NCBI GenBank assembly: GCA_030603365.1
Contig: JAUVXV010000001.1
Span: forward strand, 576,001 to 640,000
Source of the DNA: Candidatus Heimdallarchaeota archaeon
GTDB taxonomy: Archaea > Asgardarchaeota > Heimdallarchaeia > Heimdallarchaeales > Heimdallarchaeaceae
Reading direction: 5' to 3'
Length of the DNA: 64,000 bases
The position numbers and the translations under genes are program-made. Numbering within the stretch: position 1 is the first letter of the stretch; every line of letters starts with the position of its first letter. Positions 1-64,000 of the stretch are shown piece by piece. The notes below the pieces were generated by a model. The model did no database searches. It was not told the origin of the DNA and saw only the letters and a program-made list of their open reading frames with translations.

Positions 1-146
1 ATTACCGCCAGTTGATTTCCATTTCTTTAAACACTAAATGGTTTGGGTTCTATAATAAGCATTGTGAATGAGTAAAAAAATTCTTCTCTTTCCTTTTTCC
101 TAACTCGTAATAATTATTAATCTCTTCTTCTATAATGTATCTAACA

Positions 147-293
147 ATGAATGGAGAACAAAAATCTCCTCAATCAAAAGATACCGAGGAAGAAAAACCT
201 TTTAGCTGTAGTGGTTGTGGAAAACCTTTAGGTAGATTGGATGAATACTGCTCTAATTGTGAAAGAATAAATCCAAACTATATTCTTAGATAG
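147..293 (+). CDS. Small zinc-ribbon protein (48 aa, below ORF-track cutoff)
   Basis: Hand translation MNGEQKSPQSKDTEEEKPFSCSGCGKPLGRLDEYCSNCERINPNYILR*, with CxxC-x10-CxxC; alternative ATG at 135. Confidence 0.6.
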   Translation: MNGEQKSPQSKDTEEEKPFSCSGCGKPLGRLDEYCSNCERINPNYILR

Positions 294-357
294 AATTGGA
301 ATAGAAGGAAAACTATTAAATATATTTAACAAATTCGTAATAACGTAGGTTTATAAA

Positions 358-531
358 ATGGCTGGTATACCTCTCCCCCCAGGTAAGAAAGGTGAGCAGA
401 ATGGAAACCCTGATGCTGACTGTGAAAAATATGAGCCAATAATGGGAGACTATTGTAAGTATTATGTTACAATAACAGAGGAATGTATGATAAAATTCAG
501 CTTATGTAATGGGTATGGTAAATTGAAATAA
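358..531 (+). CDS. Small Cys-containing hypothetical protein (57 aa)
   Basis: Hand translation MAGIPLPPGKKGEQNGNPDADCEKYEPIMGDYCKYYVTITEECMIKFSLCNGYGKLK*; TATA-like ttaaatata upstream. Confidence 0.45.
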   Translation: MAGIPLPPGKKGEQNGNPDADCEKYEPIMGDYCKYYVTITEECMIKFSLCNGYGKLK

Positions 532-550
532 AAACCTCCCAAATCATTTC

Positions 551-1384
551 TTACCTTTTTAGTAACTGATCAAGATCATTACTTATATCCTTAACATTTG
601 CTACAATTCTATTTTGACCTGTTCCTTTGGTGCCCCCCACATCGATGGTTGCAGATGTTAGAAATAGTGGTTTGAAAAAATCTTTGATCATTAATTTTCC
701 GTCTCCAAGAAGACAGGAACATGTACCCACATATTTGTCTCCTTCAACTTTCCTAACTCTAAAGAAACTTACGTGATTTGATCTGTCTCTCCAGATAATT
801 AAATTTGCAGCTAGGATGATATTATCTCGGATGATATGACCTAAAAACACATTAGGATCTAAACCTAACTCGTATAAATCTGAACTTTGACTCTTTTCGA
901 AATTTGTAAGAACCATCATTTTTGTATTCTTTGCAAGTTGCTCATATCTTTCAATTGGTACTTGTTCAGTTCCTTCTTTTATGATGAAAGTGTAAGATCT
1001 ATCTCGTCGCAAAGTATATGCTGCTTGATATTCTATCATTGCAGAAACTAACTCAATTAACAGAGGTGCTTCCTTTTTACTTAGCTCAAATTTGTCAATA
1101 GATTGTATAGGTATTTTTGACCTAGCTAGAAGACTGCAAATAAGTACTCCTATTAAATCGTGAGAGAGTGATCCTGCGATAATACAACCTGAAGGGAGTA
1201 AAATTGCTGGAAGTTGGTTCAATGGAATTCCCTTTTTCTCTGCGGATTCTCTATTCTTACTTACTTGATGTACAATAACTTTAACTTCCTGTGTCTTAAG
1301 AGCACTAATAACTGCTGTCAAGAACTTCAAAGTAGGTTGACAATGGTCACAATTCTCTTCATGTATGAATATTTCTATTTCCAT
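551..1384 (-). CDS. Protein with N-terminal thioredoxin/glutaredoxin-like domain plus unknown C-terminal domain
   Basis: IEIF...CDHC motif at N-terminus, followed by a Trx-like QLPAI segment. Confidence 0.55.
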   Translation of the reverse strand: MEIEIFIHEENCDHCQPTLKFLTAVISALKTQEVKVIVHQVSKNRESAEKKGIPLNQLPAILLPSGCIIAGSLSHDLIGVLICSLLARSKIPIQSIDKFELSKKEAPLLIELVSAMIEYQAAYTLRRDRSYTFIIKEGTEQVPIERYEQLAKNTKMMVLTNFEKSQSSDLYELGLDPNVFLGHIIRDNIILAANLIIWRDRSNHVSFFRVRKVEGDKYVGTCSCLLGDGKLMIKDFFKPLFLTSATIDVGGTKGTGQNRIVANVKDISNDLDQLLKR

Positions 1385-1468
1385 TTTGCTCCAACAACTA
1401 AAACGATTAACGAATGAGTAGCATAATGTTTAGATTAATATAAAGATTTTTGTTCCTTGAAAATCTTT

Positions 1469-2719
1469 TTACTTCCTTTTTAGAATATACCTCTCTAGAT
1501 ATTTTTCTCTTGCTTTGGTAATTGCTTCATATGCTTGCGAAAAACAGTCAAGTCTCCTCTCTGGTATAGGATCCCAGCCTCTACCATCGCTATTTTCTGC
1601 AAGTAATAGGTGTTTCCACATTTCTTCGGTAATATCTGAATCAGGTAAATGTGCAAAATACCATCGAGCTTCCTGGCATAATCTTTCTAATTTTCTATTA
1701 TCTTCATCTTCAGTCCATAAATCTAATCTTCTATTTGGACTCCAACTTCCTGTTTTCATGTAACCTAAGTCTTTTGGTTTATGTTTTTCAAGATATTTCG
1801 CTGGAAGAATCATTTCAAAATTCTTTACTTTCAACATATGTTGTATGAGATTTTTCAAATCTTCTTCAGTTGGTAATCTACCTTCTATAAAACTCCTATA
1901 TCCGAAGAATTCAATATCTGTGCCATATGGAATGACTAAACCTGATGCATCTCTGAATTTTGAAAGCAATCTAGCTACTCTTTTTGGATTAATAAATGGA
2001 AATCCAAGAACACTTGCTGTGGAAAGAATGCTCCAAGATTGAGGAACTTTGACACCTGTAATTGTCCCTTTGACTCCCTTCAACTCGACTAGAGAAAAGT
2101 CTGTTTGTTTGCAGAATTTTGTAATGCCTTTTCTCGCTTTGTTAAATTTATATATCTTCTTGAAAAACCCTTTTGCTTTGAGAAAATCAATAATATAATG
2201 AGTTGCTGAAAAATAAGGCGTATTGTAGGCATTGGCATCATTGAGGAGAGGGTTGCTTAAGTTAAACAATTCCTCATCAATAAACACATATGAAAAATCA
2301 TAAGTTTTGAGGATAGCAGGCAAGAGTGGATCATAAGCAAGTTCTGGTAACCAGAAACCCTTTGGTTTATAATTCATCACTTTTAGAAGTACTTTCTGAT
2401 TAAATTCAATCTGTTTTTTCATATCCTCTATCGGTAAAAGTGGAAATATAGGATGAGAATAACCGCAACCTGTCAATTCAAATTTACCTTCATCTACACC
2501 TAGTTTGAGCAAGTCAATGATTTCAGGATATTCATTGTTGAGAATCTCAAGTGTAACTCCAGTGAAATTAAGAACAACTTCAACTTTAGGCATTTCTAAC
2601 AATGTTGAAATTACTGGAAGGTAGCTATGTTTAACAACTTTAGGAATTTCACTTACTGGAATTTCTGCGTATTGAAGATTTGCATGTAAAACAATTGTTG
2701 AATACACAAAAAGAGACAT
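1469..2719 (-). CDS. Glycoside hydrolase family 57, alpha-galactosidase-like
   Basis: HANLQYAEIP, GFWLPELAYDP, YGTDIEF and LAENSDGRGW motifs as in Thermococcales GH57 alpha-galactosidase; divergent from galT; start at 2719 preferred over 2773. Confidence 0.8.
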   Translation of the reverse strand: MSLFVYSTIVLHANLQYAEIPVSEIPKVVKHSYLPVISTLLEMPKVEVVLNFTGVTLEILNNEYPEIIDLLKLGVDEGKFELTGCGYSHPIFPLLPIEDMKKQIEFNQKVLLKVMNYKPKGFWLPELAYDPLLPAILKTYDFSYVFIDEELFNLSNPLLNDANAYNTPYFSATHYIIDFLKAKGFFKKIYKFNKARKGITKFCKQTDFSLVELKGVKGTITGVKVPQSWSILSTASVLGFPFINPKRVARLLSKFRDASGLVIPYGTDIEFFGYRSFIEGRLPTEEDLKNLIQHMLKVKNFEMILPAKYLEKHKPKDLGYMKTGSWSPNRRLDLWTEDEDNRKLERLCQEARWYFAHLPDSDITEEMWKHLLLAENSDGRGWDPIPERRLDCFSQAYEAITKAREKYLERYILKRK

Positions 2720-2833
2720 TAAACTATTAATATAAACATTGTGGGAGCAAATAAAGTAGCTAAAATTGAACATATTTAATTTGAAACAAAGTAATCCGAA
2801 GGTGTTAAATATAAATCCCAGAGATTCCTTTTA

Positions 2834-3796
2834 ATGACCGTTCGAGAAATAAGAAAAAACCCTTTTACAAACGAATGGATAATATATTCAGAATCTAGAC
2901 AAACTAGACCAGATCGTGAAGAAGGATTCTGTCCTCTTTGTACAGGATCCACAGAAGTTCCAAATTTTAGTCAACCTTTAAGGATTCCAAATAAATTTCC
3001 CTCCCTCAGTTCAGATGAAGAACTCAGAAAAAGCAAGAAAGGAGAATTTCAACAGAAGATGAATGGATATGGTACATGTGAATTAGTTGTCTATACTGAC
3101 GTTCATAATGCAAAATTCATTGATTTAACTTTAGATGAGATTATGCTCATTTTTGAGAGATGGATGGAAGCAAGCAAAGAATTTAGTTCGAATAAGAATA
3201 TCAAATATATACTTCCTTTTGAAAATTATGGACCAGAAGTAGGTGCTACTTTGATACATCCCCACGGTCAACTTTATGCATATCCATTTGTTCCTAATTC
3301 AGTCCAAAAAGAACTAGATTCAATATTACAGTATAAGGAGAAGAATAACGCTTGTATGGTTTGTGATTTTATTTCTTCAGAGATACAAGATGAGAAAAGA
3401 ATTATTTTCCAAGACGAGAATATAGTAGTTCTTATTCCCTATTTTGCAAGATATGCTTATGATGTCTTCATCTATCCAAGAAGACATGTTAGTTTTCTTC
3501 ATCAATGTACTAGAATTGAACTTACAAATATGATTTCATGTTTACGCCAATCTATTGTTGCCTTAACTGATGTTTTTCAGAAAGATGTAAGCTATTCACT
3601 CTCTTTACATCAAGCTCCTGTAAATGTTAAAGGTACTTCCTACTATCATCTATACTTCAAAATTCACACACCACAGCGGAATTTAAAGTCACTTAAGTTA
3701 CTAGGAGCAGTAGAAACAAGTACTATGACATACATCAATAGTACTCTACCAGAAACAGCTTCCTCTAATCTTAGAAAATACTTCTCGAACATATGA
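2834..3796 (+). CDS. galT: Galactose-1-phosphate uridylyltransferase
   Basis: R-x-RP, CPLC, NKFP, FENYG..GATLIHPHGQ (HPH catalytic motif). Confidence 0.92.
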   Translation: MTVREIRKNPFTNEWIIYSESRQTRPDREEGFCPLCTGSTEVPNFSQPLRIPNKFPSLSSDEELRKSKKGEFQQKMNGYGTCELVVYTDVHNAKFIDLTLDEIMLIFERWMEASKEFSSNKNIKYILPFENYGPEVGATLIHPHGQLYAYPFVPNSVQKELDSILQYKEKNNACMVCDFISSEIQDEKRIIFQDENIVVLIPYFARYAYDVFIYPRRHVSFLHQCTRIELTNMISCLRQSIVALTDVFQKDVSYSLSLHQAPVNVKGTSYYHLYFKIHTPQRNLKSLKLLGAVETSTMTYINSTLPETASSNLRKYFSNI

Positions 3797-3982
3797 AAAA
3801 AATATGCATTAAAACATAAACATCAAGAACCAATATTGCTGATTAGACTAATTACAGTCTCTTAAAGGCTTATAATAAAACTTCTAATTTTCTCGAACTT
3901 CTTAATTAGGCTAGATTCTAAAATAACATTTATAATAAGCCTAGAATATATAAAATAGTAGACAAAATTATGGAGGTCTAAA

Positions 3983-6900
3983 ATGAAAAAAAAGGCAATT
4001 ATGGGTTCAGCCTTGTTAGGTTTGACATTTATCCTTCTCACAATGAGTGGATCAATCAGTCAAGTGAGTATTAATTACATAAATAATGCCCTTGATGCAC
4101 CAACACTGAACCCAGTGTTTGTAGAAGAAATGCGAATAATCGCAGCTATAGATTCTGCAGCAGTAGTGGAATTAGATCTTGTAGGTGGAGCTATACCTGA
4201 AATATCTTCGAATCCGTTATTTGCTGATGTTATGAGTTGGGGTCTTATTGCTTCTGATCAGGCTAATTTCGCGGATTATGTTCTGAGAAGACCATTCAAG
4301 GCACCAGATAATGCTACACTATTACTAGAAATGAGTGGAACACTTACTCCTGAAGAAAGTCTAGTACAAGCTGTTAAAGTAGCTTTATTGTTTGACTCTG
4401 TTTATGAACTCAATCTAATGTGGACTAGAGCTGAAGCTCTTCCAAGTGGTGGTTACTTATACTATTTCACTGGAGGAATGGGCTTAAGCATCTTTACAAC
4501 CCTAATAACTGATATTCAAACAGATATTGGTAGTGGTTTTGCTACTGTACTAGATTCCGTAGATATTAATGCTTCTCCTGTAAAATGTATCCTAATCGGT
4601 TCATTGGTTACTGAAGACTTGCTAACACCTATTCGTGGTGTATATTATGTAGATACAGATGCCATCACAGGTACAACTGATTTCACATTATCAACAAATA
4701 ATGTTTTTGGTGAAAATCTTGTTCCTAAAATAGGTTTTCCTGTTTATTCTATACTTAAATTCCGATTTCCATATACAATCAATCCTTCAATTATCAGCCC
4801 AATGGCAGATAATTTTGCACCACAAATAACTGGTAAAATGGATTGGAATTTGAATACTCCATGGATGGATGCTAGACCAGGAATGAACTACCAAGTTGTA
4901 TATAATATAAATCATGCTGAATTAGCTTCTTCACCAAGAGTTTCAGTAAATATGGCCTATGATCAAGATATGCTAAATAATGATGGCAGATTGCAGATGG
5001 ATTATGTTGTAACAAATACTGGAACAGAAGCTGCAACTGACATAGATATTAGTTATCCATTAGGACCTGATTTTCTAAACTTCATGGCAACAAAACCAAA
5101 TCTCTTTGTACTTAGAGATGATGTAACAATAAATAAAGGATATTTTAATGTTATTCATGCAACTGTTTTAATGCAGTTTGAAGGAGTTTTATTCCCAGAT
5201 GGAGATTATCCAGATGTGGTATATGAACAAGATTTTCTTATATTAGATGGATGGTATCAGAACAACACAGATATGTCAATGGTTGACATTGATCCATTAA
5301 ATACTGATGTTGTTGTTAAAACTGATTTTACTACCTATGTTATCGTAGAATCAGGAGATGTTATAACTACTGTTACTCTTAGTTCACCACAGGGTGTGCC
5401 TACTTCACTAATAAATCTGTGTAAAGAATATCTAGACCCAATAAAATTACCCCCAGTAAATCCGGTAGATGTATATGATACATTCTTAGCATATTCAGAT
5501 AATCTTGTAATTGCTACACAAGAAACAGGAGAATATTTGTTTGATTTGCTCTATACAGAACAATCTATGTTCGATTCTGATTTAATGGATTTCAGTATCT
5601 CTGTACGAGATGTTGGAATAGTGGGAGACGAAAGTTTCCGTGAAGAAGTTTTCCTGAACACAACCATTCCATTCTTAGATGTTGGAGCATCAGTTAATGT
5701 TAGTTGGGCAATGGATAATATTCCTGCAAAAGACATGCACTTTGGAATGATGGGTTTAGCACCAATAAATGTCGGTGCTTCATATCCTGCACTACAATTA
5801 ACAACACTTGACCGAACAGGTTATGATTTGATGCAGTTCCTATTTGGAGTAGGAGATATGATCACTCCTTACTTGGGAGATAAATTTAGTCGCCCACTAA
5901 GCTACTTTGAACCATGGACAGAAACATGGATATCTGCAGGTGCTAGATTTAGTTATACTGATCCTCAAGGCTTTGAATATTACGGATTTAGCAACGGAAT
6001 TAATTTGCAAATTGCAGATGACGAAGCAGTACTGAATGTTCATGTCTCATTGAATCAAACAGCTTATGAAGTAGGAGATCCTGTAACAGTTTCTTATTAC
6101 ATTCAAAATACTGGCAATTTACCAGCTGAAGATGTTGTATTAGCACTCTTTCATGGACGAATGGGAGCTGATTGGCAAATCGTTGATTCTGAAGTTTTCT
6201 GGGTAGATGAAGTTGGTACAGTTGCAGCAGGCACAACCTATGCAAATGAAGCTAACGTTTTAGCTAACTCTTTCCTAGGTATTCATCCAGTTTATGCTGT
6301 TGTTGCTTTTACTAGTGATAAAGGACAAACTGCTGAGGTGGAAGGTTTTATAGACTTTGCACCAGGGTTGGTTTCAACATTTGATGGCGCAGCAGAGACT
6401 GCTCAAGTGATCCTTTCAAATATGGATTGGGGATTAGTATTACCAAAAACTGAAGATAGAAGACCAGCATTTCCACAACCAATTATTGTAATAGATGTGG
6501 ATGTAAAATTCATTATTCCTGAAGATGCCCCATGGGAACTTTTGCTTACCATAACCATTGCCAATGTAGGTGATGAGAGAACACATATTACCGCTATCCA
6601 ATATTACAACGCTTCTGAAATGCAATTATTACACAAATCTTCAACTCCACAAGGCGTTACACTAAATAGAACTCGTTACGGTATAGGAGTTATACTATTC
6701 CAAGGTATCACATTATTACCAGGAGAATCAGTCGTACTCACAATACAATGGTTGTTCTTAACCAGCCATGGTTGTTACATCCCAGGTATCATTGTAATTT
6801 ATGACAGTAGATACGAGAATGAACTTGGTGATGAAGGCGTTGTAGATACAACTCCTGAAGTCGATGAGCCATTGGTTTATGCAATGAACGGTGCTGCTCA

Positions 6901-7081
6901 AGAAGAGGAGGAATGGGAAGATTATGGACAATCTACTCAAACTGGATCTTCAGCTGGAGCAGATGCTTTTGCAGAAGGAGACTATACTAGAAAACTTGGA
7001 TCAGCTGATGTAATCATCTGGTCATTAAGTGCAATATTTGTAACTGCTCTCGCAACCACATTGAAGTGGAAAAAGAAATAA
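3983..7081 (+). CDS. Large cell-surface / S-layer-like protein with CARDB/Ig-like domains
   Basis: Signal peptide; repeated V/IxNTG..A CARDB-type motifs; acidic composition; C-terminal TM + KWKKK; ggagg SD and oligo-T terminator. Confidence 0.6.
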   Translation: MKKKAIMGSALLGLTFILLTMSGSISQVSINYINNALDAPTLNPVFVEEMRIIAAIDSAAVVELDLVGGAIPEISSNPLFADVMSWGLIASDQANFADYVLRRPFKAPDNATLLLEMSGTLTPEESLVQAVKVALLFDSVYELNLMWTRAEALPSGGYLYYFTGGMGLSIFTTLITDIQTDIGSGFATVLDSVDINASPVKCILIGSLVTEDLLTPIRGVYYVDTDAITGTTDFTLSTNNVFGENLVPKIGFPVYSILKFRFPYTINPSIISPMADNFAPQITGKMDWNLNTPWMDARPGMNYQVVYNINHAELASSPRVSVNMAYDQDMLNNDGRLQMDYVVTNTGTEAATDIDISYPLGPDFLNFMATKPNLFVLRDDVTINKGYFNVIHATVLMQFEGVLFPDGDYPDVVYEQDFLILDGWYQNNTDMSMVDIDPLNTDVVVKTDFTTYVIVESGDVITTVTLSSPQGVPTSLINLCKEYLDPIKLPPVNPVDVYDTFLAYSDNLVIATQETGEYLFDLLYTEQSMFDSDLMDFSISVRDVGIVGDESFREEVFLNTTIPFLDVGASVNVSWAMDNIPAKDMHFGMMGLAPINVGASYPALQLTTLDRTGYDLMQFLFGVGDMITPYLGDKFSRPLSYFEPWTETWISAGARFSYTDPQGFEYYGFSNGINLQIADDEAVLNVHVSLNQTAYEVGDPVTVSYYIQNTGNLPAEDVVLALFHGRMGADWQIVDSEVFWVDEVGTVAAGTTYANEANVLANSFLGIHPVYAVVAFTSDKGQTAEVEGFIDFAPGLVSTFDGAAETAQVILSNMDWGLVLPKTEDRRPAFPQPIIVIDVDVKFIIPEDAPWELLLTITIANVGDERTHITAIQYYNASEMQLLHKSSTPQGVTLNRTRYGIGVILFQGITLLPGESVVLTIQWLFLTSHGCYIPGIIVIYDSRYENELGDEGVVDTTPEVDEPLVYAMNGAAQEEEEWEDYGQSTQTGSSAGADAFAEGDYTRKLGSADVIIWSLSAIFVTALATTLKWKKK

Positions 7082-7179
7082 TTTTTCTCTTTTTTTTTCT
7101 TTTCCTTATTTATTTTTGAACATTCGTAATAGCTTGTTTTAAATAGGCATTTGTCGCTAGATTTAGAAAGGGGAACTAG

Positions 7180-10170
7180 ATGGTTAGTACTAGTACTGTC
7201 AACTCATTTAATTGTGTCTTTGATAGCCTTGCATTATATAATTTTAAAATGCACAAAGATACTAAATTAGAGTTATCTGAAGTTCCCATAATAGTTATCT
7301 CAGGTGCAAATGGAAGTGGTAAAACACAAATTTTAGAAGCTTTGATTTTAGCTATTGGACATACACCTAGCAGAATAGCTTTAAGTACTTTTAAAGAATT
7401 GATAGGGCCATTTGATAACAACTCGAAAATTACTTTAAAACTAAACAATCCTGTCCTTTCTGACAACAGATTATTTTATAGTTCAGATCCTGACTTGACC
7501 TCATTTATCGATTCTGATTCATTTGAAATTGAAATAAGAATAAATAGTGAAGGATCTGTACAAAGAAGAATCATTTCCATGAAAGGTAACAGAAGAGAAG
7601 TTACCAAAAGGCAGATTCAGAATTTGATGAAGAATATCGGAATTTATGAAGATACAATGTTAAATTTCACTGAAGAAGGTTATTTAGGTTCTTTTGCTGA
7701 AGGTTCCCCTCATAAAAAATTAGATAGCCTACTTGTTGCTACAGGATTGAAAGAAGTTTTTTCAAGCTATGTAGAATCAAAAAAGAAAGTTGAAGAGAAA
7801 GAGAAAGAGTATTCTCCCTTATCTCTACAATATGAACGAGAACTAAATAAGCTAGAAAAACTTAGAGAAAATTTTGACCGAATTCAGAAAAAAAGAGAAT
7901 TAGTTACTCGATATGAACTTGTAGAAAGAGAATTAACTTGGTTTCTAGCTCTTGAAAATCAAGCTCAGCTTGAAAAAGTAAAGAAGCAAATTAATTTTAA
8001 AGATAATGAACTTAATGAATTGGATACTGAAAATAGGAAGATAGAATCCGATTTTGGTATTGTAAAAGAGTCACTAGAAAGACTCAACTCCGATATAGTT
8101 GATGAAAAGTCAAATGTTAGAGATTTTTCTGATAAGAAAAATAGATTGGAAGGTCAAAAGGATGAAAAAATCACAAGAATTAATATTCTTGAAAAGGAGA
8201 TTTCTGATTTAGAGAATAAACTAGAAAACTTTGGTAACATTCAATCAAATGAAGGATTAGAAAGGAAAAGAGTATTACAGAATTCTTTGAGTTCAATTAA
8301 AGAGAGAGAGAAGCAGCTAGATAATGAATTAGAAACTAGTCAAAATGATTTAAAGAGGAAGATTACAGAGGAAATTAAAATAAAAGAACGAATAGCTGAT
8401 AGATCCAATCAATACGGTAATATTTCAGACTATGAACGACGATTGATAAAAGATAGTATCCTATTCAAAGAAAAGATTCAATCATCTAGATTTAAAAAAG
8501 AAATAATAGGACCAATTTATGAAATTATTTCCATAAAACCCGGTTTTGAGGAATACACTACCGTTATTAAAACAGCAATAGGAAGATATCTCTTCGGTTT
8601 TATTGCTACTTCTCATGAAGCTTATTACGAATCTAAAAGATTGTATGACGAACTCTTCCCTTCTTTCAAACCAAATTTTACTGTAGGTAGAGTATTGGAG
8701 GAAGAAAAAGGGCCCAAACCGAATTTTCTAGTACAATTAGCTCTGGAAACCAAACCTTCAGGAATCGTGGATTATGCCATAAATCTTATTGATTCTCCCT
8801 TTCAAGTTAAGATTTATCTAAAGAGATTTGTTAGAACTTTGTTAGCATCATCTTCAATTTCCTCAAATTTACTTACAGATTATGCTAAGAAATATAGGAC
8901 TAATATTCTAACAACTGATAGTAAAAGTTTCTACCTTTCCCAGGAAGCATTCTCTAGACCTCCTAGTGCATATAATATCAAATTAGGTGTTGGATTAGAG
9001 AAATATCAAACCGTTGAGAGGATAAGGGAACAGCTTTATTCTGTTCAATCTGATATAGAAAGGCTAACAGAAGACAAAATTAGAATAAATAGGGAGATTG
9101 TTGATTTTGAAAATGAGAGAAGAGATCTTGAGAATCTACTTAAACCTTGGAATTTAGGTAAAAATGAACTAGAGAACGAATTTCTTAAACTGGAACAACT
9201 TAAGAATACAGCTGAAGCTCAAATTAGATCGGAGCAAATTGGTATTAATAATTTAGGTTCAAACATTACTTCCATATCAAGCAATCTTTTAGAGGTTGAA
9301 ACAGCATTAATAGAAAAAGAACGAACCTATTCGTCAAAGAAGAATGAATACAATCAATTGGATGATCAAATTCAATTATATCGAACTAAACGAGAAAAAA
9401 TAATAAGACAACTAGAGTTTTTGAATGCTGAATTTATTGAGCTAGATGAACAACATCAGATTCTAATTAAGAACGCTCAGGATAAGGGTTCTCCACCTGA
9501 AACTATTAGAGAAAATCAAGAAGATATCTTTTCTGAATACAATCAAATAAAAGGTCAATTAGAACTATTAGAAATTACCCCTGATATTTCTCAAGAAGTT
9601 ATAGAAAAGCAAGAAAATCATGTTAACCTAATCAAGATAGAGGCACAAAAGGCTGAGGAACATCTTAAGAATTTACGAGATGATCTAGATAAAAGAATTT
9701 CCGAATGGGAAGGTGGTCTGCATAATATTGTTACTCATCTGAATAAAATGCTAAACCTTCTATTGAAGGATACTTTTATGAATATCTCAATACAAATCAA
9801 AAATTATAATGATGAAAGAAATGCAGGTTTATACATAGAAGCTGAAACTAAAGGGGATAATAGGAAATATAGACAATTATCCGGAGGAGAAAAAACACTT
9901 CTCGCACAAGCAATAATTTTGGCTTTACATATGATAAACCATTCTCCTATTCATGCTATAGACGAGTTTACTCAAAAACTAGATAGAAAGAACAAAGCTC
10001 TTGCATTTTCTATGGCACTGTTAACATATCGTCTAGCAAAAGAAAGTAGAATCATAACTCCACAGTTCATCCTGATAACTCCTTCCTTAGATGACATAGA
10101 ATTATCAGAAGAATTTTCTCATAAGATCCTAATAGAAAGCAAAGTAAAATCAAAGGGGGTAAAGACATGA
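7180..10170 (+). CDS. SMC ATPase, Smc5/6-like
   Basis: Walker A GANGSGKT, two long coiled coils, hinge IIGPIYEII...AIGRYLFGF of Smc5/6 type, signature LSGGEK, Walker B AIDEFTQKLD. Confidence 0.85.
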   Translation: MVSTSTVNSFNCVFDSLALYNFKMHKDTKLELSEVPIIVISGANGSGKTQILEALILAIGHTPSRIALSTFKELIGPFDNNSKITLKLNNPVLSDNRLFYSSDPDLTSFIDSDSFEIEIRINSEGSVQRRIISMKGNRREVTKRQIQNLMKNIGIYEDTMLNFTEEGYLGSFAEGSPHKKLDSLLVATGLKEVFSSYVESKKKVEEKEKEYSPLSLQYERELNKLEKLRENFDRIQKKRELVTRYELVERELTWFLALENQAQLEKVKKQINFKDNELNELDTENRKIESDFGIVKESLERLNSDIVDEKSNVRDFSDKKNRLEGQKDEKITRINILEKEISDLENKLENFGNIQSNEGLERKRVLQNSLSSIKEREKQLDNELETSQNDLKRKITEEIKIKERIADRSNQYGNISDYERRLIKDSILFKEKIQSSRFKKEIIGPIYEIISIKPGFEEYTTVIKTAIGRYLFGFIATSHEAYYESKRLYDELFPSFKPNFTVGRVLEEEKGPKPNFLVQLALETKPSGIVDYAINLIDSPFQVKIYLKRFVRTLLASSSISSNLLTDYAKKYRTNILTTDSKSFYLSQEAFSRPPSAYNIKLGVGLEKYQTVERIREQLYSVQSDIERLTEDKIRINREIVDFENERRDLENLLKPWNLGKNELENEFLKLEQLKNTAEAQIRSEQIGINNLGSNITSISSNLLEVETALIEKERTYSSKKNEYNQLDDQIQLYRTKREKIIRQLEFLNAEFIELDEQHQILIKNAQDKGSPPETIRENQEDIFSEYNQIKGQLELLEITPDISQEVIEKQENHVNLIKIEAQKAEEHLKNLRDDLDKRISEWEGGLHNIVTHLNKMLNLLLKDTFMNISIQIKNYNDERNAGLYIEAETKGDNRKYRQLSGGEKTLLAQAIILALHMINHSPIHAIDEFTQKLDRKNKALAFSMALLTYRLAKESRIITPQFILITPSLDDIELSEEFSHKILIESKVKSKGVKT

Positions 10171-10946
10171 CTGATAATGATTTCATAGATAGTGATGTTG
10201 AAACAAACACTGGTTATTTAGAACAAGCTAGTGAATGGTCTGAAAATATTTTTCACCTTCTTTTTGAGTTGAAAAAGAAATATGATAAATCATTAAAAAA
10301 CAAAGTAGTAGTCACCGTAAATGAATCAGAATCGGATAGAGTCAGAGTGTCGGATGCTTTTCTTTATCTCCAAAGTGAAAAGGAGAGTTTGATTGATGCT
10401 GCTCTCTACAAAGATTTTGTTGGAATGAGTGAACTGAGAGAAAAAAGTTTCTTAGATCAAATGCTTTATCCAAACAAGCGTATAGAAAAATTTGCTGAAA
10501 TAGTAAAAAAGCTGTCTACTCCCATAACCTATTTTTCTAGAGTAAATCAGTTCAACTCTGAGGAGTTATTACCAAATCTTGAACCTCAAATTATTGAAAT
10601 TGAATCAAATCAGGAATTGGAAGAATTCATCAAGAAATATCAAAAGTATTTCCTAAAGTTACAGAATAATTTCCTAAGTAAGGGCGATATAATGAGTATT
10701 GAAGAAAGAATAAAAGAGAAAATCATCAATAAGAAATTAAGTAAAAATGAAATTAATAATATTCTAACTACTTTAGAAGCTGAAATCTTATCAAAGATGA
10801 TAAGCGAGAAAAAAGTGTTTGCCATACAAGAGGACGACTTACTTATTTTTACATTGAATGAAGATGACAAAGAAGTAATTGGAGTATCAAGTTCACTTCT
10901 CCTTTCTCCAAAAATACATAAAAATGAAGGTAGAGAAGATGGATGA
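10167..10946 (+). CDS. Putative kleisin (ScpA/Nse4-like) subunit
   Basis: ATGA overlap with the SMC gene; C-terminal ILSKMISEKKVFAIQEDD weakly resembles the kleisin winged helix; call is mostly positional. Confidence 0.4.
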   Translation: MTDNDFIDSDVETNTGYLEQASEWSENIFHLLFELKKKYDKSLKNKVVVTVNESESDRVRVSDAFLYLQSEKESLIDAALYKDFVGMSELREKSFLDQMLYPNKRIEKFAEIVKKLSTPITYFSRVNQFNSEELLPNLEPQIIEIESNQELEEFIKKYQKYFLKLQNNFLSKGDIMSIEERIKEKIINKKLSKNEINNILTTLEAEILSKMISEKKVFAIQEDDLLIFTLNEDDKEVIGVSSSLLLSPKIHKNEGREDG

Positions 10947-11544
10947 AAACCCTTTCAATGAGGGAGAAGAATCTCAATCGGATTCAATGATCATCAATAT
11001 ACTTCCCCCTTCAATCTCTGATGAAGAAAAGGGACAACTTTTCAAAGAACTTACTACGATACTTTCAAGAAAATGGACAAAAGATAAAACTATTGTCTTT
11101 GGATGTTCAGAACTAGACTTACTTCTAGCTACAAGATTTGATGTTGCTACACTCAGGGAAGCACTAGACGAGTATAAACTATTCGTAAAAGTTATTGGTT
11201 TAGATTTAATAGACTATGATATAGAAGGTGAAAGATGGTATTGCTTGAAGTCAACATACTATGCACCTTCTGAACTGGAACAATCAGAGTTGATTATTCT
11301 TGGTTTAATTATAGCGATGATAGAAGATGAAAATCCCAAACCTATAACTACAGAGAAAATTAAGGAGAAATTAGTGATTCCTGGAAAGATGAAAGAATAT
11401 CTAGTCGAACAAAGCTTGAGAAATCTAGCAAAGTTGGGGTATATTCAGAGAAAAAACAATTCTTGGCAATACAATTATAGAACTCTTATAGAATATGGAT
11501 CTGAAGAAAGACAGAAGATTATAGAGGAGTTCAGGAACATTTGA
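10939..11544 (+). CDS. Kite (Nse1/Nse3/ScpB-like) tandem winged-helix protein
   Basis: EQSLRNLAKLGYIQRKNNSWQYNYRTLIEY resembles the second WH of Nse1; in SMC operon; ATG at 10939 preferred. Confidence 0.65.
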   Translation: MDENPFNEGEESQSDSMIINILPPSISDEEKGQLFKELTTILSRKWTKDKTIVFGCSELDLLLATRFDVATLREALDEYKLFVKVIGLDLIDYDIEGERWYCLKSTYYAPSELEQSELIILGLIIAMIEDENPKPITTEKIKEKLVIPGKMKEYLVEQSLRNLAKLGYIQRKNNSWQYNYRTLIEYGSEERQKIIEEFRNI

Positions 11545-11996
11545 AAGAACAAGAACTTATACAATGCTATATTCGTTGTACTTTCTGTAATGTTAAGGTT
11601 CCTCTTAAGGAAGCTGCCTTGGAAGGATGGGAAGTCTGTCAAAAATGTCAGCTTGTTTTTTGTGTAGAATGTAAAACCTCTGTAGATGAAAATTTGCACT
11701 GCCCTGGTTCTGTTTATACAACAGAACATAAAGCTGCTTTTCAACTATTACCTGTTGAGCAAATTCTTGAAACTGCTACCATGATGGAGCAACCAGTAAA
11801 GAAAGGTCAATATATTTCGAAAATCTTTTTTGATGATGAACGTAGAAAAATAGATCTATTAAGAAAAGAACAAAATAAGAAAGGTCCAATTGATTTTAGC
11901 ATCATCCGATTTAGGGAAGAGCAATGGAAAAAATTCGGTACTGTCCTAGTTAAGAGAAAAGATGGAAAGTTCCTTACTTGGGGTCAGATTGATTAA
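11541..11996 (+). CDS. RING/PHD-like zinc-finger protein
   Basis: CTFC-x16-CQKC-x4-CVEC-x9-CP...H; TTG start overlaps the Kite stop codon. Confidence 0.6.
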   Translation: MKEQELIQCYIRCTFCNVKVPLKEAALEGWEVCQKCQLVFCVECKTSVDENLHCPGSVYTTEHKAAFQLLPVEQILETATMMEQPVKKGQYISKIFFDDERRKIDLLRKEQNKKGPIDFSIIRFREEQWKKFGTVLVKRKDGKFLTWGQID

Positions 11997-12026
11997 ATGA
12001 AAAAGAAAGAAAAAGAAGAAGAGGAA

Positions 12027-14918
12027 TTATATTCCTGTTATAGCTTCTGCTCTTGAGCCCAGAATTACGTTAGTTATAAACAGACTAGTTATCTGTAATA
12101 GCATTAATAGCACACCCAAAGCACAGAATATCTGGAATTTTAATGGATTCCAAGCCATATACCAGGTAATTGTTCCTGCACGAGCACTAAGAATTAGGAA
12201 AATCGTAGTTGAAACTTCTGATAAACAATACAAGAAAGATACAAGAGAACCTGCAAATATATTAAGTGAAATTAGAGGTAATGTAATCTTCCTCATTGTA
12301 TTCATTCTTGAAGCGCCTAAATTGAAAGAAGCTTCTTCTAAAACTGGGTCAACTTGTTGTAATCCAGCATAAGCTGATCTTACCGTAAACGGTATTTTTC
12401 GAACCGTATAGCTCATAATTAACAGCGTTACAGCAACACCAACAAAAGGATCAAGATGCAAACCTGCGGCTAGGTTAGCCATCATTCTATTGAACCATGT
12501 AGGATTTCTTGAAGCGACACCACCCCAATCAAAAGTTCTGTAGAAACCAATAGCGAGTACTATTCCAGGAATTGCTATTGGTAACGTTACTAGTGCGTCT
12601 AGAAGATTCTTCCCTCTGAAATCTTTTCGACTTACAACATAGGCAGCTAAGGAACCTATGACTATTATTAACATCGTTGCTATTACACTATAAACAAGCG
12701 TGTTTATTACATAATTCGGTATATTATATCGCGAAGAAGTAAATACAAGTCCATAGTTTTCCAACGTGAACTTAATATCTGAGGGCTTCGTACCCCCTAA
12801 TGTTTCCATAATTGACATTAGGAAAACTCCTACATGAACAAGCAGTGAAAATGCAAATAATATGACTAAAAATGGGTAAATGAACAGTAATTTCCATTTT
12901 GCTTTGGATAATCTATATTGACCTGCTCTTCCTTTACTGACCATTGAATAAGTTTTCAAAGAAACATATTTTCTTATTGCGAAGAAACCAAGTATAGCTA
13001 TAATTAGAAGAATCCCTCCAAGTACACATACTTCTGGCGTAATTACTGCTGAACCCGCTTTTGTGAAATTCTCAAAAATATGATAAGGTAGAACTTTCTT
13101 AGCTGCATCATCTCCCATTGCAGCGAAGATAATCGGTGTACCTACATCTTCCATTGCAAGAATTAAGACAAGTATTGCACCTGCTCCAATGCCCGGCATT
13201 GCAAGCGGTAATGTTACCGATGAAAACAAACGTAATCTTCCTGCACCAAGGTTTTCTGCTGATTCTTCCATGCTAGGATCTATGTTAAGGAATGCAGAAA
13301 ATGCATTCAAGTATACAAGCGCATAGAAATGAGAAACTTGAACAAACACTATCGCAAATATACCTGAAAAGACAAGTTTACTTTCGTATACTGGTATAAG
13401 AAAGAAATTATTGAGAAAACCATTGGGACCTAGAATCAATCTGAATCCCATACCTGATATGAACGGAGGAATGATTAATGGTGCTAGAGCTAGAAGACTA
13501 ACTAATCTTTTACCAGGGAATTCATATCTGGCTAAGATGAAAGCTAAAGCAGTACCAAGAAGGACTGAGAAAATTGTTGTTAATATTCCAATTTTGATTG
13601 TGTTCAGAACAACTCCATGATCTTTTCCACTAAGCGTTATAACATAAATCATAATTGTATCTTCATATTCTCCAAGACTGTTTAATGTTAAAATTGATTG
13701 ACTATCCAGAACATTTAATCCATTTTTTGATTGTGCTAAATAAATTCTGTCATTATCAATGTCTAAAAGTACATCTTCAGTATTCTTTCCAATTTGGATG
13801 AAATTACTTATTTCAAACATGATTGAAGGGTCTGTTATATCAATCACTCTTATTCCATAATCAAAAGTAAACTCATTTGAGGTTACAATATATGCATAAT
13901 TATCATCAATAAATACATCGTCCGCTCTTGTACTAGCTGTTAAATTAAACCATCCCAACACACTGATATCTGATGGGTCAGAAATATCAAACGCAACAAA
14001 TCCATCGAGATCAGCAGCTATATATGCTACATCATCTACAATTTCAATACCTTGAGCATTTATCGATTCTGATGTTTCCGGATATAAAGAATATTTTTCT
14101 ATATGTATTGGATTGGATTTATTGGTTATATCAAAAACGTTGATTCCAGAATCATACCCAATAAGAAATGCATAATTGTCTTTTATCGCTATATCTTTAG
14201 AATCGATAATATCTAAGGCAGTATTAGTGTCTCTTGCAGTTCTTGATAGGACTATTGGGTATGTTGGGTCTGAAACATCAATAATAGCAAACCCTTCTCC
14301 ATTAATATCAAGGTAAACAGTATCATTTTGAACTAGTAGAAAATTTGTGTCATTTGCAAGTTTGTAAATCTCTGATACAGGTTTGAAAGATTCTTCTATG
14401 TCAGAAATATTGAAGATAAGTAATCCGCTTTCACCTGCTGCAGTGTATAACAAATCATCTTGTATATGTAAATCTTTGAAGTCGGCTAATTCATCATAAT
14501 ACTGTCTTATCTCCGTAATTGATTCTGGATTGGTAATATTCAATATTTCTATTCCTTGTTCTCTTTCAGCTATGTAAGCAACATTATTTGAAACAGCAAC
14601 AGCATCAGCTGGACCACCATAAGGTTCGTTACCCGCGGAATAAAAGGTAGTTTCATCCACTCCACCAAAATTGAAATAGATATCTTGAGTAAAAACATTA
14701 GCTATAGGAGTACCAGACCATTCCCCATTGAAGTAAATAGCTCCAGATAAAACTGAAAATAGAGGAACAACCATCCAGACGATGAAAACAAATCCTACGA
14801 GAACAATAATAAAGTTTGTAGAAGGTTCTCTTAATAGTTTTACATACAATAAGTCAATAATTGATCTTCTCTGTTTCCCTCGTTTTTTATCATCATTTTC
14901 TTTGTTTGATCTAGCCAT
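12027..14918 (-). CDS. Fe3+/thiamine-type ABC permease (two fused TM domains) with inserted LVIVD-repeat domain
   Basis: Two EAA motifs (EESAENLGA, EEASFNLGA); ~320 aa of AYIA...G..I.DI.DP LVIVD repeats after the first TM. Confidence 0.85.
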   Translation of the reverse strand: MARSNKENDDKKRGKQRRSIIDLLYVKLLREPSTNFIIVLVGFVFIVWMVVPLFSVLSGAIYFNGEWSGTPIANVFTQDIYFNFGGVDETTFYSAGNEPYGGPADAVAVSNNVAYIAEREQGIEILNITNPESITEIRQYYDELADFKDLHIQDDLLYTAAGESGLLIFNISDIEESFKPVSEIYKLANDTNFLLVQNDTVYLDINGEGFAIIDVSDPTYPIVLSRTARDTNTALDIIDSKDIAIKDNYAFLIGYDSGINVFDITNKSNPIHIEKYSLYPETSESINAQGIEIVDDVAYIAADLDGFVAFDISDPSDISVLGWFNLTASTRADDVFIDDNYAYIVTSNEFTFDYGIRVIDITDPSIMFEISNFIQIGKNTEDVLLDIDNDRIYLAQSKNGLNVLDSQSILTLNSLGEYEDTIMIYVITLSGKDHGVVLNTIKIGILTTIFSVLLGTALAFILARYEFPGKRLVSLLALAPLIIPPFISGMGFRLILGPNGFLNNFFLIPVYESKLVFSGIFAIVFVQVSHFYALVYLNAFSAFLNIDPSMEESAENLGAGRLRLFSSVTLPLAMPGIGAGAILVLILAMEDVGTPIIFAAMGDDAAKKVLPYHIFENFTKAGSAVITPEVCVLGGILLIIAILGFFAIRKYVSLKTYSMVSKGRAGQYRLSKAKWKLLFIYPFLVILFAFSLLVHVGVFLMSIMETLGGTKPSDIKFTLENYGLVFTSSRYNIPNYVINTLVYSVIATMLIIVIGSLAAYVVSRKDFRGKNLLDALVTLPIAIPGIVLAIGFYRTFDWGGVASRNPTWFNRMMANLAAGLHLDPFVGVAVTLLIMSYTVRKIPFTVRSAYAGLQQVDPVLEEASFNLGASRMNTMRKITLPLISLNIFAGSLVSFLYCLSEVSTTIFLILSARAGTITWYMAWNPLKFQIFCALGVLLMLLQITSLFITNVILGSRAEAITGI

Positions 14919-15060
14919 CTTTATTCTACCTGTATACTATGGGTGAGTTGTTAATCACTTAATGCTTTTTGAATTTTCTCCCTAACTTTTAAAAGTGCAT
15001 CATTAAAGTTGAAGAATTTTAGTAAAACTAATTATAAAAAAATAGAGAAGAAAAAGAAAA

Positions 15061-16569
15061 TTACTTTTTCTTTCTTTTATATATTAATATAATAGTTGCT
15101 ACAGTAAGTGTTGAGATCAATGCAGGTATGAAAGCAAAAGAACTGTCATCGGTTGGAACAGTAGGACACGGATCACCTAATGCACCAAGAATTACACAAT
15201 ACTGTGCACTAGCGTAGGTTCTCCATTCTGAATCTTTTTCCGATGCAAACGTTGGATCTGATTGATATTGTGTATTCCAATCAATTGACTCTTGTAACGT
15301 CATTCCAGGCACACCGAGTTGATCTTTTAATTCCACGAAATATGTGCCGTTGATTGTTGTATCACGAAATTGGGTTACCATTTCACCCCAAGTCTTTCTC
15401 AATAAACTATATTTTTGTTCAATAGTTTGGTGGAAGTAGTAAATTGTTGTGGCTAAGTTGCTAGTGGCAAGAGGTTCATCGAAGTCTATACCTATATTGG
15501 CTAGGGTTTCATTATAGAGGGCATATAATTCTACATGTGTGGAACCCTCTGGAGTTAGAAATGCCGAAGCATTAACAGGAAGACGATCAAGTCCTTCAGT
15601 CATCCAAGCAGTTTGACCCGCTGGTGAGAATAAATATTTCATGAAAGCTGCAGCTGCATCATAATGGTCTACATTGATTCCCAAAGCGATTGGGTCTCCA
15701 TTAACGATAGACTGTCCTTCTGGAATGATATACTCACAGCTAGGATTCTCTCTGTTAGCAATAACACCATAGAAATCTATAGTCATTGCAATACCTACTT
15801 CTCCACTTACAACAGCTGCTCTGGTATCAACAGATCCAGGATAAATACCTGCATTACCACCCATTCGAGTAAGTAGCTTCCATCCTTCTTCCCAACCAAA
15901 TGCTTGGAGAATGATTTGGTAGATTCTTGTGTTAGAGGTTGTTAAAGGTGGATCTCCCATACTGATTGCTTTCACACTATCACTTATGTAATAAGTTGGA
16001 CTAGCAAGTTCTTCCCAAGTTTGTGGAATAGGTAGGCCATATGTGGATAGGAAGTCATTATTGATTGTAAAACCAAAAGATGATATGGCATTAGCGGCCC
16101 AAATCATAGCACCTTCACCATCAAAACTCTTCATTCCTGCTCCTGCCAAAGTAGCAGGAACACTGTCATTAACAGCAGTAAATAACTCTGCATCAGTAAC
16201 TGGGTCTATATGGTATAAGAGGCCCCAATTTTCCATAGTGTTGAACAATGAAGGTCCTCCTCCCCATGCAAGATCAATGGATTTGGAGGGGTCTTCAAGA
16301 AGTTTCTTCCAACCATCATCTGTTGTGGCATATCTGAAATCTAGCTCAGTAATTCCCAAAGCGATTGCTTCAGGTGTTGCTAGAAATCTTGCTGTAAATT
16401 CATCTGTAATTGTTACATCGTGTCGAGTAACAATTGATAATGTTACATCGTTAAGCTTTGGATCAGGTGTTATAACCGAATCTTGTTCTGCAGTTGCGAT
16501 AAATACAGTACTACCTGCTATCAATGTAACAAGCATTAAAACTATTATAGCTTTTCTTTTTATTTTCAT
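15061..16569 (-). CDS. ABC substrate-binding protein (Fe3+/thiamine family), C-terminally anchored
   Basis: DLAWGGG, PQTWEEL, DPPLTTS, IDFYG, SPAGQ motifs; signal peptide; TM + KRKKK. Confidence 0.85.
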   Translation of the reverse strand: MKIKRKAIIVLMLVTLIAGSTVFIATAEQDSVITPDPKLNDVTLSIVTRHDVTITDEFTARFLATPEAIALGITELDFRYATTDDGWKKLLEDPSKSIDLAWGGGPSLFNTMENWGLLYHIDPVTDAELFTAVNDSVPATLAGAGMKSFDGEGAMIWAANAISSFGFTINNDFLSTYGLPIPQTWEELASPTYYISDSVKAISMGDPPLTTSNTRIYQIILQAFGWEEGWKLLTRMGGNAGIYPGSVDTRAAVVSGEVGIAMTIDFYGVIANRENPSCEYIIPEGQSIVNGDPIALGINVDHYDAAAAFMKYLFSPAGQTAWMTEGLDRLPVNASAFLTPEGSTHVELYALYNETLANIGIDFDEPLATSNLATTIYYFHQTIEQKYSLLRKTWGEMVTQFRDTTINGTYFVELKDQLGVPGMTLQESIDWNTQYQSDPTFASEKDSEWRTYASAQYCVILGALGDPCPTVPTDDSSFAFIPALISTLTVATIILIYKRKKK

Positions 16570-16809
16570 TTTCTAATCAACCTTCTTATTGATATCCAAT
16601 GAATATCAAAATACAATCTAGTTTTCCCGCTATAAAGTTTTTGCACCCACGACAAAAAACCCGTTTATTCAAAAAAACAATTATGAGTATAAACAAAGTA
16701 TGATAATTTCATCTAATTTGATTATTTTATCTGTGAAAATAGATTAAAACATATGATGTTACATAACAAAATTCAATAATATGTTCTAAAATTATTACTT
16801 AAAGTTGAA

Positions 16810-18372
16810 ATGAGTGAATATGATATGAAACAAAAAATACTAACATTTGTTATTTTGATAACTTTGTTTTCCTCTATTCAAGGATTTAATGCTATTTCTT
16901 ATACTAACCAAGAAACTAGTGATTTCATAATAATCAATGATTTCGTTATACCATACTTTGAAAATGTTGTTTTTATTACATGGGATGGAACAAATTACAA
17001 AGTTCTAGAGGATATGATGGATGATGGAAGACTCGTTAATACAAATAAAGTAGATCAAACTGGTTATAGACAAACTATTAGAATCACTTCCCATTTAACA
17101 AGTACCAATCCCGGTTTAGCTTGCATGGAAACTGGTTATGGACCCGATATAAATCTTATACCTTACAATATGTTTGGACCTGGAACTATCAAACAATCAA
17201 TTCCTGATAACTTGACTATTGCTGAACGATTGAAAGAATCATTTGGAGATGACGTTACAACCATGTTCGTTTATTCATGGCAAACTGCTGAAATGGATAT
17301 GACCTATATCAATCAGGACCCCATGATTGATCCCATTTATAATAATATGAAAGAAGAAATAGATTTGTACTTCGCATCTGAGAACATTTCTTGGACTCCA
17401 GATGACCCCGATGCTCAAGCTGCAAATTTCCATGGATTCAGTGAGGAACTTCAGCTATATGTTTCTCCAGTCATGAAAGCAGATTATTTGGGAAATGTAG
17501 CTGTAGATTTTCTCAAAAATGTTACTACAGATAGATTCTTTTTGCGTGTTCATTTCACAGAACCAGATCAAGCAGGACATGGTTATGGAGTAACTGACAC
17601 ACTAACTGGAGAATACACTGAAGGGTATGTGCAGTCATTGATAGATTGTGACATAGCAACAGGAACCATTTTAGATCAGCTAGAAAGCATGGGTGTCTTA
17701 GACGAAACCTTGGTAATAATCGGTGCTGATCATGGTATGTATGATCATGGTCATGATGGCGGTATATGGCCTTCCAATACTGATGAAATAACAACAAATA
17801 CCTTCATTTTCAGTAATGATTCAGTAGAACATCCACTAGGTGTGCCTGTTTATCAAAGGGATATTGCTCCAACTATTCTTGCATCTATGGGTGTTGATCT
17901 TTTATCAGTTAGTCCTCTCTATATAAGAGATGCTCAAACTGGAGTACCTTTCTGGGAATTGTATGAAACAACAAAACCAAAACTCTATGAAACCTATTAT
18001 CAAACAGCTGGAAACATCTATCAACTAATTAATGAAAATGCAACCATAAATGGTGTATTTAACATAAGTATGGTTATTTTTGACTGGTGTGACGACTTAA
18101 CAGGTGTTCTAGACGTAGGTGATTTAGAGTTTAACTCAATTGCATCATCCTGGTCAAGAGTTATCTGGAGAAATATAGATTTAACGGCTCTAGAAGGTGG
18201 TCCAATAAAATTGAATTTCACGGTCACGGATACTTTTGGAAATAGTGAAATCAAACAATTAGATACCAACATTAATGTAGCTGATGATACTCCAATTTCA
18301 GTTTGGTTTTCTATTTTGGCTATTCTTGCTATTGGAACTGCAGCTTACTTGAAAAAGAAAAATAAATTCTAA
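16810..18372 (+). CDS. Alkaline phosphatase/phosphodiesterase superfamily surface enzyme
   Basis: ITWDG, TSTNPG, EPDQAGH, GADHG metal ligands; C-terminal anchor. Confidence 0.75.
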   Translation: MSEYDMKQKILTFVILITLFSSIQGFNAISYTNQETSDFIIINDFVIPYFENVVFITWDGTNYKVLEDMMDDGRLVNTNKVDQTGYRQTIRITSHLTSTNPGLACMETGYGPDINLIPYNMFGPGTIKQSIPDNLTIAERLKESFGDDVTTMFVYSWQTAEMDMTYINQDPMIDPIYNNMKEEIDLYFASENISWTPDDPDAQAANFHGFSEELQLYVSPVMKADYLGNVAVDFLKNVTTDRFFLRVHFTEPDQAGHGYGVTDTLTGEYTEGYVQSLIDCDIATGTILDQLESMGVLDETLVIIGADHGMYDHGHDGGIWPSNTDEITTNTFIFSNDSVEHPLGVPVYQRDIAPTILASMGVDLLSVSPLYIRDAQTGVPFWELYETTKPKLYETYYQTAGNIYQLINENATINGVFNISMVIFDWCDDLTGVLDVGDLEFNSIASSWSRVIWRNIDLTALEGGPIKLNFTVTDTFGNSEIKQLDTNINVADDTPISVWFSILAILAIGTAAYLKKKNKF

Positions 18373-18392
18373 TCTCTTTTTTTCTTTCTTTT

Positions 18393-19997
18393 TTATTGAA
18401 AACTTATTTTCTTTTGTTCATACCCAATTTTATTGCCATTTTCATCTTGGAAAATAAAATCAATAAAAGTAGGTCCAAGAAAGTTTGTTGCAGGAATCTC
18501 AATCATCAAAGGTTCGTGGGAATTAGGTGTTATTTGTAAAGGATAGAGGTGACTCGTATATAATCCGCCTCTAACAAAAGAAACACGGAGTGTTCCAATA
18601 ATTGTTTCATCATTTCGATTATAGAGATGAACTGGAATGCTGAATGGTTTATGAACAGGGGCAGTTTTGGGTGCTGTAACTCTAATCTCAATTTCTTTAT
18701 CCTGCTGTTCTAAATCTAGACTGGGTAATGAATACTTCATATTTATATTCTCAAAGAATGTTCCCTTTATCTGCTCTACTTCTTCTTTTGTTGGGCCATT
18801 ACTATGTTCTTTTATTGGTTGCTTATCCCAAATTACTTGTTTATGCGAGTGTATTGCAACTTTGTTAGTATTCATATCATCATAACTGTAACGAATTTCT
18901 CTGATATTAGTGTCACCCAATGTATTTCCTCTCTGAAAAATAATACAACTAGGATTTCTGTAAAGGTATCTGAAATCATGCTGTAGAGTTGGATCTATCG
19001 GTATCCAAATGCCATTTGAAAAGAATTCTGCTTGCGCATGATAAACCCAACCTTCAAATTCGCTTAGAACAATACTTGTTGTCATTCTTGCTGGTACTGA
19101 AGCTGCTCTACATAAACTGACAAATAAGGAGGCAAATTCTGTACAATCGCCAATATTATTTTCAATTGCAAAACCTGCTCCATAATCTCCATCTTGAGGA
19201 ACATATTTGATGTTATCTTTTACATACTTCAAAAAAGAAAGGACTTTGTTTAACGGAGTATGAGAGCTGTATTTTCTTGCAATTGATTTAATTTTCTCAT
19301 GATTTGATTCTATAAATGGTTCTGATTGTACATAGTTTCTATAAGTTTCAGGGTAGTATTTGGCAATGTCTTTTTCTTCTCCTCTTATCCGAGTTATGTC
19401 ATAAGAAACCAAACGAGTAATTAGGGAAGACTTATACGCAACAGTTATCTTTTCTTTTGGATTAATTTGATGGAAATAATATCTTAACCATCTATTTCCG
19501 TCTCGATCTGTAACAAGTTTAGAAGGTTTGTAATTGCAGTCAACTTCTGTTATATGTTGAATAGGAGAAATATTCGGGGGGAGGGCAATATCAACAACGA
19601 AATTATTTATGGGAAAATTATTAGGGTTAGAAATCTGAACACCATAATAAAGTATCCACCTGTATATCAAGTGATTGCTTGTTCGTATATTGATTTTCTC
19701 TCTAAGTTTAAAATCTCCATCTATTTGTAGAACATATGTACCTGAATAAAGATCAGGCGTTATAGGAAAAGAGTAAATCCTTTTCAAACCCGTATCGTCT
19801 AATCGAACTTGATCTGAATCAACGATTGTACCGATTGGAGAGATAAACAGAATGTGCAATTTTTGATTCCTTTTTGTTTGTACAAATGGAATATCATCCT
19901 TCTTACCTGAAATTAAAATAGTGTCCCCTACTTCAGCAGGTTTGTTTAAGGAAATTGATTGATTTTTGTTCTGTTTTACATGAAATACTTCGATCAT
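18393..19997 (-). CDS. Transglutaminase-like domain protein
   Basis: GDCTEFASLFVSLCRA, YHAQAE, WIPIDPT (Cys-His-Asp triad). Confidence 0.85.
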   Translation of the reverse strand: MIEVFHVKQNKNQSISLNKPAEVGDTILISGKKDDIPFVQTKRNQKLHILFISPIGTIVDSDQVRLDDTGLKRIYSFPITPDLYSGTYVLQIDGDFKLREKINIRTSNHLIYRWILYYGVQISNPNNFPINNFVVDIALPPNISPIQHITEVDCNYKPSKLVTDRDGNRWLRYYFHQINPKEKITVAYKSSLITRLVSYDITRIRGEEKDIAKYYPETYRNYVQSEPFIESNHEKIKSIARKYSSHTPLNKVLSFLKYVKDNIKYVPQDGDYGAGFAIENNIGDCTEFASLFVSLCRAASVPARMTTSIVLSEFEGWVYHAQAEFFSNGIWIPIDPTLQHDFRYLYRNPSCIIFQRGNTLGDTNIREIRYSYDDMNTNKVAIHSHKQVIWDKQPIKEHSNGPTKEEVEQIKGTFFENINMKYSLPSLDLEQQDKEIEIRVTAPKTAPVHKPFSIPVHLYNRNDETIIGTLRVSFVRGGLYTSHLYPLQITPNSHEPLMIEIPATNFLGPTFIDFIFQDENGNKIGYEQKKISFQ

Positions 19998-20297
19998 TTG
20001 TCTGACACTAGTTTGTAATGCTCAGTAAGCTATGAAGTACTGTACTTCCGTAGTTCCTCCTTATATTTCATTACTAAAATTTTCAATATAAATTTACGTA
20101 ATATTGTCGGAGTGTTAAACTGCAAATGTGCGGTCTTTTCACTATTCATTCCAATTATTAAAATAGATTCACCCTTATTTTATATTGTTGATTTTAAGGT
20201 ATTTTTGTCGGTATATGCTTTTCAATCCTTTAATCAGAAAAGTTTAATTAGGAGAAGTTTCTCTTATTTACTGCACACATGTGCACGGTGAAATAAA

Positions 20298-21329
20298 ATG
20301 AACAGAAAATATATTTTCAGTTTAATTCTAATTGTGGGAATGATTGCCGGCATGACTACAACACATGCAGTCGTAACCGAAATAGAATTTAGTGGCGTTG
20401 TCATAGCCTTTGATATCTATCATGGTGGTTACCACGCTAACGATGTTGACAATCTCTTTGCTAATCTAACCGCAGCTGGAAACACAGTTACATATATTAA
20501 TCAGACTTGGGGACTTCCCGCAGATCTTGATGTATTATTCCTAACTGAAGCAGATTCTGGTGCAAACTGGACAGATGCTGAAGTAGCAGATATTGCTGCT
20601 TGGATGGCACTTGGAAGCAAATTGCTCTGGGTAGCTGGTGATTCTGATTATGCAGGAATATTTGATCCAGTTCCAATTAACAACGTGTTAAATGCAACAG
20701 GAGCTATTGTAAGACTAGATGGTTCATCAATTTCTGATCCTGTCTTCAATGACGGTGCTTCATACAGAGTAGCTGCACCATACTTTGGTTATGGTGATCC
20801 TCTTTATGATACATATCCAGTTTTGAACGCATCACAAGATTGTACAGCAGGTGCTATCTTCCATGGTCCTGGTGCAATTATTGCATGGAATGGATATGAA
20901 TACAGAGATTTGCGATATGGTAAATCTGTCTTCCCAGAAAGAGTCTGGGTATTAATGAGATACAGTGAAAATGCTACTGCTGATGATGCAGATACAAGCG
21001 ATGACTATTTAGGTCTAGATTTGTATTCTAATTCAACTACAGAAGGAAACTATCCAGCATTGGTTTATGAACACTTAATAAACATAGACAGTCACATCAT
21101 TGCAGGTGGAGAAGCAATCTATTCAGACTACAAATACATGTATAACCAGGAAACAGAAGTTGGAATATACAATAACGGAACCACATTTGGTCAAGTTATT
21201 GTCAATAATATTCTAAATTGGTTACTACCACTACCTGAAGTAGTCCCAGACGATACAAGCGCTTCAATTGCTCTAATACCTTTGGCATTCATTGGTGTTA
21301 TCTACGCAATTTCCCGCAAAAGAAAGTAA
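20298..21329 (+). CDS. Secreted, membrane-anchored protein (GldG/DUF4350-like, glutamine-amidotransferase-like fold)
   Basis: AFDIYHG, DVLFL, W...G..LWVAGDSD pattern; signal peptide; TM + RKRK. Confidence 0.5.
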   Translation: MNRKYIFSLILIVGMIAGMTTTHAVVTEIEFSGVVIAFDIYHGGYHANDVDNLFANLTAAGNTVTYINQTWGLPADLDVLFLTEADSGANWTDAEVADIAAWMALGSKLLWVAGDSDYAGIFDPVPINNVLNATGAIVRLDGSSISDPVFNDGASYRVAAPYFGYGDPLYDTYPVLNASQDCTAGAIFHGPGAIIAWNGYEYRDLRYGKSVFPERVWVLMRYSENATADDADTSDDYLGLDLYSNSTTEGNYPALVYEHLINIDSHIIAGGEAIYSDYKYMYNQETEVGIYNNGTTFGQVIVNNILNWLLPLPEVVPDDTSASIALIPLAFIGVIYAISRKRK

Positions 21330-21451
21330 TTAAACTAATTTTCTTTTTTTCTTTCTTTTTTTTATTTGTTTTAAAAATCTCACACTAGATTCTAACTAAA
21401 CCTTAAATATGGTAGGTATCCTTATTTTCTGCAAAAAGAACGTGGTATCTG

Positions 21452-21865
21452 ATGGTTCTAATTTGGGGATATACCTCTACAAACACCTTAGAAAAGAATA
21501 AAGAGATAGGAAGGGGAGTTCAAGAAGTTAAACAGTTGTTCTCTGCTTTATTGTTTCAAACTGGAATCAAAGGGGTTTGTGTAAATATAGCAGCATTCCA
21601 TGAAAATACAACTGCAAGAATTAGTTTGTATATTGACTCAGAAAAAGTGTTTGAAACAGATTTTTCACCTGAAGAAGCTAGAGAGTACATCTTTGAATTA
21701 GAGAACAAAGTTCATCCTGTATTAAAAATTGAAGTTGCTCTCCAAGTTATAGAAGGTTTAGTGGAAGTACCCTTATCCTCAATTGGAATTGGTATGGGTT
21801 TTCAAAGGACAAATGAAGATTTCCTCCCCACAAATCACTTAGCTCTGGGATTAATTCTTCCTTAG
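21452..21865 (+). CDS. Hypothetical protein
   Basis: 137-aa ORF with upstream TATA-like ttaaata. Confidence 0.5.
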   Translation: MVLIWGYTSTNTLEKNKEIGRGVQEVKQLFSALLFQTGIKGVCVNIAAFHENTTARISLYIDSEKVFETDFSPEEAREYIFELENKVHPVLKIEVALQVIEGLVEVPLSSIGIGMGFQRTNEDFLPTNHLALGLILP

Positions 21866-22365
21866 TCTAATATTTTTTTTCGCATTGAAAATAGTTTTAC
21901 AACATAACCAAGTTTATCGTAGAAATCTACTCCCTCTTTATTTAAGGAATGAACATACAATGATAATTCATTTGCATTATTATTTTTAGCAAACTCGTTT
22001 TCAAATCTCGCCATTAAAGCTGATCCAACACCAGCTCTTCTTAACGGTTTGATTACAGCTATATCTGAAATGTGAGCAATTATGCGTTTCTTAAAGAATC
22101 CTGAATGCTTTTTGACATATCCGAAAAGAAAACCTATAATTTCATTATTCCTTCGAGCAATATATACAATCTGTGAAGAATCATGCACTGCTTTAGAAAT
22201 CATAAAACTAAAATTAGTTCTACCATCTTTATCTAGTGTAAAATCATCATCAAATTCAGAATGCCAATTAATTACCTCTTCCCAGATGTCTATTATAGTT
22301 TTTATTGTTTCTTTAGAAGCAACTTTGAGTTCAGAAATGATAAAATCTTCAGTTTCATTGCCCAT
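21862..22365 (-). CDS. GNAT acetyltransferase
   Basis: ISDIAV...RRAGVGSALM acetyl-CoA motif; N..GVDFYDKLGY. Confidence 0.88.
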   Translation of the reverse strand: MGNETEDFIISELKVASKETIKTIIDIWEEVINWHSEFDDDFTLDKDGRTNFSFMISKAVHDSSQIVYIARRNNEIIGFLFGYVKKHSGFFKKRIIAHISDIAVIKPLRRAGVGSALMARFENEFAKNNNANELSLYVHSLNKEGVDFYDKLGYVVKLFSMRKKILD

Positions 22366-22510
22366 AGGAATATACTATCCTTCTAGTTTGTATGTTTTGT
22401 GATTGATATATCAAAATTAATTGGAATAAGTTGTAGACTAACTTTTTTAATTGAGTTACCAATTCATCACATTCAACACGAAATATATTCATTACAAGGA
22501 GTATTTAGTT

Positions 22511-23770
22511 ATGCTTGCGAATAATCCTGCTCAAGATTTCCTTGGGTTTGAAAGAGATCTTTCTGATATTCTGAAGTTTAAAGAGAAGAATTCAATTTAT
22601 GATGTAAAACTAAAAAACAAAAGGGTGCTTGTCAGAGCTGATTTTAATGTACCCTTAAATAAAGATGGAGAGATTACAGATTCTCAAAGAATTGAAAAAG
22701 CCTTACCAACGATTAAATATCTCCAAGAAATGAATTGTAAAATCATTTTAATTTCTCATCTAGGAAGACCTAAAGGTAAAGTTGTAAAAGAATTGAGACT
22801 TGATCCTGTTTTCAAAAAACTTCAAGAATTCTTACCATTGACAAACGTCTACAAAGCAGAAGATTGTATAGGTCCTGAAGTAGAAGAAACGGTAATGAAA
22901 CTAAAGAAAGGAGAGGTACTCTTACTAGAAAATTCTCGCTTTCATGCAGGAGAAAAAGAAAACAGTGCTAATTTTTCTGCTGCTTTATCCAAACTTGCTG
23001 ATGTTTATATTACTGATGCTTTTGCAACAGCACATAGAAAACATTCCTCAACTTACGGTGTGTGCAATTATCTTAAAGAAAACGGATATGGATTTTTGAT
23101 GAAGAAGGAATTAGAGTATCTTGCAACAAGCATCGAGAACCCCAAAAGACCTTTTACAGTGATTCTTGGTGGAGCTAAAGTAAAAGATAAACTTGACGTA
23201 ATTCAATATCTTATAGGGCTTGCAGATAACATCCTTATTGGTGGGGGGATGGCATTCACTTTTCTTTTAGCAAAGGGCTTTTCTGTTGGACAATCAATTA
23301 AAGATGAATCAAAACTTGAAAAAGTAAAAAATTATCTTAAGATTGATTCACAGGGAACAAAAATCTTCCTTCCTAAAGATGTTGTAGTTTGTGATGACAT
23401 TAACTCCCCCAATAAAATAGAAACTGTATCCATAGAAAGCATTAGTGAAAAAGACATTGGAGTTGATATAGGTCCAAAAACGATTAGCAAATATAAAGAA
23501 ATTTTAGACGATTCAGCACAAGTAATTTGGAATGGTCCTTTGGGAATATTTGAGAAAGAGGAGTTTGAAAAAGGAACAAAAGAGATTGCGGAATATCTTG
23601 TAGAAAATGAGATTTATACAATTGTTGGAGGAGGAGATAGTGCTGCTGCATTTGAGAAATTTAATCTACAGGATGAAGTTTCATTCATTTCTACAGGTGG
23701 AGGAGCAAGTCTTGAAATAATGAAAGGTGCTCTTTTACCTGGTATTGCTTGTTTACAGGATAAAAAATAG
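22511..23770 (+). CDS. pgk: Phosphoglycerate kinase (bacterial-type motifs)
   Basis: RADFNVP, SHLGRP, LLENSRF, DAFATAHR, GGAKVKDK, WNGPLG, GGGDS, STGGGASLE. Confidence 0.96.
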   Translation: MLANNPAQDFLGFERDLSDILKFKEKNSIYDVKLKNKRVLVRADFNVPLNKDGEITDSQRIEKALPTIKYLQEMNCKIILISHLGRPKGKVVKELRLDPVFKKLQEFLPLTNVYKAEDCIGPEVEETVMKLKKGEVLLLENSRFHAGEKENSANFSAALSKLADVYITDAFATAHRKHSSTYGVCNYLKENGYGFLMKKELEYLATSIENPKRPFTVILGGAKVKDKLDVIQYLIGLADNILIGGGMAFTFLLAKGFSVGQSIKDESKLEKVKNYLKIDSQGTKIFLPKDVVVCDDINSPNKIETVSIESISEKDIGVDIGPKTISKYKEILDDSAQVIWNGPLGIFEKEEFEKGTKEIAEYLVENEIYTIVGGGDSAAAFEKFNLQDEVSFISTGGGASLEIMKGALLPGIACLQDKK

Positions 23771-23773
23771 GGC

Positions 23774-25372
23774 TTAAAATAATAGTGCGATCAAATAGCA
23801 CCCTAAAGCGACAACAGCACCAACAATTATGCTAAAAAGATTAACAAAGTCATTTCTTATCCATTTTACACCGGAATGATGAGTTGCTATCTTTTGGCAA
23901 TGTTCTTTTTTCTCTGTTACTTTACCACAAACTACACATTTATTCATTTTCTGTATAGTACAAGCAAAAATACTATCCATATAAGCACCAGCAAATCCAC
24001 CAATTATAACAGGAATAACAAAAATTAGGAAATTTGAAGGAAACCCTACTAAAGCTAAACTATCAATTTGTGCCACTCCAAGTCCAATGAACGCAATTAT
24101 TGCAGCTCCTAGAAAAGATGCTAATAAACCTGTAAACGATGTTGCTCCAGGTGTTCCCCTAGAAACCTTTATCCATGGTTTGATGGATAGTCGTGGTTCA
24201 TTCCTTGACAGAGCACCAATTTCAGTTCCTAAAGTGTCTGCTAAACTTACAGCTATAGCTCCAGCTCCTACTATAGTGATTATTGGTTTATCACGAATAA
24301 GCACTATCAAAAATGTCATGATTGCGGGTATAATACTGTTAACCATCGCCTGAACACTGTCTCTTGCTGTATCTCCCTTCTCATATTCCTGACTAACACC
24401 TTCTTTCCTTTTTTTACCAATAAAAGATGAAAGGCTTCCTAATATGAAGAAAGCAAAATACATAGCTCCCCATGTCCATGATCCCAATCCTAAAATTACG
24501 ATACCAAAGTAAAAACCTGCCATTCCTCCATCCCAAGTTAAAGCCTTAAAAATTATACTAACTGTTGCTATTACTAAACCTACAATTGCAGCAGTAATAA
24601 TAGCTATTATAGAAATTTCAGTACTTAGATTAATAAGATTCCCACCGAACAAACTGTAAAGTCCAAAAAGTACTATTGCATTCGCTGCTGGAATTGCAAT
24701 GTTGTCAAATCCTTTTGGAGTAAGTGCTTCAATAAACGCAGTTACAAATCCAGTTAAAAGCCCAATGTAAATACATACTTCGACAGATTCAGCAGATCTG
24801 AATAATATCAAACACCCAATTGTAACTGATATAAATGTTGCAAAAGCTGCTGCCCAACTACCAAGTAATGTTTTAGTTCCCCCAAAGATCTTGTAAGCTT
24901 TATTGTTCCCAAATTTGGAACCTATAACTGCACTAATTCCATCGCCCCAAACTAAAGGTAAAAATGAGCCAATAAGAATTATATTGTTTTGATTATTGGG
25001 ATCTTTATCAAAGAAAAGAGCAACAAGAATAGTAAGAGAAATGGCGTAAAACACAGTTCCATATGCATGACCAGATTCCACTCCTTTTAGTCTAAACTTC
25101 TTTATTGGTGATGCTGGACAAGTGAAGTAAGTGAATGGTATAAAGAAAACTGGTCCAATTAAAGCAAACCAAACACTTGAAAAAACAAAAGGAAGTATTA
25201 CTACTACATTTCCCACTGATAAATGAACAATTTTTCTCGATGTAGCTCCTGATACTTTATCTTTTCGTCGCAATACTTCAGCTAGAATTAGGGCTGCTAG
25301 AACAAAAACAAATAAGCCTGCTAATCCTAATATGTCGCTAAGTTCAATTGACGTTGGAATAGTGTAATCCAT
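23774..25372 (-). CDS. Fusion of phytol/dolichol-kinase (CTP_transf_1) and DUF92 (TMEM19/VTE6-like) domains
   Basis: N-half SRKIVH, WGDG, KTLLGS, DNIAIP; C-half RDSVQAMVN, ADTLGTEIG, GTPGATS..G, DS...Q, NDFVN. Confidence 0.8.
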   Translation of the reverse strand: MDYTIPTSIELSDILGLAGLFVFVLAALILAEVLRRKDKVSGATSRKIVHLSVGNVVVILPFVFSSVWFALIGPVFFIPFTYFTCPASPIKKFRLKGVESGHAYGTVFYAISLTILVALFFDKDPNNQNNIILIGSFLPLVWGDGISAVIGSKFGNNKAYKIFGGTKTLLGSWAAAFATFISVTIGCLILFRSAESVEVCIYIGLLTGFVTAFIEALTPKGFDNIAIPAANAIVLFGLYSLFGGNLINLSTEISIIAIITAAIVGLVIATVSIIFKALTWDGGMAGFYFGIVILGLGSWTWGAMYFAFFILGSLSSFIGKKRKEGVSQEYEKGDTARDSVQAMVNSIIPAIMTFLIVLIRDKPIITIVGAGAIAVSLADTLGTEIGALSRNEPRLSIKPWIKVSRGTPGATSFTGLLASFLGAAIIAFIGLGVAQIDSLALVGFPSNFLIFVIPVIIGGFAGAYMDSIFACTIQKMNKCVVCGKVTEKKEHCQKIATHHSGVKWIRNDFVNLFSIIVGAVVALGCYLIALLF

Positions 25373-25450
25373 GTATTATTCCTCTAATCTCTATATGATT
25401 AAACTGATTTCACTTGCTTTAAGGGTGAAATCAAGCGGATGGTTAAAAAT

Positions 25451-26044
25451 CTACTGCTCGCTAAATGCGTCTCCTTTTTCTAAGCTTTCCAAACCCTTTA
25501 CTTTGTCTACAACTGATCTCATCCCCTCACAACGTGGGTGATAAAACTGTTCACAGTTCCTACACACTTGTTCGTTTTTCCGATCCCTGAATCTTGTAAA
25601 GTAAGCTCGACTACCAAAGTATACAGACAGTGTAATAATTATTACTGCAAAAGCTCCCCAATCCATTCCTTTAGTTAATTCAACTATAGCTAAAATAACA
25701 GACAAACCAGCACTAATCATAGCAATTCCTAATAGAAAACGACTGATGTCTTTAAACCATCTTGGGGGTTTCAAAAATGCACTTATGGGAGTTAAAATAA
25801 ACATTGAATTAGTAGCAATAAATGCTATCCAGAAACTAATATGTAGAACAAAAACAACTATTGGAGCTAATATCAAACCAAATATCATCCCACTGTAGAG
25901 ATTTAAACAACCTCTACATACTTTTCTTCCTTTGATAGTATAAACATGGTCATCAAATTTAGTGCAGAGTGGGTGATGTGCTAAACGGTATGGTGAAAGT
26001 ACCCATTTTTCTCGTCTAGTCATCTTTTTCGGTTTTTGTACCAC
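25451..26044 (-). CDS. Membrane protein with Cys/His motifs (DUF2085-like)
   Basis: HHPLC, VCRGC, 4 TMs, C-terminal CxxC-x6-C. Confidence 0.5.
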   Translation of the reverse strand: MVQKPKKMTRREKWVLSPYRLAHHPLCTKFDDHVYTIKGRKVCRGCLNLYSGMIFGLILAPIVVFVLHISFWIAFIATNSMFILTPISAFLKPPRWFKDISRFLLGIAMISAGLSVILAIVELTKGMDWGAFAVIIITLSVYFGSRAYFTRFRDRKNEQVCRNCEQFYHPRCEGMRSVVDKVKGLESLEKGDAFSEQ

Positions 26045-28124
26045 TTATTTCACCTGAACTTATAATAGCTATAGTTCTAACGACTATATCTGCAATTATT
26101 CCTTGTAATAATTTTATTGATTCACCATCAGTTTTTTCATATTCTCTAATTGAATTTGCGAGAATTTTTTTACAAAGGAATTTTGCGTTTTTGCCGATGG
26201 GGATATCTTTCAAATCACTTTTTAAACCATGTTCATTGGATATAATGTTAATTAGTATTTCTTGTTTTAGTTCAACTAAATTTTTCTGTTCAGTTTCGAT
26301 TTTGCTAGACCAATTGTTTTCTAGTAAGTATTTTTTCGAAATGAAACCAAAAATAATACCATAAAATACAATATCTAAAATTACTAGTAATTCATGAAAA
26401 GGAATAGATTCTTGTTGTTTTAGCATTTCAATATTCTCTCTTATATCTTCAGGTAAAACTTGTTTTCTCGATATCCTTGATAATAATGAAAACAAGTTAC
26501 TGCCATTTTGTGGAAATGGAAAAAGTTTTTCTCTCTCATCTTGATTTATATAAATCAAATTCAATGTTAATAATAAATAAGGTATTAGATGAGTTAAATC
26601 ATCAGATAGTTTGGTTACTAAACCTTTAAACAATTTTTCTAATTTGGATAAAGTTACTTTACCAGTTAATATAACCGAGAATAGATCTTGATATAACAGT
26701 AGAATCTGAAATTCTTTATGTAAGTGCTTATACTCCGTGAAATTAACTTTGGTAATTCTCTCATTTTCCGCTATCTGTAAGGAACGTAAAATTAATTCCA
26801 AATGGGCTCTCCTACTTATGTGGATATATTTAGATAACTCCTTTGAATAATGAATACATTCTTTAAAATCTGATTGTTTCCAGCTTATACCAAAAAGCAG
26901 ATCTAAAAACGCTGTTAATGATGGATCTTTATGTTTTGAAGCTACCTTTACGCCTGTTTGAGCCAATTCCTTTGCGATGTCTAATTTATTAACTACAAAA
27001 AAAATCTGTGATTTTGAAAAATTGATAGCTAATTTACTTTTTTCATCGTTGAACTCTATAGCAAGTTTTTCTAATTTTTCTAGCACTTCTAATGACTGCT
27101 CGTATTTTTCTTGTTGAAACAAGTATTGACTCTTTAAATGCATTAATTTCACAATATCAGTGATGTGATGTGCTTTTTTGTTTGTGTCAAATGACTGGGT
27201 AGCCTCTAAGGTTTTTTCTACAATTCTCTCTGCTTCCTTCGTATTTTTGTCTTTTAACAAAGACTCTATTAATAATACTAACATACTTATTTGCGGACTA
27301 GATATCTCTTTAACAGCTATAGTTTGCAGGTATTTCAAGCTTTTAACTGCTAAAGGATAATTTTTCAGACTATAATACATCCGAGCTTTTGTATTCAGAG
27401 TAGTTTGTTCTCCCTTTTGATGTTTAAGTTTTTTGAAAATTTTTTCTGCTTTTGAAAGATAAGATAAAGCATTTTTTTCATTAAGCAAGTTTGCGTATGT
27501 TGAACCTAGATTCAATAAAAGAGTTGCTTCACCTATCAAGTCCTTTGCTTTAGAACGGATTTTTAGACTGCGTCTATAATAGTCAATTGCTTGGTCATAC
27601 TCTCCAATATAGAAATACATTCCTCCTAAACCTGAGAAACTTTGAGCTAAACCGATTTCATTGTTATTTCTTTTATCAATTTCTATAGCTTGTTCGAATA
27701 GATTTTTACTTTGATCAAAACTACCTTTTTCTAGGTATAAGTTAGCTAAATTGTGAAAAATAGTCGCTCTCATACCCTCACTCAATTTCTCTTCAGAGTT
27801 TTTCAATAACTTATCATATATCTGTAAAGATACATCTTTCTCACCTAAACGTCTCAGAATTTTCGCTCGCTGTATTTCTATATCTGCAGATTCTTCAGAT
27901 GAACAAGCTAGTTCGTTCATTATCTGCTTAACTTTCAAAATATCCTCAAGTGCTTGTTTATTTTTGCTTAAGAAATAATTGGATTGTGAAGAAAAGAGTA
28001 ACATTTCTTTTTTCTCTCTGATATCCTCTACTTCTGATAAATTTGAACTGACAATTTGAGAAACCTCTAGATAATTATGTTCTTCAAATAGCTTTTGAAT
28101 TTGAATTATCAGAGGGTTTGACAT
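26016..28124 (-). CDS. Tetratricopeptide-repeat protein
   Basis: Repeated NLA/LG..Y...G.YDQA..Y...L TPR motifs. Confidence 0.85.
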   Translation of the reverse strand: MSNPLIIQIQKLFEEHNYLEVSQIVSSNLSEVEDIREKKEMLLFSSQSNYFLSKNKQALEDILKVKQIMNELACSSEESADIEIQRAKILRRLGEKDVSLQIYDKLLKNSEEKLSEGMRATIFHNLANLYLEKGSFDQSKNLFEQAIEIDKRNNNEIGLAQSFSGLGGMYFYIGEYDQAIDYYRRSLKIRSKAKDLIGEATLLLNLGSTYANLLNEKNALSYLSKAEKIFKKLKHQKGEQTTLNTKARMYYSLKNYPLAVKSLKYLQTIAVKEISSPQISMLVLLIESLLKDKNTKEAERIVEKTLEATQSFDTNKKAHHITDIVKLMHLKSQYLFQQEKYEQSLEVLEKLEKLAIEFNDEKSKLAINFSKSQIFFVVNKLDIAKELAQTGVKVASKHKDPSLTAFLDLLFGISWKQSDFKECIHYSKELSKYIHISRRAHLELILRSLQIAENERITKVNFTEYKHLHKEFQILLLYQDLFSVILTGKVTLSKLEKLFKGLVTKLSDDLTHLIPYLLLTLNLIYINQDEREKLFPFPQNGSNLFSLLSRISRKQVLPEDIRENIEMLKQQESIPFHELLVILDIVFYGIIFGFISKKYLLENNWSSKIETEQKNLVELKQEILINIISNEHGLKSDLKDIPIGKNAKFLCKKILANSIREYEKTDGESIKLLQGIIADIVVRTIAIISSGEISGTKTEKDD

Positions 28125-28157
28125 CTTTTCATCATCGAAGGAAAAATATGTAGAAGA

Positions 28158-28694
28158 TTATCTATCTTCTATTACGATTGTATTTGCTAAGTAGTCCCCA
28201 ATTCTCCGACCTTCATCATTACACAATGGTACAATGTAATCTATTCCTGCAAGAAAACCTAAACATAAGGTTCGAATGCATGATTGACCTGTAGTTATTG
28301 GTTTACCTGTATCATAGTCTACTACTTTAATATTCAATATGGATTTCCCAAATGATTTTCCTTTTTCAGGGATAACATCTCTGAAACACCAAAGTGGAGG
28401 ACATAGATTGTATATGACACCATCTATCAATAAGGCTAGGAAACGATCTAAATAGCTCGCTTTTATTTGCACATAATTACCTGGTACAACTGCAACTGGC
28501 ATCGGTTGAGCTTGCGCATAAGGCGAAGGTTGAACTGGTGCATAAGGTGAAGGTTGTACTGGAGCTGGAGCTTGTTGAGCTTTTGGAGAGGGTACTGATT
28601 CATCTTCAGTTAATTTATGACCGCAATTCAAGCAGAACTTGTCTTCTGGTGCTATAGATGAACCACAATTAGGGCAGAAATATTTTTTCGACAT
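28158..28694 (-). CDS. Zinc-ribbon + Pro/Gln linker + RDD family protein
   Basis: CPNC..CLNC; RFLALLID, SFGK..LNIKVV, RRIGDYLANT; 24-bp tandem duplication (PVQPSPYA x2) at 28516-28563. Confidence 0.85.
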   Translation of the reverse strand: MSKKYFCPNCGSSIAPEDKFCLNCGHKLTEDESVPSPKAQQAPAPVQPSPYAPVQPSPYAQAQPMPVAVVPGNYVQIKASYLDRFLALLIDGVIYNLCPPLWCFRDVIPEKGKSFGKSILNIKVVDYDTGKPITTGQSCIRTLCLGFLAGIDYIVPLCNDEGRRIGDYLANTIVIEDR

Positions 28695-28800
28695 TTAAAT
28701 AACACCCATTCTATAATATTCATGTAATTGGAATATATAAGGGTAGTTTAATAAAAAGAATAAAAATCTTTCTCGTAATTTCGAGTATTTTTCAACAGAA

Positions 28801-30024
28801 TTACTCTAATTCCTTTATAATTTTACTATAGGTTTTTACAAGATTTTTTCCAGTTATCGAATAATCATAATTTTTCAAAGCATGATTTTGTGATTTAAAA
28901 GTAATTTCTTGAATCGTATCTTTATTGTGAACAATTTCTAGTACTTTATCTATAATTTGTTCTCTTTTATTGGGAGGGTATAGCCAACCATAATCTGGAG
29001 GTAGTATTTCATTCATTGGGGGTTTATCCATTGCAATTACAGGTAAACCAGACGCCATAGCTTCAATTATTGGTATACCAAAACTGCCTTCTTTTGAAGG
29101 ATATAATAGAATATCACTTACGTGATAAGCTAATAGGAGCTCTTCATCTTTTATGTAACCAGTTATTATGGCTGCATCATCAATTTTCAGATTTACTACT
29201 CGTTCTTTTATCACTTTTAACAGTGGTCCGTCTCCAATTATCAGAAAATTAGTGTTTGGACACCTCAGTAGAATTTCAGGAAAGTAATTTACTACCTCAT
29301 GCTGAGATTTTCGTGTTATAAAGGGACCTTGAAGTAAAATAATAGTTTTACCCTGAGTTAGATCATATTTGTCTCTAAATGCTTCAGTATCTTCGATTTT
29401 AGGTATTTGTGAAAACAACTTACAATTCAATGGATGTTGCACTAAAACAACTTTTTCTTCAACTCTACTTGGTAATCGTTTAATTTTTTCTAACAGAGAC
29501 ATAGAATTAGTTATAATTTTGTCACAGTATTTGACTATTCTTCTAAGAAGTTTAGAATAAGGTCTTTTTACCCAAAGTCTTGTTTTCAGGTTTCCGGTTG
29601 TTACTGCTCCATGCACAGATACAACAAAAGGAATTGTCAATTCTTCCTTCTTCTTAGCAATTGCAAAAGAATGTCCTGCAACCTCCATAGCATGAATAAG
29701 AGAAATGTCTATCTCTGATGATAATTCATTAAAAACTTCTAATGCTTTCTTAGAGAATTTTCTGTGATTTCTAGCATTAAAATTGGTTAATGTACTATAA
29801 GCACCACGGGCCGAAATTTGTTCTGGTAGAAAATAAAAATGTATATTTTCTCTATTCATCAATTCATCATCAGAAGATAATTCGGTTGTTGTGGCAACAT
29901 GGATTTCTATATTTTGATTAGCAAGAGCTTGAATTAATGAATAAACATATCTACGAAGTCCAGCCATTGGCCCAATATAAGGAGGTCCAATCTCTATCGT
30001 AGAAATGAAGATAGAGAAATCCAT
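28801..30024 (-). CDS. Glycosyltransferase family 4
   Basis: SVHG, EGSFGIPIIEAMASGLPVI. Confidence 0.9.
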   Translation of the reverse strand: MDFSIFISTIEIGPPYIGPMAGLRRYVYSLIQALANQNIEIHVATTTELSSDDELMNRENIHFYFLPEQISARGAYSTLTNFNARNHRKFSKKALEVFNELSSEIDISLIHAMEVAGHSFAIAKKKEELTIPFVVSVHGAVTTGNLKTRLWVKRPYSKLLRRIVKYCDKIITNSMSLLEKIKRLPSRVEEKVVLVQHPLNCKLFSQIPKIEDTEAFRDKYDLTQGKTIILLQGPFITRKSQHEVVNYFPEILLRCPNTNFLIIGDGPLLKVIKERVVNLKIDDAAIITGYIKDEELLLAYHVSDILLYPSKEGSFGIPIIEAMASGLPVIAMDKPPMNEILPPDYGWLYPPNKREQIIDKVLEIVHNKDTIQEITFKSQNHALKNYDYSITGKNLVKTYSKIIKELE

Positions 30025-30979
30025 ATGTAAAAATCTGAACCAACTAAAAAAGCATTTTGGTGATAATTTTACATTAAAAAAGCAAAAAAAAGAAGAAAAA
30101 AAGATTATAGATTACATACCTCATACATATTATTGGAAATTTTTTGTCGATTTTTGTTCAACCGATATAGTAAAAAGAATTGATGGAGTAAATAAATATA
30201 TGATTGATGTCGAAGACAGAATTTTTGATTATATTCTCGAAAATGGGCTCTCTTCAAGTTCTGTAAAACTTATTAAGGAAAATCTTCCAAATATCTCAAG
30301 TTCATTTCTCACAGATATTCTTGTTGAAAATATCAATATTCATCTTCAATATAAGCTTCTAATTGAATTCCTTCCAGATATTTGGAAGGATGAAAACACA
30401 AGCTCGAACCTTCTCGCATACATAAGTGGTGTCCTTCATAGACTGATTTATCTTGCTAGAGAGCAACCATTGGGAAAAGAAATTTCAAGCTTCTATAGGG
30501 AAGAATTAGAGTTATTTCATCAACAACTATGTGATTTCAGGCTAGAGTGTTTAGATTCTGTTGAAAGCTTCGAACAGCAGCAATTAGGCAAAGTAGAATC
30601 ATTTGCTGAATTGATTCTAGCTATTGAGTCTCTTCCCAAGTTATCAGCTGAAATAACAGAGATGCTAAGGATCGTCTCCTTACTATTCCTTCAATTTGCA
30701 ACAAATAGAAAACAAAATCTTAGGAATTTAGATGAATTGAGTTTATTCTTAAGTCGATGTTTAGTTTTATGGAAACTAAAAACTCTTACTGATACTGAGT
30801 TTAATGAATGCTTAAAGAAAGCAATAGAGAAATTTTCTGGTTCAATTGATTTAGATAAGTTCGAGGAAATACTTTCTCTTGAAATACAAAACTATCAATT
30901 TTTACAATTTGGTATAAGTCACAGGACTGTAAAACTAATTGCTGATACTTTTAAGAAAATACACGACACTCACTACTGA
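30005..30979 (+). CDS. Hypothetical helical protein (true start probably downstream)
   Basis: Long ORF; listed start overlaps the divergent GT4 start. Confidence 0.55.
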   Translation: MKIEKSICKNLNQLKKHFGDNFTLKKQKKEEKKIIDYIPHTYYWKFFVDFCSTDIVKRIDGVNKYMIDVEDRIFDYILENGLSSSSVKLIKENLPNISSSFLTDILVENINIHLQYKLLIEFLPDIWKDENTSSNLLAYISGVLHRLIYLAREQPLGKEISSFYREELELFHQQLCDFRLECLDSVESFEQQQLGKVESFAELILAIESLPKLSAEITEMLRIVSLLFLQFATNRKQNLRNLDELSLFLSRCLVLWKLKTLTDTEFNECLKKAIEKFSGSIDLDKFEEILSLEIQNYQFLQFGISHRTVKLIADTFKKIHDTHY

Positions 30980-31013
30980 TAGCAAAAACAAGTTAGAAAA
31001 AATAGTAGTGTTC

Positions 31014-31454
31014 TTACTTACTATTCACGTATGATTTTAGTTCCTCAGATATTCTTGAAGCTTTCTTGAACTCAGGTGCAAGATAATTCAATAGATCTCT
31101 TGGAACTCCTTTTCTACTAAATATAGTCTGCAGAATCTCACCTAAAACTTCTTCTTTCAGATCTGGGTTTTTCAGCATTTCTTTTACAGAGGTTATCTTC
31201 ATACTTGCGGGAAGATTGTCTTCTAACATAGTAATTGATGACCAGGCTTGTATTGTTGAATAGACAGCCATATCAGGAGTAACTATATCTAAAGCCATTC
31301 GAAAACGCCATTTTTTAACCTCTAATGGTGAACTATCATTAGCAATAGCTCTACCAAGTTTCATAGCATTTTCCTGACTTGGCTTATGACTATAGTCATC
31401 AAGCAAATTCCTTATCGTTTCTTTAGAGGGTACTTTATCCACACTAATCCCCAA
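31014..31454 (-). CDS. Hypothetical protein
   Basis: 146-aa ORF with TTG start and upstream TATA. Confidence 0.6.
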   Translation of the reverse strand: MGISVDKVPSKETIRNLLDDYSHKPSQENAMKLGRAIANDSSPLEVKKWRFRMALDIVTPDMAVYSTIQAWSSITMLEDNLPASMKITSVKEMLKNPDLKEEVLGEILQTIFSRKGVPRDLLNYLAPEFKKASRISEELKSYVNSK

Positions 31455-31752
31455 CTTTACCTATATAGAAATACGAGTTTGAGAATATATATACCTTACT
31501 CTTTAAGGATTTAGAGTAGGGGATTTCGGGAGAAGCAGAAGTTAGCACCTTCTTATAATACACCTTCTGTTAAAGATGACTATGTAAAAAAGGTGGGGTA
31601 GAAAGCACCAAATAACCTTACCGCAAGGTTTTACTATATTTATTCAAAAATAATCGTTCTAGATAGTACTTCAAAGCTTATAAGCCAACACAATCAGAGA
31701 ATAGAGAAAAAATGTGAAAGTGTAAGACTCGAGGTCTCTTAACTTACTCCTT

Positions 31753-32940
31753 TCAAGATTTGAATAGATTATAGAAAGCTAAAATCGAATAAATAGCTGT
31801 TCCTTTCCACAATATTTCCTCATCTACATCGAATTTTGGATGATGGTGGGGGTGAATTATACCTTTTTCTTCATTATACAGCCCAAGAGCTATGAATGCT
31901 CCTTTTGTTTTATTCAAATAGAAAGCAAAATCTTCTCCACCCATAGTAAGTTCAGCTTCTTTTACCTCATCAAGAGGTTTTAGGATCTCAATTAAATCTT
32001 CCACACTGTCAGCATGGTTTATTGTGGGGGGATAATATATGCCACCAATCTCATACTCAATCATTCCTTCACATCGCCAAGCATGACTATATCCCTCAAC
32101 AATCTCTCTCATTCTTTTTAGGATATGATCTCGAATATCATTGCTGAAAGTTCTGAATGTTCCTTGCATTTTTGCAATGCTTGGAATAATGTTGTGGGCG
32201 TCACTACCTTCTACCATAGGTATAGAAATAACAGCTTTCTCAAGTGGGTCTATTTCTCTACTTACAATTTTCTGAATGGCGTTATAGATGTCAACCAAAA
32301 CAGCTGTAGGATCGAAAGTTTGATGGGGGCTTGCTGCATGTCCTCCCTTGCCTTTAATTTCAATTTTAAATTGATCTGCTGAGGCTAGAAACGGTCCTTT
32401 TCTTGTTGCAATTGTTCCACTAGCTCCTTCTCTCCAAACATGAATACCGAAAATCTGGTCAACATCATCAATATGACCTTCTTCAACGATTAATTTTGCT
32501 CCTCCACCTCCTTCTTCAGCTGGTTGGAAGATAAGCTTGATTTTGCCTTCAAGTTTGTCTTTATGTTTAAAGATGATATGAGCTGCGGTTAACAACATAG
32601 CTGTATGAGCATCATGACCACATGCATGCATTTTTCCTGGGATTTTACTACAATATGGTTTGTCATTGTCTTCTGTAACATTGAGTGCATCTATATCAGC
32701 TCGAAGAGCTATGGTTTTTCCTTCCTTCCCAGAGTCTAAGATTGCAATCAACCCAGTTTTAGCAGTTTTGATGACATTATAACCTATCTTAATTAATTCT
32801 TCTTCAATAAAAGCAGAGGTTTTAACTTCCTCAAATCCAGTTTCAGGATACATATGGAAGTGTCTTCGTTTTTCTATTACATATTCTTCCATTTCTTTAG
32901 CTTCACTAATTAATACCTGTTTGAATTCATTCATGTCCAT
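31753..32940 (-). CDS. M20D amidohydrolase / carboxypeptidase
   Basis: RADIDAL, MHACGHDAH, FQPAEEG, GGHAA, GGEDF, HHHPKF. Confidence 0.93.
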   Translation of the reverse strand: MDMNEFKQVLISEAKEMEEYVIEKRRHFHMYPETGFEEVKTSAFIEEELIKIGYNVIKTAKTGLIAILDSGKEGKTIALRADIDALNVTEDNDKPYCSKIPGKMHACGHDAHTAMLLTAAHIIFKHKDKLEGKIKLIFQPAEEGGGGAKLIVEEGHIDDVDQIFGIHVWREGASGTIATRKGPFLASADQFKIEIKGKGGHAASPHQTFDPTAVLVDIYNAIQKIVSREIDPLEKAVISIPMVEGSDAHNIIPSIAKMQGTFRTFSNDIRDHILKRMREIVEGYSHAWRCEGMIEYEIGGIYYPPTINHADSVEDLIEILKPLDEVKEAELTMGGEDFAFYLNKTKGAFIALGLYNEEKGIIHPHHHPKFDVDEEILWKGTAIYSILAFYNLFKS

Positions 32941-33094
32941 AGGGTCTTTGAAATTCCTCGCTATTTTTACTTTTCTCTAATACGATAAACTCTCAAGAGA
33001 TAATTTGGGTTTTGTGAAATTACATTTCTGTCAATCTGGAAGATAAAGTGGATAAAAACTTAAAATGAATACATAGAGTAGCGATTTTGTATTT

Positions 33095-34411
33095 GTGGAG
33101 GAACTTAAAATGAATAATATAGAATACGATGTTATAGTCGTTGGAGCAGGATGTGCAGGTCCAGCAGCAGCCAAGAAAGCTGCAGAATTGGGATTGAAAG
33201 TATTATTACTGGAAAAATCTCAAGTTCCTGGAGAAAAGAATGTATCAGGAACATGCTTGAATGGTGCTGCAATTTTAGACCCAGACTTGCATTACATAGT
33301 TGAATGTCCTGTTGAACGAACTATTAGAGAAATGCGAACCTATCATATCAATGAAGACAGAACAACAGTCTTTCATGAAATACCATCAGAAGGAATATTG
33401 TTACTGTCAGTAAGAAGAGATCATCTTGACACTTGGCATACTGAAGAAGCCAAGAAAGCAGGTGCTGAAGTTAAACTCTCAACAACTGTTGTTGATATAA
33501 TTGAAGAAGATGATTATATTAAAGGAGTAATTACTGATTCTGGTGAGAAATACTTTGGAAAGGTAATAATTGATGCAGCTGGAGTGAATTCTATTGTTGG
33601 TCGAAAAGCAAGATTAATTCCTAAACGTAAAGGAACCAACATGATTCTTTATGTTACTGTGGCAGTCAAATTAGGTGAAGAGGTTATTAGTGAACGATTT
33701 GGAGATTGTATAGAATATTATCTGTCTCCTGGTATTCAATATAAAACCTGGCCTTGGATTTTTCCTAAGAAAGATACAGTAACTGTTGGAACTGGTGGTT
33801 ATATGGATGAAAATCTAATAACTGATGAATTTCCAAATGTAAATAAATATATGGAAAACTTCCTGAATCTCCCTGTAGTAAAGAAAAAACTTGAAGGAGG
33901 AGAGATTGTTTCTTGGGGTTTGCATCTTGAATATGATGAAGCCATTGAGAAAAGAGTAAGAAACGGTTTAATTCTCACTGGAGAAGCAGGTGGATTTGTA
34001 ATTCCTTTCCTAGGTGAAGGTATGCCTGAAGCTTTCTTTACTGGAATATATGCTGCCATATCTGCTGCTGAAGCAATTGCAGCTGGCGACTGTTCAGAAA
34101 CAAAACTATCTGAGAAGTATGAAGAATTAATCGGTGATAACTTCTTTATGCAAGCGTTTAGGCACATTGCAGCTGTAAACAAAGAATCAATTTTATCTAA
34201 AACTGATGAAGAAATAACTCAAATGATGCAACAAGTGATTATGGGCGGTGGTTTCATCTCTAACGCTATTCATACAAAATGGCTAAAGGGTGTAGAAGAA
34301 GAAAATATGGAATTGCTTCAAGAAGCTTATGATTTCCTAGAACTGATTCAACCTTATGCTACTGTAGATCCTGATTTCGAAAATCTCTATAAAGAGAGGG
34401 GAAGAAAATGA
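33095..34411 (+). CDS. FAD-dependent oxidoreductase, FixC/geranylgeranyl-reductase family
   Basis: VVGAGCAG, PGEKNVSG, WIFPK, LTGEAGG...GEGM. Confidence 0.85.
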   Translation: MEELKMNNIEYDVIVVGAGCAGPAAAKKAAELGLKVLLLEKSQVPGEKNVSGTCLNGAAILDPDLHYIVECPVERTIREMRTYHINEDRTTVFHEIPSEGILLLSVRRDHLDTWHTEEAKKAGAEVKLSTTVVDIIEEDDYIKGVITDSGEKYFGKVIIDAAGVNSIVGRKARLIPKRKGTNMILYVTVAVKLGEEVISERFGDCIEYYLSPGIQYKTWPWIFPKKDTVTVGTGGYMDENLITDEFPNVNKYMENFLNLPVVKKKLEGGEIVSWGLHLEYDEAIEKRVRNGLILTGEAGGFVIPFLGEGMPEAFFTGIYAAISAAEAIAAGDCSETKLSEKYEELIGDNFFMQAFRHIAAVNKESILSKTDEEITQMMQQVIMGGGFISNAIHTKWLKGVEEENMELLQEAYDFLELIQPYATVDPDFENLYKERGRK

Positions 34412-34668
34412 AGGTAGATATGAAAGTAGATTATTACCCTGGAGAGACAGGGGAGTTCATCAAAGTTGATGAAAGCAAATGTGTTGGTTGTGGTGATTGT
34501 GCAAAATTCTGTACAAGAGATGTCTGGGAACAAGATGGAGCAATTTATCGACCAGTCAACCTTAAACAGTGTGTAGAATGTGGCGCATGTTGGAATGTTT
34601 GTGACTACGATGCAGTCCTCTTCAGTGAACCTAAAGGTGGTACTGGAGTTCGTTTCAGCTATGGTTAA
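34408..34668 (+). CDS. Ferredoxin (FixX-like, 2x[4Fe-4S])
   Basis: CVGCGDCAKFC and CVECGACWNVC; C-terminal PKGGTGVRFSYG typical of FixX. Confidence 0.88.
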   Translation: MKVDMKVDYYPGETGEFIKVDESKCVGCGDCAKFCTRDVWEQDGAIYRPVNLKQCVECGACWNVCDYDAVLFSEPKGGTGVRFSYG

Positions 34669-34674
34669 GAAAAG

Positions 34675-35025
34675 GTGAAAAGAATGGTAAATATGGATGA
34701 AGTATTGGAAACACTTGAAAAACAAAAAGACAAATACACTCACGAGAGTGTTGCAAAACACTTCAAAACTTGGAACAAGAAGCTACAATATCATTTTACT
34801 GATATTGACGAATACTATGTTATAGAGTTGGTTAATGGAGAACCTCAAACAATAGTGAAAGAGAAATTAGAAAATCCAGATATTATGTACTCTATGAGTA
34901 CTGATATTTTTCTTAAGCTAAATAGACGTGAAATTAGTGGCTTTAAAGCGTATCAAAGAAAAGAGTTGAAAATTAAAGCTACAATGGCTGAAACGATGAA
35001 GCTTCAGAAGTTAGATAAACTCTAG
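34675..35025 (+). CDS. SCP2 sterol/lipid-binding domain protein
   Basis: PDI...MSTDIF..L....SGFKAY..KELKIKA pattern of SCP2. Confidence 0.7.
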   Translation: MKRMVNMDEVLETLEKQKDKYTHESVAKHFKTWNKKLQYHFTDIDEYYVIELVNGEPQTIVKEKLENPDIMYSMSTDIFLKLNRREISGFKAYQRKELKIKATMAETMKLQKLDKL

Positions 35026-35092
35026 TTTTTTTTTTTTTCCTTTTCTTTTTTGCGGAATAATCTTTTTATATCACTTAAAAGATAGTTCTAGT

Positions 35093-38000
35093 TTGATGTC
35101 CTCAAAAGATAAAGATATGTTCTTACTAAGAAAAATGAGGGAGTTAGAGGACAAATTAGATCTCTTAGATGAGAAAATGCTATTTCTATTCCAAAAGGTG
35201 AATACACTAACGAAGGCATTAGACGCAACGACTCCAGAAGAACCAGTTAGACCTGAACCTGTGATTAAAGAAGAACTAGTTGTAGAAGAAGAGATTCCTT
35301 TGGAAGATAAATTAGTTGAACCTGTACTTGAAGAACCTGTTCCAATGAGAGAACAAACAGAGGTTGTTGAAGCACAAGCAGTAGCACCAGCAATAGTAAA
35401 AGAATACTCAAAAAAGGTAATTAGAGAAGAACCAGCACCAGTTGAAAGGGTCTTTGAGAAACCTCCAAAAGAACCCTTGAAAATTGTTGAATTTGTCAAG
35501 AATGAAGAGAATCTTCCTTATTTCTTGCTGTTTGCATTCTTTATTCTCTTGGCAGCTCTCGTTTATGGAACTATTTCACAAATCATCAATCTACCTTTCT
35601 TCACTCCTATGAATGCTTTCTTGATTATAGGTCTTACAGCATGTCTATTTGCAATTCTAGGTTTTGTCTGGAAAATCTATTTAGATAGAAGACAAAAAAA
35701 GTTTCCAGACAAAAAAGAGCGAATACAAAATTACTATGTTTTTCCTTGGAGTTTACTAGGAATTGGGACTGCTGGGATCTTCTTATCATTTATACTATCG
35801 CAAACTGTAATTGAAGGAGAACTTAGTACAATAATTGTTTTACCAGTAGCTGTTGTAGCAGCACTAGTTACCTTAGTTATTGCAATACTTTTCAAGAATG
35901 AAATACTGGTTGGAGAAGCAGCACTTTCAATAGTACTTATCTTAATCGTACCTATATTTACAGATGAAACATTTTTAAATCCTTCATATGGAGGATATCT
36001 GTATTTCGGTTTTTTCTTTGTATTTATAGCAGCTTCATATGTTCTTGCGAAACTTAAAATTACTGTAGCTCCTGCTTTAGTTTCGATAGTATCATTCCCT
36101 GTTTTCGCATTTATTCCAACAATTTATCAAACAATGCACTTGGAAACACTCCTTGTGATCATACCATCATGTTTAGTTGCAACATTACTTTTAGAAAATG
36201 CATTTGATCATTTCGAAGTTTATAAAAATAGAGTAATGAAAACAGTGGTTACAATTGTTAACATAGTACTTCCCTTATGTAGTTACTTTTTCCTGCTATT
36301 TATAAGAAATGAAGCAGAAATTCCTTCTTGGGAAATTCTCATTTCAACAATGTTTTTGGTTGTAACATATTTTCTTACAATCAAGAAAGTATTATCATCA
36401 CGGTTCGATGAATATGAGATTAGAAATCCAAATCTCATTGAGTTTCTTTATGTAGTACTCATAAATACCGCGATTTTTCTGTCGTTGGTTTCAGAGCTTA
36501 TTTTAGGTGATCTAAGTTTGGCATCGACTTATGTCTTTGTTGGACTATATTTTGTACTACAGATCGTTTTCTCAATACTTACTATGACTTGGAGAGTAGA
36601 TAGAGAAGCAACATCATTCTTCCATAGTATAGTCTCTATGTTATTTGTTGAAGGTATCTTCATTATGTTCTTCACAAATGTTGGTAATGTAGTGACTATA
36701 AACCTTGGATATGAAATAGTGCTTTCAGTCAGTCTAGCATTTCTATACATAGCTCCCCTAATCAATATCTTCGTATTAAGAAAGCAAGAGCATGTTCTCT
36801 CTTCAGCGTTTAGTATTATATTACTTGGAGGAATTAACCTCTTTATTTTCAACTATCTTCCCAGATTTTTAGCTGTTGACTTAACAATTTCTAGATCTAT
36901 ATGTGAACTGTCAATCATACTTGTTTCAATTGCACTAGGTGTTATATCACTACTAGACACTTTAGAAAAGTTCAAGTTTGAAAAGCAAAAATCAAAAATT
37001 ACAACATCTCATATTCATGCCCTATCTATACTAACTCTTACAACAAGTTTATGGGTATTTAATACAAATGAGCCTCTAGACTATGTTATTGTATGTGGGA
37101 TATTTGTATCTGTTGCGCTTTGGATAGTTACCTCCTATCTAAGAAGGAAAATAGAGAAACACATCACAGAAGATTTACTAGGTTATCTTGCAGTATCATT
37201 GATATTCATTTCAGTAACAGGAGCAATGAGTAATACAGCGATTCCATTAGCAATTTTTACATCAATTTGTGCGACTGTTGCTTTAACAATAATACCACTT
37301 TTAGCAAAGAAATATACCCTCATTTTCGCGTTATTACTATATATTCCTCAGATAATTTCATTGTTTGCATTCCCTGGTGTTTCAACGATTTATGGAGTTG
37401 ATTGGTTACTTTCTATAGTATTCTTGATTCCAACTCTATCATTGGTAATCAAATCAATCAATAGTAAGGAATGGTTCGATAGAGTAGGAACAACAGTATT
37501 AATTACAGTAATGTTGGTTTTAACTGCTTTAAGTTTAGTTGGATCAGATTATGAGGTACTAACAGTAATAAATTCATTTGTTTTGATTTTCTATCCTATC
37601 ACTATATATGCTACAAATACCTGGTTTATTAAGAAAATATCAGCCTTAAATATTACAATAGAATATCCTATTGATCTTCTGATACTTACATTTGGAGCAA
37701 TATTTGCAAACATTTTTGTTTCAACTACTCCAGTAAACGATGTTCTAATCTTCATTTTCATAATGATAGGTTCTGTAGTTGGGCCTCTTCTATATGCGAT
37801 TAATCGATTCATAATTAAGGATACAGAAATAACTCCATTAATCTATAAACTTGTGAGTACTGGATTTATAGTTGCAATACAAATACTTCTTATTACATCA
37901 GGAGCAATGCAAATAATTTCTACGTATTATTACATTACTTTGCTATTAGCTACCACTTTAGTAGGATTATTAATTCAATACAAAGAGAAATTCGATTCTC

Positions 38001-39373
38001 TAACTGTTCTCCCTTCCTTAATTTCTATTATGATAATACCCATTTATACTGCCTTATACAATCCAGTAATTAGCTCTTGGTTTACTTTTTCCATATTCAT
38101 TATCTACTTAATTATCCTTTCATTAGGATGGTTTGGTTCCGAGTTTCCACCAATTACCTTATTGTCATATTTCGTAGGATGTCTTGCATTCATTCTTTCC
38201 ATTTTTGTTCCAAGTATGTCCTTCTTCATAGGGTTACCTGATTACTTCCCATTGCTACTCTTTACGATATGGATGATTGGAGTAATAATATCCATTGCTC
38301 TAATGAAGAGGAAGCCAGAGAAGAATATAGATTTCTTCCTTACATGGCTCTTTGTAATAACATTATCTACAATATGTGCTGATAGAATACTGAGAATTTC
38401 ACCATCAACTTTTCTAACAGATATACTAGGATTTACTTTAACAGCAATTCCTGCATGTTTTGTTTTCATAATATTTTCTTCTTACTTACAGTACAAAATG
38501 AAATATCCAAACAAAGGAATGATTACTCATATAATCGCTGTTCAAGCTCTGCTTATCTTCGTAGGCTCTTTCATTTTTGGTTTTCTACCTTTCCCAAGTA
38601 CTCCACAAACTGCCAAAATTCTTATTTATATATTCTTCAATGTTTTTACGGTAATAACCTTCATAGTACTTGAGTCACTTGTTATAGAATATACTCTAGT
38701 TAAAACAGATACACCAAAATCCGAATCTGTCAATATTATTCTATTCTTACCAATCTATGCTTTTTCATTAGCTATATCAATTTCCTACAACTACTATGGC
38801 TTTATTCCTCTTGTATTAGGTGTTGTCTTCTATGGTATGAGTCAGAGACATGGTATGAAAACTAGCTCTGTCTTAGCTGCTATTGCTGTTGCTACAAGTG
38901 CATTTTTCATAACACCTGCTGATCAAATATTAAGTTACACAACATTTGGAATTGTCAGTGGAGTGATGACAGCAATGCTTGTAATAGGTATTTTACTATA
39001 TCTCAGGACAAAAAATGAATTTCATATTGTAACAGCTGTATCAATTGCTTTGATTGCAGAAACCATAATAAGTTTCATCTCACCAATGGTTTTACCACTA
39101 CAATTTGGACTAGCGTTTAATCTAGCTCTTCTAGGATTACTACTTGGAGTAATATTCTCTGTAAGAGAGTTTCGAATTATTTTCTCTGTTGCTTCAGGAC
39201 TAATACTTATTCCCTACCTAGTAATTACATTTATTCAACAGGAAGAAGCTGGTCTGTTAGCCCTACTTTTCTTAGTTACAGGAATAATTTTCATTCTAAC
39301 ATCGTACATGGTTTACAATAGACAAAGAGTTAAACTCAAAGAGAGTTTAGAAAATAGCCAAGAAACTAAATAA
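35093..39373 (+). CDS. Very large polytopic membrane protein (DUF2339-like architecture)
   Basis: N-terminal coiled coil, E/P-rich linker, then more than 30 predicted TM segments. Confidence 0.6.
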   Translation: MMSSKDKDMFLLRKMRELEDKLDLLDEKMLFLFQKVNTLTKALDATTPEEPVRPEPVIKEELVVEEEIPLEDKLVEPVLEEPVPMREQTEVVEAQAVAPAIVKEYSKKVIREEPAPVERVFEKPPKEPLKIVEFVKNEENLPYFLLFAFFILLAALVYGTISQIINLPFFTPMNAFLIIGLTACLFAILGFVWKIYLDRRQKKFPDKKERIQNYYVFPWSLLGIGTAGIFLSFILSQTVIEGELSTIIVLPVAVVAALVTLVIAILFKNEILVGEAALSIVLILIVPIFTDETFLNPSYGGYLYFGFFFVFIAASYVLAKLKITVAPALVSIVSFPVFAFIPTIYQTMHLETLLVIIPSCLVATLLLENAFDHFEVYKNRVMKTVVTIVNIVLPLCSYFFLLFIRNEAEIPSWEILISTMFLVVTYFLTIKKVLSSRFDEYEIRNPNLIEFLYVVLINTAIFLSLVSELILGDLSLASTYVFVGLYFVLQIVFSILTMTWRVDREATSFFHSIVSMLFVEGIFIMFFTNVGNVVTINLGYEIVLSVSLAFLYIAPLINIFVLRKQEHVLSSAFSIILLGGINLFIFNYLPRFLAVDLTISRSICELSIILVSIALGVISLLDTLEKFKFEKQKSKITTSHIHALSILTLTTSLWVFNTNEPLDYVIVCGIFVSVALWIVTSYLRRKIEKHITEDLLGYLAVSLIFISVTGAMSNTAIPLAIFTSICATVALTIIPLLAKKYTLIFALLLYIPQIISLFAFPGVSTIYGVDWLLSIVFLIPTLSLVIKSINSKEWFDRVGTTVLITVMLVLTALSLVGSDYEVLTVINSFVLIFYPITIYATNTWFIKKISALNITIEYPIDLLILTFGAIFANIFVSTTPVNDVLIFIFIMIGSVVGPLLYAINRFIIKDTEITPLIYKLVSTGFIVAIQILLITSGAMQIISTYYYITLLLATTLVGLLIQYKEKFDSLTVLPSLISIMIIPIYTALYNPVISSWFTFSIFIIYLIILSLGWFGSEFPPITLLSYFVGCLAFILSIFVPSMSFFIGLPDYFPLLLFTIWMIGVIISIALMKRKPEKNIDFFLTWLFVITLSTICADRILRISPSTFLTDILGFTLTAIPACFVFIIFSSYLQYKMKYPNKGMITHIIAVQALLIFVGSFIFGFLPFPSTPQTAKILIYIFFNVFTVITFIVLESLVIEYTLVKTDTPKSESVNIILFLPIYAFSLAISISYNYYGFIPLVLGVVFYGMSQRHGMKTSSVLAAIAVATSAFFITPADQILSYTTFGIVSGVMTAMLVIGILLYLRTKNEFHIVTAVSIALIAETIISFISPMVLPLQFGLAFNLALLGLLLGVIFSVREFRIIFSVASGLILIPYLVITFIQQEEAGLLALLFLVTGIIFILTSYMVYNRQRVKLKESLENSQETK

Positions 39374-39477
39374 ACCATAAAAACCATTCTTTCCTTTTTT
39401 TTCATTGTTAGAATCAGATGATGTTTTGATTTATGATAACTCTTAATAATCTATCTGGGATTTTAAAAATGTGAATA

Positions 39478-41721
39478 ATGTCTGAAATGAGAGGAGTAGT
39501 TAAAGGAATGGACTGTGCCAATTGTGTGGCTAAAGTCAAAAAGAATATAATGAACTTACCTGGTATTGAAGATGTAAAAATTAATCTTGTTTCAACAAAA
39601 TTAATAGTTGAATATAAAGAAGAAGAAACTTCAGAAAAAGACATCATCAAAGCGATTAGGCGAAGTGGATATGGGTTTGATAGTTCATATGAACGCAAAT
39701 CTTTCTTCAATTTAAAATATAACAAGAATTTAGTATTCTTCATATTAAGTGCTATATTTCTGATTATCGCATTATGTTTTGACTATCTAAGAATTGATCA
39801 CTTTCATCCTTTGTTCTATCTACCGATTATCATCATAGGCGGAATACCAATTTATCTGAAAGCATTTGCATCAATTAGAGCAAAAACTATTGATATTGAT
39901 ATCCTCATGGTTATAGCTGTTATTGGTGCCATGATTATTGGATTCTGGGAAGAAGCAGGAGAGATAATAGTACTATTTACTCTAGCAGAACTACTTGAAG
40001 CTTTTTCAATGGATAAGGCAAGAGAATCTATTCGCGCATTAATGGATTTAACTCCTCCTACAGCAACAAGATTACTCAAAGGAAGAAAACATGAAGATGT
40101 TCCACTCGAAGATTTAGTTGTTGGTGATAGAGTTAGTATAAAGCCTGGAGGAAGAGTTCCAATTGATGGTAAAGTTGACTGGGGAAAAACAACCGTAGAT
40201 CAAAGTCCGATAACTGGTGAATCTCTCCCTGTTCATAAGGATGTTGGCGATCAAGTTTTCTCAGGGTCAATCAACCTGGATGGTTACATCATCATTCGTG
40301 TAACAAGTATGCCAGAAGAAAGCACTGTAGCACGAATAAGAAAACTCATTGAAGAAGCTGAACAACAAAAATCAAAACGAGAACAATTCATTCAGAAATT
40401 TGCAAAATATTATACTCCAACAATGGTTGGTATTGCTTTGTTTGTTTTTCTTATCCCAGGTGTTATAATCAATTTCATAAACTCTGCGAATTTGGTAAAT
40501 CCAATATTTAATCTAGGATTACTTCAAGATTCAATCTATTATGGGGTTAATTCAGTTTTTAACTTGGCTATACTGCAGGAATCACTCTATTATAGTATAA
40601 TAATTCTGGTAATTTCTTGTCCATGTGCACTGGTTCTTTCTACACCAATCACTGTAGTTACAGCGATAACACGTGCTTCAAAGAGAGGAGTATTAATTAA
40701 GGGAGGAAAATATCTTGAAGCAATATCAGACATAAAAACAATAGCTATGGATAAAACTGGAACCCTATCAACAGGTAAGCTCAAAGTCTATAAAGTTGAA
40801 GCACTAGAAGGTTTTTCTGAAAAAGACATTATTGAGATAGCCTATAGTCTAGAATCTCATTCGGAACACAAAATAGCAGAATCCATAATAGAGCTGGGTA
40901 AAAAGGAGAATGTGAGGCTTCTTGGTTTTAAAGATGTTAAGATTATTCCAGGAATGGGGATACAAGGAACTCGAAAAAAGCAGACATTCTATATTGGAAA
41001 TGAAGCACTAATTGATGATGTAGTAGGCTTAGAATATTGTGATATAGATTGTGAAGAAAGTGAAAGTATAGTGAGTTATGTACTAGCAGACAAAAAAGTA
41101 ATTGCACATATACATATGTCAGATGAATTGAGAAGTGAAACAAAAGACTCAATTCAGGAACTAAAGAAATTAGGTGTAAAGGAAATTATCATGCTTACAG
41201 GGGATAACAAGGAAGTTGCTACAAAAATAGCTGCAGAGCTAGATATATCCTTTGAAGCAGAGTTATTGCCAGAACAAAAAATGCAATACATCCAGAAATT
41301 AAAAGATAATAATCAATCAGTAGTTATGATTGGGGATGGGATAAATGATGCTCCAGCTCTTACTTTGGCCGATGTAGGGGTAGCTATGGGTGCTGCAGGA
41401 ACGGCAATTGCTATAGAAACTGCTGATATCGTTCTGTCTTCAGACAATCTTTTCAGCATTCCTTATCTGTTTAAGCTCAGCAAAGATACAAAAAGAACAA
41501 TTCAGATCAATATCGCTATATCCCTTTTCATCAAATTTGTATTTTTCAGTTTGGTGTTCTTAAGTGTGACATTCCAAAGTCTAGCAGATTTTTTTGGTAA
41601 TTCATTGTTGTGGCTCTCTGTTCTCGTTGGCGACATGGGTGCATCTCTATTAGTCATCCTAAATGCTATGTTGGTAGGAAGGAAAAACTATCCGAAGAAA
41701 TACGAATTGCCAAAGAAGTAA
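39478..41721 (+). CDS. Heavy-metal P1B-type ATPase (Zn/Cd/Pb-like)
   Basis: GMDCANC HMA domain, TGES, CPC, DKTGT, GDGINDAPAL, DMGASLLVILN. Confidence 0.93.
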   Translation: MSEMRGVVKGMDCANCVAKVKKNIMNLPGIEDVKINLVSTKLIVEYKEEETSEKDIIKAIRRSGYGFDSSYERKSFFNLKYNKNLVFFILSAIFLIIALCFDYLRIDHFHPLFYLPIIIIGGIPIYLKAFASIRAKTIDIDILMVIAVIGAMIIGFWEEAGEIIVLFTLAELLEAFSMDKARESIRALMDLTPPTATRLLKGRKHEDVPLEDLVVGDRVSIKPGGRVPIDGKVDWGKTTVDQSPITGESLPVHKDVGDQVFSGSINLDGYIIIRVTSMPEESTVARIRKLIEEAEQQKSKREQFIQKFAKYYTPTMVGIALFVFLIPGVIINFINSANLVNPIFNLGLLQDSIYYGVNSVFNLAILQESLYYSIIILVISCPCALVLSTPITVVTAITRASKRGVLIKGGKYLEAISDIKTIAMDKTGTLSTGKLKVYKVEALEGFSEKDIIEIAYSLESHSEHKIAESIIELGKKENVRLLGFKDVKIIPGMGIQGTRKKQTFYIGNEALIDDVVGLEYCDIDCEESESIVSYVLADKKVIAHIHMSDELRSETKDSIQELKKLGVKEIIMLTGDNKEVATKIAAELDISFEAELLPEQKMQYIQKLKDNNQSVVMIGDGINDAPALTLADVGVAMGAAGTAIAIETADIVLSSDNLFSIPYLFKLSKDTKRTIQINIAISLFIKFVFFSLVFLSVTFQSLADFFGNSLLWLSVLVGDMGASLLVILNAMLVGRKNYPKKYELPKK

Positions 41722-41762
41722 GTTAATAAACATTTTTACTAAAATAAGAATGGTAAGTAGCA

Positions 41763-43628
41763 ATGAGTAAACCAGATAAAGCTTTGAATAAAGCAACTGT
41801 GTATATTCTTATAGGGTTGATTTTATTAAGTTCAATATTTGCAATTATGATGTTTGGTCCAGGTTCAGGACCTCAAAACGCTTTATTTTCAACAAGTTTA
41901 AAATATTATACAAAAGGAACCGAAGAATTATATTATGTTGATTACGCACAAGATATCATCCAAGATATTAGGGAAATTGGTGTCGATGTCACTGGTTATC
42001 CTACTGAATATTCAGTATTTCTTGATCAAGTCTTCAGCTCAAAGGAATATGATATGGCTATAATAGAATTTGGGGATCTAAATTCACCACATCTTGAGTT
42101 AATGTTTAAAGAAGGTGCAAGCTATAATATATTCAATTTTGAAAATGCACTTGATGGCAATACAACTCTAAATCTACTTAATAATATAACAATAGAAACT
42201 GATTTCAACGCAAGAAAAACCTTATTCTACCAACTACAAGAGCATTTAATGTTAAATATTGTTCCAATGGTGCCATTATTTACACCAGTGAGAACTTTTG
42301 CTTATTGGGATAATTTGGAGGGATTTTACAGTGAACAAGGATTATCTCACAGCCTTCCATACATGTCTTTCAATGGTTTACATGAAGACCAAGTTACAGT
42401 AGATGAACTCTATGTAGGAGCAGGAAGATGGTTTGATCTGCATCCATTAACGATGCTTGAAGATGCAGAAAAACTAATTGTGTCACTGATGATGGATAAA
42501 CTAGTAGAACAAGATAAGAAAGGAATGGCTACAAAATTAGGTCTAATTGATAACTGGGAATACCTAAATGATACAACTCTACTACTTCATTTACGAAATA
42601 ATGTGAATTGGCAAAACGATGTTGATAATCTTTTTACAACTGAAACTCTAACTACTGCCGATGTTTTATTCACTTTAGATTTGTACAAAAGCCTTTATTC
42701 TAATCTAAACTATGAGTTATACAACTGGATAGAATCTTACGAAGAATATAACAGTACAACCGTAGTAATATATATTGATTCAAATCAATTGACACCTGAA
42801 AGAGAACCATATGGCTTTGCACTTGAGGATTTAGCTATTTATCCATTTCCTGAATACTATCTTAATGTTGAACCAACAATAGAAGATGTAGTTAATTCAG
42901 ATAGATGGACAAAATTCAGAGTTAACCCATTTGGTACAGGTAAATACTGCTTTAATGCGTCAGAAAGTCAAGAAGATCTTGCTGCCATTCTTTACCGTTT
43001 TAATGATTGGCATGGAAATGGTATCCTTCCTGGAGAACCAACTAATTTAGCTTTTAATAGAATTGAAGTTCAGATGTATGAAAGTAGCTATGTTATGAAT
43101 CTTGCTCTTCAAGAAGGAAGAATTGACTGGGCTGATTTCAAGAAAAATCCTGTTATTGAGGATGCAATACCTGAAGAAAATTTCAAGGTAGAATTTAAGA
43201 TAGAAAATTCATTAATATTCCTAGCTTTCAACTTACAGAATTCGATTTTTGGTGGAGCTAATAACTTCGAGCCTACTAACGAAACAGGAGTTTCAAAAGC
43301 TCTAGCAATAAGAAAAGCAATTGCTACAATTATTCAAAAATCCTTAACGAATGAGAGATTACATAATGGGAGATACAACCTTACAGATTCCCCGCTTACA
43401 TACTTCTTCACTGATTACTATTATACTGGAGTGACAGATTATCCCTTTAGTATTGACCAAGCGGTGGAGTACTTGATACTTGCAGGCTATAACATTTCTG
43501 CAAGGGTTGAAGATGCAGAGGAGACCAGTTTCAGTCTTGTCAGTTCAATTGTAGGTTTGAGCTTTGTCTCACCAATCTTAGTACTTATAATCAAAAGAAA
43601 AAAGATTCACTTGAAGATTAATGACTAG
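41763..43628 (+). CDS. Family 5 (Opp/Dpp) ABC substrate-binding protein, apparently circularly permuted
   Basis: LR..V.W...LTTADVLFT, PFGTGKY, LAFN, IRKAIA motifs; the usual C-terminal segment is placed first. Confidence 0.8.
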   Translation: MSKPDKALNKATVYILIGLILLSSIFAIMMFGPGSGPQNALFSTSLKYYTKGTEELYYVDYAQDIIQDIREIGVDVTGYPTEYSVFLDQVFSSKEYDMAIIEFGDLNSPHLELMFKEGASYNIFNFENALDGNTTLNLLNNITIETDFNARKTLFYQLQEHLMLNIVPMVPLFTPVRTFAYWDNLEGFYSEQGLSHSLPYMSFNGLHEDQVTVDELYVGAGRWFDLHPLTMLEDAEKLIVSLMMDKLVEQDKKGMATKLGLIDNWEYLNDTTLLLHLRNNVNWQNDVDNLFTTETLTTADVLFTLDLYKSLYSNLNYELYNWIESYEEYNSTTVVIYIDSNQLTPEREPYGFALEDLAIYPFPEYYLNVEPTIEDVVNSDRWTKFRVNPFGTGKYCFNASESQEDLAAILYRFNDWHGNGILPGEPTNLAFNRIEVQMYESSYVMNLALQEGRIDWADFKKNPVIEDAIPEENFKVEFKIENSLIFLAFNLQNSIFGGANNFEPTNETGVSKALAIRKAIATIIQKSLTNERLHNGRYNLTDSPLTYFFTDYYYTGVTDYPFSIDQAVEYLILAGYNISARVEDAEETSFSLVSSIVGLSFVSPILVLIIKRKKIHLKIND

Positions 43629-44340
43629 AATTAATGAAATAGGATTAGTGGACTTAAAGGGTAAACCACTAATTCAATCTTTTAGTGGAAGTGGAGCTAT
43701 AGGAACCATTCTATCAGCTTTCCTCATAAAAGCTTTCGAGATGGAACAAGTAGCAGTAATTCATGCAGATTCTGCCCCTCCAGTAGCAATGGTCAAGGGA
43801 GGATTAATAGAACATCCAATTAGGCTTTTCCAATCAGAAAAACTTTCATTGATGACTTGTGAAGTATCAATACCATATGCCATCCTTCCAGAATTTCTAG
43901 ATACTTTGATTCAATATTATATCGAGAAGGAAGTATCCTATATTGTACCAGTGGGAGGTTTGCCAGTTTTACCAGATAATTATGATAATGGTTATAGTTA
44001 TGGTGTAGTTAATAATTCGGACATGTTATCATTCCTAGAAGACAAAGGAATTCCACTATTAGAAGAAGGAGTTATCTATGGGTCAGTTGTAGAAGCTCTA
44101 GAATTATGTCATATTCATAATTTCAGTTCTTGTTTTGCACTTCTTGCTGAATGTGATCCAAGTTCCGCAAGCTATTATGCAACAAAGCAAATACTTCAAC
44201 AGCTGTCCAGTATCTTTGATATTGTCTTTGATGAAGATGAATTCAGTAAGGTAACTAATACAATTAAAGCTCGCATCGAAGAAAGTACTCGATACATAAG
44301 AGAAGATATAATGGATAAAACACGAGAGAGTCATCTCTAA
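43621..44340 (+). CDS. PAC2-family proteasome assembly chaperone
   Basis: SFSGSGAIGTI, PPVA...G....PIRLF, VGGL, EC.P. Confidence 0.8.
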   Translation: MTRINEIGLVDLKGKPLIQSFSGSGAIGTILSAFLIKAFEMEQVAVIHADSAPPVAMVKGGLIEHPIRLFQSEKLSLMTCEVSIPYAILPEFLDTLIQYYIEKEVSYIVPVGGLPVLPDNYDNGYSYGVVNNSDMLSFLEDKGIPLLEEGVIYGSVVEALELCHIHNFSSCFALLAECDPSSASYYATKQILQQLSSIFDIVFDEDEFSKVTNTIKARIEESTRYIREDIMDKTRESHL

Positions 44341-44428
44341 GTTCCGACAAAAATCTTTTTTCTTTTAAATTCTCATTTTCGATGAAAAGACGCTTTTTAT
44401 CGCATTTTAAGGCCTCCGTTACAGCATG

Positions 44429-44444
44429 AAAAAAGTTTAAATAG
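44429..44444 (+). promoter_or_regulatory. Archaeal BRE/TATA promoter of the ncRNA
   Basis: aaaaaagTTTAAATA about 25 nt upstream of the GC-richer structured region starting at ~44466. Confidence 0.6.
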
Positions 44445-44465
44445 GTTGGTGGACAAAAATATATA

Positions 44466-44800
44466 GGTCAAGGGTTAGGCTAGATTAGGGCTTAATGGTA
44501 ATCTAAAAGGGAACTGCAAACTGAACAGGAAGCGAAATCCGATGTTTCAGCCCTCCCAAGGGTAATCTCGGGAACTATGGTTGAACCCCTTTTTAGATGG
44601 TTTGAACCCCCATTGGGCTTAGTTAAGACCTCCTAAGCCTGAAATCCCCCAGAACCAGACTCGTGTTTGGTTTAACAGACATCTTCTGTCTGCCAGAATT
44701 TCAGTGGCTTGTGGGCTACTGGAATGGAACCCCCAACCAAACCCTCGAAACATCGAGCTAGAATCTCCTTCCTGTTCAGGCAGAAATCCCTCAGGGGTTT
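44466..44800 (+). ncRNA. Unassigned structured RNA with terminal BHB motif (tRNA-Cys-like anticodon arm interrupted by a ~266-nt intron-like RNA)
   Basis: GC-richer ORF-free island between TATA and oligo-T. Long-range pairs 44508-12/44787-91, 44514-17/44780-83, 44521-32/44768-79, 44540-48/44747-55. Internal hairpins 44616-39, 44653-72, 44676-92, 44702-21. Confidence 0.7.
44755..44797 (+). repeat. Cassette-boundary repeat R1 (3' end of the ncRNA)
   Basis: gagctagaatctccttcctgttcaggcagaaatccctcagggg followed by T-tract. Confidence 0.95.
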
Positions 44801-44928
44801 TTCTTCTTTTATTTTTGTTTATACAAAAAAAAATGATATTTTTCTTCCTTTGAGAGAATTTGGTAAAATCTAACTTGTTTTTATAAAAAGAAAATGAGTT
44901 GGGACAATAAAACTCTTAACTAATTTCT

Positions 44929-46530
44929 TTATTTTTTGTATCTCGTCTTAACAAGCGTAACTGTCCCAAGAAAAGACAATAGAACAATAAACAGACCAAA
45001 ATAAGATTCTTCAGTTTGTTCAGTTGTTGGTTTACTAGTTGCTTGGCAATCATAGTTGTAGATAAATGGATAAGGATCAGTCATGTTATAATTTCCATCT
45101 ATGACGTATTCTCCTTCTCCTTCAAAATCTGTCCAGAAGTTGCCTTGATCAGAATCATAGTCATACCACCTGTTGTTGTAATTACGATCATAAGCTTGAG
45201 AATAACCGTATTCTGTACCAGCTAAATTATTGCAGATAAAATAATTACCATAGACTTTATTCCAATTAGATTCAAAATCAGTTATACATACTCCATATTC
45301 TCTGTTTTCTTGGAAAGTGTTAGCTATAATCTCATTATTACTCGAATCTTCAAGTTTTATTCCATATCTGTTCTCGTTACAAGTATTGTTAAATATGAAA
45401 AAAGAACTTGAAACATACAAATTAATGCCATTAGTATTGTTATTACAAGTGTTATTGATTATCTGATTGTCTTCTCTATCAGGACGATCATGACTAACGA
45501 CATACATCCCATTATTCAAGTTATCATTACACTCATTATCTTGTATTAAACATGAACCGCTACGGCTAAAACGCATCCCATTCTCAATGTTTCTATTACA
45601 ATTATTCTGTTCAATAATTGAGAAATAATTTTCACTTAACCACATTCCATATGTACCATCAGAGCAGTTATTATAACCAATGTATAGATTGTTGCTATTA
45701 GCAGTAGATATTCCTACATAATTAAGTCTGAGGTCATTTCTATACATAGAAACATTGTAAAGTCCGTAAAAATAGAAACCATCATCTGCAAACTGAACAG
45801 TGTTCTCAATGAGAATAGAGTCTGCAATTGCATACAAATTAATTCCATATCGAGAGTTTGTACATAAATTATCATAGAGAGTAAGCTGTTTAGAATATGC
45901 AAAATTCATCCCATCAATGAGATTATACAAACACATGTTTTCAGTAATAGTAAATCGATCTAGAGCCCCCCCCATTATCCCACATTTATTATCATAACAA
46001 AGATTGTTGCTGATTACACTGTCATTGGAAATAAACACACCTATTCCACCCTGATTATAAGCGCATGTATTTTCACTAATGTTTAAATTTGAACAGAAAT
46101 AAGTATAGATCCCCCACACCTCAGTATTAATACAATGATTATTATTAATATCTAATATTTGACCGGTATTATTAACAAGATAGATTCCAACGAATGTAGC
46201 AGTTATAACACAGTTCTGAATTGCAAAATTCTTAGTTGTATCTCTTATTATTATTCCTGCATCTGAGGTAGTATCAATTTCAAGATTTTGTATTAAGAAT
46301 GGATTTGTTTCAGAACCATTCCCTGGAAAGCCATAAGATAGAAAATCATCATCTGAATCTATTAGTATTGGAGAGCTTGCGATTTTAATTGAATAATCTC
46401 GTGTTTCTGATAATTCAAATAAGAGAAGATTCTTTCCCTCGAATAAATTTGTCTCATTACTCTTATGCTCTCCAGAAGTGCTGACTATCATAAATATGAT
46501 GAAAAACAAATAGATGGTTCTAGATCTCAT
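44929..46530 (-). CDS. NosD/PbH1 right-handed beta-helix surface protein
   Basis: FPGNGSETNPFLIQNLEI cap, N.C..N..GI repeats, GNFWTD...DPYP, TM + basic tail. Confidence 0.85.
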   Translation of the reverse strand: MRSRTIYLFFIIFMIVSTSGEHKSNETNLFEGKNLLLFELSETRDYSIKIASSPILIDSDDDFLSYGFPGNGSETNPFLIQNLEIDTTSDAGIIIRDTTKNFAIQNCVITATFVGIYLVNNTGQILDINNNHCINTEVWGIYTYFCSNLNISENTCAYNQGGIGVFISNDSVISNNLCYDNKCGIMGGALDRFTITENMCLYNLIDGMNFAYSKQLTLYDNLCTNSRYGINLYAIADSILIENTVQFADDGFYFYGLYNVSMYRNDLRLNYVGISTANSNNLYIGYNNCSDGTYGMWLSENYFSIIEQNNCNRNIENGMRFSRSGSCLIQDNECNDNLNNGMYVVSHDRPDREDNQIINNTCNNNTNGINLYVSSSFFIFNNTCNENRYGIKLEDSSNNEIIANTFQENREYGVCITDFESNWNKVYGNYFICNNLAGTEYGYSQAYDRNYNNRWYDYDSDQGNFWTDFEGEGEYVIDGNYNMTDPYPFIYNYDCQATSKPTTEQTEESYFGLFIVLLSFLGTVTLVKTRYKK

Positions 46531-46549
46531 TTATTTTACCTTCTAATGA

Positions 46550-47347
46550 TTAATTTTTCTTCTTTCTAAATTTCTTGGTAAGACTAGTAATTGGTATAAC
46601 AAGTATAATAAAAATTGACATGTCTGACTGAATTATGGTTGTTGTAGGAGTTGTTGAGGGAGTTGTTGTAGATGTTGGTGTAGGAGTTGGAGTTGATACA
46701 TCATAAATTTCCGTTCTATTGGTAAATTCAAAATGATAAGTGATATTGGTGTTAGTAACATCGATAAACATTCTATATGTAACTACAGGAACAGGGACTG
46801 AGCTACAATTAGTGAAATCAAACCAAAGGGTGTATTCTCCTAAAGGGAGAGTCTTTTTTCCTTCAGGATAATTTAAAATTAACATTTCAAATGGAAAAGA
46901 TTTCTTATGTACTCCCGGAGTAATAATGAGAGATCCCGCAGGCCATTCATAAATAAAAACTAACTCAAGTTCGATACTTTTATTTTCAAGATTAGTTTCT
47001 AGATGAGGGAATGGAATTGGAGAACAACCATATGTACCAGTGATGTCATGTGAGGTGGGATTTTCATATTCAAGATACACATAGGTTCCAAATATTGTAA
47101 AATTGTATGAATCTTCTTCATGAAAACCTACTGAAGGAGGAAAATCGGCATCCATAATTCTCACAATTAGATATTCCTCTTCTGAAAGAACTGGAGGAAT
47201 TGCTGTACAAAATACCAAACCTAAGAGAAGTGGAATAATAATCCCCAATACCAATTTTTGATTCATTTTTATGTTTATTTTGGTTAGTAGATTTTTAGAA
47301 ATTTTCTTACTTAAAACCTCTTCAACCGTTTTCTTCTTGGGAATCAT
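46550..47347 (-). CDS. Single-domain anchored surface protein, cassette family A
   Basis: Shares RI.D...PP, ENP, TPG, LP.G.YTLW with 47560, 50674 and 51483; Thr/Pro linker; TM + KKFRKKKN. Confidence 0.7.
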   Translation of the reverse strand: MIPKKKTVEEVLSKKISKNLLTKINIKMNQKLVLGIIIPLLLGLVFCTAIPPVLSEEEYLIVRIMDADFPPSVGFHEEDSYNFTIFGTYVYLEYENPTSHDITGTYGCSPIPFPHLETNLENKSIELELVFIYEWPAGSLIITPGVHKKSFPFEMLILNYPEGKKTLPLGEYTLWFDFTNCSSVPVPVVTYRMFIDVTNTNITYHFEFTNRTEIYDVSTPTPTPTSTTTPSTTPTTTIIQSDMSIFIILVIPITSLTKKFRKKKN

Positions 47348-47462
47348 TCTACAAACCTAAATTCTGTGTTATAGACAAACTGTTTGTTGTAATTCAACTT
47401 ACCCACATTATTTATATAAAGTACGATAAGAGTATTTCAATACAATTCATTAGATAAATTTC

Positions 47463-47505
47463 GAGCTAGAATCTCCTTCCTGTTCAGGCAGAAATCCCTC
47501 AGGGA
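47463..47505 (+). repeat. Repeat R2
   Basis: 42/43 match to R1, followed by T-tract. Confidence 0.95.
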
Positions 47506-47559
47506 TTTTTTCTTCTTTTCTAAGAAACTAATATAAATGAAAAATACTTTGTATATTAG

Positions 47560-48228
47560 ATGAAAAGACTGTTCGCAAAAATTCTTTCTTCTTGGTTAGT
47601 TATCTCAGTTTTTGTTGCTTCTGTTCCAGCTTGCTCTCAAGCAGTCGATTCTGGTTATACTATCTATACACGTATAACGAATATTGATCTTCCTCCGAGT
47701 TTAATCTTCTATGGAAGCTATCCTAATCATACTTTCTTTGAGTTTTGGTATACTGCAGAAATAATCAATCCATCAGAGAAAAATCTATACATAATGACGC
47801 CTACAACTTGTCTAACTTTCATCAATGAAAATTTATCTTTCGAGAATGAATCTTACGATGGTTTTGTGTGGGGTGATCCTAAGCTATGTGGTCAATCTAT
47901 TACTAATCACACAATTGAACCTGGGATTTTGGAAGGACAACTGACATTTGAACTCTCTGTGAATGATACATTAAAGACTCTCCCCAATGGGAATTTCACC
48001 GTCTGGATTCAGTTTCATGATTATTTAGAGGAACACGAGTATATTTATTTCAAATCAACTATTGCAGTTAATGACTCGAATATCACAATAACACATGAAG
48101 GTGCAGATGTCATATTTACCTTTCCTTCAGTGTCTGCCCTCCCCAAAGAAATATCTATTTTTCTGACATTTTTAGTTATAGGACTTCCAATAATTTTTCT
48201 TGTAAGAAAACGATCACAAATGGTCTAG
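47560..48228 (+). CDS. Single-domain anchored surface protein, cassette family A
   Basis: Signal peptide; GYTIYTRIT, EIINP, TPTTCL, LCGQ, LPNGNFTVW; TM + RKR. Confidence 0.75.
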   Translation: MKRLFAKILSSWLVISVFVASVPACSQAVDSGYTIYTRITNIDLPPSLIFYGSYPNHTFFEFWYTAEIINPSEKNLYIMTPTTCLTFINENLSFENESYDGFVWGDPKLCGQSITNHTIEPGILEGQLTFELSVNDTLKTLPNGNFTVWIQFHDYLEEHEYIYFKSTIAVNDSNITITHEGADVIFTFPSVSALPKEISIFLTFLVIGLPIIFLVRKRSQMV

Positions 48229-48256
48229 TTCTTTAGTCTAATTGAATTGAGACATC

Positions 48257-48299
48257 GAGCTAGAATCTCCTTCCTGTTTAGGCAGAAATCCTTCAGGGT
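48257..48299 (+). repeat. Repeat R3
   Basis: 40/43 match to R1, extended 5' by acatc. Confidence 0.95.
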
Positions 48300-48363
48300 T
48301 TGTTCTTCCTTTCCTTATGCTTTCAAACAATATTACAGAAAGCTTTTATTTCTTCAAAAATAG

Positions 48364-48975
48364 TTGACCTTGATATCTATGAGCAAAGATAGTATTTCTC
48401 TAAATATGCTTACCTTAGCTAGTGATCCATTAAGAATATCAATCTGGTTTGAAATCCAAAGAAAAGCTGGAATTACTGCAAAAGAAATAATTCAAAAACT
48501 TAAACTTGAAGGTACTAATATCTACTATCATCTTAATAAACTTGAAAGAAGTAGATTGATTGTATCAGAATCTAAACCCGTTCCAAAATCAAATTTGTTA
48601 GAGAAATATTATAGCATAAATGTGGCTTTTTTTGCACCCGAGGAATGGAAAGCAAGATTTGACATAGGTAAATCAACAAAACATTTGAAGGATATGATTC
48701 TATACAATTTGTATTTCAACATGTTTTTGATTAACAAACAGATTATTGACGTTCAAGAACAAACTAATGAACAGATTCAGAAGAATATTGAACAATATGG
48801 TAAATTTGTCTCTAAATTTATTTTTCTGCAAAAGGATGACTTACCAAAAGTGAGCGCGAAAATAGATGAGTTCTTTGAATTTTTAAACCAAATCAAAAGA
48901 GACGCTGATAGGGATCCAATAACCGATATCAGTGATGCAACAGATACAATTCTTATCAACCTCCTCCCACTCTAA
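48364..48975 (+). CDS. ArsR-like winged-helix transcriptional regulator
   Basis: SDPLRISI, TAKEI...L, NIYYHLNKLE...LI, EKYY. Confidence 0.8.
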   Translation: MTLISMSKDSISLNMLTLASDPLRISIWFEIQRKAGITAKEIIQKLKLEGTNIYYHLNKLERSRLIVSESKPVPKSNLLEKYYSINVAFFAPEEWKARFDIGKSTKHLKDMILYNLYFNMFLINKQIIDVQEQTNEQIQKNIEQYGKFVSKFIFLQKDDLPKVSAKIDEFFEFLNQIKRDADRDPITDISDATDTILINLLPL

Positions 48976-49060
48976 TCTCTATTTAAGAAAATACATTCCA
49001 ATATATTTGAGCGCTACAACAAATTTAAATAAGCTTAATTGTTCTTAAATATGTGTTTGT

Positions 49061-49840
49061 GTGGTTTTAAGGATGAATAATTCCAAGAATGATCACAAGA
49101 AGTATCACCAAAGTCTGATGAGGAAACAAAAGAAGTTATACCCAAATCCAGGTGAAGTTCTTTTTGAATCAGAAACCAAAGCCAGAATAGGTAAGAAACC
49201 TTTCCGAAAAACACTCAAAATTTCTTCCAAAAATAAGATACTTTTACAGGTATGTTCTTCTATTTTATTTTTCACTCTTTTTTATGTTTATGTCACCACT
49301 CACCACTCATCCAATGCATTATTATTTTTGATTGCTTTCACCCTGCTCTATGTTTTTACTTCTACAATTCTATTCGGTTCTTTAATCAAATTTCTATCTG
49401 GTGAGCATTACTCTTTTGGAGTAATTTTTTCTGAATTCTTCTTTGTTATAGGTATTATGATTGGAACATTTAGTGCCTTGTACCTACCCATATTGCTCAT
49501 TCTTTTTGCATCTGAAAAAAGTGGTGAGTGGTTAAGATATGCTCTAACTACAGCTCTCGTAGTTGCACCCCTCTCGTATATATTTAGCGTCAGTTATGAA
49601 TTTCTTAGAAAAGAAGGATACAAAATAAGAGAAATTTTCCTGTATTTTCGAATTAAGAAGCTCAGAAGAGAGGAACTAAAGAAAGAAACACAAAAGGTAG
49701 ATATTTTTTATGAAAAGATAGGCAATATATCAGAGAACTATAAAGAAAGAATCAGTAGAACATTAACAAGAGAAGACATCATTGAGCAAAACAAAGACAC
49801 TCGAACTACTAATTCTATAAAAGAAACAAATATACAATAG
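49061..49840 (+). CDS. 4-TM membrane protein, cassette family B (divergent)
   Basis: Same layout as 49842 and 61661: 4 TMs then IF.Y...K.R.EE..K.T..D.FY. Confidence 0.65.
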   Translation: MVLRMNNSKNDHKKYHQSLMRKQKKLYPNPGEVLFESETKARIGKKPFRKTLKISSKNKILLQVCSSILFFTLFYVYVTTHHSSNALLFLIAFTLLYVFTSTILFGSLIKFLSGEHYSFGVIFSEFFFVIGIMIGTFSALYLPILLILFASEKSGEWLRYALTTALVVAPLSYIFSVSYEFLRKEGYKIREIFLYFRIKKLRREELKKETQKVDIFYEKIGNISENYKERISRTLTREDIIEQNKDTRTTNSIKETNIQ

Positions 49841-49841
49841 G

Positions 49842-50591
49842 TTGAAATTAATGCAAGAATCAGTACTTAGCAAGACTAAAAGATTTTTCAGGAAAAATGA
49901 TATCTTCTTCAAAGTCTCTCTTTTTTTATTTCTAGCCGCGGGTACAGCATATGCATTTATTTTTGGAAACGCTCTACTTAAAATTGTAGCATCTCTATCT
50001 CTCGGAACTATGATTGCTTCATTTATCTCAAATTATGTTTTCAATTATCTTTATGGAGACGCATTCAAGCTTACACATGCAATAAATGAGATACTTTACT
50101 TGTTCCTAGGAATTCCAATAATGATCATAGCAATAGGTTACTTGCCGCTCAGTGTTTATATTCTCTTTTTTTCAACTGAAAATAATGAATGGATTGTCCC
50201 AATCTTAATTGGTATAATGGTAACAATGCAAATATCCTCTTTCATTTACATAATAAAAAGAAGGAGTAAAGAGAAAAGGAAAAATATCTTCCAGTTTATC
50301 AAATATATGTTCGACTTTAAAACAAGAGCAGAAGAGCAAAGAAAATTGCAAAAACAAACAGATCAAATAGACCGTTTCTACACAGACATGGAGAAAGTAA
50401 GGGATAGAGTAGATACCACAATGGAACGCAGTACCATAGATTTTGATGAGTTTGATTGGAAGAAAGTAAGAGGGATTAATCGAGAAGATAAAACAGAGGT
50501 AATCTGCTGGAATTGTAAAGAGACTAATAATACTAGTAATCTTGTATGTTCGAGCTGTGGAGTGGCTCTAAAGGAAAAATTATCGAGCTAG
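49842..50591 (+). CDS. 4-TM membrane protein with C-terminal zinc ribbon, family B
   Basis: CWNC..CSSC at C-terminus; stop codon TAG lies inside repeat R4. Confidence 0.75.
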   Translation: MKLMQESVLSKTKRFFRKNDIFFKVSLFLFLAAGTAYAFIFGNALLKIVASLSLGTMIASFISNYVFNYLYGDAFKLTHAINEILYLFLGIPIMIIAIGYLPLSVYILFFSTENNEWIVPILIGIMVTMQISSFIYIIKRRSKEKRKNIFQFIKYMFDFKTRAEEQRKLQKQTDQIDRFYTDMEKVRDRVDTTMERSTIDFDEFDWKKVRGINREDKTEVICWNCKETNNTSNLVCSSCGVALKEKLSS

Positions 50592-50627
50592 AATCTCCTT
50601 CCTGTTCAGGCAGAAATCCCTCAGGGG
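50585..50627 (+). repeat. Repeat R4
   Basis: Identical to the R1 core. Confidence 0.95.
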
Positions 50628-50673
50628 TTTTACTTCTTTCTTTGGAATTAATAAACTATTTAAGGTCAGAATA

Positions 50674-51348
50674 GTGAGTATATTGATGAAGAGATTTCAC
50701 AAGAATTTAATTTCCTTCTGTTTTGTTTCCCCTTTGATACTTACTTACATTGTTTCATTTACTCAGGCTTCAACTTCTGGTTATACAATTTATACACGAA
50801 TAACTGATATAACTCTCCCTCCAGAGATAGTTGAGAAAACTTTCTTCCCTAATCATACAGCGTTTGAATTTGATTATACTGGAGAAATCATAAATCCCAC
50901 GGGGATTGATTTGTTTATCTGGACACCAACTACTTGCTTAGTTCATAATACTGGAAATATAACTTTTGAAAATGAACAAAATGATGGTCACATTCTCGGG
51001 GGAGAAACCCTCTGTGGACAGGCATTCACTCAACATAAGATACCTCCTGGAATTTCTGAAGGAACATTACCCCTTTACATTTCTATAAATGGTACAGTTG
51101 AGACTCTCCCAAATGGAAATTACTCTGTATGGATTGTCATACCTGATTGTGAAGATCAACATGATTATGTTCATTATCCGTCAATTATCTCAGTTTCAAA
51201 TTCTAATATTGTAACTACTCATACTGGAGCAAATATGACTTTCACTTTCCCATCTGTACCCTCATTCCCTCCCCTTCCAGTTTATTCCTTATTTGTTTTC
51301 TTTATTTTGTTGACTATTATACATTACATTAGAAAAAGAAAAATATGA
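50674..51348 (+). CDS. Single-domain anchored surface protein, cassette family A
   Basis: Close paralog of 47560..48228 (SGYTIYTRIT, TPTTCL, LCGQ, LPNGNY.VW). Confidence 0.75.
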   Translation: MSILMKRFHKNLISFCFVSPLILTYIVSFTQASTSGYTIYTRITDITLPPEIVEKTFFPNHTAFEFDYTGEIINPTGIDLFIWTPTTCLVHNTGNITFENEQNDGHILGGETLCGQAFTQHKIPPGISEGTLPLYISINGTVETLPNGNYSVWIVIPDCEDQHDYVHYPSIISVSNSNIVTTHTGANMTFTFPSVPSFPPLPVYSLFVFFILLTIIHYIRKRKI

Positions 51349-51382
51349 TTTATGATCAAATGCTGTAATTTTCTTCAACATC

Positions 51383-51425
51383 GAGCTAGAATCTCCTTCC
51401 TGTTCAGGCAGAAATCCTTCAGGGG
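51383..51425 (+). repeat. Repeat R5
   Basis: 42/43 match to R1, extended 5' by aacatc. Confidence 0.95.
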
Positions 51426-51482
51426 TTTTTCTTCTTTTCTTTGCCTATGTTTTAAATACCTGTTTGTCAAAATTGTATACTG

Positions 51483-52127
51483 ATGATTCAATTTGATAAA
51501 ACTAAAATCTCATCGGTTTTTGTTTTTTTACTTGTATTTTTCTTCTTTGTGAATATTGTACAATCTGATCCAGAAGATATACTTTATAGTCGCATTTCTG
51601 AAATTACTATAAATACTCCTAACTATTCTTCCGAATATAATTATACAGATTTCGATTTTAGTTTTATCATAGAGTTATATAATCCTATGAATGAAGTTAT
51701 ACTTATCTCAACTCCACACTCAATTCTCTTTAATCCTCACGTCAATGTTAGTTTTGCTAATGATTCCTACTCGCTATTTTTCTTGTATGGCTATTATACT
51801 GTACCAACTGATCACTCCATCCCTCCTAATACCACAACTTATTTGAGAGATTATCCTCTTCATTTTACAGATGCAAACCTAACACGATTACCTGAAGGAA
51901 ATTATACCTTATGGTTTGAATTAGATGGACCATCACCTATCACCTATCAACCATTGTCCTCCTTCATAAATGTAAACGACACAACAATAGAAATTTCTCA
52001 TGAAGAATATAATGGTTCATTATTTGTAATTCCTGAATATTCAAGGTTCTTTGTTTATTTTGGAACAACTCATTTATGTTTGATAATATTGATGATTTTT
52101 TTCTTCAAAAAAAGAAGAAATCATTAG
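51483..52127 (+). CDS. Single-domain anchored surface protein, cassette family A
   Basis: YSRISEI, ELYNP, STP, LPEGNYTLW; TM + KKRR. Confidence 0.72.
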   Translation: MIQFDKTKISSVFVFLLVFFFFVNIVQSDPEDILYSRISEITINTPNYSSEYNYTDFDFSFIIELYNPMNEVILISTPHSILFNPHVNVSFANDSYSLFFLYGYYTVPTDHSIPPNTTTYLRDYPLHFTDANLTRLPEGNYTLWFELDGPSPITYQPLSSFINVNDTTIEISHEEYNGSLFVIPEYSRFFVYFGTTHLCLIILMIFFFKKRRNH

Positions 52128-52139
52128 AATTCAATGAAT

Positions 52140-52182
52140 GAGCTAGAATCTCCTTCCTATTCAAGCAGAAATCTCTCAGGGT
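52140..52182 (+). repeat. Repeat R6 (most diverged)
   Basis: 39/43 match to R1. Confidence 0.9.
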
Positions 52183-52320
52183 TTTTCTTTCATTATTTTA
52201 CTTCAAAAATGTAATTTTCTTCTTAAAATGTACAAATAGTTGTACGGATTAAAGCATGCTCTGTACAAAGCATTATATTAAATCTGTTGGAAGACTTGTG
52301 ATAATTAGTCGATAATTCAA

Positions 52321-53034
52321 GTGATAAACATGAGTGAAAAAGACCTTTTGGGAAAAGCAATCGCTCGTTATTTAACCAAGAATTTTGTAAAGTGGTTTAG
52401 TATTGGTTTCGGTGCAGCTCTAATTCTTGGAACTGTTATTGGAGTTAGTTTTTATTATGGTTTCAATCCCTTAACCGACCATGATCCAGATCCTGATATA
52501 CCTTTCTCAACAAGGTTGGCAGAGGAGATAGCTTCAGAGATACCTAATGTTGTTCATGTGATTATAACTGGTAATGCCACTCAAGCTATTCATGAAAGGT
52601 TAAGTTGGGCTATAATCGACCAAGAAGGTGATAACACTTCATATAGTTGGAATGTAACAGCATATGTTATGTTCCCAGCTGATGCCATTAATTTTCTCCT
52701 TTCCACAGCTGAAGTTAATGAGATTGGAACAGGACTGGTTACATCAATTACAAACACTGAAAGAGTAGGAACATTTGGGGTAGCACCTTATGGTGAAGAT
52801 CCTGAACCACCAAACATGAAATGGTCAACAGAATTGTATTTAGCTAATTATACTGTAATTTTGTTATTTATTGATATGGAAGGTTTGATTCTCTTCCAGA
52901 CATCAACTTGGCAAGGAGATTACAATATAGATGATACTGATATGCAAGGATCAGCTGTTCTTTTACCTGAAAGTGCGTTTGATGATTATATACAAGTACT
53001 AAAGGATTTGTTTACACCCCATCTACAAATATAG
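52321..53034 (+). CDS. N-terminally anchored acidic hypothetical protein
   Basis: Single N-terminal TM; acidic ectodomain. Confidence 0.6.
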   Translation: MINMSEKDLLGKAIARYLTKNFVKWFSIGFGAALILGTVIGVSFYYGFNPLTDHDPDPDIPFSTRLAEEIASEIPNVVHVIITGNATQAIHERLSWAIIDQEGDNTSYSWNVTAYVMFPADAINFLLSTAEVNEIGTGLVTSITNTERVGTFGVAPYGEDPEPPNMKWSTELYLANYTVILLFIDMEGLILFQTSTWQGDYNIDDTDMQGSAVLLPESAFDDYIQVLKDLFTPHLQI

Positions 53035-53136
53035 AAGAAATGATTATTGTAGGATTTAATAATTGTGTAGTATAATCTAAATTATTCTTGAAAAAAGAAA
53101 ATTAGTTGAGGTAATAAAACTCTTACCCATTCTTCT

Positions 53137-54765
53137 TTATTTATTGTATCTCGTTTTAACAATCACAACAGTCCCAAGGAAAGATAATAGAACAATGAAA
53201 AAACCAAAAGAAGATTCTTCAGGTGGGTCAGTTGTTGGTTCACTAGTTACTTGGCAATCATAATAGTATTCAAATGGATAAGGATCCGTCCTATTGTGGT
53301 TTCCATCAATTTGATACTCTCCTTCTCCTTCATAATCGTTCCAATAATTCCCTTCATCTGTTGCGCTTTCATACCATCTATTGTTATATCCTTCATCATA
53401 AGCTTGAGAAAAGCCATGCTCTGTACCATTTCTGTTATTGCAGATGAAATAATTGTGATGTATCTTGTTCCAAGTTGACCAATCCCAAATCTTTATCCCA
53501 TATTCTATATTTTCTTGTAAGATGTTATATGAAATTGTTGTGAAATCTGTTTCCTCAAGTATAATGCCATTTTGATTATTTTTGCATGTGTTATTGGCTA
53601 TTGTTAGTGAATCAACTTCCCTTAAGCGAATTCCAATATTGCTATCACTACAGGTATTTAAAACAATACTGGGAGTTCCTTTATAGATTGTAATTCCATA
53701 ATCAACATTTCGAATTACAGTATTGTTCAGTACTTGAGTTGCTATGCTTGTGTGAATATCAATTCCTGCATATTCATTATCATAACAGTAGTTATTTTTG
53801 ATTATTGATGCAGAATCAGCGATAATATCTATTCCTGAGGTGCTGGAATTACATGTGTTTTCTTGAATAGTCATTTCTTCAGTGTAAGCCATCCTAATGC
53901 CATAATGACTTTCAGTACAGTAATTTTTCTGAATTGTAGCTAGAGAAGAATATTGACAATAAATTCCCCAATTTGTATTTTCACAAGAATTTTCAGATAT
54001 TGTACCTAAACTAGATGAAAGAAAACTTATCCCCCACCATGAACTGGTAACAGTATTCGAAGTAGCATTGACCGAATTCGAACCTAAAATATGAATACCT
54101 GCATTGTTTGCGGAATAGCAATAATTATCTTCAATTATAGAATTGTGTGTTTGAGATAATGCAATTCCGAAGTCACTGTTATAACATTCATTATTCTTTA
54201 TTATCTCGTGGTTTGAATAGTAACATACAATTCCTACAGCACCACCACTGCACTTGTTGTTAGATATGGTTACATAATTTGTTGAATAGATGTAAATTCC
54301 ATACCACTCATCTCCATGACAAACATTATTGCTAATCTCAATATTTTCAATAGTGAGATCACTTATGCTTATTGCTGATACATTTGCATTCACTGTGCAG
54401 AATTGAATTTTGAAATGCTTTGTGACATTTGTAATAAAAATTCCGAATTCCAGATCTGTTTCTATTGTGTAGTATTCTATAAGATACGGTTCTTCCTCAG
54501 TTCCAATTCCAGGAAAACCATACGAGTCGAAATCTTGGTCATTCAGTATGATAATGGGGTCTAGATAGGACAATTTAATATTATATTGATGTTCATAAAC
54601 AGAATTACTGTATTGATCTATTGATCTTCCCCCTTGATTTGTCAATTCAAACTGTTGCATGTTTAGGATTGTTATAAGCATTAGAAGGATATAAAAGAAC
54701 TTAATAGATCTTAATGTTCTACTCTTCATAATATTCTGTCCTCTATATGTAATAATGTCATTCAT
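53137..54765 (-). CDS. NosD/PbH1 beta-helix surface protein
   Basis: FPGIGTEEEPYLIE cap, PbH1 repeats, GNYWND, TM + basic tail. Confidence 0.85.
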   Translation of the reverse strand: MNDIITYRGQNIMKSRTLRSIKFFYILLMLITILNMQQFELTNQGGRSIDQYSNSVYEHQYNIKLSYLDPIIILNDQDFDSYGFPGIGTEEEPYLIEYYTIETDLEFGIFITNVTKHFKIQFCTVNANVSAISISDLTIENIEISNNVCHGDEWYGIYIYSTNYVTISNNKCSGGAVGIVCYYSNHEIIKNNECYNSDFGIALSQTHNSIIEDNYCYSANNAGIHILGSNSVNATSNTVTSSWWGISFLSSSLGTISENSCENTNWGIYCQYSSLATIQKNYCTESHYGIRMAYTEEMTIQENTCNSSTSGIDIIADSASIIKNNYCYDNEYAGIDIHTSIATQVLNNTVIRNVDYGITIYKGTPSIVLNTCSDSNIGIRLREVDSLTIANNTCKNNQNGIILEETDFTTISYNILQENIEYGIKIWDWSTWNKIHHNYFICNNRNGTEHGFSQAYDEGYNNRWYESATDEGNYWNDYEGEGEYQIDGNHNRTDPYPFEYYYDCQVTSEPTTDPPEESSFGFFIVLLSFLGTVVIVKTRYNK

Positions 54766-54771
54766 TGTTTT

Positions 54772-56364
54772 TTATTTTCTATATCTTTTTGTAGTAACAA
54801 CAACAGTCCCAAGAACTGATAATACAATAATGAGAAGACCAAAGTAAGATTCTTCAGTTGGTACGATTGTTGGTTCACTAGTTACTTGGCAATAATAATA
54901 GTATTCAAAGGGATAGGGATCAGTGTTGTTATCTTTTCCGTCAATCTGATACTCTCCAATCCCTTCATAATCGTTCCAATAGTTCCCTTCATCTGTAGAG
55001 CTTTCATACCATCTGTTATTATACCCTTCATCATAAGCTTGAGAAAAACCATGCACAGTACCATTTCTATTGTTGCAGATGAAGTAATTGTGATGAATTT
55101 TATTCCAGGTTGACCAATCACCAATCTTGATTCCATATTCAATATTCTCTTGTAGAATATTGTAGGAGATGGTTGAAAAATCTGTTTCGGACAGAACAAT
55201 TCCTTTTATATTCATTGCACAAGTATTGTTAGAAAGAGTAATTGATTGTACTCCTGTTATAGATATTCCAATTCTATTGAAACTGCAATTGTTCAGAAGG
55301 ACATTAGGAGAGCCTTTATAAATTGTAATGCCCGATAATTTATTCATAAAAAGCGAATTGTTTGTTACCGAAGTAGATATGCCTCTCCAGATATTTATAC
55401 CATACTCAGAATTACTGTAGCAAACATTGTTTCGAACTTGAGATTCGGAATCTTCATCAACTGCAATACCTTGTTGACAAGAATGACACTCATTTTCTGA
55501 AACATTTATCTTTCCAGTGTGCCAAAGTTCAATACCTGCAATACTATTTATGCACAAATTTCTATCTATAACTGCTCTATTTGAATATTCTGCCAATATC
55601 CCCCAAAATGTATTATTACAAAAATTATCAGTTATATAACCAAAACTGGAACTAATGAAGTCTATTCCAAAACCTGACTTATAAACTGTATTTCGAGAGA
55701 TGTTAATATAGCTAGAATACATAATGTGAATTCCAGCATAACTGTTGTGATGGCAGTAATTATCTCCAATATAGGAGTTATCGGTTTCATATAGGGCTAT
55801 ACCAAAATCATTGTAAATGCATTCATTATTCTCGATGAACTCATTATTTGAGTACCAACAAACAATCCCTACTGCACCTCCTCTGCACCAATTATCAGTT
55901 ATTATCACATAATCTGTTGAATAAATATAGATTCCATACCATTCTTCTACTTGACAAACATTATTTCGAATTTCTATATTCTCTACTGTTAGATCACTAA
56001 CGCTGATTGCTGATACACTTGCATAAACTACACAGTATTGGATTTTGAAATGCTTGGTAGTGTTTGTAATAAATATCCCAAATTCCTCATCTGTATCTAT
56101 TGTGTAGTTTTCTATAAGATAAGGCTCTTCTTCTGTTCCTTGACCTGGAAAAGCATAATAAATGAAATCTTGGTCATTGATTATAATTATAGGATCACTC
56201 ACGGTTAGTTTAACCTCATTAAATATTTCCACTGAAGATATCTGTTCAATATTATCATGTTCCATATCCTTAGAAATTTCATCGCTATTTGCATAAAAAA
56301 ACAATAAAATAATCAAACTGACGTAAATAACTCTCTTTTTTCTCTGATTCATACATTTCCTCAT
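54772..56364 (-). CDS. NosD/PbH1 beta-helix surface protein
   Basis: Close paralog of 53137..54765. Confidence 0.85.
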   Translation of the reverse strand: MRKCMNQRKKRVIYVSLIILLFFYANSDEISKDMEHDNIEQISSVEIFNEVKLTVSDPIIIINDQDFIYYAFPGQGTEEEPYLIENYTIDTDEEFGIFITNTTKHFKIQYCVVYASVSAISVSDLTVENIEIRNNVCQVEEWYGIYIYSTDYVIITDNWCRGGAVGIVCWYSNNEFIENNECIYNDFGIALYETDNSYIGDNYCHHNSYAGIHIMYSSYINISRNTVYKSGFGIDFISSSFGYITDNFCNNTFWGILAEYSNRAVIDRNLCINSIAGIELWHTGKINVSENECHSCQQGIAVDEDSESQVRNNVCYSNSEYGINIWRGISTSVTNNSLFMNKLSGITIYKGSPNVLLNNCSFNRIGISITGVQSITLSNNTCAMNIKGIVLSETDFSTISYNILQENIEYGIKIGDWSTWNKIHHNYFICNNRNGTVHGFSQAYDEGYNNRWYESSTDEGNYWNDYEGIGEYQIDGKDNNTDPYPFEYYYYCQVTSEPTIVPTEESYFGLLIIVLSVLGTVVVTTKRYRK

Positions 56365-56367
56365 TTT

Positions 56368-58002
56368 TCATCTTATCCGTTTATTATGATTCTTGTATCT
56401 CCTTTCCTTTTTATATCGCATTTTAGCAATCGACATAGTCCCAATAAATGATAATACAACAGTAAGAAGACTTAAAGAAGATTCTTCTGTTGGTTCAGTT
56501 ATTGTTTCTGTTGTTATACACTCAAAATAGTATTCAAATGGATAAGGATCAGTCATATTGTATTTACCATCTATTGAGTATTCTCCTTCTCCTTCATAAT
56601 CTGTCCAAAAATTGCCTGTGTTTGAATCAAAATCATACCACCTATTGTTATAACTACGATCATAAGCTTGGGAAAAACCGTATTCTGTACCAGCTAAGTT
56701 ATTGCAGATAAAGTAATTGCCATAGATTCTATTCCATGTAGATTCAAAATCTGTTATACATACTCCATATTCTCTGTTTTCTTGGAAAGCATTAGAAATT
56801 ATCTCATTATTACTCGAATCTTCAAGTTTCATTCCATATCTGTTCTCGTTACAAGTATTGTTAAATATGAAAAAAGAACTTGAGACGTACAAATTAATAC
56901 CATAAGTATTGTTATTACAAGTGTTACTGATTATCTGATTGTCTTCTCTATCAGAACGTTCATGTCTAAAGACATACATCCCATTGTCCAAATTGTCATT
57001 ACAGGTGTTATTCACTACTAAGCAAGAACCACTTGAACGCAAGTAAATTCCATCCCGTGTATTATTGTTGCAGATATTATGATCTATTAATGAAGACTGA
57101 CTTTGAGTTGTCCAAATTCCGTATGTACCAGCAGAACAGTTGTTATAAACAATGTCAACACCATAAGTACCATGGTTATCTATTCCAATATAAGTGAAGA
57201 CAATATTATTTCTAATCACTGTAATGTTTTTAAGATAGGAAAGAGTAAATCCATTGTCCGAATATTCAATGGTGTTTTCTGAGAGAATGGCATCTTCTAC
57301 TGAATATAAATCGATCCCAATTCTAGTGTTTGAGCAAAAATTATTTTGTAGGTTTATATTTTTTGAATATGCTTGATTTATACCAATTTTGAGGTTGTAT
57401 ACACAATAATTGTTCGTTATTATTGTGCCTTCTGCACCCCCTCCTATTATACCATATTCATTATCATAGCAGAGATTATTTACAATTTTACTATAGTTAG
57501 AATAAAAAACTCCTATACCTGCTTGAGTATAAGCACAAGTATTATTGGAAATAGTCAGGTTTGGGCAAAGAAAAACATATATCCCATAAATGGCGCTATT
57601 TGTGAAATGGTTGTTGTTGATTGAAGAATAACTTCCTGTGTTATTAAATAGATGAATACTTGTGGCACTTGCACTTACACTGCAATTGAAAATGACAAAA
57701 TTCAAGGTTGTATCTCTAATAAATATGCCAAAATCTGAATCTGTTTCAATCTCTAGATTTTGTATTAAGAATGGATTAGTCTCAGAACCATTCCCTGGAA
57801 GACCATAAGATAGAAAATCATCATCTGAACCTATTAGTATAGGAGAGCTTGCGATTTTAAATGAATAATCTCGTATTTCTGATAAATCTAATAAGAAATG
57901 ATCCTTTCCCTCGAATGAATTTATCTCTTTACTCTTGTAATTACCAGAAGTGCTGACTAGCATAAATACGAAAAGAAACAAACAGATGGTTCTAGATTTC
58001 AA
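56368..58002 (-). CDS. NosD/PbH1 beta-helix surface protein
   Basis: Close paralog of 44929..46530. Confidence 0.85.
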   Translation of the reverse strand: MKSRTICLFLFVFMLVSTSGNYKSKEINSFEGKDHFLLDLSEIRDYSFKIASSPILIGSDDDFLSYGLPGNGSETNPFLIQNLEIETDSDFGIFIRDTTLNFVIFNCSVSASATSIHLFNNTGSYSSINNNHFTNSAIYGIYVFLCPNLTISNNTCAYTQAGIGVFYSNYSKIVNNLCYDNEYGIIGGGAEGTIITNNYCVYNLKIGINQAYSKNINLQNNFCSNTRIGIDLYSVEDAILSENTIEYSDNGFTLSYLKNITVIRNNIVFTYIGIDNHGTYGVDIVYNNCSAGTYGIWTTQSQSSLIDHNICNNNTRDGIYLRSSGSCLVVNNTCNDNLDNGMYVFRHERSDREDNQIISNTCNNNTYGINLYVSSSFFIFNNTCNENRYGMKLEDSSNNEIISNAFQENREYGVCITDFESTWNRIYGNYFICNNLAGTEYGFSQAYDRSYNNRWYDFDSNTGNFWTDYEGEGEYSIDGKYNMTDPYPFEYYFECITTETITEPTEESSLSLLTVVLSFIGTMSIAKMRYKKERRYKNHNKRIR

Positions 58003-58005
58003 TTA

Positions 58006-59532
58006 TTATACCTTCCAATGATGCATTTTTCTTCTTCTTACCAAAAAAGTAACCCCTAAGAAATAAAAACTTATGTAGACTAATTTTGGAGTTAGTGCTT
58101 CTTCTGTCTCTACAGGTGTCTGCGTTGGAGTTGTTGTAATTTCATATCTAAATGGCTCGGCATTAGGATAACGATCTACGAAATCTTCTCCACCATCTAT
58201 TGTATAATTTCCTTCTCCGATATAGTCTGACCAGTAATTTCCTAGTTGATTCTCTTCATCATACCAATGATTATTGAATCCTTCATCGAAACATTGAGAG
58301 AATCCAGAAAGCATTTCAGCATTATTGTTGATAAAATCGTTATAGAAGATATCATTTTGCCAACTCCAAGTTGAAAAAATACCAAAATCACTATTATTTT
58401 CCAGAATATTGTAGTGTATCGAATTATAGCTTGCATATTCTAAATGCATACCATATTCAAGGTTATTAGAAAAAGTATTATTTGCAATCATTCTTCGGTT
58501 TGCATCTTTTATCTTGATTCCAATTCCATTGAATTCACAGAAATTATTAACGAAATCTGATGGTTCGTTTACATCGAATTCATTATCAGATATTTTAATC
58601 CCATATAGGCCATTATGATTACATGTGTTATTTTTTACAAGAAGATACTCCCCTGCAACAAAACTCATTCCAACCTCTAAATTATATTCACAGATGTTAT
58701 TAGTAAAATTACTAGATATCAAACCTCTACTTGAAATCCCAGTTAAAATGCTATTTGAGAAGTTATTGCCAGATATTACTGAATTAGGGCAAGATTCAAT
58801 ACTTAATCCTACATTACAATTGATGCATGTATTGTTTAGAATCTTATTAGAGCGGGAATATTTAATTTTAATCCCATAAAATGTGTCTTGACATAAGTTA
58901 TCTTCTAAGATGATGTTTCTACTGTCACCACATACGATTCCTGCACAAGTATTATCTGTTATATTAGAGTATCCCGCACAATCAATGTCAATCTGCCCCC
59001 AAAAACAGCTGTTATTGACCACAGAAGAATACGGTACATCCCTAAGAATAATCCTACAGGATTTGTACTGAAGTATATTATCGTGTAGAACTACACCTGC
59101 TGACTCTCTGATCCATATTGCTGTATAATTGCAGTGAGTAATGGTATTATTAAGGATAGATATGGTATTGGTACCAACATTTGTCACCATTATTCCTCGT
59201 GTTCCTGTTAAGTGACAATTTCTTATAACAAAATGTTTTGTAGTATCCTGAATTAAAATGGCGTCTTGTACATAACTTATGATGTTTAGATTTTCAATGA
59301 TGTAAGGGCGAGTGTTATTTCCATACCCCGAAAAACCATAATCAGTAAAATTATCGTCTGAAATTATCCGAATCGATTCATGGTTAGAATATGCTTTAAT
59401 TTCAGGAAAACTAGTTTGAAAAACATTATAAGACTCCCCTAAAATTTGAAATTTGGATTCAGATGTTGAAATCGTGAAAATAAGCATTGATAGAATTATC
59501 ATTAAAAATAGGTTGTTTTTTTTGTTCATCAT
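58006..59532 (-). CDS. NosD/PbH1 beta-helix surface protein
   Basis: GFSGYGNNTRPYIIENL cap, PbH1 repeats, GNYWSDY, TM + RRRK. Confidence 0.85.
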   Translation of the reverse strand: MMNKKNNLFLMIILSMLIFTISTSESKFQILGESYNVFQTSFPEIKAYSNHESIRIISDDNFTDYGFSGYGNNTRPYIIENLNIISYVQDAILIQDTTKHFVIRNCHLTGTRGIMVTNVGTNTISILNNTITHCNYTAIWIRESAGVVLHDNILQYKSCRIILRDVPYSSVVNNSCFWGQIDIDCAGYSNITDNTCAGIVCGDSRNIILEDNLCQDTFYGIKIKYSRSNKILNNTCINCNVGLSIESCPNSVISGNNFSNSILTGISSRGLISSNFTNNICEYNLEVGMSFVAGEYLLVKNNTCNHNGLYGIKISDNEFDVNEPSDFVNNFCEFNGIGIKIKDANRRMIANNTFSNNLEYGMHLEYASYNSIHYNILENNSDFGIFSTWSWQNDIFYNDFINNNAEMLSGFSQCFDEGFNNHWYDEENQLGNYWSDYIGEGNYTIDGGEDFVDRYPNAEPFRYEITTTPTQTPVETEEALTPKLVYISFYFLGVTFLVRRRKMHHWKV

Positions 59533-60797
59533 TGAGCCACTTCCAGGCTTGAACCTTTTCTCTTTCTTCTCCTTATAACTTGAAAAAGAAATGCTGATTC
59601 AATTAGTAGTAAGCACCATAAATCAAAAGATAAAATGGATGTATGAGGTGTTGATGTCATATGTAGTATATTTTCAAAGGTCTTCAGTTTTAGTTTATAG
59701 GTCCTTTCTTCAGTTGTTGAGTTATAATATTCTTCGAAAACATAAAATGATGTTACTGGATCTGAAAGGCTATACAGTCTTAAAATTGTTGAGCCATATG
59801 GATATGTTTCCATATGTACAAGGTTACCATCAGCTGAAAAGATTTTCAGAACACACACCGTAGTTCCATGTTTAGTACTAGTTTTCATAACATAATACTC
59901 CCCATTGAAATGACAATCAAAATAATACGAACTCATTGTTTTAGTTTCCAAAGTAAAATTGTTGACCAACTCATTATCATAAGATATCTGAGAAGCAAAA
60001 GTGGGTCCATATGTGTAATTTGTGTAAATAACACTAATTCCCTTTTCATATAATGAAATTGAGTGAATTTCTTGACTTAGTTTTCTATGCCAAACAACAG
60101 ACCTATTATTGGTATCTATTTTTAATATATCATCTTTGTAAGCAACAAACAAATCTCCTTTGTGGTTTTCAGCAAATTTCCAATCTAGGAAAGGTCTTGA
60201 TCTAGTATAATTCATCGTATTTATAGTTGTGAAACTTACTTCCCAGTCATAATATCCTGTCTCATTGAATGCATAAATCGTCGTATTTGTATAGTTGATA
60301 TCATCTATTGAGAAGAAACCTTCAATTCTTCCAAGGTAGAAATTGCCTTTATTTGAAAGCCCAATCTCATTTAGATAAATAGTATCTAATGTTATTTTTC
60401 TTATTAAACTCATATTTGAATCGAATTTGATATACGTACAATTGTATTGATTAGGAGGCCAAACCATATACGTGAAAATATTCCCATCATCATCCATAAT
60501 CGGATCGTTGCTGAAATCAGCATTGTTTTTGGGAGCATTAAGTATTTCGTTCCCATTTTTGTCAAATTTAAGAAAGTGTATGTACCCTTCGTACATTGCA
60601 TCTAATGTAAGTAGTGTATTTTGATATTTATCAATTCCATGGCTTTCCATACTTCGAACAACCATATACTTGTACATTTCTCCAAACTCAATTTCCCAAA
60701 GATCCTCAGCTGTATTATCTAAAGATTGAATTGGAATAACTGAAATACATAAACAAATCAACAAGAAATAACATATAATTTTCTTCTTGGGTATCAT
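59529..60797 (-). CDS. Secreted beta-rich (beta-propeller-like) anchored protein
   Basis: Signal peptide; LKFDKNGN, DDDGNIF, IFSADGNL blade-like motifs; TM + RRRKRK. Confidence 0.55.
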   Translation of the reverse strand: MIPKKKIICYFLLICLCISVIPIQSLDNTAEDLWEIEFGEMYKYMVVRSMESHGIDKYQNTLLTLDAMYEGYIHFLKFDKNGNEILNAPKNNADFSNDPIMDDDGNIFTYMVWPPNQYNCTYIKFDSNMSLIRKITLDTIYLNEIGLSNKGNFYLGRIEGFFSIDDINYTNTTIYAFNETGYYDWEVSFTTINTMNYTRSRPFLDWKFAENHKGDLFVAYKDDILKIDTNNRSVVWHRKLSQEIHSISLYEKGISVIYTNYTYGPTFASQISYDNELVNNFTLETKTMSSYYFDCHFNGEYYVMKTSTKHGTTVCVLKIFSADGNLVHMETYPYGSTILRLYSLSDPVTSFYVFEEYYNSTTEERTYKLKLKTFENILHMTSTPHTSILSFDLWCLLLIESAFLFQVIRRRKRKGSSLEVAQ

Positions 60798-60913
60798 TTT
60801 ACTTACCTTAGTTTTTTGAAATAGAGAAGCTATTTTCTATAATAAGGTATTTCCACAATATATATTAAAAGCTAGATGAGAGTATTTCAATACAATTTGT
60901 TAATCGAATTTTA

Positions 60914-60956
60914 GAGCTAGAATCTCCTTCCTGTTCAGGCAGAAATCCCTCAAGGG
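60914..60956 (+). repeat. Repeat R7 (distal end of array)
   Basis: 42/43 match; downstream ttcttcttttatttt also matches the R1 flank. Confidence 0.95.
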
Positions 60957-61051
60957 TTTTTCTTCTTTTATTTTGGTTTCATTTAGCTGATTACTCTTGT
61001 AAAACTAGTGAAGTGAAAATGATTTTATAGGGTTGTATTTTCTTTTTATCT

Positions 61052-61612
61052 ATGCCACTTATTGAAGATACAAAGGAACTTATCATTCTAGAAACAGATG
61101 AATGGGAAAAATTACCTGAACTTGATCTAGGTAAACTCAAAGATTTTTCATCAGGAGGAAATTATCAAGAAAGAAAGATTATCATTAAGAGTCTTAGAAG
61201 TCTTTTTGATCAGGAAAATGATGTCCTCTATCCGTATATTACCTATTATGATGAACGTGGAAAAGAAAAGACTGAAAGATTAGTTAAGTGTGATAAGATA
61301 ATTAGAGCAATTTTTGCAAAGGAGGATGGTTCTGAAGTCAAAGGAAGGTACAACAATTTTCTAGAAGTTGTTACTGCCGCACAAAGCCTTGGAGCTTTGA
61401 AACAAATAAGAATGTCCTATACTTCTGGAATATATAATTGGTATGAGAAAGCAATCAAACAGTATACTAGCTTCCCACAAGGAATTTTTCCAATGCCAGT
61501 TCTGATTCGTAAAAATATTGGTGTTACTTATGAACAACTACCTAATACTATAAGAAATTACCATGAGATATTGTCACTGGACAAAGAACCTGAATACATG
61601 GAGAGTAAGTAA
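61052..61612 (+). CDS. Hypothetical protein
   Basis: 186-aa soluble ORF. Confidence 0.6.
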   Translation: MPLIEDTKELIILETDEWEKLPELDLGKLKDFSSGGNYQERKIIIKSLRSLFDQENDVLYPYITYYDERGKEKTERLVKCDKIIRAIFAKEDGSEVKGRYNNFLEVVTAAQSLGALKQIRMSYTSGIYNWYEKAIKQYTSFPQGIFPMPVLIRKNIGVTYEQLPNTIRNYHEILSLDKEPEYMESK

Positions 61613-61660
61613 TTCCCCAAAATAAGAAATCAATGAGTTAACCTCATATAACTGTAAGAT

Positions 61661-62437
61661 ATGATGATCTGGTATATCTATCATACTATGGGATTGTTAT
61701 CTATGGAAGAAGCAGTACTTACAAGAACAAAGCGGTTTTTCAGAAAAAATGATATAATCTTCAAAATAGTTCTTCTAATATTTCTAGCCGCGGGTACAGC
61801 ATATGCATTTATTTTTGGTAATGCTCTACTGAAAATCATCGCCTCTCTGTCTCTCGGTGTCCTGATAATTTCATTTACCTCAAATTATGTTTTCAATTAT
61901 CTTTATGGAGAAGCATTCAAGCTTGCGCATGCAATAAATGAGATACTTTACTTGTTCCTAGGGATTCCAATAATGATCATAGCAATAGGTTACTTCCCTC
62001 TTAGTGTTTATATTCTCTTTTTTTCAAGTACAGATAATGAGTGGATACTTCCAATCTTAATTGGCATAATGATAACGATGCAAATATCCTCTTTCACTTA
62101 CATAATAACTAGAAAAAGTAAAGAGAAAGGAAAGAATATCTTCCAGTTTATCAAACATTTGTTCGACTTTAAAGCAAGAGCAGCAGAACAAAGGAAACTT
62201 CAAGAACAAACAGACCAAATAGATAGTTTTTACTCTGACATGGAGAAGGTAAAGGATAGAGTAGATACCACAATGGAACGCAGTACCATAGGTTTTGATG
62301 AGTATGATTGGAAAACAGGTAGGGGGATTAATAAAGAAGTGCGAACCGAGATTGTTTGTTGGAATTGTAAAACAATTAACGAAACAGGAACTCTTGCATG
62401 TACAAAGTGCAGTGCCCCTCTAAAGAAAGAGCAGTAG
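61661..62437 (+). CDS. 4-TM membrane protein with C-terminal zinc ribbon, family B
   Basis: Near-duplicate of 49842..50591 at nucleotide level; probable start MEEAVL. Confidence 0.75.
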   Translation: MMIWYIYHTMGLLSMEEAVLTRTKRFFRKNDIIFKIVLLIFLAAGTAYAFIFGNALLKIIASLSLGVLIISFTSNYVFNYLYGEAFKLAHAINEILYLFLGIPIMIIAIGYFPLSVYILFFSSTDNEWILPILIGIMITMQISSFTYIITRKSKEKGKNIFQFIKHLFDFKARAAEQRKLQEQTDQIDSFYSDMEKVKDRVDTTMERSTIGFDEYDWKTGRGINKEVRTEIVCWNCKTINETGTLACTKCSAPLKKEQ

Positions 62438-62537
62438 TTGTGTTTTTCTTCCTTTGCACTTTTCACGATATCCAATGGCCCTTTTGTATAAATATTTAAG
62501 GAATAAAATGATAGTTTATGATTAAGGAGTTGTTTAA

Positions 62538-63371
62538 ATGGAAGAAGAATTCAAAGATGAGCTACCTGAAGAAACTGAAGAGGAGATTAATGAAGAAGTA
62601 AAAGAAGAACTTGAAGATGAGCTTGAGGAGGAAGTAGAAGAGTTCATTGATGATGAGAAAAAAGAGCTCGAAGAGGAGCTTGAAGACGAAATAGAGGAAG
62701 CTTCAGAAGAAGTGGAAGAAGAACTTGAAGAACAATCTGAGGAAGAAATAGATGAGCTTGTAGAGGAACTTGAAGAAATTGCAGAAGATGAAGAAGAAAT
62801 AGAAGAGATTGAGGAAGAAGCAGTTGAAGAAGTTGTTGAAGAAGCTGTAGAGGACGTTGTAGAAGAAATTCTTGATGAAATGGATGAAGAAGTTCCTGAA
62901 GATGTTGTAGAAGATGTTGTAGAAGATGTTGTAGACGAAGTAGAAGACGAAGTAGAAGAAGTGCAAGTAGTTTCTGAACCTATACCAGAACAGATTCCAG
63001 AGGATGTTAAGAAAATAGGTGGTAATATCCAGATTATCTTGAAAGATGTCGATGGTGATTTCATCCCATTTGGATATGAACTTCAGAAGAATAAACTCAT
63101 TATTAAATCAGATGAAGCAATGAAGGTTAAAGTGGTGTTCTCTTGGTTCTATAAATTGAAGAAGAACAAAGAAGAGATTTTTGGAGCTACCAGACTAAAT
63201 GCAGAAAAGGTTGAGAAAATACTAAGTAATCCTATTTACTTTGGAAAGGTATACTTCCAAGGAACATTTGTAGAAGGTAATCATGAACCAATATTAACAG
63301 AAAGATATTGCAAATTAAATGATATAAATGTTGATGAGGTAAAGGAAAAATATCTTTCTTCAATGGCATAA
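62538..63371 (+). CDS. Glu/Asp-rich protein with C-terminal serine-recombinase DNA-binding ('Recombinase') domain
   Basis: IPFGY...EA.KV..VF, KILSNPIYFG, GNHEPIL motifs; ~150-aa acidic N-terminus; no resolvase catalytic domain. Confidence 0.7.
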   Translation: MEEEFKDELPEETEEEINEEVKEELEDELEEEVEEFIDDEKKELEEELEDEIEEASEEVEEELEEQSEEEIDELVEELEEIAEDEEEIEEIEEEAVEEVVEEAVEDVVEEILDEMDEEVPEDVVEDVVEDVVDEVEDEVEEVQVVSEPIPEQIPEDVKKIGGNIQIILKDVDGDFIPFGYELQKNKLIIKSDEAMKVKVVFSWFYKLKKNKEEIFGATRLNAEKVEKILSNPIYFGKVYFQGTFVEGNHEPILTERYCKLNDINVDEVKEKYLSSMA

Positions 63372-63500
63372 GATAACCAATCGAACAAATTTAAGGAAGA
63401 AAATACTTCCTTTTTTTCTAATTTTACAAAAGAACTACTCTGAACTAGATTATTTTAAGGAAATGTATATATTATGAATTCTCATAACAATTAAATTATA

Positions 63501-63869
63501 ATGTCAACTGATGATTATGGAATTTTTGTTTGTTTTGATATCTATTCTGGTAAAACTGATCCTTACTGGAAATTAACAGATGAACAAATCGAAGAGCTTA
63601 AGGTAAGACTTGAAAATCTGTCTGAAACTAAGATGGTTATTCCAGAACAGTATGTTCATCACGGATTTATCATATATAATAAAGATAAAATCCAAAAAAT
63701 GCCACAAAGAATAGAGATATTCAGAAATGTTGTATCTTATAATAAAGGACACAAAGTACTTTACTTTGAGGATCTTAATAATATAGAAGAATGGTTGTTT
63801 AGTTTAGCCGTTGAACAAGGATTTGGGGAAGTCGTAGATTGGGTTAGGGAACGTGAAGCTGGAAATTGA
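63501..63869 (+). CDS. Hypothetical protein
   Basis: 122-aa ORF, DIYSGKTDPYWKL. Confidence 0.6.
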   Translation: MSTDDYGIFVCFDIYSGKTDPYWKLTDEQIEELKVRLENLSETKMVIPEQYVHHGFIIYNKDKIQKMPQRIEIFRNVVSYNKGHKVLYFEDLNNIEEWLFSLAVEQGFGEVVDWVREREAGN

Positions 63870-63916
63870 AAAGTAAGATTTTTCTTCTTCTTCATCCATT
63901 CTTATCTTGAGGGAAA

Positions 63917-64000
63917 ATGGTAAAATATAACTATTGTAGTCATTGTAGCGCTAAGAATGATTCTTTTAATGATTTTTGCACAGAATGCGGTCAGAAGATT
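63917..64000 (+). CDS. Zinc-ribbon protein, partial (runs off window)
   Basis: MVKYNYCSHCSAKNDSFNDFCTECGQKI. Confidence 0.6.
   Translation, partial: MVKYNYCSHCSAKNDSFNDFCTECGQKI

Follow-up and report, generated by a model that had tools for sequence, protein, structure and literature searches.

Behind a structured RNA gene in a Heimdallarchaeal genome lies a 16.2-kb block of genes, most of them for surface or membrane proteins, that is divided by seven direct copies of the RNA gene's 3' end. Our comparisons with related genomes show that the block is an island acquired at the RNA gene's 3' end, with a gene content that changes fast from one species to the next. We propose that it is an additive genomic island that arose by conservative recombination at the repeats (Campbell-type insertion of circles, with an enzyme supplied in trans), and we would put the probability of this reading at about 45%. 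The window that we analysed is a stretch of 64,000 nucleotides from this genome (G000); its features are collected in Table 1.

Table 1. Features of the island and its left flank, in window coordinates
Feature	Position	Strand	Basis or remark
PAC2-family gene, conserved left flank	43621-44340	+	Pfam PF09754; syntenic in all relatives and outgroup genera
Unclassified structured RNA gene, ~310 nt	44490-44800	+	Conserved alignment, consensus fold
Repeat copy 1	44755-44797	+	Native 3' end of RNA gene; attL-like under integration model; similarity to others continues to ~44815
Unit 1	44798-47462		Two minus-strand genes; related to part of unit 6
Unit 1, beta-helix (NosD-like) surface protein	44929-46530	-	Pfam
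Unit 1, membrane protein, 265 aa	46550-47347	-	TM scan
Repeat copy 2	47463-47505	+	1 mismatch; upstream of minus-strand gene start
Unit 2, single gene 47560-48228, 222 aa	47506-48256	+	Signal peptide and C-terminal anchor; own TATA-like box
Repeat copy 3	48257-48299	+	3 mismatches
Unit 3, three genes	48300-50584	+	Pfam, sequence
Unit 3, ArsR/MarR-type winged-helix regulator	48364-48975	+	Pfam
Unit 3, membrane protein, 259 aa	49061-49840	+	Sequence
Unit 3, membrane and Zn-ribbon protein, 249 aa	49842-50591	+	Stop codon is the TAG inside the repeat
Repeat copy 4	50585-50627	+	0 mismatches
Unit 4, single gene 50674-51348, 224-aa surface protein	50628-51382	+	Sister to non-array copy C14:56008
Repeat copy 5	51383-51425	+	1 mismatch
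Unit 5, single gene 51483-52127, 214-aa surface protein	51426-52139	+	Divergent member of unit 2/4 family
Repeat copy 6	52140-52182	+	4 mismatches
Unit 6	52183-60913		Six genes, both strands
Unit 6, membrane protein, 237 aa	52321-53034	+	TM scan
Unit 6, four beta-helix surface proteins	53137-54765, 54772-56364, 56368-58002, 58006-59532	-	Pfam for 53137-54765 and 58006-59532; other two by homology to those
Unit 6, anchored protein, 422 aa	59529-60797	-	TM scan
Repeat copy 7	60914-60956	+	1 mismatch; attR-like under integration model; DNA beyond is homologous to DNA directly after the G023 RNA gene
Older, repeat-free island part	61052-63869	+	ORFs 61052-61612, 61661-62437, 62538-63371, 63501-63869

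The repeat and its anchor RNA gene

The original prediction described seven direct copies of a 43-nt sequence, and every one of them is at the predicted position. All are on the plus strand, they match at 39 to 43 of the 43 positions, and their starts are spaced by 2708, 794, 2328, 798, 757 and 8774 bp. Six of the copies have at most 3 mismatches, where 0 were expected in 100 shuffles; the copy at 52140 (39/43) is the most decayed. The whole 3.65-Mb assembly contains seven forward and no reverse copies, all inside these 16.2 kb. A sensitive blastn-short search of the whole genome found no degenerate copies outside the locus, and no second array of this kind was found in the genome. As the copies are not dispersed and none are inverted, we reject a MITE or a generic terminator repeat. 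The T-rich tail (TTTTTCTTCTTT) may be partly a generic terminator, because it is also found at 62440-62460, after a gene that lacks the core repeat.

The repeat had also been said to begin sharply near (catc)gagctag. Identity does rise at CATCGAG, but the edge is not razor-sharp: when 19 displaced copies from 8 genomes are each compared to the native copy of their own genome, there is a short gradient, from background at -19 to -15 to at least 75% from CATCGAG, and some displaced copies in relatives reach 10-12 nt further 5'. Across species, the limits of the repeat block are consistent (about -15 to +30 around an invariant 20-mer), and the repeats are 43-65 bp long. They are conserved far better than the DNA that separates them. 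For example, units 2 and 4 are 65% identical, while the repeats that flank them match one another, and also the native copy, at 95-98%. The core contains a weak dyad (TCCTTCCTG-TT-CAGGCAGAA, 7/9), which by our estimate is within chance expectation.

Copy 1 makes up the final 43 nt of the RNA gene, and the conserved alignment and consensus fold of this gene agree with the prediction that the first copy is the native end of a structured RNA. The gene is richer in GC than the window as a whole (48% versus 33%), with a TATA-like box ahead of it (44459-44466) and, after 44797, a T-tract terminator. It is confined to the Heimdallarchaeaceae: 22 of 24 genomes from the same genus have one full copy, and three further genera of the family have partial matches. 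It matches no Rfam family, either at the gathering threshold or at E<=10. A tRNA is rejected, as ARAGORN found no match, which upholds the prediction of a non-tRNA anchor; RNase P RNA and SRP RNA are rejected as well, since both are located elsewhere in the genome. The closing stem is BHB-like, with an outer helix, a 4-bp CUGC/GCAG helix, AAA bulges, and a 12-bp inner helix (44521-44532 with 44769-44780), and this arrangement of helix, 3-nt bulge, 4-bp helix, bulge and helix is kept in 18 of 18 RNA sequences. We predict that the RNA is probably excised and circularised.

Might the copies act as RNA, with the array being secondary? Each contains the 3' BHB strand and a terminator, so it could pair with the 5' strand of the RNA precursor and let the tRNA-splicing machinery cleave and ligate in an alternative way or in trans, or it could be a shared 3'-end or stability element. 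The best-conserved part of the displaced copies is exactly the 3' BHB strand (CCUUCCUGUUCAG-GCAG-AAA), and copies 3-6 lie directly 3' of plus-strand genes and end in a T-tract. On the other hand, copies 2 and 7 are well conserved even though they sit behind the starts of minus-strand genes, with no plus-strand gene upstream, and therefore they are not 3' UTRs of plus-strand genes. Conservation also spans about 12 nt upstream of the BHB strand, and the genome has a single 5' strand. Ligation would also attach nothing variable, because every 3' exon would consist of one and the same short stretch that precedes the T-tract. Because a role in RNA would also leave the empty and filled sites described below unexplained, we consider it improbable.

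Empty and filled sites in relatives

The left flank of the island, in which the PAC2-family gene is preceded by SBP_bac_5 and P-type ATPase genes, is conserved, and so is a right flank that begins beyond the window, at about window-equivalent 64344. In g10 and g11, two outgroup genera, nothing of the island stands at the site, and the right-flank gene comes directly after the RNA gene. The whole island is also absent at this site in G007 and G004, which are from the same genus. Judged from these genomes, the empty site is the ancestral state. A close relative, G023, is empty of the array: its RNA gene (89-90% identical) is directly followed by a homologue of 61052-61612. In G023, the RNA gene occupies the place that copy 7 has here, and the sequences that follow the two can be aligned. 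The segment from copy 1 to copy 7 (16.2 kb) is therefore an insertion, with the repeat as its exact boundary.

At least eight other species or metagenome contigs have arrays with different cargo, so cassette content differs between relatives, the reverse of the identical content that would have spoken against the original prediction. The repeats match the RNA variant of their own genome (e.g., GAATGCCC is found only in G013 and GAGTCAGAATCCCC in G003). With species-specific arrays and species-matched repeats, the proposal that the repeats delimit gene units in a variable locus is borne out. In three genomes (G010, G012 and G024), cargo follows the RNA gene but a second repeat is absent, which counts against stepwise insertion.

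Within our window, the expectations about cargo were also correct: three units have exactly one gene, and the cargo is almost all membrane or secreted protein. Specifically, copies 1 and 7 enclose 15 ORFs, of which 14 encode signal-like or TM-like hydrophobic segments, and most of these 14 proteins also have an anchor at the C terminus, together with a basic tail. Minus-strand genes occur in several units. In the three cassettes that we read for promoters (units 2, 4 and 5), the sequence has a TATA-like box after the repeat and ahead of the start codon.

The cargo proteins belong to paralogue families of the host, with in-lineage duplicates (49842/61661 at 77% amino acid identity and 44929/56368 at 64%). 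For each unit, the island contains a paralogue. Units 2, 4 and 5 are related to each other, and so are units 1 and 6 (44927-46564 matches 56402-58036 at 75%, and 47329-47519 matches 60779-60969 at 79%). Unit 3 is related to the repeat-free part, where 61661-62437 is a paralogue of 49842-50591; the DNA at 49832-50576 is 83% identical to 61683-62428. In a tree of the 220-aa family to which units 2, 4 and 5 belong, the array genes are not one clade, which implies that they were recruited more than once. For example, 50674-51348 is 55% identical to a non-array copy but 47-49% identical to its array neighbour. Array copies from related species do pair in this tree (G013 with G005, and 47560 with L075). 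The arrays of relatives also contain a SecY paralogue and an MBL-fold protein.

How the array may have formed

Under the mechanism that we favour, an incoming circle would carry a segment identical to the last ~45-65 bp of the RNA gene, and conservative recombination with the resident segment would add or re-add a unit. The RNA gene would be rebuilt and a displaced copy of the repeat would be left behind the unit. Repeated insertion would yield a head-to-tail array, and recombination between any two direct copies would delete or release units. The enzyme would be encoded outside of the array and would act in trans. The cargo would come mostly from expanded families of membrane-anchored surface proteins that the host lineage itself possesses, and hence we propose that the locus diversifies the cell surface. 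We infer the circular intermediates, the site-specific (not homologous) catalysis, the identity of the recombinase, and the benefit of surface variation.

The original prediction held that the window has no integrase or transposase. This is correct for the array, but ORF 62538-63371, at the end of the island, encodes an acidic tract and the "Recombinase" domain of serine recombinases, but not their catalytic domain. In the arrays examined (about ten, across species), we saw no integrase or transposase, nor any other recombinase with a catalytic domain. In particular, Pfam and NCBIfam identified no integrase or remnant in the G000 array, there was no integrase among ten unassigned cargo ORFs from the arrays or islands of G003, G004, G006, G010 and G013, and no split int ORFs read through the repeats. 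Elsewhere in G000, there is a single tyrosine recombinase (PF00589), which is XerA-like and on another contig, and there is no match to PF16795. The XerA-like gene was seen in G000 and G002 and not in most array-bearing relatives; PF00589 had no match in 12 of 24 genomes from the genus, including the array-bearing G003, G006, G013 and G016 (MAGs that are 81-89% complete). Mobilisation in trans by a site-specific recombinase, as originally predicted, is a putative step, and the failure to find a canonical tyrosine recombinase in several array-bearing relatives counts against it.

Five ORFs in G000 have resolvase domains: two are of the IS607 type, one is a fragment, and two are proteins of about 250 aa with catalytic and Recombinase domains. 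The latter two are core genes of the family that are present with or without arrays, and there are no informative repeats near them; therefore, we could not tie them specifically to the arrays. The protein without a catalytic domain at the island's end is found in 19 of 25 genomes from the genus. Empty-site genomes have it too, on a different contig from the one with the RNA gene, and its link to arrays is therefore not a strict one.

We also searched for the site in free elements. The invariant 20-mer had no matches in IMG/VR, and the repeat region had none in phage and plasmid collections. Scans of metagenomes and genomes for the site gave only chromosomal arrays, plus three chance matches of 20-23 nt. 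No virus, plasmid or free-element contig with the site was found in those collections, and none of the site-bearing contigs has the terminal overlap of a circular contig.

Another reading, which we doubt, is that Heimdallarchaeaceae of this genus encode a dedicated platform for cassette exchange, similar to an integron in its working but with an unrelated mechanism. Its site would be the 3' BHB half of a circular-RNA gene, and a non-canonical recombinase acting in trans would capture, shuffle and discard the host's surface-protein genes and so vary the cell surface. Candidates for the recombinase would be the highly conserved, family-wide serine recombinases of 243-257 aa, with catalytic and Recombinase domains, perhaps acting together with their paralogue at the island's end, which has no catalytic domain.

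Because the cargo consists of host paralogues with in-lineage duplications, unequal homologous recombination with gene conversion is a serious rival, and endogenous duplication fits these duplicates as well as insertion does. In such an accordion, an ancient tandem duplication with a breakpoint about 45-60 nt inside the 3' end of the RNA gene would have made the first displaced copy. Unequal exchange between copies would then have enlarged and shrunk the array, and conversion from the selected native copy would have kept the others uniform, with no site-specific recombinase. The other genes would have arrived by paralogue exchange or by flank-guided replacement. This would suit the lack of an array-linked recombinase, the failure to find tyrosine recombinases in several array-bearing genomes, the paralogue of each unit within the island, and the gradual fading of identity at the 5' edge. 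The displaced copies always carry their own genome's RNA variant, as concerted evolution predicts, the pairing of array copies from related species is compatible with vertical descent, and recombination between direct repeats easily makes empty sites. Nevertheless, as the empty state is ancestral in the outgroup genera, at least one founding event is still needed. The accordion does not sit well with a unit 4 gene that is nearer to a non-array copy than to its array neighbour, with array genes that are not one clade, or with unrelated cargo between identical repeats (the ArsR-like regulator here, and the SecY paralogue and MBL-fold protein in relatives). Also, a 45-bp island at 95-100% identity with flanks at 65% demands very frequent conversion without loss of the array. 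Overall, we think that the accordion is somewhat unlikely.

What marks this locus is that it is anchored on an RNA gene that is unclassified and probably circular, that units can be single genes, and that there is no integrase in about ten arrays. The Heimdallarchaeaceae are an archaeal family that is often placed closest to the eukaryotes, and to our knowledge, the Asgard archaea are still without genetics. If there is a trans-acting recombinase, then integron and pdif cassette systems would have an archaeal equivalent in this locus, which would also offer a natural means of inserting DNA at a specific site in Asgard archaea. If homologous recombination drives the array, then it would be a clean case of concerted evolution of a 45-bp site shaping a hypervariable locus of surface proteins. 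By either mechanism, the locus would mark an origin of strain-level diversity in the cell surface of Heimdallarchaeaceae, which bears on virus-host and syntrophic interactions.

Comparison with known systems

We found no published description of this locus in the literature. Genomic islands that arise by repeated insertion at the ends of tRNA or tmRNA genes are well known, and She et al., cited in PMC8371274, reportedly described archaeal tandem integrations and "gene capture" in 2001. The locus resembles these additive islands in that its target is the 3' end of a stable RNA gene, direct repeats identical to the 3' part of the gene stand at both ends of the insert, the gene is regenerated, and there are tandem arrays and empty sites. 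It differs in that the target is an unclassified BHB-flanked RNA restricted to one archaeal family, the smallest units measure 757-798 bp and hold a single gene, about ten arrays have no integrase or remnant and several hosts show no tyrosine recombinase, and the cargo resembles host paralogues rather than virus or plasmid genes. In archaea, tandem integrations at the 3' ends of RNA genes and integrated elements without an integrase are established, and integrase genes can be lost after integration (PMC8371274). The targets named in this review, whose subject is archaeal tyrosine recombinases, are tRNA genes, protein-coding genes and intergenic regions; the phrase "non-coding RNA" does not appear in it (PMC8371274).

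"Integron-like," as the array was originally called, holds as an analogy only. As in integrons (including those reported from archaeal MAGs), small, repeat-delimited cassettes without a recombinase are ordered on one platform, with the repeat 3' of the gene. However, the platform is the end of an RNA gene, and some units have multiple genes on both strands. Pfam and NCBIfam searches of the flanking ORFs found no IntI-type gene next to the array. The repeat copies are 91-100% identical in sequence, whereas attC sites are conserved in structure, and we found no attC-like hairpin: for two repeat copies, folds of both strands as ssDNA were at -3.5 to -4.3 kcal/mol (z = +0.4 to +0.8 versus shuffles). 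We therefore reject a true integron, given also the TATA-like boxes of the three units that were read and the minus-strand genes of several units, whereas integron cassettes mostly have no promoter and depend on a shared Pc promoter. Beyond the short single-gene units with a repeat on their 3' side, nothing supports either an integron or a dispersed MITE or terminator that resembles the end of the RNA gene by chance, and we consider this pair of explanations extremely improbable.

Integration by a large serine recombinase leaves attL and attR sites that share only a 2-bp crossover, with no long direct repeats. We reject this process here, as the repeats are 43-65 bp long and the protein of 62538-63371 has no resolvase catalytic domain. 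In IMEX elements and in the pdif modules of Acinetobacter plasmids, modules without an integrase are moved in trans by the housekeeping Xer recombinase. Our units are similarly small, integrase-less and bounded by copies of a short site, but the XerA-like gene was not seen in most array-bearing relatives, the dyad of the repeat is weak, and the repeat is at most a candidate dif site. Finally, the closing stem of the anchor RNA is similar to that of circular RNAs that are excised at a BHB (for example, the circularised SRP RNA of Thermoproteus). This likeness is limited to the anchor gene and does not extend to the array, and the motif is relaxed here, with an extra A opposite the 3' bulge.

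Repeat copies and their anchor RNA

The 43-bp repeat was originally predicted to occur as seven direct copies, and their number, positions and spacings are correct, with all of them on the + strand. Six copies have at most 3 mismatches, where 0 would be expected by chance, and the seventh, at 52140, has 4. A pattern search of the whole genome (a 3.65-Mb MAG in 17 contigs, 89% complete, with the window at C1:576001-640000) found no copy besides these seven in either orientation, a permissive blastn-short search found no degenerate copies elsewhere, and screening k-mers for further clusters of short repeats turned up nothing beyond ordinary paralogous genes. So the element is private to this locus. 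The scatter that a MITE or a generic terminator would show is absent from both the pattern search and blastn-short, and we reject both.

Each of 19 displaced copies, taken from 8 genomes, was compared to the native copy of its own genome (positions 0-19 served to find the copies; only the flanks are unbiased). Identity is at background from -19 to -15, is at least 75% from CATCGAG onward, is about 95% across the invariant 20-mer to +26, and then falls off into T-rich sequence. This gives a block of about 45 nt whose ends fall at similar positions in every species compared; a few displaced copies reach 10-12 nt further 5'. The gene that starts at 49842 has its stop codon, TAG, within the first bases of the repeat (GAGCTAG). 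Its in-lineage paralogue at 61661 has only its own stop and a T-rich tail, and the core repeat is absent there.

Copy 1 terminates a GC-rich segment (48% vs. 33% for the window) whose fold is closed by a long stem. This anchor RNA has no match in Rfam and no tRNA match, and it is not RNase P RNA or SRP RNA, as both are located elsewhere in the genome. Of 24 genomes in the genus, 22 have a single full copy. Three more genera of the family have partial matches, and the order's other families have none. In an alignment of 18 sequences, hairpins that are variably present lie between invariant blocks, and GAACCCC motifs are repeated in the core. In the consensus fold, an AAA bulge separates the 12-bp inner helix from a central 4-bp CUGC/GCAG helix, and a second, A-rich bulge lies between that helix and an outer one. 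Both the inner and the central helix are paired in all 18 sequences. As modeled, the closing stem resembles a bulge-helix-bulge (BHB), in a relaxed form that has an additional A across from the 3' bulge. Such a stem predicts that the tRNA-splicing endonuclease would excise a circle of about 266 nt, and the repeat would then span the final ~28 nt of the putative circle, followed by the 3' strand of the BHB, the 3' exon and the terminator.

Locations of features (plain numbers, window positions; C, contigs of the genome under study; L, other sequence records)
Feature	Location	Strand
Anchor RNA gene	44490-44800	+
Repeat copies 1-7 (starts)	44755, 47463, 48257, 50585, 51383, 52140, 60914	+
NosD-like gene (tblastn query)	44929-46530	
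Membrane protein, unit 1	46550-47347	-
Right end of unit 1	47329-47519	
~220-aa family gene	47560-48228	
Gene ending in repeat	49842-50591	+
~220-aa family gene	50674-51348	
Membrane protein, unit 6	59529-60797	-
Right end of unit 6	60779-60969	
First gene after copy 7	61052-61612	
Paralogue of 49842-50591	61661-62437	
Catalytic-domain-less recombinase paralogue	62538-63371	+
Serine recombinase	C15:328337-329065	
The same, on L051	L051:1189-1920	-
Serine recombinase	C2:49078-49779	
The same, on L052	L052:1201-1959	-
SecY paralogue, G003	L032:10794-12080	
SecY paralogue, G006	L041:1139-2440	
TnpB/Cas12f-like gene, G004	L040:4924-6183	

Empty and filled sites in relatives

The flanks of the locus are syntenic across the genus, with a P-type ATPase, SBP_bac_5, PAC2 and the RNA gene on the left and, on the right, a 105-aa gene followed by a 530-aa gene and the genes beyond it. 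What lies between them, which we compared among relatives as the original prediction had proposed, is different in nearly every species. Two outgroup genera (g10 and g11) have the 530-aa gene immediately next to the RNA gene, which makes the empty state the ancestral one. Within the genus, G007 and G004 have an empty site. (In G004, a TnpB/Cas12f-like gene with OrfB_IS605 and TNB domains sits just past it, between the two conserved right-flank genes and outside the site.) In G023, whose RNA is 89-90% identical, the gene directly behind the RNA gene is a homologue of the first gene after copy 7. The DNA after copy 7 aligns with the DNA after the G023 RNA gene, including a TATA-like promoter region and the gene start; the 16.2 kb between copies 1 and 7 was therefore inserted, with the repeat as its exact boundary on both sides.

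Arrays are also found in other species. G016 and two metagenome contigs share the order RNA gene, 517-aa beta-helix protein, repeat, 259-aa protein, repeat, 246-aa protein. G003 has the native copy and five displaced copies, G006 has three displaced copies, G013 and contig L075 have three copies each, and G005 and G021 have two each. A SecY paralogue (428-433 aa, PF00344) is cargo in the repeat-bounded arrays of G003 and G006. Displaced copies share the sequence variant of their own genome's RNA gene. Many contigs end at or just behind repeats, as is to be expected when repeats are assembled.

The locus thus combines an empty site that is ancestral, empty and filled alleles that correspond exactly, direct repeats that match the end of the RNA gene, and species-specific cargo. 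Together these features are what is classically seen where conservative recombination has inserted DNA at the 3' end of a stable RNA gene. In archaea, both tandem integrations and integrated elements without an integrase are known (PMC8371274). Given this DNA-level signature and these precedents, we favor Campbell-type insertion and excision at the repeats, which would build the array with catalysis supplied in trans; we put the probability of this at roughly 45%. Additive islands that are anchored on RNA genes are already known, and this locus shares their structure. What is new is that the anchor is an unclassified RNA of Heimdallarchaeaceae flanked by a BHB-like motif, that units can be as small as a single gene, and that integrases are consistently absent. 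The locus is not described in the Asgard mobile-element paper that we searched or in a review of archaeal recombinases (PMC8371274).

Cargo and other possible ways to build the array

Between copies 1 and 7, 14 of the 15 ORFs have signal- or TM-like segments, most with a C-terminal anchor and then a basic tail; the cargo includes five NosD-like beta-helix proteins and one ArsR/MarR-type regulator. Many further members of the cargo families are encoded elsewhere in the genome, and no repeat adjoins any of them. The NosD-like right-handed beta-helix surface proteins are hugely expanded, with about 70 loci on 14 contigs (tblastn). There are also duplicates within the island: the genes at 49842 and 61661 are 77% identical (amino acids), and those at 44929 and 56368 are 64% identical. 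At their right ends, units 1 and 6 share 79% nucleotide identity over a stretch that reaches into copies 2 and 7. The membrane proteins encoded there start with the same leader, MIPKKK, have homologous upstream regions and are otherwise unrelated, so these right ends are duplicates.

The main rival explanation, a single founding duplication on which unequal homologous recombination and gene conversion have acted since, would account for this internal paralogy and host-like cargo, as well as for the missing integrase and the species-matched repeats. But it explains less well why some cargo is unrelated, why the array genes are not monophyletic, and why repeats with 95-100% identity contrast so sharply with units at 65%. 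For example, units 2 and 4 are 65% identical over their whole length, against 95-98% for their repeats. And in the tree of the ~220-aa family, the array genes require at least 2-3 state changes: the gene at 50674 is sister to a non-array copy common to this genome and G023, the gene at 47560 forms a pair with one of the array genes on contig L075, and the array genes of G013 and G005 pair together. We consider this rival somewhat less likely than insertion catalyzed in trans. That the displaced copies have a role at the RNA level seems improbable, as copies 2 and 7 are well conserved and neither lies behind a + strand gene.

The array had been described as integron-like, and we reject that it is an integron: there is no nearby IntI gene, the repeats are conserved in sequence and have no attC-type single-stranded DNA fold (z > 0), and units 2, 4 and 5 each have their own TATA-like box. 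We also reject integration by a large serine recombinase, as this leaves no long direct repeats.

Candidate recombinases in trans

As originally predicted, the array encodes no integrase or transposase, and none is found among ten unassigned cargo ORFs that we scanned in G003, G004, G006, G010 and G013. As to a recombinase that co-occurs with the repeat, serine recombinases and a XerA-like protein are available in trans, but none is tied to the repeats, and the serine recombinases are present with or without arrays. The genome has one tyrosine recombinase, barely at the cut-off of the XerA model. In a genus-wide search with PF00589, only this genome and G002 have a strong XerA-like match, and 12 of 24 genomes have none in the results, including the array-bearing G003, G006, G013 and G016 (MAGs that are 81-89% complete). 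A canonical Xer system may often be missing from this lineage, or its Xer may be too divergent for this query.

The two serine recombinases are paralogues of about 250 aa, with a resolvase catalytic domain and a Recombinase domain and without the zinc-ribbon domain. They are core genes of the Heimdallarchaeaceae, with 76-92% identity across the genera of the whole family, and are better conserved than PAC2. They look domesticated rather than mobile.

A further paralogue, encoded at the island's far end, has a Glu/Asp-rich N-terminus of about 150 aa and the C-terminal Recombinase domain of large serine recombinases (PFGY...NPIY.G...HEPI), and it lacks the resolvase catalytic domain. It is present in 19 of 25 genus genomes at 53-73% identity, usually in this same far-end position; in genomes with an empty site, the homologue is on a contig other than the RNA gene's.

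Follow-up and report, generated by a model that had tools for sequence, protein, structure and literature searches.

[quoted passage not shown] A tRNA intron can itself contain a functional RNA, as does the intron of the Haloferax tRNA-Trp, which carries a C/D box sRNA. BHB-flanked permuted genes also exist in archaea (PMC4731332); in Thermoproteus the gene for the circular SRP RNA is permuted, and circularisation restores the normal topology of the molecule (Plagens et al., 2015; PMC4731332). Circular pre-16S and pre-23S intermediates as well as a circular 23S rRNA have been described in archaea (PMC7038931; PMC12918454), and the circular RNAs of Sulfolobus have been catalogued (Danan et al., 2012; PMC3326292). 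With regard to the enzyme, the (alpha-beta)2 architecture of EndA was reported in 44 of 60 Asgard genomes, and EndA enzymes of broad specificity can cut relaxed motifs (bioRxiv 10.64898/2026.10.13.758758).

The locus described here is a free-standing gene whose structured non-coding RNA is lineage-specific and belongs to the family of Ca. Heimdallarchaeum. Its transcript is likely to be processed to a ring, and in one genus (g1, the genus of the genome studied here) its 3′ end has been an insertion site. The unannotated gene occupies positions 44466–44815 on the forward strand of the window, by which we mean the whole stretch of 64,000 nt that was analysed. It is enriched in G+C (0.43–0.44 vs ~0.32 in the flanks), its longest open reading frame (ORF) has at most 54 codons, and no conserved ORF was found across the RNA homologues. 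To its left lies a PAC2-family gene (43621–44340, forward strand) and to its right a NosD-like gene (44929–46530, reverse strand). The transcript start at 44466 was placed from the position of the TATA box. The features of the gene are as follows.

44430–44443, forward strand: BRE/TATA promoter AAAAAAGTTTAAATA, read in the sequence
44436–44443, forward strand: TATA box TTTAAATA, its centre ~26 nt upstream of 44466
44466–44519, forward strand: 5′ leader (“5′ exon”), ending in the BHB outer helix and the central-helix strand
44508–44532, forward strand: 5′ half of the BHB, AGGGAACTGCAAACTGAACAGGAAG, unique in the window; it consists of the outer strand AGGGA, an extra A, the central strand CUGC, the bulge AAA (predicted cut 44519/44520) and the inner strand CUGAACAGGAAG
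44520–44785, forward strand: predicted excised, circularised RNA of 266 nt
44540–44548, forward strand: 5′ strand of helix P2 (9 bp), cgatgtttc, which pairs with 44747–44755
44747–44755, forward strand: 3′ strand of helix P2, gaaacatcg, which pairs with 44540–44548
44768–44791, forward strand: 3′ half of the BHB, CTTCCTGTTCAGGCAGAAATCCCT; it consists of the inner strand CUUCCUGUUCAG, the central strand GCAG, the bulge AAA (predicted cut 44785/44786) and the outer strand UCCCU
44796–44823, forward strand: oligo-T terminator, with GGGG at 44796–44799 followed by a T-rich tract from 44800 (TTTTTCTTCTTTTATTTTTG)

The minimum free energy (MFE) fold of the RNA gene, at −115.7 kcal/mol (z = −3.1 vs shuffles), contains the outer helix of the BHB and its 4-bp central helix with the AAA bulge, as well as the helices of 12 and 9 bp; about six hairpins are located inside these. 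An earlier, sequence-only reading had proposed the 4-bp central helix, the AAA bulges and the inner hairpins, all of which were reproduced by this fold, and the two BHB strands were found exactly where that reading had placed them. The further 9-bp helix was present as it had been described, the TATA box and the oligo-T terminator that it had placed on either side of the RNA were both read at the locus, and cutting both bulges behind their second nucleotide indeed gives a piece of 266 nt. The one extra A that it had seen on the outer side is real, and in this genome the outer side has no clean bulge. The predicted excised RNA is closed by the 12-bp helix and also has helix P2, a GNRA-type element and a branched core, in which C-rich GAACCCC motifs and the invariant GACCUCCUAA are located.

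The promoter sequence GTTTAAATAG was kept upstream of the homologues in g1 and in two further genera of the family (g10 and g11), while variants were observed in g12 (GTTTATATAAG), in g13 (ATTTATAAATA) and in one g1 subclade (TAAATATG). Most homologues have a T-rich tract after the BHB, which in a few of them lies within ~5–25 nt of the motif. We propose that a precursor of ~340 nt would be transcribed from the gene's own TATA promoter and ended by the oligo-T terminator, and that the two ends of this precursor would pair into the BHB. EndA would then cut at the two bulges, at 44519/44520 and 44785/44786, and RtcB would close the 266-nt middle piece into a ring, with the short leader and trailer as by-products. 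The predicted junction sequences are ...GUUCAGGCAGAA/ACUGAACAGG..., ...CCUGUUCAGGCAGAA/ACUGAACAGGAAG... and ...GGGAACUGCAA/AUCCCUCAGG.... The junction TGTTCAGGCAGAAACTGAACA was sought in metagenome contigs and was absent, as expected for DNA assemblies, and this result is uninformative on the ring.

The genome encodes two EndA-domain ORFs (C13:113944 and C1:60945) and one RtcB. The presence of two EndA paralogues is consistent with the (alpha-beta)2 form of broad specificity that was reported for most Asgard genomes. Introns were called by ARAGORN in 14 of the 42 tRNA genes of the genome, which indicates that the EndA/RtcB pathway is in use. As a separate observation, ARAGORN reported a tRNA-Met with a 786-nt intron at G000:C1:102329-103210.

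Homologues of the RNA were detectable at BLAST level in 22 of the 24 genomes of the same genus. Further searches were performed with a 19-nt pattern, a covariance model (R1) and a gapped pattern made of two invariant blocks (GACCTCCTAA...CCCCAGAA); the full homologue alignment has 478–496 columns, and the covariance model was restricted to a core of 81 positions. Covariance model and pattern searches together located the RNA in each of the five genera that were sampled from a single family. The genomes with the RNA, by any method, were distributed as follows.

g1: 22 of 24 genomes
g10: 2 of 2 genomes
g11: 1 of 1 genome
g12: 1 of 1 genome
g13: 2 of 2 genomes

The two g13 genomes are the closed genomes of Ca. 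Heimdallarchaeum aukensis PM71 and Ca. H. endolithica PR6 (CP084166, CP084167), and their homologues were recovered by pattern scan; the terms “non-coding” and “ncRNA” are absent from the paper on these genomes (PMC8813620). Nine more copies of the RNA were found on metagenome contigs. The predicted excised size in the homologues ranged from 213 to 290 nt. The homologues differ from each other by the gain or loss of whole hairpins of ~20–45 nt, which points to a structured RNA rather than a protein.

The covariance model gave no match in 52 genomes from six other families of the class, an absence that is provisional since the model also missed g13. A degenerate pattern of the BHB 5′ strand, allowing two mismatches, gave matches outside the family at the control level. 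Sixteen candidates from this search were inspected; at least five were evidently coding sequence, and a 3′ partner was lacking in all of them save one piece at a contig end, which belongs to an already known homologue of the genus. The confinement of the RNA to one Heimdall family is, on these sequence searches, a provisional conclusion. The sequence-only reading had proposed an unknown RNA family, and an Rfam search bore this out: no family (Rfam 15) matched inside the RNA of the window at the gathering threshold or at E ≤ 10, and none matched the g13 and g10 homologues at E ≤ 1. The RNA is a new family of a known processing kind, unusual in that the “intron” would be all that the gene is for.

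The genomic neighbourhood of the RNA gene differs between genera. A PAC2 gene lies directly upstream of it in g1, g11 and g12, while in g10 and g13 (L069 in G041; L091 and L123 in Ca. Heimdallarchaeum) the RNA gene is located just upstream of the gene for eS30. A PAC2 paralogue was sought in g10 and g13, and none was found. A functional link between PAC2 and the RNA was considered and is unsupported, as no paralogue was found in these two genera and eS30 is the neighbour there.

The BHB motif was parsed in 29 full-length homologues, and the central helix was paired at four of four positions in all of them. The motif takes the following form in each genus, with the 5′ half written as outer, central, bulge and inner segments and the 3′ half as inner, central, bulge and outer segments.

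g1: 5′ AGGGA-A-CUGC-AAA-CUGAACAGGAAG; 3′ CUUCCUGUUCAG-GCAG-AAA-UCCCU
g10: 5′ CAAGGAA-AUGU-AAA-CUGAACAGAAGG; 3′ CCCUCUGUUCAG-GCAU-UAA-UUCCUUG
g11: 5′ UGAA-CUGC-AAA-CUGAACAAGAAG; 3′ CUUCUUGUUCAG-GCAG-AAA-UUCA
g12: 5′ AAAG-CUAC-AAA-CUGGACAGGAAG; 3′ CUUCCUGUCCAG-GUAG-AAA-CUUU
g13: 5′ GGGAA-GUGU-AAA-CCAGAUAGGAAG; 3′ CUUCCUAUCUGG-GCAC-AAA-UUUUU

The 5′ bulge was AAA in all parsed homologues and the 3′ bulge was AAA, UAA, AAU or UUA, with the exception of one g1 subclade (G005 type) with AAAA, where the four nucleotides form either a 4-nt bulge or, in another reading, a 3-nt bulge next to an A.A mismatch. The bulges sit 3′ of their central-helix strand, and apart from the fourth A of the G005-type subclade their size and position are constant. 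The inner helix retained 11–12 of 12 pairs in nearly every full-length homologue. The outer helix has 4–8 pairs, and its sequence varies by clade (AGGGA/UCCCU, AAAGGG/CCCUUU, CAAGGAA/UUCCUUG, UGAA/UUCA).

[quoted passage not shown] Two Watson-Crick pair types occur at 7 of the 12 inner-helix positions, and in P2 there are compensatory changes from UA to AU in two sequences and from CG to UA in six. RNAalifold gave the same BHB helices and P2. Both BHB strands are invariant inside g1, and the covariation rests only on the comparison between genera. The conservation that the sequence-only reading had named as a check on its motif is therefore seen among the homologues, and the central, inner and outer helices all show covariation. 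By these comparisons of sequence, a motif conserved with compensatory changes in five genera is more than chance. As the size and position of the bulges do not drift, the BHB appears to be under selection as an EndA substrate and not as a generic stem.

In the window copy and in most of g1, the outer side deviates by one nucleotide from the canonical motif, and the inner half (HBh′) is canonical. Two registers can be drawn for this outer side: in the first, a 1×3 internal loop is followed by five Watson-Crick pairs; in the second, a clean 3-nt bulge is followed by A-U, an A.C mismatch, G-C, G-C and G.U. A strict EndA might cut this slightly non-canonical motif poorly. Clean 3-nt bulges on both strands are found in g10, g11, g12, g13 and some g1 members, which makes the motif a textbook hBHBh′ in the other genera, and in g10 the outer helix is a perfect 7 bp.

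The slightly non-canonical motif of g1 also favours the best-surviving alternative, a linear RNA of ~330 nt in which the BHB-like element is only an uncut stem at the two ends, whose conserved bulges might, for instance, bind a protein. We regard it as unlikely, since exactly four central pairs and two 3-nt bulges are kept via compensatory changes in five genera, EndA and RtcB are both present and in use, and sequence change is much faster in the leader and trailer than between the predicted cuts. Within the genus, the excised part was 0.92 identical (mean pairwise identity over ungapped columns), whereas the leader reached 0.54–0.59 and the trailer 0.53. The ring would therefore be the conserved product, and hence the functional one. 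Taken together, the BHB with its covariation, the conserved middle piece and the presence of EndA and RtcB make circularisation a well-supported prediction. We infer that the precursor is cleaved and circularised, and that the ring would be the active species rather than a re-opened linear form. By analogy with what has been proposed for rRNA, the ring could also be a processing intermediate that is later re-opened.

Several elements of the predicted ring provide leads on function. The closing rod, the adjacent GNRA-type element, several GAACCCC motifs and the 10-mer GACCUCCUAA are common to the five genera, and ACCUCCUA, which lies within this 10-mer, is identical to the 3′ end of 16S rRNA. 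A low-confidence guess would be that the ring is an RNP scaffold or a decoy, showing single-stranded C-rich motifs and the anti-Shine-Dalgarno-like GACCUCCUAA. GGAGG was found upstream of only ~3% of the crude ORF starts in the genome, where Shine-Dalgarno sequences are weakly used, and by reading of the sequence part of the motif of the GACCUCCUAA region would sit in another stem in g13. Given the rarity of GGAGG at ORF starts and the different placement of the motif in g13, the anti-Shine-Dalgarno decoy was kept only as a low-confidence lead. A separate observation concerns the 16S rRNA 3′ end itself (L072, G000:C8, ~1500–1560, reverse strand), where ~33 extra nt lie between CUGCGG and GGAUCACCUCC; these may represent a small intron.

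The last ~60 nt of the RNA gene, comprising the end of P2, the 3′ half of the BHB and the terminator, recur six times downstream in the window, always on the forward strand.

47461–47519, forward strand: extra copy 1
48250–48312, forward strand: extra copy 2, with two changes in the 24-mer
50582–50640, forward strand: extra copy 3
51377–51438, forward strand: extra copy 4
52140–52189, forward strand: extra copy 5, the most decayed, with three changes, two of which would break pairing
60914–60969, forward strand: extra copy 6, which carries the ancestral downstream flank, orthologous to the sequence right after the RNA gene in G023

These direct copies of the RNA 3′ end bound six cassettes, which form an array at 44815–60969. 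Among their genes are three diverged paralogues for a secreted or anchored protein of ~220 aa (at 47560, 50674 and 51483), which are 26–47% identical to each other and are flanked by repeats that are >87% identical. The cassettes also hold five NosD-like beta-helix genes on the reverse strand, a gene for an HTH protein (48364) and genes for membrane proteins with zinc ribbons (49061 and 49842). In arrays of other genomes, a SecY-family ORF of 428–433 aa, presumably an extra paralogue, was observed before a repeat copy (L026 of G003, 9794–11080, reverse strand; L036 of G006). Two reverse-strand genes of the window, 46550–47347 and 59529–60797, have in common their start MIPKKK and ~110 nt upstream of it, including a TATA-like box; the shared upstream sequence adjoins repeat copies 1 and 6, which points to a promoter module that was duplicated with the repeat.

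Extra copies were found only in g1, in numbers of 0–6 per genome, and they lie on the contig and strand of the RNA gene. A copy in G022 (contig C90; L071, 1400–1560) is on another contig than the full-length gene; it is truncated to the last ~150 nt of the RNA, from the GACCUCC hairpin on, and keeps ~115 nt upstream of the inner-helix strand. In most copies the 5′ limit is ~4–25 nt upstream of the inner-helix strand. The copies in each species share RNA 3′-end variants private to that species (gagctagaatct, gagtcagaatcc or gagttagaatgc), a pattern of concerted evolution. The content of the arrays varies by species: G013 and G005 have one cassette of 0.78 kb each, G016 has at least one and G003 has four, and in G020 an insert of ~3 kb has no detectable second copy of the repeat. 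In G023 the site is empty, and the RNA gene directly precedes the orthologue of window 60914–61585; G000 has ~16 kb between the two repeats.

Since the distal repeat keeps the ancestral flank, insertion would have taken place at the RNA gene and brought a replacement 3′ end with it. The RNA gene stays intact because each cassette brings its own copy of this end. The 3′ end of the RNA gene acts as an insertion site where cassettes gathered, in g1 only. As at known attachment sites, the inserted DNA sits between direct copies of the gene's 3′ end, and in a relative the site is unfilled; an integrase was not found in the insert. A recombinase domain was sought in 15 insert ORFs and none was found, and the sole PF00589 match of the genome is on contig C11. 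No IntI was found in the genome, and the repeat, when inspected, proved to match the RNA 3′ end rather than to be an imperfect inverted repeat of the attC type. On the right flank of the array, an ORF at 62538–63371 has a highly acidic N-terminus and a Pfam “Recombinase” domain (PF07508) with no resolvase catalytic domain; it is conserved at this place in G003 and G013 and could be a serine-integrase remnant or a DNA-binding relic. We would put forward only as a doubtful idea that the 3′ half of the BHB is the docking site of an integron-like platform (recombinase or RNA-guided capture), whose small cassettes, with their own promoters and genes for secreted and surface proteins, would come with a working replacement of both splice signal and terminator, and in which the 5′ half may cut in trans.

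The repeats also bear on a reading in which the unique 5′ half acts in trans with the six copies of the 3′ half and forms intermolecular BHBs, with trans-splicing or cleavage of the cassette transcripts as the outcome. The copies keep the inner-helix strand, the central strand, the bulge and the outer strand, both strands are invariant in the genus, and RNAduplex gave −28 to −33 kcal/mol for the 5′ half with the two copies that lie ≤6 kb downstream of it, the scan covering the 6 kb upstream of each copy; within that distance no copy had a nearby partner of its own. We nevertheless consider this reading very improbable. The copies are restricted to g1 and vary in number, G023 having none beyond the gene itself, some have changes that break the central or the inner helix, the cassette genes occur in both orientations, every copy has a terminator at its end, and the pattern is accounted for by insertion.

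A permuted copy of a universal RNA, such as SRP RNA, RNase P RNA or 5S rRNA, whose normal order would be re-established in the ring as happens in Thermoproteus, would have a precedent in the BHB-flanked permuted genes known from archaea (PMC4731332), and it is still harder to sustain. The SRP RNA of the genome is located elsewhere, at full length (91 bits, C14:291610-291917), as is the RNase P RNA (163 bits, C1:492966-493289), even a partial Rfam match is lacking inside the RNA at E ≤ 10 and in the two distant homologues at E ≤ 1, and the RNA is restricted to one family. The chance is close to negligible that the ligated exons are a functional, decayed or unusual tRNA(Cys)-like molecule with the 266-nt piece as its intron at 37/38: the spliced loop CUGCAAA does equal the anticodon loop of the genome's true tRNA-Cys, but a canonical BHB leaves a 7-nt loop after splicing, this loop drifts by genus (AUGUAAA, CUACAAA, GUGUAAA), ARAGORN finds no tRNA in the window, the spliced exons score 33 against tRNA-Cys where shuffles score 32.3 ± 4.2, the 3′ exon reaches the terminator within ~15 nt and is thus without a T arm and acceptor stem, and the exons are the least conserved part.

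No known archaea are more closely related to eukaryotes than the Heimdallarchaeia, whose non-coding RNA repertoire is, to our knowledge, almost unexplored. On the preferred reading of a stand-alone gene processed to a ring, the splicing machinery seemingly makes a ring RNA as its sole product and does not repair an interrupted gene, which would widen the known uses of EndA and RtcB. The RNA can serve as a family-specific, conserved experimental target that is present in two named closed genomes, those of Ca. Heimdallarchaeum aukensis and Ca. H. endolithica, which came from enrichment cultures. The cassette array shows that a non-tRNA RNA gene can be an insertion site in archaea, and it may explain the assembly breaks seen at the RNA locus in several of the genomes examined.

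The array resembles the attachment sites at tRNA and tmRNA genes, in that direct repeats of the 3′ end of a small RNA bound the insert, a relative has the empty site and the 3′ end is restored. What differs here is that the targeted gene does not encode a tRNA and that the repeat coincides with the 3′ half of a BHB, with inserts down to 0.76 kb that hold one gene and no integrase; by analogy, the small one-gene inserts look more like integron cassettes. As for the RNA itself, it shares with the Thermoproteus SRP RNA a free-standing non-coding RNA gene whose ends form a BHB, from which EndA excision and ligation produce a circular functional RNA in that organism. In contrast to the Thermoproteus gene, the present RNA is without a known family and shows no detectable permutation, and the genome has its true SRP RNA at another locus. 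With the circular rRNAs it has in common a long processing stem with a BHB that flanks a functional RNA, and there RtcB closes the ring; those rRNAs are part of an operon and their ring is mostly re-opened later, whereas the ~266-nt product predicted here comes from a single-gene transcript. The functional tRNA introns offer a third comparison, since the piece excised at their BHB is stable, circular and functional, as is predicted for the present RNA. Their exons form a real tRNA, whereas here the exons are vestigial and not tRNA-like, which would leave the “intron” as the sole product of the gene.
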